Source: Azolla caroliniana
Taxonomy: Eukaryota; Plantae; Polypodiophyta
Direction: 5' to 3'
Assembly (NCBI GenBank): GCA_043228905.1
Contig: JBHGNT010000021.1
Location: 2,790,001 to 2,854,000 of the forward strand
Length of the DNA stretch: 64,000 nucleotides
Shown here: positions 1 through 64,000 of the stretch, piece by piece
How positions within the stretch are numbered: position 1 is the stretch's first letter
Layout of the letters: each line of letters starts with the position of its first letter
Translations under genes and position numbers: made by a program
Notes under the pieces: model-generated
Seen by the model: the letters and a program-made list of their open reading frames with translations, nothing else
Databases searched by the model: none
Told to the model about the DNA's origin: nothing

Positions 1-9
1 CAACCGACA

Positions 10-2169
10 ATGCAGAAGAAAAAGGCGGAAAAAGGCAAGGAGAAGCTGGCAAAGAAGACCAGCAAGAGGCAAACCGACACCGAACCAGTAACGCTCGAAT
101 CGGAACCGGTACCAGTAAAGGAACCAATAGTGGCACCGACGGAGGACGCTGAAACAGAGGAAGACTCATCCGAACCGATGTTAATACTACCACCCAGGCA
201 AGGAAAGGAGAAACGAGCGACAAGACCGACCCCAACAGCGGACGGAACTCAGCAAAGGGCAAAAGAACCGCCTCCAGTAACCGGAACAGAAGCGACACAG
301 GATGAAGGTCCGTCTGCACCAGAGACGGCAGTACCGGAACCGACGGCGGCGGAGTTCGAGGAACAAAGAAAGGAACAAGCGCCGGAACAAGAGAAGAGGC
401 CGGAGAAACAGTCGGAAAAACAGCCGGAGCTAGGCACGCCTGCTGACACCAACGAAGGCAGAACAAAGGCACAATGGCTAAGGTGGTTGTCAGGGCAGTT
501 GTCGGGAGTAGCAGACCAGATGGAGAAAGAGGAGGAGCAAAGAGAAGAAGTGACTAGGACGATGACTAAGGATATGGTCATGCTCCGGGCACAATTAAAT
601 GAGCTGCAGGAAGAGATAGCACAGGCAAAAGAAGGCAGCCGACAAGCACAAGATGGCACCGAGCCGGTCGGGACATCAGAAAAGCAAGCCGAACCAGAAA
701 CGGAGAGGGCCTTGCAAACCGGCCCTGAGACCGAGAAGTTAATAGCAACTTTGAAAGAAGAATTACAGGCTCAGGAGGCATTGAGAGATAACGAAAGAGA
801 ACAGCGGAAGTTGGTAGAAGACGACAGACGGCGAATGGAGGAAGGCCTTCGCCGAAGCAAAGCCACCAATGACCGACTACAAGAAGAAAACGGGACACTG
901 CAAAAGGAAAGAGATAGGCTGCGCCGACGAATGGAGCAGGAAACTGAGCGGTTGCGAGAGGAACTCCGACAACAAAAGGACCGGGATGATCAGTTGCGAG
1001 CTCAGGCGAACCGACGCCTAAAACAGAAGACGGAGGAATTCGACAGACTATGTAAGGATTATAAACAGGCCACGTCGGACATCAAGAATCAGGCAGCAAC
1101 GTACGACCGACAGATAGAAAAGCTGAAAGAGCAGCTCAAGGAAAACCGCTTGGAATTGTCCAAAGCAAGGGAGGAAGTATCGGTGGAGAAGACCTTGACG
1201 TCGGAACAAAGAAAAGAGATGGAAGTACTTCGGCAGAAAGTAGGGGAGCTGACAAAGAGTTGGAACGAGGAAAAAGTGAAGTCGACTTTCGAAATCAACA
1301 AATGGCGGAGTACCTGTGACAAGCAAAAAGTCGACTCGGAAGCTCAAGCTCAGTTAATGGCCGACATCATCAAACGGATAAGGAAGGAAAAACAAGCAGC
1401 TTCGGAACAGGCTAAAGCAGGGGTTGACCGAATTAAGTTCATCATGTCAAGCTGGAGTACCCGAGCTCAGGCCAGCATAAATGAAAGCACGGAGAAACTC
1501 TGGAAGGAATGGGCACAACAGGCAGCTGAACTGCAGATACTCCGAGCTGATGCAAAAAATCGGAAGAAAAACGGAGATGGGTTCTATAAAATGGACGAAG
1601 AAAGTATCGTCAACATCCGGGAAGAATTGTCGGAGGATTTCTATGCCCTAGCAGAAGAGCATCTCAAGGAAATCCGAGGGTTAGTAGAGAGGTTGGATGA
1701 CGGGCAGCTCGAAACCCAACTGGAATTGGAAGGGTACGAGAAGGACCGACTGCGACAGGAAGCCGAGGGACGCACAACGCCGATCTCCATCAGTGAGGGC
1801 GAGCGATCGGCTGAAGAGAACCCAACCGACAACGCACCCCGACAAGAATTACCCGAGGAAGAACTTCCGGAGCAAGAACAGGTTGATGCCGGGGATGATG
1901 CAGAGTGGAGACAGAGAAGTACCGAATCCGGGGAGGAAAGGACACAACCAGTGGAAACCGGAGAGAGCGATACCGGGAACGGAACGGAGGTGGAGCAGGA
2001 CAGACCCGGACAAGATACAGAAGAAACACCGGTACTACCGGTAGAAGCAGAGTCGGAGCAGCAAGATGCGGAAAGGCAGCCAATCCAATCGGACGTCGGA
2101 GACGGCACAGGCAAAACAACACTTGAAACCTCGGAGCGGAGTTTGCCTGATAATTTGGAGGAAGACTGA
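10..2169 (+). CDS. E/K/Q-rich coiled-coil protein, probably an extra 3' ORF of an LTR retrotransposon; may be 5'-truncated by the window edge
   Basis: Uninterrupted 719-aa ORF with P/E/T-rich disordered ends and a long charged helical middle. The frame is open to position 1, and the stop lies 50 bp before a TGTT...AACA LTR-like segment. Confidence 0.6.
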   Translation: MQKKKAEKGKEKLAKKTSKRQTDTEPVTLESEPVPVKEPIVAPTEDAETEEDSSEPMLILPPRQGKEKRATRPTPTADGTQQRAKEPPPVTGTEATQDEGPSAPETAVPEPTAAEFEEQRKEQAPEQEKRPEKQSEKQPELGTPADTNEGRTKAQWLRWLSGQLSGVADQMEKEEEQREEVTRTMTKDMVMLRAQLNELQEEIAQAKEGSRQAQDGTEPVGTSEKQAEPETERALQTGPETEKLIATLKEELQAQEALRDNEREQRKLVEDDRRRMEEGLRRSKATNDRLQEENGTLQKERDRLRRRMEQETERLREELRQQKDRDDQLRAQANRRLKQKTEEFDRLCKDYKQATSDIKNQAATYDRQIEKLKEQLKENRLELSKAREEVSVEKTLTSEQRKEMEVLRQKVGELTKSWNEEKVKSTFEINKWRSTCDKQKVDSEAQAQLMADIIKRIRKEKQAASEQAKAGVDRIKFIMSSWSTRAQASINESTEKLWKEWAQQAAELQILRADAKNRKKNGDGFYKMDEESIVNIREELSEDFYALAEEHLKEIRGLVERLDDGQLETQLELEGYEKDRLRQEAEGRTTPISISEGERSAEENPTDNAPRQELPEEELPEQEQVDAGDDAEWRQRSTESGEERTQPVETGESDTGNGTEVEQDRPGQDTEETPVLPVEAESEQQDAERQPIQSDVGDGTGKTTLETSERSLPDNLEED

Positions 2170-2219
2170 AGCCGGCTGTGGGTTCGAAGTGCAATGCACT
2201 TTCCCACGGGCGTGCCATG

Positions 2220-2514
2220 TGTTGGCCGGTCAGAGAAGGCAAATGGGAAAGCAAGGTCGGATCGGATAAATATAGAAATAGGAATAGAATTATTAGGAGG
2301 GACGGATCCGGTAGTTGTAACCGATCCGGATCCGAACCGATTCGGTTTCGGTTAACGGTTGCCTACCGAGCACCGATTGTAATCTGGCCGGATGCCTATA
2401 AAAGGATCCGATGTTTTGTAATGGAAGCGCGAAGAATTAATATAGTTTTGCTTATGCTGATTAATCTTGTCTTCGTCTGTGCTTAAGTGTAATTATCATA
2501 CGCGTGTATTAACA
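2220..2514 (+). mobile_element. Probable 3' LTR (295 bp)
   Basis: Starts TGTTGG and ends TTAACA, with an internal CCTATAAAAGG TATA near 2395-2405. The partner LTR is not in the window. Confidence 0.55.
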
Positions 2515-2771
2515 TCCTATCCCTACCACCCCTTTGGAGAAGTGTCGGATAGACACCTGTGTTGCGGCTAGTCCAGCCATACATACAACAGTTGTGTGCA
2601 AAAGTCATCTAAGGCATTAAGGTGCCTTTGTAGGTCGTGTTCGGATTCAGAGAGCAAAACTATGTCATCTGCATAGAGCAAGATACGCACCTGCGTATCC
2701 CCAAGGACTACTCCATTGCCTCCCTTACGAGCAATAAAATCTGTCATGTGTTCTTGATATGTGCCTCCTTC

Positions 2772-2970
2772 CTAAGAAGGGGTATTCATAAATTCAAGCA
2801 CAAAGTCTCTATGTGTGAATAAAGCATTCGCATATGAGCTCAAACTTCTCGGTGGTGTCTTAAGTATGGCACTTAAGTTATCACTCCCTCTTAGTATGTC
2901 AGCATATCTTGAACGAATTGCACTATATGTTGAGCATGTGAAGAACAAGTGACATTCATCCTCTACCATG
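2772..2970 (-). mobile_element. Non-LTR retrotransposon (LINE) ORF2 3'-end fragment
   Basis: Translation VEDECHLFFTCSTYSAIRSRY matches the C-terminal E-x-H-x4-C-x2-Y-x2-IR zinc-binding motif of LINE ORF2. Confidence 0.6.
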
Positions 2971-3027
2971 TGTAGAGTTTGCAAGAGAGAGAGAGAGAGA
3001 GAGAGAAGTATATAATAGAGAGAAGTG

Positions 3028-3092
3028 AGAAAATTGGATTTCGAACCCAAGACACAGTGCTTGTAGTGTTAACAACTTACCACTAGGGTAAG
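3028..3092 (-). promoter_or_regulatory. tRNA-like Pol III A/B-box unit (SINE-like remnant)
   Basis: Minus strand reads TACCCTAGTGG (A box-like), then a T-arm hairpin TTGGG-TTCGAAA-TCCAA, then TTTT. Confidence 0.4.
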
Positions 3093-4916
3093 CTAATTAC
3101 GAGAAAAGAAGAAGAAGAGATGAGCATTACCAAATTAAGAGGATAGTATGAGTTGTAATAGGAAAATTTTGAAGAACCATGTACAAGAAAACATAAGGCC
3201 ATTAGTTTTGCGAGAGAAGAAGAGATGTATTAATGCTTATTTGATAAAAGTGTGAAGTCAAGCCATAGAGCTCTATATGAGGCCTGGCCCTTGTACATAT
3301 GATGCCTCTTGTATTTCTTCCTAACTAATGGGTAACATATTTTTTTGGAAAAAAATAGAAATAAGTATAAAGTCAACTTAGAGAAGTATGCTAATACTTC
3401 TGTACAAAAAAGTTAATCATGTAACAAACAGAAGTAGTGATACGCATTGACAATTTTGATTGTTCTTCATTTCCACCTTCAATGAAACTCATATGCTCTT
3501 ATCATCCTCGAATCTTGGATAGTTACCTACTTAAATTATCACAAACCGACAAAAGATAGATAGATATTCAAAAAGATAGTTTACCTTTGAGAAGCAAAAT
3601 TGATCACACTACAGTTAGGATCCAATGCTTTGAAATGATCATAATTTGGAATCAAGTTGGTTGCCATGATTAGCAATATCTCAAAGCAATCAAGATATCC
3701 CTCATATATTCCAAGTTGTTACCACATTACGTATTTGGAAAGTCAATATCTTTTTGACCCATTTTTCCAATGAAAAACTAGAAAGTTGTTGTTTGCCAAG
3801 ATACTACTCAAAGGTCTTCAATTTTGTGTACATTTCTATCTTTGCCATTTTAACTTTGGTGGTAATGGGCTATCATGATTCATAAGTTCATGGGTAGAAA
3901 TTCTTATTCTCACGCGTATTTACAACACCATACATCATTACTCCATCCAAAGTACATGCCACATCAATGCATTGTGCCAACAACCTCAAGACAATAATAT
4001 GCACATTGTATTGTTAATATTATGTGATTGGCCATGCTGATAATTGAGGCCCTTGATATATGGCAAAATATCCCAATGTTTGATATCTACATCCAATACA
4101 TATTTTAATGTTTGGTGTCCACATCCAATACATATTAAATGGACATATGTTATAATAATGCCAAGCTAAGAGTCAATTCATAGTTGGCATGATATTATGG
4201 ATACCGATTGTGTGATAGATACAAATCATGACACCTTTATTTTAGTATTTGAATATAGGGAGTCCAATATGATGATAATACATAATTATGTATCAACAAC
4301 ACATAGGATATCTCGAGGGAGTTTGATTATTTATCACGTGAGATTTAGGGTTCATCACGACACTCGTACATTTTACGATTGTCATGTATACACAAGAAAC
4401 AAGTCAGAGCCATAAGTAACTCCTCTTGAAGTGGAGCATGAGATTTTGATCATTTGGCACCTTGGGATGTACATATCGTCACGGGAAAAATATATATTCA
4501 CAATGTGAACCTTTGATGGCATTTCTAGAGCATGGTTGGACACATGATTATGGTAGAATTGAATTAGAACATGTTGGTTTTCATATAAGAATTTGAATTA
4601 AGTGTCAAAGTAGCAACCCTAAACGCTTGCTTTTTGTGACTACCATTCTAAGTTTTTGTGTACACATAATCTTTTGTTAATTTCTAATGCATTGATGTAC
4701 AATTTTTCTATCTCATGGAGTGGAATTGACATAGATAGGCCTTAGGTAACAATCTCAAATGCCCAACCTGTCCTGAGTAATAGTAGCCGTAACACTTTGT
4801 CTCCACCTCTCTCCATGCATAGTTGTAACTTGTGACACAAAAACTTAAGAACCCAACTTTGATTCTCTATGGTTTGATCTTGTTCCATAGATCATACACA
4901 AATTTCCTTGGATGTT

Positions 4917-4954
<38 letters not shown>

Positions 4955-5297
4955 ATGGATTATGCATTTCTAATTCTAATGTAGATAATGATTTGAACTT
5001 GATGCACAAATTAGTAAAAGCATGGCTTACCACTTACTTAGGCGTAACCCTAAATTTTTTTAAGTCTGTGTATAACAGTCTAGACGCACTAAAATTTGGC
5101 ATGATCAATTCCATTAATGTATCAATACATTCATTAAGAAACATTGACATTTGCGTAGTCGCAAGATAACTATTTACATCTCTCTACGTCTCTATGCCTG
5201 GTCACGAATATACAAACTAAAGGCTATTTCACTTGCAAAGCATAACCGGTCATTCGGGCGATCGTGTAAGCCCAAAGAGACTTGAGAAAGGCCATTA

Positions 5298-5375
5298 GTA
5301 TACATACATACATAACATACATACAAACATACATACATATATGTACATACATACACACATACATACATACATACA

Positions 5376-5407
<32 letters not shown>

Positions 5408-5410
5408 CAA
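5298..5410. repeat. (TACA)n microsatellite upstream of the PRS gene
   Basis: Directly visible imperfect tetranucleotide run. Confidence 0.9.
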
Positions 5411-5648
5411 TATGAAAGAAGTGCCCAAAAAGGCTCTAAAATTCTTTCTTGTTACCTCATTAATATGTATGTAATTCTCTTTCTTGAGTAGCTGCAGGGA
5501 CACTCTGTTTTTTCTATCCTTCTAAATTTGGATCAGGTGAGCATAATAGCAGCATTGACTATGCTCTGTTTCTTGCTCTGCTATCTCTAAACCCTACGAT
5601 TCACGAGAAAGAAGAAAGAAGAACGAATTTAGAAGAACCCAAATCACA

Positions 5649-5652
5649 GAAG

Positions 5653-5682
<30 letters not shown>
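5649..5682. repeat. (GAA)n microsatellite in the probable 5' UTR
   Basis: Directly visible about 30 bp before the ATG at 5710. Confidence 0.9.
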
Positions 5683-5685
<3 letters not shown>

Positions 5686-5709
5686 ATCTTAAAAGAAGGA
5701 AGAATAGGT

Positions 5710-6053
5710 ATGGGATCAGAGGCAGCTTCCAACTGTATGAGGGAGCCTCTCAAGGGCGTGCTTTTTGAAGAGACAATTGCGACCCTGCCTGTGGCAGCGG
5801 CCATTGCGGCTTCTACAACTGATACTGGAGAGATCACTCCTTCTTCTGTAGCGGTAGCAGAGGATGACGGGTGTCGCTTCAAGCGTGTCTGCCTCTTTTA
5901 TTGCCCCGAAACTGAAGAGCTCGCCCACAGAATCGCTGCTCAGTCAGATTCAATCCAGCTTAAGTGCGTCAACTGGAGGTAAATCATGCCCACCTCCTCT
6001 CTTGTCCTTACTTTGTTTGTTTGTTTGTTTGTTTGTTTGTATGTATGTATGTA

Positions 6054-6106
<53 letters not shown>

Positions 6107-8674
6107 GTGTGTGTGTGCCAATGTCCATGTGTTATACTATACCATTGTCATTGTTCATGTCCACTATCATTATCATTGTCCATTGTTGTTCATCATCTCC
6201 CATTGTCACCATTATTATCTGCATGCCCATTCATTTTCCCGCATGTACCACATCCTGCATCCCATCTCCAGTTCTGTTCTATGACCATGATCATGTGCTC
6301 TATCTGGGTCTGTCTCTGAGTCCATTGTAAAATGATCACGTGTCACTATTGGCTCCTTCATTGTCATGATTTTCCTCTTCCATGTGCAAATCAATACTTG
6401 TACATGCATATGTTTATCACATTCAATGGTTTGCCATTCCCCTTCCATATCCATGTCCTCATGTCACCATCTTCACTTGTTTATTTGCTTGAATGTTCAT
6501 ATGCCATCATCAGTACTTGTAACATGTATGTAGTACATGCATACCACTTGCTATGTTATGTATACGTTCATGAATTCATTTGCGATAAACGTAACAGGCA
6601 TAGATGCTCAATATACCATGGTATGCATATATGCATTGCTCTGGTTTGTATTTATTATACCTATTGTAAAAGCTTATTCCTTTTTGATGATTTCTAACTA
6701 CATTGTATTGCACCTTCCAGAACCTTTGCTGACGGGTTTCCGAACTTATTTGTACCAAATGCTCATGGAATCCGAGGCCAACATGCTGCTTTTTTGGCAT
6801 CTTTCAGCTCTCCAGCAGTGATATTTGAGCAACTATCGGTTATCTATGCGCTACCAAGGATGTTTGTGTCATCTTTCACGCTTGTTCTGCCCTTCTTTCC
6901 AACAGGAACATTTGAACGAATGGAAGATGAGGGTGATATTGCGACCGCTTTCACACTAGCCCGAATACTTTCCAACATTCCAATTTCAAGAGGGGGTCCA
7001 ACCAGCTTGGTTATTTTTGACATACATGCTTTGCAAGTGAGGAGGATCTCTACTTGATTTGCAAGGTATATGTTTTCATGTGTTGTTGTGGTGGTTCTCT
7101 CTCTTTAACTTTTGTGTTTCTATTTTATTTTAACAGGAGCGATTTTATTTTGGTGACAATGTATTACCTTGTTTTGAGAGTGGAATCCCCCTCCTCAAGC
7201 ATCGGTTGAGTCAACTTCCGGATGCAGCAAACGTGAGTTCCAGATGAATGAGCTTGTGTAATGGAAGCTTTGCAATACATTTACATGCATGTCTTTATTT
7301 ATGTATATGTATCCATATGTATGTACATCTCTATGGACGCGTGTATGTCTCTGTGTATCTTTGTATGTCTTAATCTACGTATATGCTATATGTATGTGTT
7401 ATAGAAATTAGATATATGAATTTAATTGATCTTCTTGGACATTTGCAAGGTCACAATTGCATTCCCAGATGAGGGAGCATGGAAACGATTTAACAAACTA
7501 TTGCAAAACTTCCCAACGGTAGTCAAAAAATCTTGTTTTTAATATATATATATATATGACGCAAGTATATGCTGGACTTCGTTTCCGAGGTCTCATATGA
7601 TGGGTGTTATGTATACAAGGTTATATGTACAAAAGTGCGAGAAGGTGATAAGCGGATAGTACGTATACGAGAAGGAGAGGCTGCAGGTCGGCACATAGTT
7701 ATCGTGGATGACTTAGTTCAGTCAGGGGGTACACTTATTGAGTGCCAGGTATGTATCTGGGTTTCTCTCCGTGATGCACACATAATGCCATCCAACACAT
7801 AGTTGTTGAAGTTATCCTTTGGTGTTTTTATGTATGTGCCATCCAAAACATGAAATTGTGAAAAGGAATTTGTTGTTTGGAGTGATTAGGTATATGTGAA
7901 TTTTTTAATAGTGATAAGTAATATTTAATCTGTGCATGTCATCCAAAACGTGAATTGTTAATAGTGGTCCTCTGTGTTATATGATGATTCCACATGTTTG
8001 TGTGACAAGTCTTAAATATGTAGCCATGGCCTGCAAGTTCAACAGAAGGCAATTTAAAGCCATGTTATTGTATGTTATTACATATGGAATGGTACCATTT
8101 AACACATTGAATAGGAAAGGGTACCTTTTCTTCACTAAGAATCCACACAAAGGGACCTGATGTAGAGGGTTCACATACAGTAGCCCAAAATTTTGAAATA
8201 AGATACGCCTAATGCATTTTTTGTGTTCTGATTGATGAGATTGTCATAGTCTTTTTCAACGTATCACATCTGTGGAGGCACGATCAATAATACTCACTGT
8301 ACATCTTGTGCAGAAAGTGTTACTAGGTCATGGTGCGAGAAAAGTTAGTGCCTATACGACCCACGGTGTCTTTCCAAACAAATCTTGGGGAAAATTTCTT
8401 CATAAAGGTGGGAGTGCCGGAAAAAATATTTGAAAAAATGTTAAACCTTGGGATCCAGATCACTTTTGGAACCTAATGGATGATCCAAGACTAAAATTAT
8501 GTGTAGTAATGTTTGTTTGTGCTGTTTTACTTTCTTGCAGACAATAATGATGGAGAATTTTCGTACTTTTGGATTACGGACTCGTGTCCCCAAACGGTAA
8601 AGGATGTTAAGGGTAAAGCACCGTTTGAAATTCTTAGTTTGGCGGGCTCTATTGCTGCTGCCCTCCAAGTCTAA
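5710..8674 (+). CDS. PRS4: Ribose-phosphate pyrophosphokinase, plant class II (PRS3/PRS4-like); 7 exons, 368 aa
   Basis: Exons are 5710-5978, 6721-7036, 7137-7232, 7450-7518, 7620-7748, 8314-8407 and 8541-8674. All introns are GT-AG and the frame is consistent (1107 nt). Motifs include [46 protein letters not shown], the PRPP-binding [19 protein letters not shown] and [11 protein letters not shown]3 versus PRS4 is not resolved. Confidence 0.93.
6012..6117. repeat. Compound (TTTG)n(TATG)n(TG)n microsatellite in PRS intron 1
   Basis: Directly visible. Confidence 0.9.
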
Positions 8675-11600
8675 AGGCTAATTAAATTGTTGCATTTGAC
8701 ATGTAGCTCTAACGAATAAGTTTGCATTTTCGAAGAAAAGAAATTGAAATAACATTTGATACGTGCTCAAATCTTGATTTGTCTCGAAAAATGATGTAAT
8801 CCTTTGTATAGTCCCTCTTATTGAGGATGCATGCGCATACCTTGTACATAGGGAACACCAATTGGCGGGCACTTTTTTCTCTATTTGGAAACATTTTTAG
8901 CTTAACCTAATTATATAGAAGCTACTCATAGTAAACTTGAGTGCATCATATAAAAATAGCTCCTTGGTATTGTGGTGTTTTGATCTTGGTGACATTGGAG
9001 AACATAGTGGTGATTGCAATGCTTGGTTAGGGCCGTTGTGTTCTATCAACTCATTTACCTGCAACTCTTTTGATTTCTATTCTCTTGTCTTCCTCATGTT
9101 TCCATATCCCTTATTTATGAAGGGTATGTGCATGCTTATAATGCGCTTGTTGCCCTATCCAATCATATAGGCAAGTTCTGTCCTCCACAACATTGTGTAT
9201 CATTTCTAATTGTTTGCGAAGGATTTGGATTAGTAGTAAATAGCCCATTGCAAGGTTGGTTTGTTCAATAAACTGCAATTTTTTACCATACAAATAGATT
9301 GCTTAAATGGAAATTATATTAGGAATTATGGGTTCTTTATATTTTCATATCATCATTATGATAGTATGTGGTTATGTAGGTTGATAATTAGAAAGAATAT
9401 AATTCTTTGCCAAGTAGATTTTGGTGTTATACTTTAGGTTTCTTGTGCCCCTTCAAATCCTTAACTTCCAAGGTGCATAGGATATCCTTGAGCAAATTGT
9501 CGGGAAACATTTTCCTTTTTACCTCACTTGTGTCAATTTGTTCTAATTGTTTTTTCTTTGTTTCAGGAAAGTAAATCTTTGCTAAATGTGTGAAACAATG
9601 TTTGGTGATTTACTTCCTAAAAACTAGATGTCTTGCCTAGTCAAAACTTATTGTTAGACATTTCTATATGTGGATTACAATACTTATCTTGAATGTGGCC
9701 ATTAACCTCTTTCAAATTTGATGTTCATTTGTCTTGTATCATGACGATACTAATCTCAAGTGCTGCAAACAAATTTCAATACTTTGTTTGTAAATAAGCT
9801 CAACCTATTTTAAGTGCACTAGTAGATAACAAGATATCTAAAAGCTTTCTCCATTCATTAAGTGTGTTTCAAAAAATGTGGGTTGGGAGGATGACCAAAA
9901 ATTGCTCTACATAAAGAATTTTGGACCAAGAAATTTTCACATATGTTTAAATAGTACAACTAGATGAGGTGTTGGTAAGGGAAATAATGTTATATTCTTT
10001 CTTTTTAAAAACCCTGTATAGATTAATGTTTCCAATTTAAAATATTGGCCATACACCAAATGTATGTCATAATTTCATAAATATGGCATATTGTAAATTT
10101 TCGGGAACCACCTTTTATTGGACAGGAATGTTAGTGACAAGTTGGCTTGTAATGTGAAAAGGGCCTCTTTATGAATTTCCAACTTTTATAAAGGAGTAAC
10201 AACCCTCAGTAAAAAAGAAATTTGGGCACCTTAACTTTGGGTCGTCTTTCTGTTCTCATTCTCTCCCTTTTGCATGCACTAAAAGCCACTTTTTTCGATG
10301 TAGACCAATTAATTGAATAGGCATGTTGTTTTACTTAATATTTATCTATTTAATTGAGAAACATCATATTTTTTATGCAGTAATTATCTATATAATTAAA
10401 ATAATCATACTTCTTAATGAATTTAGTGATTAGACGTGTGATAATTATATATTACATTAAGAAGTCTTTAAGATTTCTGAACTGTTAAGTGCTTTTATAT
10501 GTTGATGCATGACATGGTTTTTGCCATTAGGGAGTGATGTACCTGAATCCCTCGGTTAGCCCATTGGGAGGAAAGTGACCCCTCAGGACTCAAGTTCTCC
10601 ATAATCTCTAAGAATGTTCTCGTTGATGATTACATCAATATGTTAACTAGTGACTTCTAAGGAGGTAGTCATTCAAAGACTTGGTGTCTTTGCACAATGT
10701 CCAATTGAATGAGTGAAGACAATAAGTTCCTCTCTTGAACATAACCTTAGTCTTTGGGAGTGGAGTTGGTACACCTCCTATTACATACCCATTTGGATGT
10801 CATAAGCTTAGGTTATTTGTATAGGAATTGAAGCCACAAAAAAATATGGTTGGTATTTCAGAATGTTCATACAATTGACCATTGGTGTGGGCAAGTGAAT
10901 GCTCAACTCTAATGAATGTTTGAGTCTAACAAACACTTAACTCTAGTGAGCCGTTGAGCCTATGGATCCTTTGACTCTAGTAAGCACAAGAGTCTAAGGA
11001 ACACTTGGCTCTAGTATATCAAGCCCTTGTCTAGTGAACTTTGGACTCTAGCAAGACTTTGACCTTAGTGAGCCCTCGACTTGATTGGAATCCTCGTTCT
11101 CAACAACATTGTTTTACATAAAGGGAAATTTACATGAGACAACCCAAGAAGGGGTTTTAAGTCTTCTCCTACGATATCAGGCCCTCCCTTGTTAAGGTCC
11201 CCCACGATCCCACTGGAGTAGCACAAGTGACAAAGGTAGATCTTTTCCTGGTTGAAGATTGATAGGACAATCATAAGGTCAATGTCTTGGGAGGCTAGTA
11301 GCCTTGTCTTTATTGAAGACATCTTGGAATTGTTGATGCTTGGTTGGAAATAAGATTAATGACTTTTGTGGACAGGGTTGGAGTTGTTATTAATGCATAT
11401 ATAAACATTTCTTCTTACAATCCCTCTTTGTGTAAACTTTGTAGAGATAATTTGGAGATTGGATAGCACTGTAAACTTGAGTTGGAAGCAATAAGGAAGT
11501 TTGATATGTGGTTCTTTTAAGATTCTAGGATAGCACGTTGTCGCGTTGTTACGCGGGCGTGTGTAGAAAGAGGCGGGACCACGGGGGCCTTGAACCGAGG

Positions 11601-13503
11601 AGAGAGAGAGAGAGGGAGAGAGAGAGAGAGAGAAGAGAAGAGAAGTCTTGCAGATACGCAACAGGGAGAAGGAAAGAGAAACAAAACGACACACTTAATT
11701 ACAGTAACAGTCGAATACAATATCCAGAGATTGCAAACTCTGACGATTACAACCGGCAAGGCGGCGATGGACCCGACACGGGGATCCTACTCACGCACAC
11801 AGACAGAACACACTCGACTCAAAGAAACAAAAGGGGGAGAGCCTCTGTTGGAAGCGCACAGGCTGTCCATGAAGCAGAGGCTGTGAACTCCCGACCCCAC
11901 AGAGACCGACGATCGGAGGAGAAGAGAGAGCTTGGCACTCAGTTTTGCAGCAGCACCCCCTCCTCGCCAACGCGCAATCTTTCTTTCTTCCTTCTCTCCC
12001 TCCTTAAATATCTCCCCGAAAAGGGGGTGCCCCTTTTCTCCCTAGTCAAACCGCTTTATTCCCTGTCCCTTTCGACAGAGATACGCACAATCCCCTAATA
12101 AATGTATACTACCTAGTATTTACATCAGCCGACCCAAATATCAATTCATGCGTCCATCCGTGTAAGAGCCGATTCATGTCCCTCTTTCTCCGATTCTGCC
12201 TATGGCTGGGTTTCTTCACGACATCCACCCCCACCAAACTGCGCATCCACCGGCATGCGCCAGAGACGGGTAGACACCGAAGAAAACCGGCTTCAGTCGT
12301 CGCTCTCCGATTCTTCGCCAGGCCCGAACTGATCGTTGTCGTTGCTCTCGCTCGCCGGCTCCGACTCGTCTTTGAACCGCTTCTTGAACGCTTTGATCCG
12401 CTTCCCGGCCACCGACATTGCTAATTGTGTCCCGTCGAGTTTCACGAGGTGGTACGTGCCGTTGTCGTTCGCGCTCGTCATCGTGTAGGGCCCGAACCAC
12501 CTCTTAGCGAACTTTCGCACTGCCTTGTGCTGATTGTCGAGGTTGCTATCGTACACCAAGACCCAGTCCTTTCCGGAGATGTGCCGTATCTCCGGGTTTA
12601 GGAACTTAATGTACGCTATCCACCGGAGCATTGCTAGATTCGGCGTCACGCATCTAGAAACCATGCCGAGTATCGGCAGTCAGTCTGTCTCGATTGTTAC
12701 CTCCGTCCCGATCAGGTAGTCCCGGTCGGCCTTGACTACTGAAACGATACCCCATAGTTCGCGCTTGACTTGGGCGTATTCTCACTGTCGCTCGCTCAAT
12801 ACCTTCGCCCCGAACCGGATCGGGAACCGTGCGCCGTCCTCGTCCTCCTGGTTGATCACCCACTCGATCCCGGTCGGGCTCGTGTCCACCGCTACGTAGA
12901 TGGGGGCCCCCTTACCATAAACCGCTTTACAGAGAGCTAGCGCTACCGTAAGCGCCTCTTTTAGTCTCCGGACCGACTCCGTGTGCTCCGTCCTCCACTC
13001 AAAGCTACGCCCCTTTTTCAATAGTCCGTAGAGGGGTTCCGCGACATGTGCGTAGTGCGGGATCCAGATGTGGTAGAACGCGCATGCTCCCAAGAATCTG
13101 CGGACCTCCGTGATCGACCCGCAATCGTTTCTCATCACGGAGATGGCTTCTACCTTTGCCAGAGACGGTTTCCTACCGTAAGGCCCGCACAGGTGTCCAA
13201 CCACCAAGATCTCCAACTACCCGAACGCCGATTTCTCTCCGGAGAAGGTGAGTGGTGCGTTCTCGAGCCTCTGCAACACCTTTTCGCAGTTGTTGATGTG
13301 GTTCACGACGAACCTCCGACATCCGTCTAGCCCGATAGTCTCATCCACATCATCCACCGGACACCCTTTTATCGGGATGTCATCCAAGAATGGCATGGTG
13401 ATGTCTGGGATGCAGTCCCTCAACACCTTGTTCATTGCGTTCACCATATGCGCCACTGAGTTCGTCCCGCCTTGCGGTAGGGTGCACATCTGTACTAGGC
13501 CGA

Positions 13504-14075
13504 TGTCGTGAAGAAAACTGGCCATAGGCGGATTCGGGCAAAAAGGTGCATGAACCGGCTCTTACGCGGATGGACGCATGACTTGATATTTTGATATTGA
13601 TCCATAAATGGATCAACTGATGTAAATACTAAGTAGTGCACATTTATTAGGAGGGATTGTGCGTATCTCTGTCAGAAGGGACAAGGAATAAAGCGATTTG
13701 ACTAGGGAAAAGGGCACCCCTTTTTTTTGGGAACTATTTAAGGAGAGGAGAGAAGGAAGAGAAGGATCGCGCGTTAAGGAGGAGGAAGTGTTGCAGGACC
13801 GAGAGCGGAACTCTCTCCTCCTCCTCCGACCGTCATTCTCTGTGGGAGTGGGGAGTTCGATGCCTCTACTTCGTGGGTAGCCCGTGCGCTGCCAGCAGAG
13901 GCTTTTCCTTCTGCATTTCTCTGGGTCCAGTGTGTTTCGTCTATGTGCGTGAGTAGGGTCCCCGTGTCAGGCCCATCGCCGCCTTGCCGATTGTAACCGT
14001 CGGAGTTTGTAATCTCTTGTTATTGTAATCAAGTGTTCCGTTTATAGCTCTCCTTCTCGCTTCTGCGTGTCCGTG

Positions 14076-14128
<53 letters not shown>

Positions 14129-14189
14129 CCTCGGTCCAAGACCCTCGTGGTCCCGCCCCTTCTACGCGCACGCACGTAACAGCATGAAA
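13504..14189 (+). mobile_element. Solo LTR of the Trp-PBS group inserted in RT; 4-bp TSD CCGA
   Basis: Starts TGTCGTGAAGA and ends in a degenerate GTAACAGCATGAAA. CCGA lies at 13500-13503 and 14190-14193, and removing the insert restores TPLGLVQMCTL. Confidence 0.85.
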
Positions 14190-15213
14190 CCGAGAGGGGT
14201 TCGCATCGTCGTGATATCCCTACTCTCCACGGCTAGGTGGAACTGGTTGTACCCCGAGTATAAGTCACCGACCGAATAGATCGACCTTCCAGCGAAGGCC
14301 TCCACGAACTCGTCTATGGTCGGTCCGATTCCTGCATTACGGATGGTCACCCTGTTGACCGGTTGCAGGTCCCGAATGAAGCGCAACTTGCCATTCTTCT
14401 TCGGCATCGTAAACCACCGATTCGAATACGGGGCACTCGACGGTTCGAGGATGCCCATCTCCACCTTTTGCTTCAGAAGCTCCATCAACTTCGAGATGTG
14501 AGCTCTCGGTACCGGAATCGGTTTGAGATTCCACGGTACATGCGGTACCGTGAAGATCACCATCGGTTCGACGATTGTCGGGTCCACGCACCCGATCTCC
14601 TCCGGCGAAAACGCGAAGGCTTTTCCATGCCTTCCGAGCATTCTTCAAAACTTGTCCTCCTCCGCCGGCAGTAGGAAGCCACCCCCACTGACCTTGAGCT
14701 CCCGTAGCGTTATGTTGGTGAACCAGTGCCCTATGCCAGCCAGATTCCGTAAACTTGGGTCCGACGTGACCCCCTTTATCCGCTCCTCGCTGCAGCAAGG
14801 GTGCCACGATTGGCCTCACCTTCCGGTCCATAGTCTTCTACTTTGTATCCACTCGGGCCGTCCGATCCGACCCGATCCTTTCCCCGAAGTCCGCGATGAC
14901 TTCGTACATTCCCATCGAACCAACTGGAACGGTCCGGTCTTCTCTAAGGTCTTCACCGATCACCTTTCGCAACTCGCCCAAGGTGTCATCAAAAGAGACC
15001 GCCTCCACGGCGCCATTGATCCCTTCGTCAGGGAAGAGGACTCTGCATCCCCTGAGCCGCTCCTCCGCTCGCTTCCTCTCCCGGCCCGGCCGTTGACGCC
15101 GGTTATAGTACAACCTCCGTTTTCGGAGAACCAAAACTTCCTACCTACTGTACATGTGTGGGGTTCTTCCGATACGTCCGGACTACCACGGCCCCACGCC
15201 TTGATAGCCCTCT

Positions 15214-17020
15214 CTAAAAATCCCCCTGGCTGTCGCCGCCAAGGGTCTCGCGATTCCTCTCATGGTTCGGACGTACGGTCATGAATTGGACGGAATGCGG
15301 ACCGTCCTGGCTCTTGACGCGCGCGTACGCCGAACCGTTATCCAACACCTTCGTCTCCATGCGTGCTACCATAATGTATGGTTCGCCGAGAATCACCGAG
15401 TGCGAGGATGTTTCCTGCACGAAGAACTGTTGATCTATCTCGGCGTCACCGACCTTTACGCGTATATTCGGGCACGCACCATGTAGCTCCTCTGTAGCAC
15501 GCGTCACCGCACGTATCTTCCACCCATGCCTGGTGTTGATCGGCCATTTACCCCTCTTGTAGAAATCCATGGACATCAGGTTGATTTCGGATCCATGGTC
15601 TACCAAGGCCACCACCGGTTCCGGAACGTCGCCGATCCGCACAGGGGTCTCCATAGTTGCCCTGGCCCAATGCGGCTTCGCGTAGTGGCTTTCCGCCAAC
15701 TCGTCTTCTAGGGCCGCGTCTTCTAAGTGCGTAGTCTGTACCTCCACCGGCTTCTCCGGTTCTGGCTCCGTCGAGAGCCTCTTCCACTTCACCAAGTCTA
15801 CGATGGAGTTGTGGAACTCCCTCTTGGCGATTCCCAGCACCTCCCGCAACGACAACTCCACTTTACTGTCGAGGATCTGCTCTTCAAGGACCTTTCGTAG
15901 GTCTATTGCTCTCTCAATTTCGGTGCTCAACCGAAACCCCGCCTGCTTCTTTCCGTCTGGCGCGCTTGGGTTGCCGGCACCGGTCGGTTTCGGTCCGAAT
16001 CGGGTCTTGTACCTCTGCGGGGGACCGACGCTCCCGACCTTTCCTGCCCGTTTGTCTTCCACCAGAACCTCGTAGTTCTGGCAAGCGGCTTCTACGAAGC
16101 CCGTTTTCTCTTCGATCGGATCGTCCCATCTGGTGACCTCTTGGACCCGTTGTTCCGCCGGTCCGCCTCTTCCTTCTTCAGCCGAACTCCGGAGAGGCCT
16201 TCTAGCACTAGCGGCCAGAATCCGGAGTCCTTCACCTTTCGGGTCTCATCACCTCTGACTCGAATTCCCGTCGACAATGAGTAGTTAACGGCTTCTATGT
16301 GCCGTGCCGCGGCCTCTTCCATCAACCTCTTCATTCCGCCGCGCCCCGTATTTAGTTCTAGGGCTCTCCGGGTCTCGCATGCGTGCACCCGCCCGTTCCA
16401 GAGGTACACCACGTTGGTCCTGAGCGCGTCGGCGAAATCCGCACAATCCTTCCGAATGTGACCGATCGCGTCACACGACATGCACCACTGCCCAGCCGGC
16501 GGCCTCCGGTCACAAGGTTGTTCACAACTATCCCTCCGTGCCTGTGCGATCTGCAGGTCGCGCACCATCTGTGTCAGCTCCTCCAGAGCCGCTCCTCCGG
16601 ATGGGCCTGTGATCACATCTTTCGATGCCGACCCCAACTCCAGCCAAATTTGAGTCTCTTCCTTCCTACTAGTTGGCACTGATACCGGCTCCTCGAGCCT
16701 CCTCGCCAGGACTGGCCCCGACCCCGACGAGCTTTCGTCGCTCCAATCGCGCCATTTGTCGAAACGGCTGCAGACCCGTTTTACCACGGCCTAGTCTGCC
16801 GTGAGCCCTTCGTCTGTTTCCAATAATGGACCCACCTTTTCCCTGTCGAGCGCGTCCACCGACTTGACAAACAGTAGTACTCGACTCGTTTCGAGCATGG
16901 TTTGGTCCATCGTCGACAGCCGCGCGAATCGTTTTTCGAACTCCTGGAGGAGCGCCGACGTCTTCCTCCCTTTTCCGGGGCTTTCCACCACCGCCATGAA
17001 GTCCCGCCTCGACAGGGAGG
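15214..17020 (-). pseudogene. Gag-protease remnant ending ...QGDF* at the frameshift site
   Basis: ORF pieces 16791-17042, 16092-16787 and 15214-16062 are collinear with the intact Gag-PR at 39525-41639. Confidence 0.8.
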
Positions 17021-17501
17021 TACTAAGTTCAACTTGTGTCACAAAAACCTTGTTAACTCAATTCGATGAATTGGAACCATCTCTATGCATTGGCTCTACA
17101 AATCTAGGGTTATCGAACCAAATGGCTCCTAGTTTGGGCTAGATTTATTTGTCTAATGCTTCATCTAGTGGGTTAAGCACTTGAAACCAATTTGATGGTA
17201 TAGGGCTACTAGGATTACTAAATGTATTATGTAATTGGGAAATCAAGATCAGATTTAGTACTAGCACTTGTTTAAATTAACGTCTAGGTCGATGAAGACC
17301 ATCGCTATGTATCCCTGGCCACCACAATATAGACATAGACAGTGTGCTAGATGTCACTACTTTTCAATTTCCATTAAGGGTTCTTCACCACATGTGGTGA
17401 TGATCTTCATTGGAGTAGGGCCACCTATTGACTTAGGGTTAGGTGCTTGCATATATAGATTCTACTATCGTCTTTAGAGGTCAAATATGACTAATGAGAC
17501 C

Positions 17502-17606
17502 TGTGAAGAATTAGGTAAGTAATTAAGCAAGGGTTAATTAGTACCTAATTATGTGATTAGTTGATAAGCGGAAGATTATGTGATATGTGTGTGTATGTGT
17601 GTGAGA

Positions 17607-17656
<50 letters not shown>

Positions 17657-17988
17657 CACTTATGAACAACACAAGATGGGGGATGAGTAACTATATTAAA
17701 TTAGCATTATCATCTTCAAATACAAAATACCTACAATGAAGTATATATAGATCTCATGTGCAAGGGTGCACATGTGTGAGGATCATATAGGTACAAAAGT
17801 GTAAGTCCTATATTAAATGTACTTAGGAGTGGAGGATCTAGAATATCCCACTTAAGTACAAGGTCCTATTTAAGGCGTTATAGTCAACACTTCTAACTAG
17901 ATTCTATCTAGGTCACTACGAAGTTACATGGTTGACTAAATAACTAACTCTGGTTGAGCTTGATCTCTCAACAACCCCCTCAAGCTCA
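17502..17988 (-). mobile_element. Copia-type 3' LTR with PPT (remnant)
   Basis: Minus strand reads TGAGCTTGAGGGGGT-TGTTGAGAGA, a PPT followed by TG. The LTR spans about 17502-17973 and contains (GA)n. Confidence 0.5.
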
Positions 17989-18296
17989 AGTGTGAGGCGT
18001 CCGACATTTGCTTTGGATTTTGTCGGCTTCGTGTGCTTCCGTCCGGCCTTCGGCTTTCTTCACTGTGGCAATCTCTGTTCCTCCCCCTCAAGCCGGTGAC
18101 GAAGGCTTGTAGTGTGTGGGCGAAGGTCAACTGCTTCCACCCATCGTGGGTTACGAGCCGCTTCGGTGGAGCTCTTGGGCTCTTGTTCAGCCGCTACCTT
18201 CATCGCGATGGCGTAATGATGGGCCATGTACTCGTTGTAGCCGTGCCGAGTGACGTGGTTCTTAGCTCTAGATGAGCGTCAGTTATGTACACATAA

Positions 18297-19140
18297 CGTT
18301 GGTGAGGGTAGGTCACCAATATTTACATTAGTGAAGGGTATGTTCACTAATGTTAAAAAGGGGACGAATGATTGGATAGAAGGAATGATAAGTGCATGCA
18401 CTATCATGATTTGGACAACCAATGAATGGAGAGCCTTTTAGAAAGGCACATCTATTCAAGGGGCATAGGAAAAGGTATAAATATGAGGCTTAGCTACCCT
18501 CATAATGAGATTACGTCGGAAGACTGCTGTCTTAGACACCGGTGGTGCGGGCTAGGCCTTCGTCTCGACGATCGTGTTTATCTCTTCCAAGATATTAGTC
18601 ATCCTAATATCCGGCGGTATGAGACGTCGGTGGTAGGTTGGCTATGTCTAGATCATAGCTCGGGGGTGGTTGGGTGGAACGGGTTCTTCTATCCATTCTA
18701 TTTTCCTTCTTTTACTTTAGTTTGGTTTTTTTATTAGTGATAGACTCTTAACAGTGGTATCAGCGTATTTACTAACAATTTTTTTTGTTGTTTTGATGTT
18801 TTTTGCGTGTGAGCGATGGGGATCTAACAAGGCTCGTCATGCTCTTCACAGGATCAAAACAACATTCTTAACCCAATATTCTTCTTTCTCGATCTCTCTC
18901 TTCTTTCTATGATGCGTTCTTTATGGTCGAATCAAATTTGTATTACGTTTTCTTTTCTTTGCTTTCTTCTTTCTACCACGATACGATTTTAATTATTATT
19001 GTGCATCGGGTTGAGCGTGTTTGCACTAATCGCACATGCTCAACTCATGGCCTTTTGCATATTGCGATGTATCTCACACTCTCCCCTCTCTTAAGCCATC
19101 TCTTATGATAATAATTATTGTTGTGCATTGGGTCAAGCAT
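18297..19140 (+). mobile_element. Degenerate Copia-type 5' LTR with iMet PBS
   Basis: TTAACA-G-TGGTATCAG at 18748-18763 and a TATA-like TATAAATA near 18476. The left boundary is uncertain. Confidence 0.4.
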
Positions 19141-19697
19141 TGTCGTGGAGAAAATCGTCCCTAGGAGGAATCGGTGGATGGCGCGCGTGAACCAGCCTTT
19201 ACACACGTGCACATGTTCTGATGTATTTACATACATAGTTAATAACAAGCTGACGATGTAATTGTCCTAGGTAGCACCAATTCATTGAGTAGGGAATCGA
19301 AGAGGATCTCTGTCCGAAAGGGCAGAGAATAACAGTGATTTAATAGTCTGTAAACGGCTCTCTCTCCTTGTGCTATAAAAGGAGATGAAAAAGGGCATGA
19401 GTAGGGATCACGCGTTTTGAGAGGACGAAGTGCTGTCGGACTGGGAACCGAGCTCTCTCCTCCACCACCGTTGTTGCAGGGATTTTGGGTTAGGTTGGTT
19501 GCCTCTGCTACGTGAAAGCTCGTGAGCTTCCGGTAGAGGCTGCACCATGTATTTCAGTGCGTGTGTTCATTTGTCACCAGCTTGCCGGTTGTAACATTGC
19601 AAGTTGTAACCTATATTGTTATTGGAGTTGATTCTTTCATTTCTGTCTCTCTAAGTTTCTGCGAATCTCTCTTCCTCTTATCTCTCACGCTCCTCGG

Positions 19698-22600
19698 TGT
19701 CGAATACATGTGTATAATGGACGTATTCACACCATCCCGTTTTGGCCATTTATGTAATTAGCATAAAGGGTAGTTGCCCTAAGTCGGTCACTATATATAG
19801 TGACCTTGTAACCTCTTTGTGAGGTTGGTTGTTGTATTATTGCCTTATGAAATAAGAAGTTCTTTTGTGCCTCTCTCTCTCTCTCTCTCTCTCTGTGCAA
19901 CGACATAGAAACTGTCATACGCAGGGAATAAACAGGAATCGAGTGCTTCTTGATCTTCCGCACTGACGACATTGCTTACAACATCTGGTATCAGAGCCTG
20001 CACAGTAGTCGGTTCTTCAATCCGCTGTCGGCCGTCGTCTCTGCATTCAGTTTCCTGCGTCATTCGAAGAAAGAGAGAAGAAGAACGAAAACGAGGTTTG
20101 CACCTCATCGCGTTAGATCCCCTTGCTTGGAGTAAGCCAGCAGGTTGTACTCTGTCCCTTGTGATCGTAACCGCTCGAGGTGAAATCCCCTTGTGCAACT
20201 TTGACAACAACCCAAATTCGTGCTTCATCTGGCTGATCGACATTCGGGAGGATCAGTCGGATCCGTCTCTCTCGTCGCTGCAGTCACCCGAAGCCGAATC
20301 GGTCCAGATAATCGGTTTCAATAATCGGTATTCGGCATATATATCCGAAACGAACCGGGCTCACTCCGACTCGGCAACATTCGGGAAGACCAGTCGGTTC
20401 TGTCCCCCAAGTTACCGGAGTCAATTCGAGCAAGTTCCGAAGCCGAACCGACTCGGGTTCAAATCCGACTAGAACGATATCGGGTGAGCCAACCGGCTGC
20501 ACTCCAACAAGGTTCGTAGTCAACTCCGAACCGAGCTTCGTCAACCGAAACCGAATTTGATGGCATCAACATCCGGCTCGTCAGAAATGAGTCTACGAAA
20601 GTTCGATGGATCGAACTTCAACTTCTGGAAGGAACAAATGCAGGACTATCTCATAGTCAAGGGACAAATCGATCCCATCGAAAATGAAGAACCTCCAGAA
20701 GGATACAAACCAATTGAGTGGCAGAAGCTGGACAGAATCGTCCGCGCCACGATTCGGATGCACCTATCGGAATCGGTATACTTTACGGTGCAATCGTGTA
20801 CGACAGCATTCGAACTGTGGAAAACACTGTCGGACACTTACGAAAAGAAGGTCGCCGCAACGAAGATGTTTCTGATCCGGCGCCTCTACAACTTGCGGAT
20901 GAAAGAATCCGATTCGGTCCAAGCACACCTCAATGAGTACGAAAGTATAAGCTCCCAAATCTCGTCACAGGGGACGGCAATCGAGGATGAACTCAGAGCA
21001 ATGATACTCATGAGCAGCCTTCCCTCATCATGGGAAACTTTCGTCACAACCGTGTGCAACGCGTCAACCACGGCTGTTAAATACTCCGAAGTCACGAGCG
21101 CAATCCTGACCGAAGCAGCTCGGAGAAAGTCTTTTGCCAAAGACTCAACAGACGACGCTTACGTAGTACAAGGTTCGACAGACCGATCGAACATACGAGG
21201 AAGAGATTCCTCACGACCGCCGAACAATCAGCGAAGACGGAGCCAGTCACGGGATAACCGAATCTGCAACTATTGCAAGAAACCCGGACACATCAAAGCC
21301 GACTGCCGCGCACTCAAGAACAAGAACAACAAGAAGAGTGGCCGGCATGAGGAGATCAATTACGTCAGCTCCTCAGCTGATGTACTACCGGACGACCCGA
21401 ATATACTATCAATCGAAAATCCAGTCGGATCAGAAGTTCTGCTCACGACTGAAGAATCGAGCACATGGCTCTTGGATTCGGGCGCGTCATTTCATGTGAC
21501 TCCTCATCGGTCCCAATTTCGGCAATATACGATCCGTCACTCCGACTCAGTTCGGGTCGGCAACTCACAACACTGTGACATCATCGGAATCGGCACAGTA
21601 GAGCTCAACCTTGCAGGGGGCTCTACACTTGTACTCCACAATGTTCGACATGTACCCGAGCTCTCAAGGCCATTGATCTCAGTCGGACAACTAGATGAAG
21701 ACGGCATTCGTGCCGGTTTTTCTTCGGGAGGGTGGACACTCCACAGGGGGAACCTCCTGCTTGCTAGAGGACCCAAGATACACTCCCTGTATCCGTTACA
21801 TGTTACGCTCAGAGAGGGTAACCTGTTTTTGGTGGATATTCCTGTGTCATCACTATGGCACCTAAGATTAGGACACCTCAGCAAGGCCGGCATCACGCAT
21901 CTATCTAGAGCCGGATACATCCCCAAACTCTCCTTCTCCGACCATCAATTCTGCGAGCATTGCCAGTATGGCAAACAAGTAGCCGCATCACACCCGACAT
22001 CAGCACCAAGAGAAACGAGACCTCTTGATTTAGTCCATTCGGACGTCTGTGGCCCAATGCCGCATCAGTCTCTAGGCGGTGCCTCTTACTTCGTCAGTTT
22101 TATTGACGATTCGACTCGAAAGGTGTGGGCTTATCCAATTCGCACCAAAGATCGTGTCTTCTCGATCTTCACCGATTGGCTCGCTATGGTGGAAAATCAA
22201 GCCGACCGAAAGCTGAAATGCCTTCGGACAGACAATGGGGGAGAGTTCAAATCCGAAGAATTCGTCAAATTCTGCCGACAACGCGGCATCCGACGTGAAT
22301 TTACGGCACCACACAGTCCGGAGCAAAACGGGATTGCAGAACGAATGAATCGGACAATCCAAGAACGGATAGTTTCCATGCTCCAACACTCCCGACTGTC
22401 GGATGGCTTCTGGGCAGAGGCTCTACTCACGGCAGTACACATAATCAATATGTCGCCAAGTAGACCTCTAGGACTTCAAATTCCTCAGGAACTATGGATC
22501 GGCAGTAAGCCGAATTACGACAAGCTGAGGACCTTCGGATGCGAGGCGTACGCCCTCATTCCGAAAGATGATCGCCGAAAACTTGCACCTCGGTCCAGGA

Positions 22601-25052
22601 AATGCATTTTCCTTGGATATGGAACAGACGGCGAAATGGGATACCGACTCTGGGACCCCGAACGCAGACAAATCGTTCGAAGTTCGGACGTTGTGTTCAA
22701 CGAGTCGGCTATGAATCCATCAGTCGAAAAACCGATCGAAGTCCGAAGGGTAACATTCTCCGATGTGCCGACCCTTCAAGAAGGCCCCGCTCTCAACACA
22801 CGGTCAGCTTCACGGGTAGCTGAACCTTATACTACCGACTCGGACAACTCTGACTCGGCACAACCGAATGATTCGGTTTCGGACCATCCGACCTCGATAC
22901 CCGATGCGACCAGTCCAATCATACCTCGACGATCCGAGAGACTGTCGCAACCTCCGGAGAGGTATTCTCCTGGAATTTTCTTCACCGACGCCGGCGAACC
23001 GACGTCTTACGAAGAAGCATCGACATCTGTCGATTCGGCCACCTGGCATCTGGCGATGGAGTCGGAAATGCACTCCATTCGGGCAAACAAGACTTGGGAT
23101 CTGGTCGAATTACCTAGGAACCGACGTGCTCTTCCTTGCAAGTGGGTTTATCGACTAAAAGAGACGTCTGATTCGACCACCCCAAAGTACAAGGCCAGAT
23201 TAGTTGCGAAGGGCTTCCGACAAGAATATGGCGTCGACTTCGACGAGATTTTTTCACCAGTGGTGAAAATGACAACCCTTCGTTTTCTGCTCGGCGTCGT
23301 GGCAGCCGACAACTTGGAGCTGATTCAGCTAGATGTCAAAACAGCCTTCCTCCATGGTGATCTCGAGGAGGAAATTTATATGGAGCAGCCAAAAGGCTTC
23401 GTGGCAACTGGCCAAGAACATCTAGTCTGCCGACTCAGGAAGAGTCTATACGGCCTCAAACAGGCACCGCGACAATGGTACAAGAAGTTCGACGACTTCA
23501 TCCAATCGATCGGCTTCTCCAAAAGCGATGAGGACCATTGTCTCTTCACCAATACATCTCAAGATGGATCACCCATCTTCCTCATCATTTACGTGGACGA
23601 CATGCTAATTTCTGGACGCCACGCGGGCGAACTTGCCGATCTCGTTCGGCAACTGCGGTTGAAGTTTGCCATGAAGGACCTCGGTCCGGCACGACACATC
23701 CTTGGCATGAAGATTAGTCGGCATCGCGATAAACGACATCTTTTTTTGTCTCAGACCGACTATATCGGACGTGTCTTGGAACGCTTCAACATGCAATCAG
23801 CCAAATCTGCTTCAACCCCACTCCCTATGAATCTTCGGCTCTCTCAGCGAGACTGCCCGACATCCGGTTCGGAGGGGGAAGATATGAAGTCGGTACCGTA
23901 TGCACCGGCAGTCGGCTCCCTTATGTACCTGATGGTCGCGACACGGCCTGATATCTCTCATGCCGTAGGAGTCGTTAGCAGATTTATGCACAATCCTGGC
24001 CGATCGCATTGGAACGCAGTCAAGCATGTGTTCAGATATCTGGCTGGCACAAAAGATCACGGCATTCTTTTCGGTCCGAACCGAACCTCAGGCGTAGTCG
24101 GTTACACCGACTCGGACTTCGCCGGCTGTATAGACAGTCGGAAATCAACAACCGGATACTGCTTCAAATTCGGCAATGGAGCAATCTCGTGGAAGTCGAA
24201 ACTTCAGGAGTGCACAGCGACCTCAACGACCGAAGCAGAATATGTACCTGCGTCCGACGCAGCAAAAGAAGCTTTGTGGCTCGGTCGGCTGGCGCACACG
24301 TTTCGACAAGTCGAACATGACTCGGCTCTAGTTGTCTACAGCGACAGTCAAGGTGCTGTTGCCTTGTCGAAAAATCCGGTTCACCACAACGCCTCCAAAC
24401 ATATCGATGTTCGATATCACTTCGTTCGGGACTGCGTCATTTCAGGGAAAATCGGTCTAGAGAAAATATCCACAACCGACAATGTCGCAGATGGAATGAC
24501 CAAGTGTCTTTCGGCAGACCGTTTTCGGTCTCTTCGGCATCAGATGGGCGTAACGACAAACCAGTCCGGTTAGAGCCGGACACAGAGCAGGATGGTTCCC
24601 GACAACCGACATCAGTTGCTTAATGATCGGCTTCAACTGTTCCGACCCGACCAGTTCGGTCTTCTGCCTTCGGACCCTGCCGACTCGAACAAAGCTGATA
24701 TGTCCGAGAACCTAAGTCTATACCTGTAATCTTAGATAACCCATGTATACGCCCATTACGGGGGAGTGTCGAATACATGTGTATAATGGACGTATTCACA
24801 CCATCCCGTTTTGGCCATTTATGTAATTAGCATAAAGGGTAGTTGCCCTAAGTCGGTCACTATATATAGTGACCTTGTAACCTCTTTGTGAGGTTGGTTG
24901 TTGTATTATTGCCTTATGAAATAAGAAGTTCTTTTGTGCCTCTCTCTCTCTCTCTCTCTCTCTGTGCAACGACATAGAAACTGTCATACGCAGGGAATAA
25001 ACAGGAATCGAGTGCTTCTTGATCTTCCGCACTGACGACATTGCTTACAACA
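19698..25052 (+). mobile_element. Copia-A: full-length intact Ty1/Copia element
   Basis: LTRs 19698-19983 and 24767-25052 are 286 bp and identical by eye. PBS TGGTATCAGAGCC at 19986, PPT ACGGGGGAG, TSD CTCGG on both sides. Confidence 0.97.
20560..24573 (+). CDS. Copia-A Gag-PR-IN-RT-RH polyprotein
   Basis: Motifs CNYCKKPGHIKADC, WLLDSGASFH, GAG-pre-integrase, HSDVCGP...DNGGEF...E, YKARLVAKG, IYVDDM and KHIDVRYHF in one intact ORF. Confidence 0.95.
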   Translation: MASTSGSSEMSLRKFDGSNFNFWKEQMQDYLIVKGQIDPIENEEPPEGYKPIEWQKLDRIVRATIRMHLSESVYFTVQSCTTAFELWKTLSDTYEKKVAATKMFLIRRLYNLRMKESDSVQAHLNEYESISSQISSQGTAIEDELRAMILMSSLPSSWETFVTTVCNASTTAVKYSEVTSAILTEAARRKSFAKDSTDDAYVVQGSTDRSNIRGRDSSRPPNNQRRRSQSRDNRICNYCKKPGHIKADCRALKNKNNKKSGRHEEINYVSSSADVLPDDPNILSIENPVGSEVLLTTEESSTWLLDSGASFHVTPHRSQFRQYTIRHSDSVRVGNSQHCDIIGIGTVELNLAGGSTLVLHNVRHVPELSRPLISVGQLDEDGIRAGFSSGGWTLHRGNLLLARGPKIHSLYPLHVTLREGNLFLVDIPVSSLWHLRLGHLSKAGITHLSRAGYIPKLSFSDHQFCEHCQYGKQVAASHPTSAPRETRPLDLVHSDVCGPMPHQSLGGASYFVSFIDDSTRKVWAYPIRTKDRVFSIFTDWLAMVENQADRKLKCLRTDNGGEFKSEEFVKFCRQRGIRREFTAPHSPEQNGIAERMNRTIQERIVSMLQHSRLSDGFWAEALLTAVHIINMSPSRPLGLQIPQELWIGSKPNYDKLRTFGCEAYALIPKDDRRKLAPRSRKCIFLGYGTDGEMGYRLWDPERRQIVRSSDVVFNESAMNPSVEKPIEVRRVTFSDVPTLQEGPALNTRSASRVAEPYTTDSDNSDSAQPNDSVSDHPTSIPDATSPIIPRRSERLSQPPERYSPGIFFTDAGEPTSYEEASTSVDSATWHLAMESEMHSIRANKTWDLVELPRNRRALPCKWVYRLKETSDSTTPKYKARLVAKGFRQEYGVDFDEIFSPVVKMTTLRFLLGVVAADNLELIQLDVKTAFLHGDLEEEIYMEQPKGFVATGQEHLVCRLRKSLYGLKQAPRQWYKKFDDFIQSIGFSKSDEDHCLFTNTSQDGSPIFLIIYVDDMLISGRHAGELADLVRQLRLKFAMKDLGPARHILGMKISRHRDKRHLFLSQTDYIGRVLERFNMQSAKSASTPLPMNLRLSQRDCPTSGSEGEDMKSVPYAPAVGSLMYLMVATRPDISHAVGVVSRFMHNPGRSHWNAVKHVFRYLAGTKDHGILFGPNRTSGVVGYTDSDFAGCIDSRKSTTGYCFKFGNGAISWKSKLQECTATSTTEAEYVPASDAAKEALWLGRLAHTFRQVEHDSALVVYSDSQGAVALSKNPVHHNASKHIDVRYHFVRDCVISGKIGLEKISTTDNVADGMTKCLSADRFRSLRHQMGVTTNQSG

Positions 25053-28000
25053 CTCGGTTGAGGGCCCCCGCGGTCTCACCTTATTTCATACGCGTGAGCG
25101 TAACAACACGACATCAATTTGGTGAACCTGACATGAATTAAGGCGGCAGAGGAATAAAAAATGAGGGGATCAGAGCTCGTCGAAGCCATGGCGGCAGCAG
25201 TCGATCGGATAGTAAGTGCTCGCGAGGGCACGAGCGCCCTTGACAGGGCCATCGAAGCAATCGTCGACACAATAGGCCAGTTCAATGGGAAGGACGCCAT
25301 GCGTCATTTGGTGGCCTACCGGGCCGAAATGGTGATGAGGGACATCCCGGAGGAGAGGCGTCTGGCTGGGTTCCCTCGGGTAGCGACACCGAGCATCCAC
25401 GCAGAGGTGCTCGAGGTGCAGGCTGGATGTTGGACCTGTTGGGATTACGGTCCCTCCGGATGGGATGGTCGGATGTTCGGGAATCGGGAATGAAGACCCG
25501 GTTCCGGATCCGGATGATGAAGACCCCGGCTACGGAGCCGGATGACGAATGTACCCGGAGAGAGATCCGGATGCGGGGACATATTTGTGAAGATGTTTGC
25601 CAAGGGCCCTTGAGGCTATAATTGTAAATAGCCCGAAAGTCATATGTGTATAAATATGACTTAGGGCAAACAGTTTTAATGTTGTTGCTCATTTTTCTGT
25701 GTATTGCCACTCTTATGTGTGCAAGAGAGTGAAGAGAGCAGCCGAGAGAGAGAGAGAGAGAGACGAAGAGGTCGTTGCCTCTGTGTATTACCGCCGCCTG
25801 TGGCGAAGACAGTGAGCTCAAGGTTGTTGCCTTGTAGCTTCACCATTGTACATCTCTGATTATAGTGATAGTTGGAGTTTGAGGACTCCCGTGGTTTTTC
25901 CCATTTAGGGTTTTCCACGTAAAACATCCTGTGCACTCTTCTCTCTATTGTCTTCTTGCATTTTGTATTTCCTGTTTTCTGTGAGTTGACCCTATTCCTC
26001 GGTTGTGGCCGAGCACTGTGTTCAACAAAGTGGTATCAGAGCGACGGTAACACAGAAAATGGAAGGCGGCGGTAGTGGGCCTCCGAGCATGATGGTGTTG
26101 AACTCACAGAACTACGCCGACTGGAAGATAAAGATGGAAGACCTTCTCATCGTCCGAGACCTGTATGAACCGATCGACAATGCCGAGATACCCAAGGGGG
26201 TAATAGAGTCGGAGTGGAAGCTCCTGAACCGGAAAGCCGTAGCGACGATCCGACAATATGTCGATGTAAGTGTTCTGCAACATGTGGCGAACGATACGAA
26301 CGCCTATGAGATGTGGCAGAAGCTGTCCGGACTGTATGAGAGGAAGAATGCTCTGACCCGGACCTCCCTGATGAGGAAGATAGTGAATCTTAAGTACCGG
26401 GACGGCGAGAGCATGGTCGAACACGTCAGCACGTTCATGGGATTCGTGAATCAGCTTGCGGCGATCAAGTTCCCGTTGGATGACGCAATGCAAGCCATCA
26501 TGCTGATGTGTACCCTTCCGGAGAGCTGGGAGAACTTGGTAGTTACACTCAGCACCTCCTGTAAGGAAGAGAACTTGTCTTTACTAACGGTAAAGACAAG
26601 TATTCTAAATGAAGAAGCGCGTCGGAGAGATAAAGAATCGTCCTCCGACTCGAAGGCGCTGCTTACCGAATCGGAACGGGGAAGACAACGGAACCGGAGT
26701 CCGCAAAGACGGGAGAAGTCAGGGACACGGTCGCAGTCGAGGGGAAGACCTACATGCTTCTACTGTGGGAAGCCGGGGCACTTCCAGAAGAACTGTCGGC
26801 ATTTCCGGAAAGACAACGGAACCGACGGTACCGATTCGAAGAAGTCAGCGGAGCGAAACGGTGCATACCGGGGAGCCACGGACCGGAGAGGTCTGGATCG
26901 GCGAGGGCAGGACTGGAAAGGAACGACGGCACTCGCGGCAAGTGAAGAAGAGATAATGCTCATTACCGAAGAGAGGGAGCTGAACCTTGCCGGCGAAGAG
27001 ATGACCTGGGTGGTCGATTCCGGAGCATCGTTCCACCTGACCCCGGAGAAGAAATACTTCTCATCCTACACAGCCGGTGAGCACGGCTGTGTCCGGATGG
27101 GAAATGAAGGTACATGCCGGATCGCCGGCATAGGAGACGTGTGGCTGATGACATCAACCGGATGCAAGATGCTGCTGAAGGATGTCCGACACGTTCCGGA
27201 GGTTCGATTGAACCTGATTTCGGCCGGGAGGCTAGACGATGAAGGCTACACGGGTAGCATCCGGAACGGCGAAATGAAGTTCAGCAAGGGGAGCCTGATA
27301 GTGGCTCGGGCCCGGAAGGTCAACACACTGTACCTGATGAATTCCCGGCTATGTCCGGAGGAGCTGAACGTGGCAGCTGACACTGCCGGTGAGCTGTGGC
27401 ACAAGAGACTGTGCCACATGAGCGAGAAGGGGATGAAGAGGCTTGCCGAAGACAACCTGATACCGGTAAAGCACGTACACTTGGGGAAGTGCACCGACTG
27501 TCTGACCTCCTTCCACTCAAGGCCACCGATGAGATGTAGCGCACCATTGGAGTTGGTGCACACTGACGTGTGTCAAGTAGAAACGAAGTCACATGGCGGA
27601 GCCCAGTACTTCGTGACATTCATTGATGACCACAGCCGGAAGCTGTGGACGGCACCGTTGAAGACAAAGGACCAAGTGTTGTGCGTCTTCAAAGAACTCC
27701 ACGCGAGAGTGGAAAGGGAATCCGGCAAGAAGCTGAAAGCGATACGAGCGGATAACGGAGGGGAATACCGGGGGCAGTTCGAGGAGTACTGTCGCTCGAA
27801 GGGAATCCGGCTCGAGTTTACTGTGCCGAAGACGCCGGAACTGAACGGGCTGGCCGAGAGGATGAACCGGACCATAATGGAGAGGGTCCGGAGTATGCTG
27901 GCACATGCGAAATTACCCAAGGTGTTTTGGGCTGAGGCAATGTCGACGGCGACATACGTGATAAACAGATCACCCTCAGTACCTTTGAACGGAGACACGC

Positions 28001-29481
28001 CGCAGAGAGTGTGGACCGGTAGGGAAGTATCCTACCGGCATCTGAAGGTGTTCGGGTGTCTCGCATATGTGCATGTGGCAAAGGACCGGAGAGGAAAGCT
28101 AGATCCAAAGACCCGGCCATGCATATTCCTCGGTTACGGCGATGACGAGTTCGGCTACCGAGTATGGGACCCGGTCGACAAAAAGTTATTCCGGAGTCGT
28201 GATATCATCTTCATGGAGGACAAGACACTCGCCGACTGGGAGTCGGAGAAGAAGATGAAGAGCTCCAAGTCGACCGGTGAGGATAAACTCTACGAGGAGC
28301 AGTCCCGACCGGCAAGGGACCGGTTAGCACTCGAGGATCCGGCCGAAGACGGTGAAGAAACAGAACCGGCCGAGGAAGATGAAACTGATACCAGAACCGG
28401 CCCCGATCCCGAAATGGATTCGGATGAAGAAGAAACGGAGGAGCCGGTTACCGAAGCTCCGGAACGGAGATATCCTCTAAGAGAGAGAAGGCCCCCCCCG
28501 GAGATTTCCGGAACCAGAGCACGTGCTGCTAACCGACGAGGGGGAGCCGGAGAGTTTTGAAGAAGCAAAGCTTGACACCCATAGCCGCAGGTGGTTAAGT
28601 GCCATGCAGGAGGAGATGGATTCCCTGCATGAGAACCACACATATGAACTTGTGGAGTTGCCGAAAGGAAAGCGGGCACTTCGAAACAAGTGGGTGTTCA
28701 AGCTGAAACCGGGAGATGCCGGAAACCCCCCGAGATACAAAGCCAGGATCGTGGTGAAGGGGTTCCAGCAGAAGAAGGGCGTCGACTTCGACGAGATATT
28801 TGCCCCGGTAGTGAAGATGACCTCCATCCGGACGGTGCTGAGCATAGCGGCAAGCATGGACCTCGAGGTAGAACAGATGGACGTGAAGACGACATTCCTT
28901 CACGGTGACCTCGAAGAAGAGATCTACATGCAGCAACCGGAAGGATTCGAGAAGAAAGGGAAGGAGCACCTGTTATGCCGGTTGAAGAAGAGCCTTTACG
29001 GACTGAAGCAGGCTCCCCGGCAATGGTACCGGAAGTTTGACTCTTTCATGACCGACGAAGGGTACCACAAAACGCAGTCCGATCACTGCGTGTTTGTGAA
29101 GAAGTTCGAAGGAGGAGACTTTCTAATACTCCTCCTGTACGTGGACGACATGTTGATCGTCGGACGGGACTAGGTCAAGATACGGATGCTGAAGAAAGCG
29201 CTTCACCGAACCTTCTCAATGAAGGACCTGGGTCCGGCGAGGCAAATACTAGGGATGCACATCATCCGGGACCGGAAGAAGAAGCAGTTGTGGCTGTCAC
29301 AGGAGAAGTACGTGACAAAGGTGCTTCACCGGTTCAACATGTCGGAAGCAAGACCGGTCGGGTCAACCCTCCTGGCAAACTGCAAGTTGTCCAGCAAGCA
29401 AAGCCCCAAGACAAAGGCTGAGAAGGAGGACATGATGAAAGTACCATATGCCTCTGCCGTCGGAAGCTTGATGTACGCAAT

Positions 29482-32400
29482 TGTTACACTTGCGTGTTCC
29501 TCTAGTAGCTTTGATGTGAACCATTTTCCCTATACATGGGCACTTTTTACTCTAGTGCTGGCTAGAGGTTTTTTCCCCATGTTACCACATACATGAGTCA
29601 CTCATATGTGGTGGTACTTAGTACTTAGGGATATATATTTCAGCTCCTATTTTTTTCAGGAATATTAATCAATAGAGAGCTATTCCAGCCATTGCCTTCC
29701 GTGTGTGAGTGCTTCTTTCTTTGAGCTTCTTGTGTGTTTCCCACTCTTCCTCACATACCCAACAGTGGTATCAGAGCCAAGTTCTTCATCCTCTCCATCT
29801 TCGGTTGTCCGCATCGCGGTGTCGCGGCGCGCGCGCACTTTTCATTGTGCAAATCAACTTCTGAATATAGAGAAGTGTATTTCAGCACTTGGAGCGCATT
29901 TTCAGCAGGTACCCTGCTGTTTTACCCCCATTTCGAAGCCGTTCGTGTAGTCGAAATCGTCATCCGAGTGATAGTTTGTGAGCTGCATTTTCAGCACTCA
30001 TTTCCGATTTGTTGAGGTAATATTTTACCACTTTCTTGTTCTTTGGTAAAATGGCAAACAATGGTGATTTGTTTGGCATGCTTCAAGCTGAAGATAAGCT
30101 TGATGGGACAAACTATCCAATGTGGTCCTACATGATGAAACACGTTCTTGTTGCCAAACAACTATGGAACATAGTGGTAGATGTAGATCGACGCCCCGCC
30201 GGTCCTACTACTTCACAGTCTACTATCACAGATACAGGTTCATCTTCGAGCACAGTGACTTCATCTACTCCACCAACACAAGAGCAACTTAGATGGGATG
30301 GAAAAGATGCTCAAGCTCATGCATTGATTGCACTTTCTGTGAAGTGTCATATAGTTCCACATATTCGGTCATGCTCTACGTCCAAACAAGCATGGGACAC
30401 TCTTGCTTCGTTGTATGCCGTGCGTAACGAAGCACGTGTTGCATATTTGAGAAAGCAACTTGAGGATGTATATATGGCTGAAAATGAGTCGGTAGATGTG
30501 TATGTGACACGCATTAAAGATTTGAAAGAGCAATTGGCAAACATTGATGAGATCATTTCGAATACATCACTTGTCTCTACGTTGTTGAAAGGATTACCCG
30601 AATCTTTTCAAAGCTTTGCTACTACTATTCGTTTGGTTGCAAAAGGGAATACGGATATGTACGCATTTGATGAGGTTGTGTCTCTTCTTTTGCAAGAAGA
30701 ACAATCTAGAGTGAATAGAAGTGGTTTGATAGAGGGAACACAAGCACTTGCTATCTCACAAAAAGGAAAAGGCAAGCATGGTTCAGCTTTTGGTTCTTCA
30801 AAACCAAAGCCTCAACCTCCCTCTTTCACTTATTCCTCTAATGATGGTGATTTGCAAAAGAAGAAAAGATGCAAATATTGTCGAAAGGTTGGCCATACGA
30901 TTGAAGAATGTAGAAAGCTTGTTAAGCGCAATGAGAAGAAGAAGGAATCCGGCATGACCATTTCTGAAAATGTTTCAAGTGCAAAGAGTGATGAGGCCAA
31001 CATGGCTCAAGATTATTGGGCATGTGTTGTTACATATCATTATGATGCATCATTGCACTCTAAATGTATGGTTGTAAGTGAGATTGATTCGGATTGGTTC
31101 TTTGATAGTGGTGCTTCAAAGCACATTACTTCATGCAAAAGTTTTTTTGCATCCTTGAAAGATGCACCCAAAGGTGGACATGTGGTGTGTGCAAACAATG
31201 CCTCTTATCCTATCATTGGAGTAGGAGAAATTGAGCTTTCGGCTGCAAATGGAGGTGTTGTCATCTTAAAGAATGTATTGTATGTGCCCGGTATCAAGAA
31301 GAACTTAATTTCGGTTCCTTTGATTGCCAAAGCCGGACTTCATGTACATTTTGTTGATGATAAGTGCATGGTTCACGATTATAGCAATGGTGATGTTATC
31401 GTGATGTCCGGTACATTATGCAATGGCTTGTACCGTTTAGATACATACAAGAGGGCTTCTCTAAATGCCTTGGCTGTACATACTTCTTCCATGGCTGAAA
31501 TGGAGCTTTGGCATGCTCGTTTTGGTCACTTGAACCTCAATAGTTTGCTTCACTTGCAAAAGAAGGATATGGTTATTGGGTTGCCTACACTTGAGTCCAT
31601 TGAAAAACATGCATGTGAAGGTTGCATTCTTGGAAAAATGCATCGTGCTTCTTTTCCAAAAGATAGTCATACACACACTACAAGAAAATTACAACTTGTT
31701 CATAGTGATGTGTGTGGTCTTGTAAAGACTCCATCTTTTGGAAAGCATGTATATTTTGTTACCTTCATTGATGATGCTACTCGTCATACATGGGTGTATC
31801 CTATGAAAGCAAAGAATGAAGTCTTTTCTTGCTTCAAATCATTTTTAGCTATGGCTGAAAATTTTTCCGCAAATAAGCTCTTGACTCTACGCACGGATCG
31901 TGGTGGCGAATATATGTCACATGAGTTTAATGCTTTTCTTTGTGAAAGAGGTATTTTACATCAATGTACGGTGCCATATACACCTCAACAAAATGGTGTT
32001 GCAGAACGCAAAAATAGAACACTCTTAGAGATGGCACGATGTATGGTTAAAGGAAAGCATCTTCCTAACAAGTTTTGGATGGAAGCGGTTATGTGTGCAA
32101 ATTATGTGTTGAATCGTTGCCCTACAAAAGCGTTGAGAGTCATTACGCCATATGAGGCTTGGAATGGACATAAACCTATGGTTAGTCATATGCGTGTGTT
32201 CGGTTGTTTGGCATATGCTCTTGTGCCATCACAACAACGTCACAAACTTGATGACAAGGCAAAGAAATGCATATTTGTTGGTTATAGTGCGGAAAGTAAG
32301 GGATATCGTTTGTATCATCCATTGACGGACACAATTATTGTGAGTCGAGATGTGGTATTTGCTGAAAATTCAGCTTTCCCTTTTCTTGAATGCAAAAAAC

Positions 32401-34651
32401 AACCAACAGTTAGCTCACAAGATGTGTTTGATACACTCATGCCTTTGTTCCAAAGTGCTGCGCTTGACCATGGACATGTAGACCAGCCAAGTGAGTCTCA
32501 AAGGGATAAAAATTTCCAGCAAATAAGTGTTGAAAATGCACGAAATGTCCAACCAAATGTGGCTGAAAATGAGCATGAAATTCAGCCCACGCATGATGTA
32601 CATATTGAAGATGCATTACATAATGAACGTATGGCTATCGAGAGGTCACAAACTATGCCGAGGTGGCTGAAACAAACTTTGCAAGATAGCAAATTGAGTG
32701 CACCTTTACTTGGTAAAACAAGATCAAGCTCTCGCCATGCATCAGGTAATTTTGTGGATTATTCTATTGTTGCAATAGCATGTAATGAGGAGCCACTTAC
32801 TTTTGAAGATGCATGTGATGATCCACATTGGATGAGTGCTATGCAATCAGAAATGGATTCCATTCATAAAAATGGTACTTGGGAGTTATGTGAATTGCCA
32901 AAAGGAAAGAATGTGATTGGTACTAGGTGGGTTTACAAGATTAAACGAAAGCCCGATGGTAGTATTGATCGCTACAAAGCTAGATTGGTTGCCAAAGGAT
33001 ATGCCCAACAATATGGCATTGATTATGAGGAAACTTTTGTACCTACTTCACGCATGACTACCATTCGTACCGTGGTTGCATTGGCTGCCCAAAGAGGTTG
33101 GAAAATGCATCAATTGGACATAAAAACAGCCTTTTTAAATGGTGATTTGCAAGAAGAGGTTTATGTGAAGCAACCTCCTGGATTTGCTACGAAAGAGAAA
33201 GAGCATATGGTTTGTCGCTTGCATAAGGCCTTGTATGGTCTCAAGCAAGCTCCGCGTGCATGGTATGAAAAAATCCATAAGCACTTGATTTCTCTTGGCT
33301 TCACATGTAGTCCGATTGAAAGCACACTTTATGTACGCAAAGATGGGGCTGATCTTCTAGTGCTCGTTCTTTATGTTGATGACATACTCTTGACTGGGTC
33401 ATGTGATGCAAAACTCGATTTTCTTATGGCTGATTTGCAGCATACTTTTGAAGTCACTTATCTTGGTCTTTTGAGCTACTATCTTGGCATCCAGTTTGTA
33501 TCCGTTGAGGGGGGAATGTTTATGCATCAAGGAAAGTATGTTGAAAAACTACTTCAGCGTTTTGACTTTGAGGATTGCAAGCCGGTTTATACACCTGTGG
33601 AGACAAGATTTAGGTTCTCTGTTGAGGATTCTAGTGATGCGTTTGATACTTCTCTTTATCAACAAGCTGTGGGATGTCTTATATATGCATGCAATACAAG
33701 GCCGGATATACAGTATGCAGTCTCCCAATTGAGTCGATTCATGCATAGCCCTGGCACTAAGCATTGGCAAGCAGTGAAACGTGTGTTCAGATATCTTAGA
33801 GGCACTTTGAGCTTGGGTCTCTTTTATGGCAGAGATACTCAGCCATGCTTGCATGCTTTTACAGATAGTGATTGGGCTGGTTGTTATGATACTCGCGTGT
33901 CCACTAGTGGTAATTGCTTTTTCTTTGGAAACTCATGTATATCTTGGTTGAGTAAAAAGCAACCTACAGTGGTGACATCAAGTTGTGAAGCTGAGTACAG
34001 GGCAGTTTTCACAGCTACAGTGGAGTGTATATGGCTAAGACGCCTTTTGATGGATCTTTGCATGGAGATTGAAGTTGCTACACGTATTCTCACAGATAGT
34101 CAGAGTGCATTGGCTGTTGCACGAAATCCTGTATTTCATGCACGGACCAAACACATTGAGGTGCATTATCACTATGTGAGAGAGCGCTTTCATGCAGGAG
34201 ATATTGATTTGGTATATGTGCCTACACAAGATAACGTGGCAGACATATTCACCAAAGCTCTTCCACGAGAAAAGTTTGAAGCTTTTCGCAAAGCTTTAGG
34301 CTTATTGCCTTGTGGGGGCTGATCTGTCACTCCTTGTACATGTTCACATCATTCGCTCCAGGGGGGTTTGTTACACTTGCGTGTTCCTCTAGTAGCTTTG
34401 ATGTGAACCATTTTCCCTATACATGGGCACTTTTTACTCTAGTGCTGGCTAGAGGTTTTTTCCCCATGTTACCACATACATGAGTCACTCATATGTGGTG
34501 GTACTTAGTACTTAGGGATATATATTTCAGCTCCTATTTTTTTCAGGAATATTAATCAATAGAGAGCTATTCCAGCCATTGCCTTCCGTGTGTGAGTGCT
34601 TCTTTCTTTGAGCTTCTTGTGTGTTTCCCACTCTTCCTCACATACCCAACA
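29482..34651 (+). mobile_element. Copia-C: full-length intact AT-rich Ty1/Copia element
   Basis: LTRs 29482-29764 and 34369-34651 are 283 bp and identical by eye. PBS TGGTATCAGAGCC at 29766, PPT CAGGGGGG, TSD GCAAT/ACAAT with one mismatch. Confidence 0.96.
30051..34322 (+). CDS. Copia-C Gag-Pol polyprotein
   Basis: Motifs CKYCRKVGHTIEEC, WFFDSGASKH, HSDVCG, DRGGEY, YKARLVAKG, LYVDDI and KHIEVHYHY in an intact ORF. Confidence 0.95.
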   Translation: MANNGDLFGMLQAEDKLDGTNYPMWSYMMKHVLVAKQLWNIVVDVDRRPAGPTTSQSTITDTGSSSSTVTSSTPPTQEQLRWDGKDAQAHALIALSVKCHIVPHIRSCSTSKQAWDTLASLYAVRNEARVAYLRKQLEDVYMAENESVDVYVTRIKDLKEQLANIDEIISNTSLVSTLLKGLPESFQSFATTIRLVAKGNTDMYAFDEVVSLLLQEEQSRVNRSGLIEGTQALAISQKGKGKHGSAFGSSKPKPQPPSFTYSSNDGDLQKKKRCKYCRKVGHTIEECRKLVKRNEKKKESGMTISENVSSAKSDEANMAQDYWACVVTYHYDASLHSKCMVVSEIDSDWFFDSGASKHITSCKSFFASLKDAPKGGHVVCANNASYPIIGVGEIELSAANGGVVILKNVLYVPGIKKNLISVPLIAKAGLHVHFVDDKCMVHDYSNGDVIVMSGTLCNGLYRLDTYKRASLNALAVHTSSMAEMELWHARFGHLNLNSLLHLQKKDMVIGLPTLESIEKHACEGCILGKMHRASFPKDSHTHTTRKLQLVHSDVCGLVKTPSFGKHVYFVTFIDDATRHTWVYPMKAKNEVFSCFKSFLAMAENFSANKLLTLRTDRGGEYMSHEFNAFLCERGILHQCTVPYTPQQNGVAERKNRTLLEMARCMVKGKHLPNKFWMEAVMCANYVLNRCPTKALRVITPYEAWNGHKPMVSHMRVFGCLAYALVPSQQRHKLDDKAKKCIFVGYSAESKGYRLYHPLTDTIIVSRDVVFAENSAFPFLECKKQPTVSSQDVFDTLMPLFQSAALDHGHVDQPSESQRDKNFQQISVENARNVQPNVAENEHEIQPTHDVHIEDALHNERMAIERSQTMPRWLKQTLQDSKLSAPLLGKTRSSSRHASGNFVDYSIVAIACNEEPLTFEDACDDPHWMSAMQSEMDSIHKNGTWELCELPKGKNVIGTRWVYKIKRKPDGSIDRYKARLVAKGYAQQYGIDYEETFVPTSRMTTIRTVVALAAQRGWKMHQLDIKTAFLNGDLQEEVYVKQPPGFATKEKEHMVCRLHKALYGLKQAPRAWYEKIHKHLISLGFTCSPIESTLYVRKDGADLLVLVLYVDDILLTGSCDAKLDFLMADLQHTFEVTYLGLLSYYLGIQFVSVEGGMFMHQGKYVEKLLQRFDFEDCKPVYTPVETRFRFSVEDSSDAFDTSLYQQAVGCLIYACNTRPDIQYAVSQLSRFMHSPGTKHWQAVKRVFRYLRGTLSLGLFYGRDTQPCLHAFTDSDWAGCYDTRVSTSGNCFFFGNSCISWLSKKQPTVVTSSCEAEYRAVFTATVECIWLRRLLMDLCMEIEVATRILTDSQSALAVARNPVFHARTKHIEVHYHYVRERFHAGDIDLVYVPTQDNVADIFTKALPREKFEAFRKALGLLPCGG

Positions 34652-35226
34652 ACAATGGTGTGTACAAGACCGGACATAGGATATGCGGTCGGAGTGGTGA
34701 GCCGGTACATGAGCAATCCCGGCAAAGAGCACTGGAACGCGGCCAAGTGGATACTCCGATACCTGAAGGGCACGGCAAACGTGTGCCTCCGATTCGGCTC
34801 CGGTAAGCCCGAACTCGACGGTTTTACCGATTCGGATATGTCGGCTGATGCAGATACCAGCCGGTCCACATCAGGGTATGTGATGACGTATGCAGGGGGA
34901 GCTGTTTCGTGGCAGTCGAGGCTGCAGAAGACGGTTGCATTGTCAACCACGGAGGCGGAGTACATGGCGGCTGTTGAAGCCGGCAAGGAAATGATATGGA
35001 TGAAGGACTTCATTAGAGAGCTCGGTATTCGGCAGGAGGAGTACCGACTCTACTGCGACAGTCAGAGTGCCATCCACCTTGCGAAGAACGCTGTCGGGGT
35101 AGTTGTGGTTCGTGCGGCGAAGTCGCGGGGACTAAGGTTAAGGGGAGTTGAAGAAACTTAAGTTTAATAAGGCTTGTATGGTGATGATAGAATGGTTAAG
35201 GATAGTAAGATGAAGAGTTACAAGTA

Positions 35227-35278
<52 letters not shown>

Positions 35279-35297
35279 CGAGCATAGATAAAAGATA

Positions 35298-35411
35298 GAG
35301 ACAATGTATGATTCAAGAAAGAAGATTGAGACAAAGTATGATTCTAGAAAGAAGATTGAGACAAAGTATGATTCTAGAAAGAAGATTGAGACAAAGTATG
35401 ATTCAAAGAAC
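35298..35411. repeat. 30-bp tandem repeat (about 3.8 copies) in the LTR, also at about 41897-42010
   Basis: Unit GAGACAAAGTATGATTCTAGAAAGAAGATT. Confidence 0.9.
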
Positions 35412-35812
35412 AAGAGTATATGATATAAACATGATGTATATTAAAAATATAATATTTTACCAACTTTACAATCCTTGATCGCAAGATGAATCTTTTCAAT
35501 ACCGACCCTTGATTTGAACCCTCGACCTCAACTTCGAAACGAGAGGTTCTCCACCCAATGAGCTAGTCTTCTTCAATTGATTGTATTATTTTTTTACTCT
35601 CTCTTGATTCCTTGATTCCCTTTTGTTTTCCTTTCCTCTCCTTTTATAAGTATTTCCATGCATATGGTAATGTCATGCATGTAATGCATGAGTTACATCT
35701 GATGCATGATCGCCATTTGGCGCACATGCATTGCATGTGATGCATGATAGCCATCATGCTCATTTGAGCTCCCATGTATTGGGATAAGTATAATGATGGA
35801 TATAACCCTAAA

Positions 35813-36070
35813 ACAAATAACCTAGCTTAGTGGTGTATGGTTTGTGCTTGATATACAAGGTTGAGGGTTCAAGTCCCTCAATTTTACTTAATACAATATA
35901 TAGCTTCATTCTTATATCATGAAGCACATTTATTATACACTTTTACAAATAAATAGCCTAGCCTAGTGGTATGTACATTGTACATTGTATATAAGGATGT
36001 GGGTTCAAGTCTCTCAAATATTATTAAATACAACATTTAAGCTCATTTTTATATCGTGAAGCACATTCTT
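35813..36070 (+). promoter_or_regulatory. Two tandem ~136-bp units, each with tRNA-like A and B boxes, in LTR U3
   Basis: A boxes TAGCTTAGTGG at 35823 and TAGCCTAGTGG at 35959. B boxes GGTTCAAGTCC at about 35866 and GGTTCAAGTCT at about 36002. Confidence 0.65.
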
Positions 36071-39000
36071 CACGACACCCACCCCCTCTGAACTTGCACA
36101 TTGGTTGTGCAGAGTTCATCTAACACTTCTTCCGATTCTTTTAGTTCTTCTACTTCTTCATAAAATTCAGGCTCTAATGACTCCCTCCTTTTAAATATTT
36201 TAATCCTTTTTCCTGCAATTGGGATACGAATTTCTGTCCCATCTAATTCATTGAGGAAATATGTGGCTTTATCTGTTATTTTCCTAACTTCATAAGGTCC
36301 AAACCATCTTTTTGCAAACTTCCGAATAGTACTGTATTGATTATCTAGGCTATTATCATATACTAATACCCAATCTCCCTCTTGCACCTTTCTTGGTCGT
36401 ATTCTTTTCATCTTGTCAAATCTGTCCTTATTCTTGATTCTTGCCTCTTTCAATCTAGTAGCTGCTTTTTCTATGTCTTCTATCCTTGATTGAAGTTGTC
36501 GTATTCGAACCGCAAGTAAATCTTCCCTACTCATTTCTGATTCCCAAGGCAACACAGCCCATGTAGTTATCTTTTCTTCAATTGGCATTATTGGCTTCTG
36601 TCCTGTGATTAATTCTGCAGGCATATATCCAGTAACAGTGTTGTGAGTTGTCCTATCAGCCCATAGTGCATAGGGTAAGGTTTTTGGCCAATCACTAACC
36701 CGTCCTCTACATGCCTTTGCCAAAGCTTTGACTATTGGCCCATGTCCCCTTTCTACCTTTCCATTAGCTTCTGGATTGTACGCCGTTGTCAAAGAAAGCC
36801 GAATTCCTATTTTGTCGAAAAAATCTTGAGCTTCCGCAGAATTGAGTTCTCCCCTATCTGCCACTATCTTCCCGATACATCCATATCTACAAACAATGTC
36901 CTCCAAGATGAATTGACATACTCCTAATGTCCCTTTTGTTCTCAATGAACGACCTTCCACTTGATTTGTTAGATCTTCTCTAGCAAGAACCAAGTATCTC
37001 TTTTGTCCTACTCCAAGTGGCATTGTTACCAAATCTATCATCCACTTGTAATGCACCCCCGGTGAGTATGTTGGGTGTAATTCATCACAAAATTTTACAT
37101 TTGAATAATATTGACAAGTGGGACAAGTTTCCACATACTTTTTTATTTGCTCATAGTATCGAGGCCACCAAAATCGTTCTTTAATCTTACTGAAAGTGGC
37201 CCACACTCCTCGATGACCAGCCCATTCTTTGTCATGCAGCTCTTTGATTATCTCCTTTCTTTGCCCTTCAGAACCTATTACTCTTTGCGGGTTTCCAGTC
37301 TTGGTTTTCGGATGTCGCCATAGATATCCTTCATACAAGAAGAACTTATGGGCTTTCTTGCGAAACTGTGCGAACTCTTTTCCAGATCGACCTTTGTACT
37401 TGTTAGGGGTTTGTAGGTATTTCCCTATTTCCTTGAATTCATCTTCATACTCCTCTTCTAGAAACTGCATTCCTCCTTCCCGAGTAATGCTTGTGGTAAG
37501 GACTGTTTGTTCTTTGTCCTCATCGTCCGAGTCTGGAATCTCCTCTTCCTCATACCTTGCTCTTGATAACATATCTGCTACTGCATTTCTATTCCCAGAG
37601 ATATGTCGAACTTCAGGGTTGATTGATCTAATATAGATACACCATCTTAACATGGCTTGATCTGGAATATCACAATTAGCTATGATACCCAGAATAGGCA
37701 AACAATCAGTTTCTATTATTACTTCAGCACCAATTAAGTAATCTCTGTCTGTCTTTACAGCTGTTACTATCCCCCATAGCTCTCTTTTCACCTGTGCATA
37801 TTTTCTTTGTCGACCACTAAGAACCTTTGCCCCGAATCGGACTGGATACCTTTCTTCCCTATCTTGTTGGCTTATCACCCATCCAATTCCAATGGGACTA
37901 GAGTCTACTGTGAGATATATGGGCCGGGTGTAGTCTGGTTGCTTTAATGGTGGAGCTTGTGCCAAGTAGTACTTCAATTTCTTCATTGCCTCTGAATGCT
38001 CTTCACTCCATTCAAATGTCTCTCCTTTTCTTAGGAGTCTATATAAAGGTTCAGATAAATGGGCATAATGCGGAATCCATTTACAGTAAAAAACACATAC
38101 CCCTAGAAACCTTCGTACTTCTGAGATGGATGTACATTCCTCTTGCATATTTTGAATTGCATTGACCTTGGTTGGGGATGGCTTTCTCCCATACGGGCCA
38201 CACATATGACCAACTATTAATATCTCTTTTGCCCCAAATATTGACTTCGCCCCTGATAAGGTCAAATGCACTTCTTCCATCCTTGATAGCACCTTCTCAC
38301 AATCCTTGATATGATCAGCAACGAATTGACGGCAACCACTTTCGTCCAATTCCTCGTTCTTCTCTTCCTCCTTGCATCCCTTAATTGGAACATCATCTAG
38401 AAAAGGCATTGTAATATGAGGAATAAAATCACGAAGTACCTTGTTCATTCCATTCATCATATGCGCCACTGAGTTGGTCGCTCCTTGCGGCAAGGTGCAC
38501 ATCCGTACTAACCCTATAGGTGTCTTGATAGAAGTTATATCTCGACTTTTGATAGCAAGTTGAAATTGATCATATCCGGAATAAAGGTCTCCCATTGAAT
38601 ATATAGCTCTTCCTGCAAACATCTCAGCAAACTCATCCACAATTGGCCCTACTCCCGAGTTTCGGATTGTTACCTTATTCACGGGTTGCATATCTTGGAT
38701 AAATCGGAGTCGCCCATCTTTCTTTAACACAGTGAACCATCGACTCGAGTAAGGAGCGTTCGATGGTTCCAAGATACCCATCCTTATCTTTTCTTTCAAA
38801 AGTTCTAATAGTTGAGGGATTCTAGCCCTAGGCATGGGTATTGGCTTAAAGTTCCATGGAATATGAGGGATAGTGAATATAACCATGGGCTCCACAATTT
38901 CTGGATCCACACACCCTATTTCCTCCGGTTGGAATGCAAACGCCTTTCCATGCTTTTTTAACATCTCCCTGAACTGCTTTTCTTCAGCGGGTAATAGGAA

Positions 39001-39534
39001 GTCACCCCCTCCTATTTTCATCCCTTGTATTGTTTCCGGAGTAAACACATGTCCTACCTTTCGTGGGTCTCTGATCATTGGCTCTGTGGCTGCTTCTTTG
39101 ATTGCCTTTTCACTATCCCCTGGAAGTGGAGCAGCAATAGGACGAACCTTCTTCTCCACTGTCTTGTATTTTGTTAGTACATGTGCTTCATGATCCTTTC
39201 GAGCAACTTCTTCAATGACCTCATACATCTTGATTGAATGGACAGGAACTTGGATTTCGTTGTCTTCTTCCATTGCTTCCAAATGAGTTATTGTATCTTC
39301 AAAACTTAATTCTTCAAACATATCCTGAATTTCTTCATCATCATCTATTAATCCAGAACACTTAAAGTACTCGAAAGCATTTTGTATTTTATTATTATTT
39401 ACTTTTAGTATAAAAGTAGCACCATTAGATGAGATTGTACAAGGAATATCTTTATTTACATTATTATTTATGGGGTTTTCTTTTATGCTCGGGCTATCAC
39501 AGCCCCTACCTGTAAAAGCCCTATCTAAAAATCC
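36070..39534 (-). CDS. Pol (RT-RNase H-integrase), probably expressed by -1 frameshift from Gag-PR
   Basis: The frame is open from GGA TTT TTA at 39534 through the 1083-aa ORF. RT motifs DLYSGYDQF, LPQGATNS and FLDD; RH motifs TVDSS and ETDC; IN has HHCC, IDL...ADRGE...KVE and WFGPY. Confidence 0.9.
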   Translation of the reverse strand, partial: GFLDRAFTGRGCDSPSIKENPINNNVNKDIPCTISSNGATFILKVNNNKIQNAFEYFKCSGLIDDDEEIQDMFEELSFEDTITHLEAMEEDNEIQVPVHSIKMYEVIEEVARKDHEAHVLTKYKTVEKKVRPIAAPLPGDSEKAIKEAATEPMIRDPRKVGHVFTPETIQGMKIGGGDFLLPAEEKQFREMLKKHGKAFAFQPEEIGCVDPEIVEPMVIFTIPHIPWNFKPIPMPRARIPQLLELLKEKIRMGILEPSNAPYSSRWFTVLKKDGRLRFIQDMQPVNKVTIRNSGVGPIVDEFAEMFAGRAIYSMGDLYSGYDQFQLAIKSRDITSIKTPIGLVRMCTLPQGATNSVAHMMNGMNKVLRDFIPHITMPFLDDVPIKGCKEEEKNEELDESGCRQFVADHIKDCEKVLSRMEEVHLTLSGAKSIFGAKEILIVGHMCGPYGRKPSPTKVNAIQNMQEECTSISEVRRFLGVCVFYCKWIPHYAHLSEPLYRLLRKGETFEWSEEHSEAMKKLKYYLAQAPPLKQPDYTRPIYLTVDSSPIGIGWVISQQDREERYPVRFGAKVLSGRQRKYAQVKRELWGIVTAVKTDRDYLIGAEVIIETDCLPILGIIANCDIPDQAMLRWCIYIRSINPEVRHISGNRNAVADMLSRARYEEEEIPDSDDEDKEQTVLTTSITREGGMQFLEEEYEDEFKEIGKYLQTPNKYKGRSGKEFAQFRKKAHKFFLYEGYLWRHPKTKTGNPQRVIGSEGQRKEIIKELHDKEWAGHRGVWATFSKIKERFWWPRYYEQIKKYVETCPTCQYYSNVKFCDELHPTYSPGVHYKWMIDLVTMPLGVGQKRYLVLAREDLTNQVEGRSLRTKGTLGVCQFILEDIVCRYGCIGKIVADRGELNSAEAQDFFDKIGIRLSLTTAYNPEANGKVERGHGPIVKALAKACRGRVSDWPKTLPYALWADRTTHNTVTGYMPAELITGQKPIMPIEEKITTWAVLPWESEMSREDLLAVRIRQLQSRIEDIEKAATRLKEARIKNKDRFDKMKRIRPRKVQEGDWVLVYDNSLDNQYSTIRKFAKRWFGPYEVRKITDKATYFLNELDGTEIRIPIAGKRIKIFKRRESLEPEFYEEVEELKESEEVLDELCTTNVQVQRGWVS

Positions 39535-41639
39535 TGGGAAAACTCTTCATCCATCTCTTGAATTGGATGTTCCCTCAAGCATTCTTTGTTTCTTTCATGG
39601 TTGGGCCTCACGGTTAAGAATTGGACAGTCTTTCTTCCATCTTGACTCTTGATTCTCGCGAAAGCCGAACCATCATCAATAACCTTTGTTTCCATCCTCA
39701 CTGCGGTGATGTAGGGCTGGCCAAGGATGACGGGGTAGGTTGATCGATCCTGCACAAAGAAATTTTGATTCACCGAGACATCACCAATTGTTACCTTCAC
39801 ACTAGGACATGCTCCGAATAGATCCTCCGTAGTTTCTGTGGCAGCTCTTATTTTCCACCCATGATTCTTGTCGATCGGCCATCGTCCTCGAGCGTAAAAT
39901 TCCGATGACATCATGTTAATCTCTGATCCATGATCAATCAAAGCAATACATGGAATTTGCTGCTCCCCAATTTTTGCAGGTGCCTCCGTTGTTGCTCGAG
40001 CCCAATGGTCCCTTGTATAGTGACTCCTATCCCCTTCATGGACGCCAACATCATTCTGGTTTTTTACACTTGCAGCATTGATGGTGCCACCATACAAATC
40101 TTGGAGTGTTGCTGCACACCCTCCCGTAATTTCCTCTGTCACTTGTCTCTTCCTTCTAATAATATCTATGATAACTTCATGAAATTCTTTCTTTGCTATA
40201 CCCAACACTTCTCTTAAAGTAAATTCTACCTTACTATTTAATATTCTTGTTTCTAGTACCTTTTTTATATCCGTCGTTGTTTCTATGTCTGAGGCAAGCT
40301 TGAAAGATGGGCCTGTCTTTCCTTTTACTTTATCAGCTTCCTTCGGCTCAATAGCACCCTTTTCCATCTCCCTTCTCTTTTGTTCTCGTGTCTCATGTCT
40401 CTTTGTCGGATCAGCTTCCTCAGCTCTCTTCCGCTTCTCTTCCACTAGCACATCTTGTGCATTCACTTGGGCGAATGCTGATAGCGCGTCTACTGGATCA
40501 TTCCATCCAGTGAAGTTTCGTATTTCATCTCCCGCTCTTTTTAATTCATCCACTCGAACCTTCCCTTTTCTTGCATAATCCATCACATCTTGCCAAAAGC
40601 CAAATCCACCATATGAGTCTTCTACGCGCAATCCTAAGGTTGCCACGGATTGTATCGCTTGAGTCGTTTCTCTCTCGGCATCTTCCATTAGCCTTTTCAT
40701 TCCTCCTCGCCCGAAGTTGAGTTGAAGTGGTTGTCGAGTCTCAGTTGAGTGAATCTTGCCATCTTGATAGTAGATTTTATTATGATTAAGAGCATCCCTA
40801 TGCTCTTGACAATCTTTCTTCTGGTGGTCGATACTATCACACCACATACACCTTCGGACCATTCCACCTCCCTGCCTTGATGAAGTCGAGCTTTGTCCCG
40901 ATTCTAGCTTCGTCACTTTGATCGACAAGTCTTTCATGCCTTTCACTAATTCGTGTAAGAGTGATTCTTCTACTTTCTTTTCTCCCGACTCGTTCCCCGT
41001 TTCTTCATCATTTCTGTCGGGCAACTCCATAAACCATAACTTTCTTTTGCAGAAATGGGCGCACGCCCTTTTCACCTCCTCCCAATCTTCGGTAAGTCCA
41101 CTTGGACTATTCTGATCTTCTAAAAGCATTCCCAAGTCCTTCCTGTCTTTAATATTAGTAGCTTGTAGAAACAATATTACTTTATCTGGCACTATTATAT
41201 TTCTATCTCTAACATTTAGTTGCTCAAATCTTTCAGAAAACTCTTTTAATACTTCCAAAACACTTAAATGTTTATTAGACTCTACCCAATCCATGAAAGC
41301 TCGCCTTGTCATCCTTGACATATCGTTGAGGTTGTATTCATTGAGTAATGCCCTTTCGAATGTTGTCCATGTTTGATTCTCCCTTTGGAGCTCTTGGATC
41401 TTCTCTTGTAGCCCAATCGCAGCGACTCGACTAAAGCTATTAATTTTTGTAGCTTCGTCGACACCGCGTTTAAGCATTTCTTCATTATAAATCTTCAGAA
41501 ATCTTGTTAAATTTATACCTTCGAAGATTCCTACTCGTGCGAGAATATTGTCGACGGCTTTGTCGATGCTTGCCATCATCCCTTGTTCCCGCATCATTCG
41601 TTCCACCATCGTACACATAAGCCTCATTTGCTCCTCCAT
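39525..41639 (-). CDS. Gag-protease (704 aa)
   Basis: CCHC knuckle CMWCDSIDHQKKDC and aspartic protease ALIDHGSEIN...VILGQPY. The ORF starts just after the PBS. Confidence 0.9.
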   Translation of the reverse strand: MEEQMRLMCTMVERMMREQGMMASIDKAVDNILARVGIFEGINLTRFLKIYNEEMLKRGVDEATKINSFSRVAAIGLQEKIQELQRENQTWTTFERALLNEYNLNDMSRMTRRAFMDWVESNKHLSVLEVLKEFSERFEQLNVRDRNIIVPDKVILFLQATNIKDRKDLGMLLEDQNSPSGLTEDWEEVKRACAHFCKRKLWFMELPDRNDEETGNESGEKKVEESLLHELVKGMKDLSIKVTKLESGQSSTSSRQGGGMVRRCMWCDSIDHQKKDCQEHRDALNHNKIYYQDGKIHSTETRQPLQLNFGRGGMKRLMEDAERETTQAIQSVATLGLRVEDSYGGFGFWQDVMDYARKGKVRVDELKRAGDEIRNFTGWNDPVDALSAFAQVNAQDVLVEEKRKRAEEADPTKRHETREQKRREMEKGAIEPKEADKVKGKTGPSFKLASDIETTTDIKKVLETRILNSKVEFTLREVLGIAKKEFHEVIIDIIRRKRQVTEEITGGCAATLQDLYGGTINAASVKNQNDVGVHEGDRSHYTRDHWARATTEAPAKIGEQQIPCIALIDHGSEINMMSSEFYARGRWPIDKNHGWKIRAATETTEDLFGACPSVKVTIGDVSVNQNFFVQDRSTYPVILGQPYITAVRMETKVIDDGSAFARIKSQDGRKTVQFLTVRPNHERNKECLREHPIQEMDEEFSQDF

Positions 41640-41813
41640 TTCTCCTCGTCGCCGCCTTCACGTCGGGTTCACCAAATGTGTCGGGGTAGTTGTGGTTCGT
41701 GCGGCGAAGTCGCGGGGACTAAGGTTAAGGGGAGTTGAAGAAACTTAAGTTTAATAAGGCTTGTATGGTGATGATAGAATGGTTAAGGATAGTAAGATGA
41801 AGAGTTACAAGTA

Positions 41814-41877
<64 letters not shown>

Positions 41878-44051
41878 CGAGCATAGATAAAAGATAGAGA
41901 CAATGTATGATTCAAGAAAGAAGATTGAGACAAAGTATGATTCTAGAAAGAAGATTGAGACAAAGTATGATTCTAGAAAGAAGATTGAGACAAAGTATGA
42001 TTCAAAGAACAAGAGTATATGATATAAACATGATGTATATTAAAAATATAATATTTTACCAACTTTACAATCCTTGATCGCAAGATGAATCTTTTCAATA
42101 CCGACCCTTGATTTGAACCCTCGACCTCAACTTCGAAACGAGAGGTTCTCCACCCAATGAGCTAGTCTTCTTCAATTGATTGTATTATTTTTTTACTCTC
42201 TCTTGATTCCTTGATTCCCTTTTGTTTTCCTTTCCTCTCCTTTTATAAGTATTTCCATGCATATGGTAATGTCATGCATGTAATGCATGAGTTACATCTG
42301 ATGCATGATCGCCATTTGGCGCACATGCATTGCATGTGATGCATGATAGCCATCATGCTCATTTGAGCTCCCATGTATTGGGATAAGTATAATGATGGAT
42401 ATAACCCTAAAACAAATAACCTAGCTTAGTGGTGTATGGTTTGTGCTTGATATACAAGGTTGAGGGTTCAAGTCCCTCAATTTTACTTAATACAATATAT
42501 AGCTTCATTCTTATATCATGAAGCACATTTATTATACACTTTTACAAATAAATAGCCTAGCCTAGTGGTATGTACATTGTACATTGTATATAAGGATGTG
42601 GGTTCAAGTCTCTCAAATATTATTAAATACAACATTTAAGCTCATTTTTATATCGTGAAGCACATTCTTCACGACAACGCGGCCTATCACTCCCGGACGA
42701 AGCACATCCAGCGAAGATATCACTGGATCCGGGAAAGGATAGAAGACTAGGAGTTCGTGCTGACGAAGATCCACACGGACGAGAACGGGTCAGACATGCT
42801 GACCAAAGTGCTCACACCCGACAAGCTGGAAGCGTGCCGGAAGAGGGTCGGACTGGAAAGACATCCCATGCCGAAGTGAAGGGGGAGTTTGTTGGGATTA
42901 CGGTCCCTCCGGATGGGATGGTCGGATGTCCGGGAATCGGGAATGAAGACCCGGTTCCGGATCCGGATGATGAAGACCCGGTTCCGGATCCGGATGATGA
43001 AGACCCCGGCTACGGAGCCGGATGACGAATGTACCCGGAGAGAGATCCGGATGCGGGGACATATTTGTGAAGATGTTTGCCAAGGGCCCTTGAGGCTATA
43101 ATTGTAAATAGCCCGAAAGTCATATGTGTATAAATATGACTTAGGGCAAACAGTTTTAATGTTGTTGCTCATTTTTCTGTGTATTGCCACTCTTATGTGT
43201 GCAAGAGAGTGAAGAGAGTAGCCGAGAGAGAGAGAGAGAGAGAGAGACGAAGAGGTCGTTGCCTCTGTGTATTACCGCCGCCTGTGGCGAAGACAGTGAG
43301 CTCAAGGTTGTTGCCTTGTAGCTTCACCATTGTACATCTCTGATTATAGTGATAGTTGGAGTTTGAGGACTCTCGTGGTTTTTCCCATTTAGGGTTTTCC
43401 ACGTAAAACATCCTGTGCACTCTTCTCTCTATTGTCTTCGTGCATTTTGTATTTCCTGTTTTCTGTGAGTTGACCCTATTCCTCGGTTGTGGCCGAGCAC
43501 TGTGTTCAACAGGACCTGGGGGGAATTTGAAGTGCAGCTCCTTGAAAGGTACGAGCTTGATGACACGCTTCGGTTATCGAAGCGAGACTTTATGGATTGG
43601 GTGGAGATCCCAGGAAAGGGGAGGAATGCGTCAGCACTCCTCCGGGAGTTTGAGGAACGCTTTGCACGCCTCTCAACACTGGACAGGACCATACTGGACA
43701 CGAGCCGTGTCCTTTTATTCGTCAAAGTTGTGGACGTGCGGGATCGGGAACAAGTGGGTCTCCTACTAGATACGGACGATGGGCTGACGGCTGATTGGGC
43801 CGTGGTAAAAGGGGTCTGCAGCCGTTTCGACAAACGGCGTGAGTCGGTCAACAAGGGCTCGTCGGGGGCAGGAGCGGTAGTGGCAAGAAATCTCGAGGGA
43901 CCCCCGCCGGCGCGCAAGGAGGAAACCCGGGATTGGCTTGAGACAGGCTCATCCGGGTGGTCAAGGGCCTGTCCGGAGGAGCGGCTCTGGAAGAACTGAC
44001 GCAAATGGTACGAGACCTCCAGATTGCACAAGCGAGGAGGGATGACGGCGT

Positions 44052-45981
44052 TGTCGAGGAAATCCTCGCGGATGCGTAGAAGTTGGGCAGGACCACGTGG
44101 GTCTTGAACCAAGGAATCAAGAAGTGAGGAGGGAGAGTTTGTGGTTTACGTGAGCCCCGAGACCGCGGTTTAAACAAAAAGACTAGCGAAACGAGAGAGA
44201 TAGTGTAAGAGGATCGTGCGTAGACACAGGCGTAGACAGATATGCTAAGAATAACTTGCGTTAGGTGGATAAGCTTCTATTAATCAAAATATGCGCATCG
44301 CGCTGTGGGTGATTACAACCGGATCAGTGCCGATGTTCGGGCATAGGCTCTACAGTAGTCAGATACGAAGTTGAGTGGGCACACAGAAGGTCGATCCCCT
44401 GGTCGGGAGCACTCGGGCGTCTGACGCTGTCGTGAAGATTTTCGGCAATAGTGTGAAAATCCTATAAAACATACAAAATCGAGTATGAATCACGTAGTAC
44501 AATAATTGTGAAGATAACATTTTAAATAGATTTAATATCTAAGTACAAAATGATGGAGGTTTCGAATGCACTTTATTACACGAGAAACGGACAACTAAAT
44601 GTCAAGATATGAGGGTATAAAGTTTGTAAAAGGAAAGGAAAAAATTGTGAGATATCCCACATAGGCACGACAAATACAGCTCTCATCATATATAAGGTGG
44701 AGCAAAAGATATTATCTTTGTGTCTATGTGTGGAGCATAGAGAGTTCAAGGTAACTTGAACTAAGAGTGGAGGTGGGCTAGCTACTCGTAAAGGGTTTTG
44801 GCCAACCAAAACCGGACCGGCGATGGAGCCGGTGATCCGGCGGCGGCGATCCGACGGCATCCGGCGGTGGCACCGGTAATCGACGGCATCCGGCGACGCA
44901 CCAGTAACCGACGGCATCTGGCGACGGCAACGGTAACCAACGGCATCCGACGACGGTATCCGGCGAACCGGCGACTAGATAAATAAATATATAAATATAT
45001 ATACATATTTACATATACAAGGAAGGGCGACGGCAACGGTAACCAACGGCATCCGGCGACGGTATCCGGCGAACCGGCGACTAGATAAATAAATATATAA
45101 ATATATATACATATTTACATATACAAGGAAGGCAAGTAAGGATTTGAACCTTGCACCTCCAAGTTAGGAGTCAATTGGCTTACCATTAAGCCATGCTATT
45201 TAGTTGAAATTATATTTCTATCATTGTACTTTTACATGTAAATTCTCATACATGAGAGCTAAAATGAGTGACATGGTTATCATGCACCACATGTAATACT
45301 TAAGCGCCAAATGGCAAACATGCAATTTATGCATGTCTTGTACCCTCACATGCATCATATGCATGAGAGCATCTATAAAAGAGGGAAGGGGGAGGAGAAA
45401 AAACACGGTTTTTTTTTATGAAAATTAAGAGGAAGAAATTCGTTATCAAATTGATCGTGTAATCTCAACTTCTCTCTTTCCCAATCTATCTTAAGTACTT
45501 TCTCGCCAAAGCTTGTATCGACTCTAAATCCTTCTGGTCCAGAACCCCGACGGTTCCGCCTCACGATCCGCGCGTAGTGACGGATCTTCACGACAACGCG
45601 AGCAGGGGAAGCGCCTTCTGTTGATACGTTGTAGGACTCCTGGTCTTCCTTGGTCTCTGTTTTCTTTCTCCTCTCTCGATGGGTCCCTAAAACAGTTGAG
45701 GGTCGCCCCTTTTATAGCACAAGGAGCGACCGTTACAAAGCATTCATGGCCTTGTCGCTTTAACTTCCTAGATTCTCCCCCCCCTTGATTCGCTCTCCTC
45801 GTAACTCTCCCTACTTACGCGATGTCTGAATCCCTATTAATGCTTCAGCTACCTAGTACACCTCCTTCTACCTATGCCTAGTACTTACACTATCTAATTC
45901 GCTAGGGGTGTGCACTCGTGCACACTAGTATTCCCGCGCGTTTCACATTGTTTCCACCTATGGCCCAGAATCTTCACTACA
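44052..45981 (-). mobile_element. Solo LTR of the Trp-PBS group with non-matching flanks, itself interrupted by another solo LTR
   Basis: Minus-strand start TGTAGTGAAGATT at 45981 and end ...CGCATCCGCGAGGATTTCCTCGACA at 44052, resembling the LTR end at 62713. Flanks are GCGT and ACGT. Confidence 0.75.
44428..45595 (+). mobile_element. Solo LTR (1168 bp); 4-bp TSD ACGC
   Basis: Perfect 12-bp inverted termini TGTCGTGAAGAT/ATCTTCACGACA. ACGC at 44424-44427 and 45596-45599, TATAAAA at 45374, and a 106-bp tandem duplication at about 44920-45131. Confidence 0.85.
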
Positions 45982-48899
45982 ACGTGCCATGGAGTCTCAA
46001 ACCAATTCAAGTACTGAGAGCTCACATGCCAATGTTGATGGAACTTCTCAAGCAGAAGGTGGAGCTGGGCATCCTCGAACCATCGAGTGCCCCTTACTCT
46101 AACCGGTGGTTTACAGTACCGAAGAAGAACGATACGTTGCGCTTCATCCAGGACTTACAACCGGTCAACAAGGTGACCATCCGCAATACGGGAGTGGGAC
46201 CATCGATCGATGAGTTCGCAGAAGCCTTCGCCGGAAGGCCCATATACTCGGTCGGAAACCTTTACTCGGGGTACGACCAATTCTAGTTGTCCATGGAAAG
46301 CAGGGACATCACGACAATCCGAACCCCTCTCGGCCTAGTTCGAATGTGTACCCTACCGTAGGGGGGGACCAACTCGGTGGCACACATGGTGAATGTAATG
46401 AACAGAGTTCTGCAGGACTGCATTCCGAACATCACCATGCCTTTCTTGGACGACATCCCCATCAAGAGGTGTCCGGAGGACGCCAAGGATGAGTCGATCG
46501 GCGCGGACGGGTGTCGAAGGTTTGTCGTCGACCATATCTCCAACTGCGAGAAGATACTATAGAGGCTTGAAGGCGCATGACTTACCTTCTCGGGAGAAAA
46601 GTCGGCCGTTGGATAGCCAAAGATCTTAGTGGTGCACCATCTATGTGGGTCGTATGGACAGAAGCCATCGCCGACCAAGGTACAGGCCATCTCGGCAATG
46701 AAGGAGGAGTTTGGATCCATCATAGAGGTCTGACGATTCTTAGGAGCATGCGCCTTCTACCACATATGGATCCCTCATTACGCACACATCACCGAATCGC
46801 TCTACGGCTTGCTGAAGAAGAGCAGGAAATTCGAATGGACAAAGCAACATACCGAGGCGGTCCAAAGGTTAAAATGAACGCTCACCGCGGCACCAGCTTT
46901 ACACAAAGCAGAATACGCACCAGGAACTCCGGTCTACATCACGGTGGACACCAGCCCGACTGGGATCGAATGGGTCGTAAATCAAGAGGACGAAGACGAC
47001 ACATGTTTCCCTATCCGGTTCGGTGCGAAGGTATTGAGCGAGTGACAATGAGGATACACCCAAGTCAAGCGCGAGCTATGGGGTATCGTTTCGGCGATTA
47101 AGGTCGACAAAGACTATCTAATTGGGGCAGAAGTGATCATAGAAACGGACTGCTTGCCGATTCTTGGTATGCTCTCCAGATGCGCAACTCCCGACCTGGC
47201 CATGCTCAGGTGGATTGCGTACATCAAGTCCCTGAACCCAGAGATACGACACATCTCGGGTAAAGACAACGCCATGGCCAATATGCTTTCCAGAGCAAGG
47301 TTCGATGACGAGGACAACGTGGTGTCAGAGAACAAAGAAGTCGACGCGGACTTCTTCGAATCAACAAGGATGAGGATAAAAAGGCGAAGTGCTTCGCCTC
47401 TAAACGAATTCGCCGAAGACGACTACGATGGGGAGTGGCTTCTAATTGGAAGATTTCTAAAAACAATGACGGCGGACACCTCGATGACTAGGGACGAAGC
47501 GGGACAACTCCGAAAAAGGGCATACCGATACTTCCTACGGAATGGGAAAATTTGGAGAGTCCCAAAAAGGCGAAACGACGTTGTCGTGAAGATTTTCGTC
47601 CAATAGGCGGAAACCGGGGCGGGAAGGGCAAGTCGGTGGTGTGCTACATGTGCACATGTAAACTAGGATATGGTGTATAGAAAGAGAGGCGGAAATTTTA
47701 TCCCACATTGTAAGGTCCCTCCCTCCTTGGGCTATAAAAGGAAGGGAGGGGTCACTTATGAAGGGTTGCCTATTTTGAGGGAGAGAGGCATACCACTTAG
47801 GTCGAGGGTTTCCTATTCGGTTTTAGGGTTTCGGTTAGGGTTTTCTTCTTGGGGTTTCCTTTAGGGTTTTCTTATAGTCGTTTGGTGCGGCCATGGCGGC
47901 CACCATTGTTGTAATCATTCGCTTGTTATTAATATAGCTTGTTGTGGATCTTGCTTCCATCTATTTTGGTCTACGCTTATGTGCTACTCTTCACCTTCTC
48001 ATCCGGTGTTAAGCTTCTCCTCTACTCCCTAGTCCGAGACCCGGGTGGTCCTGCCCCTTCTACACACACGCGCTGTCGTGAAGAATTTCGGCCAGAGGCG
48101 GAAATCGGGAAACATTGGCTACATCGGCGGGGTGCATCATGTGTACGCACCCATGTACATTTAATGTGAATAACGAGGGCGCCTTTATGGCGCCGAAGAG
48201 TAGTCGAGTCGGGACAGACGGTCCCATGTAAGTCGGGATTTATACCACATTGTAACGCATCCCTGTCCTTGTTCTATAAAAGGAAGGGAATGCCCTTTGT
48301 GAAGGGGTTGCCCATTTTTGCATTAGAGGGTATACCGTTAGGTTTAGATTTAGGGCTTCTTCTTCTTCTTTTTCTTCTTCTTCTTCCCCTTCGTGTTCGC
48401 TTAGGGTTTGCTTCAGCTCATCTCCTGCGCAAGACCCCGCTCGGCGCGACGAGCCCGTGAGCTCCCCGACGGCGGCTTGGCAGCTGACGACTATTGTAAC
48501 CTACCTTGGAACGGCTCGAAGCCGGGAATGTATTCTTCTGTTTATATATATACATTTGCGTCTGTCTGTGTATATTCGCGTCTCTGTTGGTGTCGGGTGC
48601 TTCCCCTTTTTTGCGTTTCCTGTAAGTAAGGGCATGAGTCGGGTCGGCATGTGTGTGTGTGTGTGCGTGTGTGTGCGTGTGTGTGCGTGAGTCGGTGTTA
48701 AGCGCGCGCTCCCTCTCTTTCTCTCTCTCCCTTCGGTCGCTTCCGGTGTTCTTCTGGGATCTCCCGGAAATGGTGAAGCACGACTTCTTACGCTCCGTCA
48801 CTCCCTGGTCCAAGACCCCCGTGGTCCCGCCTTTCTCCACGCACGCGCGTAACAACGCGACATATTTGGTGAACCCGACGTGAAAGGCGGCAAGGGAGG

Positions 48900-49511
48900 A
48901 TGGAGTCGGAAGACGACGACCTTGCGGAGATGGTGGCCGAAGTGGTGTTGGAGTCGGCACGAGTGGTGATGAGGCGAGAAGCAGCGCAACAAGCGGTTGA
49001 GCGAGTGGTCGAAAGAGTCGGCCGTTTCAACGGGGACAAAGTCCCATCTTACTTGGAAGCCTACAACGCGGAAATGGAGGAGCGTGGCGTAGACGAGGCA
49101 TTGAGGCTAGAGTTCTTCTGTCGGGTCGTAGTTGTCCGGATGCATGCTGAAGTAAAGGAGCTCCGTGAGGCTCATAGTTCGTGGGAGGCCTTCAAAGAGG
49201 CGCTCCTGAAGGCATATGGAGGACCGTGGAAGAGCCGGGGACGACACGACTTCGACCAGTGGGTAGCATCGGCAAAGACCCACCGGGGCGCGACGAAGGC
49301 GTTCCGAGAGTTCGAGCGACGGCTGGCTCGACTCCCGGAGCGGGAACAAGGTTTGGTGGGGGAGGACAAGGTCCTATTGTTCGTCAGGTCGATCGGCCGA
49401 GCGGAACGGGAGGCCATCGGGATTGAGCTCGAAGACGATGATGGAGCGAATGGGCTTACGGAGGACTGGTCGAAGGTTGGAAGGGTGTGCCAACGGCTAG
49501 AATATGAGTGA
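48900..49511 (+). CDS. Short Gag-like protein (203 aa)
   Basis: Aligns by eye with the N-terminal Gag of 39525-41639 (VGRFNG..YL..YN.EM..RGVDE, KVLLF, GLTEDW). Confidence 0.75.
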   Translation: MESEDDDLAEMVAEVVLESARVVMRREAAQQAVERVVERVGRFNGDKVPSYLEAYNAEMEERGVDEALRLEFFCRVVVVRMHAEVKELREAHSSWEAFKEALLKAYGGPWKSRGRHDFDQWVASAKTHRGATKAFREFERRLARLPEREQGLVGEDKVLLFVRSIGRAEREAIGIELEDDDGANGLTEDWSKVGRVCQRLEYE

Positions 49512-50736
49512 GCCGAGAAGGCTAAGAGGAAGGGACGCGACGACGTGCCATCACAACGGGAAGAGGCTGAACGGCAAAGAGAGTCGGCAAGGGTCGGCGT
49601 TGGGACCATGATTGCAGAGGCGTACGCAGCTCTCGAGGCGATGCTCGAGGAAGAGGAATGACGGAGGCCGCAAGCCGAGGCTGAGGAGACGGACTTGCCC
49701 CACGCGACGGCGGAAGATCGGTACCACGGTACCACGGGAGAGGGTGCGGAACGAAACGCCCTCTCGACTTGCAGAGATAGAACGGCCAAGGACGAGGCCG
49801 AGATACAGATCGCGGAACCGGAACGTTGGGACCAGCGGTTTCGGGTGTGTCAACCCGAGGTCCCGGTCATTGGAGAAGCAAGCCCAGACGGGGCTTGCGC
49901 GATCGGTAAGAAGAAGACCGCCGACCACGAAGAGTCGGTGGCTACGGACAAGGGCGTAAAACGGACGGGCGATTCTTTGTGTCTTCCCACACTTGCTCCC
50001 GAGACGATGGTAGTCGGGCCTGAGTGCCCACGTGAGTCCCAAGCGGAGGAAGGCGGCGGCGAAAGGCCAAGAATCACCGGCGAGACGATACGGGGAAGGA
50101 GCGGACGAAAGCCCACGGACCCGATTCCGGAGAACTCGGCATTCGGGCCCGTATGCCCATGTAAGACCGAGGAGATGGATGACGGTACCGAGGAGTCCTG
50201 GCATGATGCCAGCGAAGTCGGATGGGAAACAGCCTGCGAGGAGGCCGAGGACGAACGTGGCATGAGGAGATCGGCATTCCGATACGGGTGGAGCGTGATC
50301 CGATCGTGGATCGTTCGATCGGGGCCGGGTTCGGTATGAAGGTGCCGATACGGGAGAGGGTGCGGGACGAGCCGCCCTCTTTTACATGGGCAGAAAGACC
50401 GACCGGGCGAAGGTCGAGGGTTGGAAGGAGAATGAAAGCCGGTTCTACGGGATTCCTTACACCGAACCGGCGGTCGGCCCGAGTGCCGGCGTAAGTCCTA
50501 TAGGAGAGATCGGTGGCGATAGGAGAACGGGACTCGGCAATCCGGAGAAGGACGAACGGACCCGGACGAGAACCGGGCGGAGCAGACTCCCGGACGACCA
50601 TTCCGGGAGGGAGGAAGAGAGCGGGCCTACGAAGAGGCCGAGGACACGGTACGTCGGTACCAAGGGAGAGGGTGCGGAGTAAACCGCCCTCTCGGCATGC
50701 GGAAAAGGACGACCCGGGACAAGGTCGGGAAGACAA

Positions 50737-51350
50737 ATGGGCGGTCTACGGAGGATCCTTCACACCGGTTCTAGAGACTTCGGCAGTCGGCAACGCGGTC
50801 GACGTAAGACCAAGATACTGACGGTGGCGGCGAGGTGACGAAGGCAAGGGCTACGGATGGGCGGTCTACGGAGGATCCTTCACACCGGTTCTAGAGACTT
50901 CGGCAGTCAGCAACACGTTCGACGTAAGACCAAGATACTGACGGTGGCGGCGAGGTGACGAAGGCAAGGGCTACGGATGGGCGGTCTACGGAGGATCCTT
51001 CACACCGGTTCTAGAGACTTCGGCAGTCGGCAACGCGGTCGACGTAAGACCAAGATACTGACGGTGGCGGCGAGGTGACGAAGGCAAGGGCTATGGATGG
51101 GCGGTCTACGGAGGATCCTTCACACCGGTTCTAGAGACTTCGGCAGTCGGCAACGCGGTCGACGTAAGACCAAGATACTGACGGTGGCGGCGAGGTGACG
51201 AAGGCAAGGGCTACGGATGGGCGGTCTACAGAGGATCCTTCACACCGGTTCTAGAGACTTCGGCAGTCGGCAACGCGGTCGACGTAAGACCAAGATACTG
51301 ACGGTGGCGGCGAGGTGACGAAGGCAAGGGCTACGGATGGGCGGTCTACG
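50737..51350. repeat. 120-bp tandem repeat, 5 near-identical copies
   Basis: Exact 120-nt periodicity is visible across sequence lines 50761-51360. Confidence 0.95.
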
Positions 51351-51730
51351 CAGATCCTCACACCGATCCGGCGGACGGCCCGAGTGCCGGTGTAAGTCCT
51401 ACAGGAAAGGTCGGTGGCGGCAGGAGAACGTGATCAGACGACAGGAAGCGACGAACGGCAAGGAGGTATCAGGCTAGCGAGGCGGCCACGAACCAAATCG
51501 GACCTTCCGGCAAGGTCAGTGGGCATAAGGAAGTCCGGTCCTATGGGATCCCCACACCGAATCGGAGACCCCGACTGTTCGGCCAACGTGGCAACGTAAG
51601 ACCGAGGGAGAAGGAAGGTGGCGGCGGGAAACGGGACCCGGCTACGCGGAAGACACGAGGAGAGTCCGGGAGGGACTCAAACAAAAGGCACCCGAATTTC
51701 GGCCAGCATAGAAACGGAGTCCGGTCCTAT

Positions 51731-52210
51731 GGGACCCTCACACCGATCTGGAGACCCCGGCAGTTCGGCCAACGTGGCAACGTAAGACTGAGGGAGAAGG
51801 AAGGTGGCGGCAGGGAACGGGACCCGACGACACGAGGTTTCGGAAGGACACAGGCAATGCCAAACAACGGACGAGGGTATGTGTCACACAGAGGTGCCGG
51901 AGAGGAAAGGCGAGCGCGGAGATAGGTTGCGCGGTTCGGAGGTATCGCGGAGAAGACCGGAAAGGGATCCTCACACCGATCCGGAGACCCGGCAATTCGG
52001 CCAACGTGGCAACGTAAGACCGAGGGAGAAGGAAGGTGGCAGCAGGGAACGGGACCCGACGACACGAGGATTCGGAAGGACACAGGCAGTGCCAAACAAC
52101 GGACGAGGGTATGTGGCACACGGAGGTGCCGGAGAGGAAAGGCGAGCGCGGAGATAGGTTGCGCGGTTCGGAGGTATCGCGAAGAAGACCGGAAAGGGAT
52201 CCTCCACACC
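51731..52210. repeat. ~232-bp tandem duplication with related partial copies
   Basis: GGGA(C/T)CCT(C)CACACCG recurs at 51731, 51964 and 52196, with a related unit at about 51545. Confidence 0.85.
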
Positions 52211-55200
52211 GTTCTGGAGACCATGGCGGTTCGAGCCGACGTGGCGATATAAGACCATGGAGAAGGAAGGTGGCGGCGAGAGGGCGATGGCAACGCGAAA
52301 CAACATGGGACGACAATCAGGACATCACGAATGGTCAACGGAGGCCAAGCGGGCCACTACGGGCATGCCTCAATCGGAGGACATCAGGCATACGGCGGGA
52401 AGCGGGGCGTTCATACGGCCGAAGAAGGGCCAACGGAAGTACGCGTACTACGGAGATCGCGGCAGAGGACCCATCGACGGGTCGAACGAGCCTACGGGGA
52501 GGTAAGCGCGAAGGAAGAATCGATGCTGACGGATCAAACCGGCAACGAGCCGGGATGCGGATCACAGAAGACCGGTTTCTCACCGGCCGAAATCTCTCAC
52601 CTCTCAACCGGACTTGGCACATACCGGTGGATGTGCGGTTAGGTGGGGGCGGATGTCGGGAAGAATTTCGGCCAGAGGCGGAAACCGGGAAACATTGGCT
52701 ACATCGGCGGGGTGCAGCGTCTATACGCACCCATGTACATTTAATGTGAATAACAAGGGCGCCTTTATGGCGCCGAAGAGTAGTCGAGTCGGGACAGACG
52801 GTCCCATGTAAGTCGGGGTTTATCCCACATTGTAACGCATCCCTGTCCTTGTTCTATAAAAGGAAGGGAATGCCCTTTGTGAAGGGGTTGCCCATTTTTG
52901 CATTAGAGGGTATACCGTTAGGTTTAGATTTAGGGCTTCTTCTTCTTCTTTTTCTTCTTCTTCTTCCCCTTCGTGTTCGCTTAGGGTTTGCTTCAGCTCA
53001 TCTCCTGCGCAAGACCCCACTCGGCGCGACGAGCCCGTGAGCTCCCCCACGGCGTCTTGGCAGCTGACGACTATTGTAACCTACCTTGGAACAGCTCGAA
53101 GCCGGGAATGTATTCTTCTGTTTATATATATACATTTGCGTCTGTCTGTGTATATTCGCGTCTCTGTTGGTGTCGGGTGCTTCCCCTTTTTTGCGTTTCC
53201 TGTAAGTAAGGGCGTGAGTCGGGTCGGCATGTGTGTGTGTGTGTGCGTGTGTGTGCGTGAGTCGGTGTTAAGCCGCGCTCCCTCTCTTTCTCTCTCTCCC
53301 TTCGGTCGCTTCCGGTGTTCTTCTGGGATTTCCCGAAAACGGTGAAGCACGACTTCCTACGCTCCGTCACTCCCTGGTCCAAGACCCCCGTGGTCACGCC
53401 TTTCTCCACGCACGCACGTAACAACGCGACAGCGCGTAACAACGCGACATCTTTGGTGAATCCGACGTGAAGGGCGGCAAGGGAGCATGGAGATGGAAGA
53501 AGACTTCGACTTCGAGGAGATGATGGCAAAGATCGTGATGGAAGCCGGTGTTGTCCAGAGGATAGAAATGTAAAATTAGGAAATTAGCAAACGCTGAGTC
53601 CGAGTATCACGGGCCACCGACGGCTCAGCTGTGTATTAGGGGAAAAGTTATTTAAACGAGGACCAGTACCTCAGAGCAGGGAGAGAGAAGAAAAATATAG
53701 GCTGAAGCACTAGCCGAGTCCCTCGTAACTAGATAATCTTGTAAGGTCACCGGCCATAGGCCGTGTTCTGTAATTTTTTCTGTTGCAGTAATATATCTGA
53801 ATTGTGCCCAGTTTGCTCCATGTGTCTGTGCTTTGATTCATACCTATGATTTGAGCGCCGCCCACGCCTGTCAAGATCTCGTTAGTGTTTTCTCTCTGAG
53901 CACTGTCTCTCTCTCGACGCCTCTGTTACGAGCCTTCACTTACCATGCCCTTGAATACCGATAGCCGCAGATCTATCAAAGGTGTTCACCCAAAGGAACG
54001 GGTAACACAATTTGGCACGCCCGGTTACAGCCGTGAATGCATAGCGAACTTCGTTGAAGGTAACCACCAGCCGCCGTTACGGCGCCCCCTCGCACCACAA
54101 GGTCTCGGCCACCCGCCCGACGCCCTGAGCCAGACGAAGGAACTTCCGACTCGGCGGTCACTGACCAATCCTTTCCCGAGCAATTGGAGGCTTCCCCAGT
54201 GCAATCCTCGCCACCGGACACTCAATCGCGAGTTGATTCACCACCAAAACCCCCGTCGAGCCCTCTGGCGGTCAATCAACTGGAAGTAAACCCTTTTCCA
54301 GTGCTACCAAAAGACCTAGAGTACGACATAATGCCGTACCCATACCCACGATACACCGACGGACCAGACGCGGAGTCACACATCCGTGCCTTCATATCCA
54401 CGTGGCAGGCCAACCACTCAACGCACCACCTCACGCCGGTCGAGATCGAGCCACGGAATACATACTCTCGGCAGGACGAGTGATATGTCTACCGAGACCA
54501 GGATAACGACCGACCGCGATCCCCAGATCGACGGCGCCAAGACGACGACTACCGATGTGATGACCGCCGTGATCATTATCGCGATGACCGGCACGACGAT
54601 TATGCTCGATATGATGACGATCACGATGACCGGTATGACCGACGGAACTCACACATTGATCGGCAAAACAGCAACCGCAACACACGCAACAATAGAAGAC
54701 CTAACGACAACCGCCGACGGGACCCTCCTCAAAATGACCAGCGCAACTCCAACGCACCTCGGAACAACCCACCACCAAACGAGACGGAGAATCAACAACA
54801 ATAGCTTCCACACACAGACCGAGCGGACACCAGCAGCTCGGCCAACGTTACATGTTTTAAATGTAACCAACCAGGCCACTACGCCACGCAATGTCCAACA
54901 ACCAACCGTGGCAAGGCACCCACGGTGCACAGTATCATGGCCAATGTTCAAACGGTCACTACCCGGAGTAAAGCGCAGACTACTCAGTGGCAAATCCAGG
55001 ATGAAGTCCGTTAGGCAGCAAAAGAATGGATCGACACGGCCAATAAAAATAATGTCGTACGCATGCAAACTGACATGAAAGACGGGCCCACTGAAGCACC
55101 ACAAACCTCGGTACCATCCACGTCGTCGGAGGACAACCAGCTATGGGATGTTCTTACCAACTCCCGCATCTTGCTGCCCCTACATAAACTGTTACCACTC

Positions 55201-56141
55201 ATGCCGAGATTTCGAGACACCCTGGCGGCACTCCAGGCCAAACTAAGCTCGTGACGCCACCGATACACCTCACCGAAGCAGGAACCGGTCCACCACTCAT
55301 GGATTCTCAGAATCCAGCCGTGCAAATCATCATTAGGGGACAAGACCTGCACGGATGCATCATCGACAGCGGATCCGGCGTAAACGTTATTAGCGAGTCA
55401 ACGTGTCTCAACCTCGGCCTTAATCAATGGGAACCATGCCCCTTTTGGCTGCGGATGGCCGACACCCGCTCCGTTCACCCCATTGGTTTAATCTGCCATC
55501 TCGACTTCACACTCGGAGCCCACATGTTCACGATCTCGGCTGTCGTGCTAAGACTGGAGACACAAGGCGCCTACCCAATGTTACTAGGTCGACATGGTTG
55601 TGTACAACGAATATCAAGCAACATTGGCAATGCAACATGATCTCGTTCCGAAGAGGCAAGACAAAAGTTCGAATCATCACTGAAGAACGAGTCCCCGTCG
55701 CCCTCAACACTTCGCCGTTATACGTGGAAGGGGTCCATATGCATGACGGTTTGGCCGATGAGGAGGTCGACGACTTCCTAGATGATCATCCCACGATCAT
55801 CCCTCTCTTCGAAATCAATGCCTTACCAACCATCGAGCCACCTAAAGACGAGGAAGTCACGAAGTAGTCACCACCCCAAGATGAACCAGATCCAACCACA
55901 GTTGCCGAGCTACGTCATGCTCAGGAGGCTTTCGAACGCGAACTCGCCATTTCACAACGAGTGAAAGCATCAACCCTGGAAACAATAAACCTCGGTTCGG
56001 ACGAGAATCCCCGTACGTTACAAATTGCCAATAATCTACCAACCGGAGAACGGGCATGCCTCGTAAAATTGCTCACCGACTACCAGGATGTTTTCGCTTG
56101 GTCTTACACCGATATGAAGGGGCTGGATCCTCAATACTACC

Positions 56142-59100
56142 TGTTGTAGACAAAGTCGTCTATGCGGAAGATCAAGAAGCATTCGATTCTTTTCTGTACC
56201 TGCGTATGACTGTTTCTAGGTCGTTGCACAGAGAGAGAGAGAGAGAGAGAGAGACAAAAGACTCTTTATTTCATAAAGCAAATAATACAACAACCAACCT
56301 TACAAAAAGGTTACAAGGTCACTATATATAGTGACCGACTTAGGGCAACTACCATTTATGCTAATTACACAAATGACCCAAACTTGAGCTATACAAAGGG
56401 ATAGTGTGGATACGTCCATTATACACTTGTATTCGACACTCCCCCGTAATGGGCGTATACATGGGTTATCTAAGATTACAGGTATAAACTTAGGTTCTCG
56501 GACATATCAATTTTGTTCGAGTCGGCAGGGTCCGAAGGCAGAAGACCGGACTGGTCGGGTCGGAAGGTTGAAGCCGATCATTAAGGAACTGATGTCGGTT
56601 GTCCGAAATCATCCTGCGCTGTGTCCGACTCTAACCGGACTGGTTTGTCGTTACGCCCATCTGATGCCGGAGAGACCGAAAGCGGTCTGCCGAAAGACAC
56701 TTGGTCATTCCATCTGCGACATTGTCGGTTGTGGATATTTTCTCTAGACCGATTTTCCCTGAAATGACGCAGTCCCGAACGAAGTGATATCGAACGTCGA
56801 TATGTTTGGAGGCGTTGTGGTGAACCGGATTTCTCGACAAGGCAACAGCACCTTGACTGTCGCTATAGACAACTGGGGTCGAGTCATGGTCGACTTGTCG
56901 AAACGTGTGCGCCAGCCGACCGAGCCACAAAGCTTCTTTTGCTGCATCGGACGCAGCTACATATTCTGCTTCGGTCGTTGAGGTCGCTGTGCACTCCTGA
57001 AGTTTCGACTTCCACGAGATTGCTCCATTGCCGAATTTGAAGCAGTATCCGGTTGTTGATTTCCGACTGTCTATACAGCCGGCGAAATCCGAGTCGGTGT
57101 AACCGACTACGCCTGAGGTTCGGTTCGGACCGAAAAGAATGTCGTGGTCTTTTGTGCCAGCCAGATATCTGAACACATGCTTGACTGCGTTCCAATGCGA
57201 TCGGCCGGGATTGTGCATAAATCTGCTAACGACTCCTACGGCGTGAGAAATATCAGGCCGTGTCGCGACCATCAGGTACATAAGGGAGCCGACTGCCGGT
57301 GCATACGGTACCGACTTCATATCTTCCCCCTCCGGACCGGATGTCGGGCAGTCTCGCTGAGAGAGCCGAAGATTCATAGGGAGCGGGGTTGAAGCAGATT
57401 TGGCTGATTGCATGTTGAAGCGTTCTAAGACACGTCGGATATAGTCGGTCTGAGACAGAAAAAGATGTCGTTTATCGCGATGCCGACTAATCTTCATGCC
57501 GAGTATGTGTCGTGCCGGACCGAGGTCCTTCATGGCAAACTTCAACCGCAGTTGCCGAATGAGATCGGCAAGTTCGCCCGCGTGGCGTCCAGAAATTAGC
57601 ATGTCGTCCACGTAAATGATGAGGAAGATGGGTGATCCATCTTGAGCTGTGTTGGTGAAAAGACAATGGTCCTCATCGCTTTTTGAGAAGCCGATCGATT
57701 GGATGAAGTCGTCGAACTTCTTGTACCATTGTCGCGGTGCCTGTTTGAGGCCGTATAGACTCTTCCTGAGTCGGCAGACTAGATGTTCTTGGCCAGTCGC
57801 CACGAAGCCTTTTGGCTGCTCCATATAAATTTCCTCGTCAAGATCACCATGGAGGAAGGCTGTTTTGACATCTAGCTGAATCAGCTCCAAGTTGTCGGCT
57901 GCCACTACGCCGAGTAAGAAACGAAGGGTTGTCATTTTCACCACTGCTGAAAAAATCTCGTCGAAGTCGACGCCATATTCTTGTCGGAAGCCCTTCGCAA
58001 CTAATCTGGCCTTGTACTTTGGGGTGGTCGAATCAGACGTCTCTTTTAGTCGATAAACCCACTTGCAAGGAAGAGATCGTCGGTTCCTAGGTAATTCGAC
58101 CAGATCCCAAGTCTTGTTTGCCCGAATGGAGTGCATTTCCGACTCCATCGCCAGATGCCAGGTGGCTGAATCGACAGATGTCGATGCTTCTTCGTAAGAC
58201 GTCGGTTCGCCGGCGTCGGTGAAGAAAATTCCAGGAGAATACCTCTCCGGAGGTTGCGACAGTCTCTCGGATCGTCGAGGTATGATTGGACTGGTCGCAT
58301 CGGGTATCAAGGTCGGATGGTCCGAAAGCGGATTGTTCTGCGGTGCCGAGTCGGAGTTGTCCGATTCGGTAGTGTAAGGTTCAGCTACCCGTGAAGCTGA
58401 CCGTGTGTTAAGAGCGGGGCCTTCTTGAAGGGTCGGCACATCGGAAAATGTTACCCTTCGAACTTCGATCGGTTTTTCGACTGATGGATTCATAGCCGAC
58501 TCGTTGAACACAACGTCCGAACTTCGAACGATTTGTCTGCGTTCGGGGTCCCAGAGTCGGTATCCCATTTCGCCGTCTGATCCATATCCAAGAAAAATGC
58601 ATTTCCTGGACCGAGGTGCAAGTTTTCGGCGATCATCTTTCGGAATAAGGGCGTACGCCTCGCATCCGAAGATCCTCAGCTTGTCGTAATTCGGCTTACT
58701 GCCGATCCATAGTTCTTGAGGAATTTGAAGTCCTAGAGGTCTACTTGGCGACATATTGATTATGTGTGCTGCCGTGAGTAGAGCCTCTGCCCAGAAGCCA
58801 TCCGACAGTCCGGAGTGTTGGAGCATGGAAACTATCCGTTCTTGGATTGTCCGATTCATGCGTTCGGCAATCCCGTTTTGCTCCGAACTGTGTGGTGCCG
58901 TAAATTCACGTCGGATGCCGCGTTGTCGGCAGAATTTGACGAATTCTTCTTATTTGAACTCTCCCCCATTGTCGGTCCGAAAGCATTTCAGCTTTCGGTC
59001 GGTTTGATTTTCTACCATAGCGAGCCAATCGGAGAAGATCGAGAAGACACGATCTTTGGTGCGAATTGGATAAGCCCACACCTTTCGAGTCGAATCGTCA

Positions 59101-61628
59101 ATAAAACTGACGAAGTAAGAGGCACCGCCAAGAGACTGATGCGGCATCGGGCCACAGACGTCCGAGTGGACTAAATCGAGAGGTCTCGTTTCTCTTGGTG
59201 CTGATGTCGGGTGTGATGCGGCTGCTTGTTTGCCATACTGACAATGCTCGCAGAATTGATGGTCGGAGAAGGAGAGTTTGGGGATGTATCCGGCTCTAGA
59301 TAGATGCGTAATGCCGGCCTTGCTGAGGTGTCCTAATCTTCGGTGCCATAGTGATGACACAGGAATATCCACCAAAAACAGGTTACCCTCTCTGAGCGTA
59401 ACATGTAACGGATACAGTGAGTGTATCTTGGGTCCTCTAGCAAGCAGGAGGTTCCCCCTGTGGAGTGTCCACCCTCCCGAAGAAAAACCGGCACGAATGC
59501 CGTCTTCATCTAGTTGTCCAACTGAGATCAATGGCCTTGAGAGCTCGGGTACATGTCGGACATTGTGAAGTACAAGTGTAGAGCCACCTGCAAGGTTGAG
59601 CTCTACTGTGCCGATTCCGATGATGTCACAGTGTTGTGAGTTGCCGACTCGAACTGAGTCGGAGTGACGGGTCGTATATTGCCGAAATTGGGATCGATGA
59701 GGAGTCACGTGAAATGACGCGCCTGAATCTAAGAGCCATGTGCTCGATTCTTCAGTCGTGAGTAGAACTTCTGATCCGACTGGATTTTCGATTGATAGTA
59801 TATTCGGGTCGTCTGGTAGCACATCAGCTGAAAAGCTGACGTAATTGATCTCCTCATGCCGGCCACTCTTCTTGTTGTTCTTGTTCTTGAGTGCGCGGCA
59901 GTCGGCTTTGATGTGTCCGGGTTTCTTGCAATAGTTGCAGATTCGGTTATCCCGTGACTGGCTCCGTCTTCGCTGATTGTTCGGCGGCCGTGAGGAATCT
60001 CTTCCTCGTATGTTCGATCGGTCTGTCGAACCTTGTACTACGTAAGCGTCGTTTGTTGAGTCTTTGGCGAAAGACTTTCTCCGAGCTGCTTCGGTCAGGA
60101 TTGCGCTCGTGACTTCGGAGTATTTAACAGCCGTGGTTGACGCGTTGCACACGGTTGTGACGAAAGTTTCCCATGATGAGGGAAGGCTGCTCATGAGTAT
60201 CATTGCTCTGAGTTCATCCTCGATTGCCGTCCCCTGTGACGAGATTTGGGAGCTTATGCTTTCGTACTCATTGAGATGTGCTTGAACCGAATCGGATTCT
60301 TTCATCCGCAGGTTGTAGAGGCGCCGGATCAGAAACATCTTCGTTGTGGCGACCTTCTTTTCGTAAGTGTCCGACAGTGTTTTCCACAGTTCGAATGCTG
60401 TCGTACACGATTGCACCGTAAAGTATACCGATTCCGATAGGTGCATCCGAATCGTGGCGCGGACGATTCTGTCCAGCTTCTGCCACTCAATTGGTTTGTA
60501 TCCTTCTGGAGGTTCTTCATTTTCGATGGGATCGATTTGCCCCTTGACTATGAGATAGTCCTGCATTTGCTCCTTCCAGAAATTGAAGTTCGATCCATCG
60601 AACTTTCGTAGACTCATTTCTGACGAGCCGGATGTTGATGCCATCAAATTTGGTTTCGGTTAACGAAGCTCGGTTCGGAGTTGACTACGAACCTTGTGGG
60701 AGTGCAGCCGGTTGGCTCACCCGATATCGTTCTAGTCGGATTTGAACCCGAGTCGGTTCGGCTTCGAATATATGTATTGTTGAACTTGCTCGAATTGACT
60801 CCGGTAACTTGAGGGACAGAACCGACTGGTCTTCCCGAATGGTTCCGAGTCGGAGTGAGCCCGGTTCGCTTCGGATATATATACCGAATACCGATTATTG
60901 AAACCGATTGTCTGGACCGATTCTGCTTCGGGTGGCTGCAGCGACGAGAGAGACAGATCCAACTGATCCTCCCGAATGTCGATCAGCCAGATGAAGCACG
61001 AATTGGGGTTGTTGTCTTGAGACCGATCTGCACCGAGTGGTTACAATGAGCGGCGTTTGATGACCTCTTCGGATGCCGTTTAACCGAGTGGAGCACGATC
61101 GTGTCAATGTTGCACAGGGGGATTTCACCTCGAGTGGTTACGATCACAAGGAACAGAGTACAACCTGCTGGCTTACTCCAAGTGAAGATGATCTAACGCG
61201 ATGAGATGCGAGCCTCGTTTTTCTTCTTCTTCTCTCTTCTTCGAATGACGCAAGAAACCGAATGCTGTGCAGGCTGAGACGACGGCCGACAGCGGATTGA
61301 AGGACCGAATACTGTGCAGGCTCTGATACCAGATGTTGTAGACAAAGTCGTCTATGCGGAAGATCAAGAAGCATTCGATTTTTTTCTGTACCTGCGTATG
61401 ACTGTTTCTAGGTCGTTGCACAGAGAGAGAGAGAGAGAGAGAGACAAAAGACTCTTTATTTCATAAAGCAAATAATACAACAACCAACCTTACAAAAAGG
61501 TTACAAGGTCACTATATATAGTGACCGACTTAGGGCAACTACCATTTATGCTAATTACACAAATGACCCAAACTTGAGCTATACAAAGGGATAGTGTGGA
61601 TATGTCCATTATACACTTGTATTCGACA
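56142..61628 (-). mobile_element. Copia-A2: full-length relative of Copia-A; TSD CTACC
   Basis: LTRs 61334-61628 and 56142-56438, iMet PBS at about 61319-61331, PPT ACGGGGGAG. CTACC lies at 56137-56141 and 61629-61633. Confidence 0.96.
56631..60644 (-). pseudogene. Copia-A2 polyprotein with one in-frame stop in integrase
   Basis: GEFK-TAA-EEF at 58950-58952 where Copia-A reads GEFK-TCC-EEF; otherwise collinear. Confidence 0.9.
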
Positions 61629-62068
61629 CTACCAACATCAAATGCACATCTTACCCGACACTCGGCCGGTTCAGTAGAGGCGCTACAGGATGAACCCCAA
61701 CTACGCCGCTAAAGTCAAAGAGGAAATCGACAAACTACTCCGAGTGGGCTTCATTCGCCCTGTTAAATGGGCCACGTGGTTGAGCCTGATCGTAGTGGTC
61801 CCAAAGAAGAATGGAAAAATCTGCGTCTGCGTCGACTATCGGAAGCTTAACGCGGCAACAGTCACCGACGGTTTCCCTCTCCCATTCACGGACAGCGTCC
61901 TCGACATGGTAGCCGGCCACGAATGCTACAGTTTCCTCGATGGGTTCAGCGGCCATAACCAGATAAGAATGCACCCGGAGGATCAGGAGAAAACCGCTTT
62001 CGTCACGGAATGGGGTGTTTTTGTAGCAGAAGTAATGATGTTCGGTCTAAAAACGGCGTCGGCTACGT

Positions 62069-64000
62069 TGTCGTGAAGAAAACCGTCCACTAGCGGAATC
62101 GGTGCACCGGAGCGTAGGAACCGGCTCTTCATGCACGTACGTCTTATGTTGTACATAAGAGAGAATTAGGTACATAGAAGATCCTAGGTAGGTAGATTCA
62201 GTAGGTAGGAAGTTAATGGGAAACGGCTCCTTTCTTGCCTATAAAAGGAGGGAGACGGGGAAGAGGAAGGGGATCACCGTTAGAGAGGACGAAGTGCTGT
62301 CGGGTTGTCGGCCGAAGGCTTCTCTCTCTTCCATACTCTGTAGCTTCTTTCGGTGCAGGGTTTCAGGAGGCTCGCACTGCTCTGAGGAATGCCCGAGTGC
62401 TTCCGGCAGCACCTCCAACCTATTCCTTTCTTCCTGAGCGTTTACGAACAGGCATCGGCATCTGTTCGCCGGCCTGTTCGGTTGTAACCGACTTCGTGCT
62501 TCTTGTTGTTTGTCCTTGTTAATATATATATACATACATTCGTGTCTCTCTGCGTCGGTGTCGCACTCGCGTCTTTATGTCGAAGGGTTGTGCCCCTATG
62601 AATCTACGCCCACACGTAGTGGGTCCCTTCCCTTCTCCTTTGTCTCTTGCTCTTCGGTACAAGACCCCCGAGGCCCCGCCTCATTCCACGCATCCGCGAG
62701 GAATACCAGGACATTTTGGTGAACCCGACGTGAAGGAGGCGGCAGAAGAGCAGAAGATGAAGGGGTCGGATCTTGCGGAGGCCATGGCTTCAGCCGTGGA
62801 TCAGATATTGAGCGCACGCGAGGGCACCGGCGCCCTCGACAGAGCCATTGAGGTGGTCGTCGATACGATCGGCCGGTTTAGCGGAAAGGATGCCACGAAG
62901 TATTTGGCGTCCTACGGGGCAGAAATGCTAATGCGGGACATTCCGGAAGAGAGGCGTCTTGCCGGGTTCCCTCGAGTGGCGATGCCGAGCATCCATGCGG
63001 AGGTGCTCGAGGTACGGGCGGAGAGCCATACCTGGGAGGAGTTCGAAGGCCGACTCCTAGAAAAATACGTGTTGGAAGACGCGCTCCGGCTTTCGAAACG
63101 GGACTTCATGGAATGGGTGGAGTCCCTCGGCAAGGGAAGAAACGCGTCGGCACTCCTCCGGGAGTTTGAGGAACGCTTTGCGCGCCTTTCGGCGCTTGAC
63201 CGAACCGTTCTGGATACGAGCCGGGTCCTACTGTTCGTCAAGTCGGTGGACGAGCGGGACCGGGATCAGGTCGGCTCCTTGCTAGAAACCGAAGACGGGC
63301 TAACGACCGACTGGGCTGCGGTTAAGAGAGTTTGTGGCCGTTTCGACAAACGGCGAGAATGGGCTTACAACGGGGCGGCCGGAGCGGGCTCTGTCACAGC
63401 AAGGGGGCTTGAACCGGCACCGCAAGGGCGAAGGGCAGAGACCCGGGAGTGGCTCGAAACCGGTTCGGCTCCGACCGGCATGGTCAATGACTCGTCCGGA
63501 GGAGCAGCGCTGGAGGAGTTGACGCGGGCGATAAAAGATCTCCAGATTGCCCAGACTCGAAGGGAAGGCGGCGAACCGGCTCGTGACCGACGGCCGGCAG
63601 CAGGGAACAGGTGCATGTGGTGCGACGAGGTCGGCCACATTTGGAAGGACTGCGGCGATTTCGCAGAGGCGTTGAGGAACCGGGTGGTGTACCTATGGGA
63701 AGGTCGGGTGCACGCCGGCGATACAAGAAGGGCCCTAAACCGGAACGACGGGCGAGGAGGTATGAAGAGACTGATGGAAGAGGCAGCGGCCCGACACGTG
63801 GAGGCCATCCACTACTCGGCGACGGCCGGTATTCGGGTCGGGGGCAGCGAGGCCTGAAAGGAGAGCAAAGACAGATTCTGGTCGGCAATGCTGGAAGGCC
63901 TCGCTGGCGCACGGCTGAGGAAAGATGAAGCGGACCGCGCTGAGAGACGGGTCCGGGAAATAACCGGGTGGAGCGACCTGGTCGAGGAGACGACGGGCTT
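62069..64000 (+). mobile_element. Trp-PBS Gypsy element, 5' part, running off the window
   Basis: LTR 62069-62713, PBS TGGTGAACCCGACGTGAA at 62717-62734, left flank ACGT. Confidence 0.9.
62757..64000 (+). pseudogene. Gag with a premature TGA at 63855-63857
   Basis: MKGSDLAEAMASAVD...CMWCDEVGHIWKDC. The homologous frame continues after the TGA (KESKDRFWSAMLEG), consistent with CGA>TGA. Confidence 0.8.

What the first reader, a model, noticed from the sequence alone, without database searches (positions are those of the whole stretch)
11535..62068. Gypsy group with 4-bp, CpG-centred (RCGY) target sites
Seen: the 4-mers flanking the group's insertions are ACGT (11535), CCGA/CCGA (13500/14190), GCAT (19137), ACGC/ACGC (35088/42677), GCGT (44048), ACGT (45982), ACGC/ACGC (44424/45596), ACGT (47578), GCGC/GCGC (48070/53432) and ACGT (62065). 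Nine of ten have a central CG and eight are RCGY; GCAT is the expected deamination product of GCGT. All four cleanly resolved insertions duplicate 4 bp, whereas the Copia elements here duplicate 5 bp with no consensus. Known: plant LTR elements usually make 5-bp TSDs with weak preference, and 4-bp sequence-specific TSDs are best known from insect errantiviruses. Inference: a sequence-selective, possibly methyl-CpG-biased, integrase steers copies into CpG-rich TE DNA and away from AT-rich genes.
Basis: partly seen in the sequence, partly recalled or inferred. Interest (0 to 1): 0.85.

Follow-up and report, generated by a model that had tools for sequence, protein, structure and literature searches.

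The report
Fern jumping genes that target CG
A group of jumping genes in what is likely a fern genome lands almost always on a CG pair and copies four bases of the landing site, a real habit but one already published for the Phygy retrotransposons of the moss Physcomitrella, to which these elements likely belong.

Summary
All 14 flanking 4-mers are at the stated places, the four paired insertions duplicate exactly 4 bp, and 9 of 10 sites have a central CG against 0.6 expected (P about 3e-11). Outside the window, 69 of 78 independent LTR flanks from a related species have a central CG (background 3.5%). RCGY is too narrow: only 43 of 78 fit, ACGG/CCGT make 19; the rule is (A>C>G)CG(T>C,G).

It is not new: Neumann et al. 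2019 list Phygy, a chromodomain-less Gypsy clade of Physcomitrella, with '4 bp (100%) (NCGN)'. The elements here match its layout and have P. patens homologues (46-61% identity). New are only the likely fern host and the refined consensus.

The likely mechanism is direct readout of a bendable CG step by a 4-bp-stagger integrase. Methyl-CpG bias is untested. Steering away from genes is weak: the motif alone gives about 2-3-fold, and Copia elements avoid the gene too.

The parts
11539..17015 (-). Element A: 5'-truncated, degenerate copy; 3' LTR 11539-12223 behind a PPT; single outer flank ACGT at 11535
13504..14189 (+). Solo LTR inserted in the RT region of A; 4-bp TSD CCGA/CCGA
19141..47581 (+). 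Element B, old and heavily interrupted: 5' LTR 19141-25113 (split by a Copia), PBS at 25120, gag pieces 25114-25436 and 43512-44051, pol piece 45982-47581; outer flank GCAT at 19137
35092..42676 (-). Element C: youngest copy, 7,585 bp, LTRs 41679-42676 and 35092-36077 with 0 substitutions in 986 aligned bases; 4-bp TSD ACGC/ACGC inside a Copia RNase H
39525..41657 (-). C gag-protease ORF (710 aa stop to stop; Pfam DUF4100); homologues in Physcomitrium, Adiantum, Riccia
36070..39546 (-). C pol ORF (1158 aa): RT, one RNase H, integrase (H2C2, rve core, SH3-like C-terminal domain); no chromodomain or archaeal RNase H found
41659..41674 (-). Primer-binding site of C (same 16-mer or a 1-2 base variant at 25120, 48867, 53454, 62717 on +); tRNA-Trp identity is recalled, not shown by a call
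44052..45981 (-). LTR with unmatched flanks GCGT (44048, in gag of B) and ACGT (45982, in pol of B): read as a recombinant of two insertions
44428..45595 (+). Solo LTR related to the LTR of C, with 12-bp terminal inverted repeat; 4-bp TSD ACGC/ACGC
47582..53547 (+). Element D: 5' LTR 47582-53449 (split by E), PBS at 53454, then cut off; outer flank ACGT at 47578
48074..53431 (+). Element E: non-autonomous, 5,358 bp, gag N-terminus only plus a 120-bp tandem array; LTRs 2.6% diverged; 4-bp TSD GCGC/GCGC
62069..64000 (+). Element F: 5' LTR 62069-62713, PBS at 62717, gag running off the window; outer flank ACGT at 62065, inside the RT of another Gypsy
19698..61628 (.). Four Copia controls with 5-bp duplications and no shared motif: 19698-25052 CTCGG, 25437-43511 GGACC, 29482-34651 GCAAT/ACAAT, 56142-61628 CTACC

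Best explanation
These are chromodomain-less Ty3/Gypsy retrotransposons, likely of the Phygy clade, that insert at NCGN and duplicate 4 bp, likely because their integrase itself reads a CG step at the centre of a 4-bp staggered cut. Shown: the 4-bp duplication, the central CG, a symmetric ranking of the outer bases (A>C>G>>T first, T>C,G>>A last) and a weak C just outside the site (30 of 78). Inferred from retroviral intasome work: a 4-bp stagger needs a sharp kink at the central step, which favours pyrimidine-purine steps and disfavours T first and A last; here the rule is narrowed to CG alone, which needs base readout on top of bending because TA, CA and TG are each about twice as common yet TA is never used. 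Non-autonomous copies (E) and solo LTRs show the same sites, so they were likely moved by the same kind of integrase. The bias toward TE DNA would be a modest by-product of CG density plus selection against insertions in genes; methylation is not needed for the pattern but is not excluded.
For: Window: 9 of 10 CG, four exact 4-bp TSDs. Related species, pattern blind to the flank: 69 of 78 unique 5' flanks CG against 3.5% background; central steps CG 69, TG 4, CA 2, AG 2, TC 1, TA 0, with availability CG 0.034, TA 0.065, CA/TG 0.070; 10 of 12 3' flanks CG. Reverse-complement pairs are balanced (ACGG 9 / CCGT 10; ACGC 8 / GCGT 7) and an independent half-site model roughly fits. T first 1 of 78, A last 3 of 78, the same exclusions reported for 4-bp retroviral integrases (PMC4422553 section 6). 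The CG rate is the same in repeat-like flanks (34 of 40) and others (35 of 38), and 23 of 25 in the lowest-CpG third. Phygy row: 4 bp (100%) NCGN, tRNA-Trp, no extra domain. Integrase model (pLDDT 81.5) best matches PFV and Ty3 intasome chains and ends in an SH3-like domain and a disordered acidic tail. ZAM integrase binds CGCGCg directly in vitro (PMC2527525 abstract), in an organism with almost no CpG methylation (my own knowledge).
Against: No biochemistry was run; a host tethering factor or methylation could give the same flanks. Phygy membership was not tested on an RT tree because the REXdb sequence file could not be read; element C is 71 bp under the published size range (7,585 vs 7,656-9,968). 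In the metagenome loci only 1 of 4 solo LTRs with both flanks had matching 4-mers (L003); L042, L043 and L045 did not, although all eight flanks are NCGN; assembly chimeras or recombination between copies would explain this but were not tested. CCGG and GCGC are 0 against 4.5 and 2.6 (symmetrised counts) under the half-site model. Nearly all 78 flanks come from one set of assemblies, so they stand for one related organism or a few. The 3' flanks do not show the G expected opposite the outer C (3 of the 11 unique CG or TG flanks, read by eye).
Confidence: 0.7

Rival explanations
1. The integrase reads 5-methyl-CpG (or the DNA shape that it gives), so insertions go to methylated, TE-rich DNA: a self-limiting targeting route that replaces a chromodomain.
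For: At least 9 of 10 window sites lie in older TE DNA. No chromodomain. Cytosine methylation created strong target preferences for an alpharetroviral integrase in vitro (one passage of PMC11054761). Phygy is enriched in centromeres of the liverwort Apopellia (passage) and often nested in Tcn1 in P. patens (passage). 6 of the 9 non-CG flanks are TG or CA (P = 5e-4), the decay products of methyl-CpG.
Against: None of this separates methylation before from after insertion; TG/CA may also be tolerated pyrimidine-purine steps. CG use does not depend on flank type. ZAM reads a CG motif without methylation (and own knowledge). No methyl-binding domain is seen in the integrase.
Confidence: 0.15
2. 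The local CG readout is as described, but regional placement is set by a host chromatin tether that binds the integrase (for example at its acidic tail), and the CG is only the final local choice.
For: Centromeric enrichment of Phygy in Apopellia; dense nesting in this window; tethering is usual for Ty3/Gypsy elements (own knowledge).
Against: 38 of 78 flanks show no repeat evidence in my limited test and are AT-rich (median GC 0.37); the tail is poorly modelled and gives no hint of a domain.
Confidence: 0.12
3. The CG pattern is an artefact of where LTR ends were drawn or of CpG-rich surroundings.
For: LTR ends themselves are CG-rich, and six of the ten window sites have one flank only.
Against: Local-background P = 2.5e-11; empty site confirmed in 4 runs; 69 of 78 with a fixed LTR anchor and unconstrained flank; Copia ends in the same DNA show no such motif.
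Confidence: 0.01

Closest known systems
Phygy clade, non-chromovirus Ty3/Gypsy of Physcomitrella patens (Neumann et al. 2019, PMC6317226; passages and supplement 5 read, sequence files not readable)
   Same: 4-bp TSD with NCGN preference; no chromodomain, aRH or extra ORF; coding region fills the internal part; size close (7.6 kb); PBS of the tRNA-Trp type (recalled); gag-protease 46-61% identical to seven P. patens proteins.
   Different: Host is likely a fern whereas Phygy was called specific to P. patens; C is 71 bp below the published range; the passages I read give NCGN only, without the outer-base ranking measured here.
ZAM subgroup errantiviruses of Drosophila (PMC2527525 abstract; PMC5408687 passages)
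   Same: Sequence-specific Gypsy integrase with a palindromic CG-containing target (CGCG), bound directly in vitro.
   Different: Insect env-bearing lineage with AGT/AnT ends and a CGCG(Cg) target; here TG...CA ends and one central CG with ACGT best. Resemblance of function, not membership.
4-bp-TSD retroviral integrases PFV, MoMLV, PERV, XMRV (PMC4422553 abstract and section 6)
   Same: Central pyrimidine-purine step favoured; T disfavoured first and A last.
   Different: Their preference is weak (YR up by 63% on average) and accepts any YR; here 88% of sites are CG, a 25-fold enrichment.
Selgy and TatI clades (supplement 5 of PMC6317226)
   Same: Plant non-chromovirus Gypsy with 4-bp TSDs; TatI also uses tRNA-Trp.
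   Different: No TSD motif is listed for them; Selgy is 4.4-6.7 kb with tRNA-Ala; TatI always has aRH, which Pfam did not find here.

Membership tests
Phygy | Clade on RT/RH/INT trees with REXdb references | not testable with these tools
   REXdb fasta and element table too large to read. Proxy only: best named homologues are P. patens, Adiantum and Riccia proteins.
Phygy | 4-bp TSD | tested here: met
   4 of 4 paired window insertions; 1 of 4 two-flank solo LTRs in metagenome contigs matched, 3 did not.
Phygy | NCGN target preference | tested here: met
   9 of 10; 69 of 78 and 10 of 12 in a related species.
Phygy | Gypsy domain order PROT-RT-RH-INT, no chromodomain, no aRH | tested here: met
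   Pfam: RVT_1, RT_RNaseH, Integrase_H2C2, rve only; C-terminus ends about 35 residues after the SH3-like domain.
Phygy | Coding region fills the internal part, no extra ORF | tested here: met
   C: ORFs span 36070-41657 of an internal part 36078-41678.
Phygy | PBS for tRNA-Trp | tested here: inconclusive
   A conserved TGG-starting 16-mer lies 3-6 bases after five 5' LTRs; its complement equals the abundant plant small RNA ppt-miR894. That this is the 3' end of tRNA-Trp is my recall; no call showed it (searches found nothing).
Phygy | Size 7,656-9,968 bp | tested here: inconclusive
   C is 7,585 bp, 71 bp under the range of 186 moss elements.
TatI | Archaeal RNase H domain | tested here: not met
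   Only the RT-type RNase H found.
Selgy | 4.4-6.7 kb, tRNA-Ala PBS | tested here: not met
   7,585 bp; the PBS is not tRNA-Ala by my recall.
Chromoviruses (Tcn1, Galadriel and others) | C-terminal chromodomain | tested here: not met
   None by Pfam or in the model.
Errantiviruses (ZAM subgroup) | env ORF and AGT/AnT LTR ends | tested here: not met
   TG...CA ends and two ORFs only.

The most novel reading that the evidence does not exclude
Phygy integrase is a methyl-CpG reader: a land-plant-wide Gypsy lineage (moss, liverwort, fern) that finds silenced DNA by recognising 5mCG at the catalytic centre, with no chromodomain or host tether, which would be a new way for a retrotransposon to avoid genes and a ready-made methylation-sensing integrase.
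Probability: 0.15. Interest if true: 0.75.

Novelty: new member of a known kind. Interest (0 to 1): 0.3.

Why it matters
The target preference is in print for the moss, so a specialist in plant LTR classification would not be surprised. What this adds is modest: the habit likely extends to ferns and so would be an old, stable property of this integrase; the consensus is now quantified; and element families only about 57-63% identical in pol share it. Sequence-specific integrases are rare among plant LTR elements, and I found no mechanistic study of this one, so whether it reads CG or methyl-CG is an open and simple experiment. Practical side effect: 4-bp NCGN flanks are a quick tag for this clade in non-seed plant genomes.

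Tried and rejected
No whole genome is held for the window, so no genome-wide logo for the window's own species. Read laying gave consensus loose ends only: one row, 8 contigs of run X7 beyond 42676, begins CCGA at agreement 0.46, which fits NCGN but is too weak to count. The search for related loci in viral contigs found no relative. Attempts to name the primer tRNA failed: 4 viral-contig matches held no tRNA or Rfam hit, no tRNA in the window, no paper joins miR894 and tRNA-Trp. DUF4100 appears in no paper. Cluster look-ups gave no organism names. The first host-gene tree used wrong exon bounds (10 stops) and was discarded; one search replaced it. The single-sequence integrase fold was useless (pLDDT 37.5). 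ESM Atlas gave generic integrase clusters for the integrase, and DUF4100 clusters, commonest Basidiomycota, for gag-protease: a lead toward fungal Ylt1-like elements that I did not test; passages on Ylt1 gave no target-site data. Kitamura 1992 is not held. RCGY as consensus was rejected. CpG decay at the sites cannot test methylation at the time of insertion (6 of 78 sites; 2 of 78 at one LTR CpG position). The L059 flank check returned nothing.
Full report
Observation. The window holds one host gene near 5710-8675 and then about 52 kb of nested LTR retrotransposons. Four insertions have both flanks, and each duplicates exactly 4 bp: CCGA (13504-14189), ACGC (35092-42676), ACGC (44428-45595), GCGC (48074-53431). 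For 35092-42676 the target is a Copia RNase H gene, and contigs of the empty Copia site in 4 of 4 public runs carry the 4-mer once. The LTR at 44052-45981 has gag of element B on one side and pol of B on the other, with different 4-mers, so I read it as a recombinant of two insertions. Nine of ten sites have a central CG against 0.59 expected from the neighbouring 300 bases, P = 2.5e-11. The four Copia elements have 5-bp duplications with no shared motif, one of them with a mismatch.

A larger, independent sample. No genome was held. They are about 70-80% identical to the window's LTRs over long stretches, so they come from a related organism, not the same one; nearly all are from one set of assemblies. 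Of 121, 30 were internal 3' LTR starts behind the PPT, 6 failed my family rule and were set aside (5 look unrelated; L021 is a true member with flank ACGG), and 7 were duplicates, leaving 78. Of these 69 have a central CG (background 3.5%, P about 1e-90), 6 TG or CA, 3 other. Counts: ACGT 28, CCGT 10, ACGG 9, ACGC 8, GCGT 7, CCGA 2, CCGC 2, ATGT 2, and ten singles. First base A 50, C 16, G 11, T 1; last base T 52, C 12, G 11, A 3. RCGY covers 43 of 78; TCGA, the commonest CG 4-mer in the flanks, is 0 against 10.2 expected. The base just outside is C in 30 of 78 (P = 4e-4) and G in 8. At LTR 3' ends 10 of 12 unique flanks are NCGN. Against my reading: of four solo LTRs with both flanks only L003 had a matching duplication; L042, L043 and L045 had two different NCGN flanks, which could be assembly chimeras or recombinants.

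What the elements are. Element C is the youngest copy: 7,585 bp, LTRs with no substitution in 986 aligned bases, a gag-protease ORF with DUF4100 and an overlapping pol ORF with RT, RNase H and integrase, no chromodomain or archaeal RNase H. A conserved PBS follows five 5' LTRs. Named homologues are from Riccia (pol, up to 65%), Physcomitrium patens (gag-protease 46-61%) and Adiantum (44-62%). Pol of A and B is 63% and 57% identical to the closest relative of C, so several families share the habit. The host gene is a ribose-phosphate pyrophosphokinase that groups with ferns in a quick tree of 27 proteins (SH-aLRT 95-96, long branch), so the host is likely a fern.

What is in print. Neumann et al. 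[quoted passage not shown] Their element table and sequence file could not be read and may hold the outer-base ranking and allow the tree test. Jedlicka et al. 2019 (PMC6911290, passages) report that 4-bp TSDs have GC-rich central dinucleotides between AT-rich bases. Phygy is also reported in a liverwort, enriched in centromeres (PMC12885004, passages). I found no paper on Phygy in ferns or on its mechanism in searches for Phygy, Physcomitrella RLG TSD, fern genome insertion preference and DUF4100; PMC13469084 and PMC8282616 (passages) only name the clade. The library lacks most subscription papers and I did not search supplements of fern genome papers, so absence is weak. Two unreviewed notes of this scan on the same genome also say fern, and one says Phygy; I saw them after reaching both readings.

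How it likely works. Shown: 4-bp stagger, central CG, symmetric outer-base ranking. From literature: 4-bp retroviral integrases favour a central pyrimidine-purine step and disfavour T first and A last (PMC4422553, abstract and section 6); the same exclusions are seen here. Inferred: bending alone cannot explain the choice, since TA, CA and TG steps are each about twice as available as CG yet give 0, 2 and 4 of 78 sites; base readout by the integrase is the simplest addition, with ZAM as a precedent for direct binding of a CG motif (PMC2527525 abstract; PMC5408687 passages). The predicted integrase fold is ordinary and closest to PFV and Ty3 chains; it shows no extra reader domain and says nothing on which residues read CG.

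Methylation and steering. Nothing here tests methylation at the moment of insertion. For it: most window sites are in old TE DNA, 6 of 9 non-CG flanks are TG or CA, and methylation created strong targets for an avian retroviral integrase in vitro (one passage of PMC11054761; the original was not held). The motif alone would favour the window's TE DNA over the gene by 1.7-fold and over gene plus flanks by 3.1-fold; Copia elements without a motif are also absent from the gene region, so selection or chromatin suffices.

Verdict. Real and strong, but a known property of a known clade, seen in a likely new host with a sharper consensus. New member of a known kind; interest 0.3. The methyl-CpG reading remains the open, testable question (probability 0.15).

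Noticed in passing
window 39534 (-) and 15223 (-): The gag-protease and pol ORFs overlap in different frames, and both elements C and A have the same GGATTTT heptamer, a stop, a 6-base spacer and a GC-rich stem (about -17 and -20 kcal/mol for the folded stretch): a likely -1 frameshift signal placed after the protease rather than before it.
   Followed up: partly
window 41659-41674 (-), 48867, 62717: The complement of the PBS is the sequence catalogued as ppt-miR894, which suggests that this 'miRNA' is a tRNA 3' fragment; tRNA-Trp by my recall.
   Followed up: partly
window 48070-53449; L044: Element E sits 18 bp from the end of the LTR of D; in L044 one LTR follows another with only ACGT between them, as if a copy had inserted at the target site of an earlier one.
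   Followed up: no
window 48074-53431: Non-autonomous element with only the gag N-terminus, a 120-bp tandem array (50617-51473) and further repeats; similar internal DNA occurs in the related species.
   Followed up: partly
window 44428-45595: Solo LTR whose two ends form a 12-bp perfect inverted repeat; internal 106-bp tandem duplication.
   Followed up: no
window 19698-25052 and 56142-61628: Two young copies of one Copia family (96% identical internally) with different LTRs (84% alike); the first has identical LTRs and an open 1361-aa ORF.
   Followed up: no
window 29482-34651: Copia with identical LTRs and an open 1433-aa ORF whose 5-bp flanks differ at one base (GCAAT/ACAAT).
   Followed up: no
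window 5710-8675: Host ribose-phosphate pyrophosphokinase gene, seven exons, grouping with ferns.
   Followed up: yes
window 1-2169 (+): 722-aa open frame, coiled-coil-like and acidic, with no Pfam match, followed by a short LTR-like stretch near 2310-2516.
   Followed up: no
window 39525-41657 (-): The gag-protease region's nearest ESM Atlas clusters are DUF4100 proteins mostly from Basidiomycota, a lead that this plant clade is kin to fungal Ylt1-like elements, whose target sites could be checked for CG.
   Followed up: no
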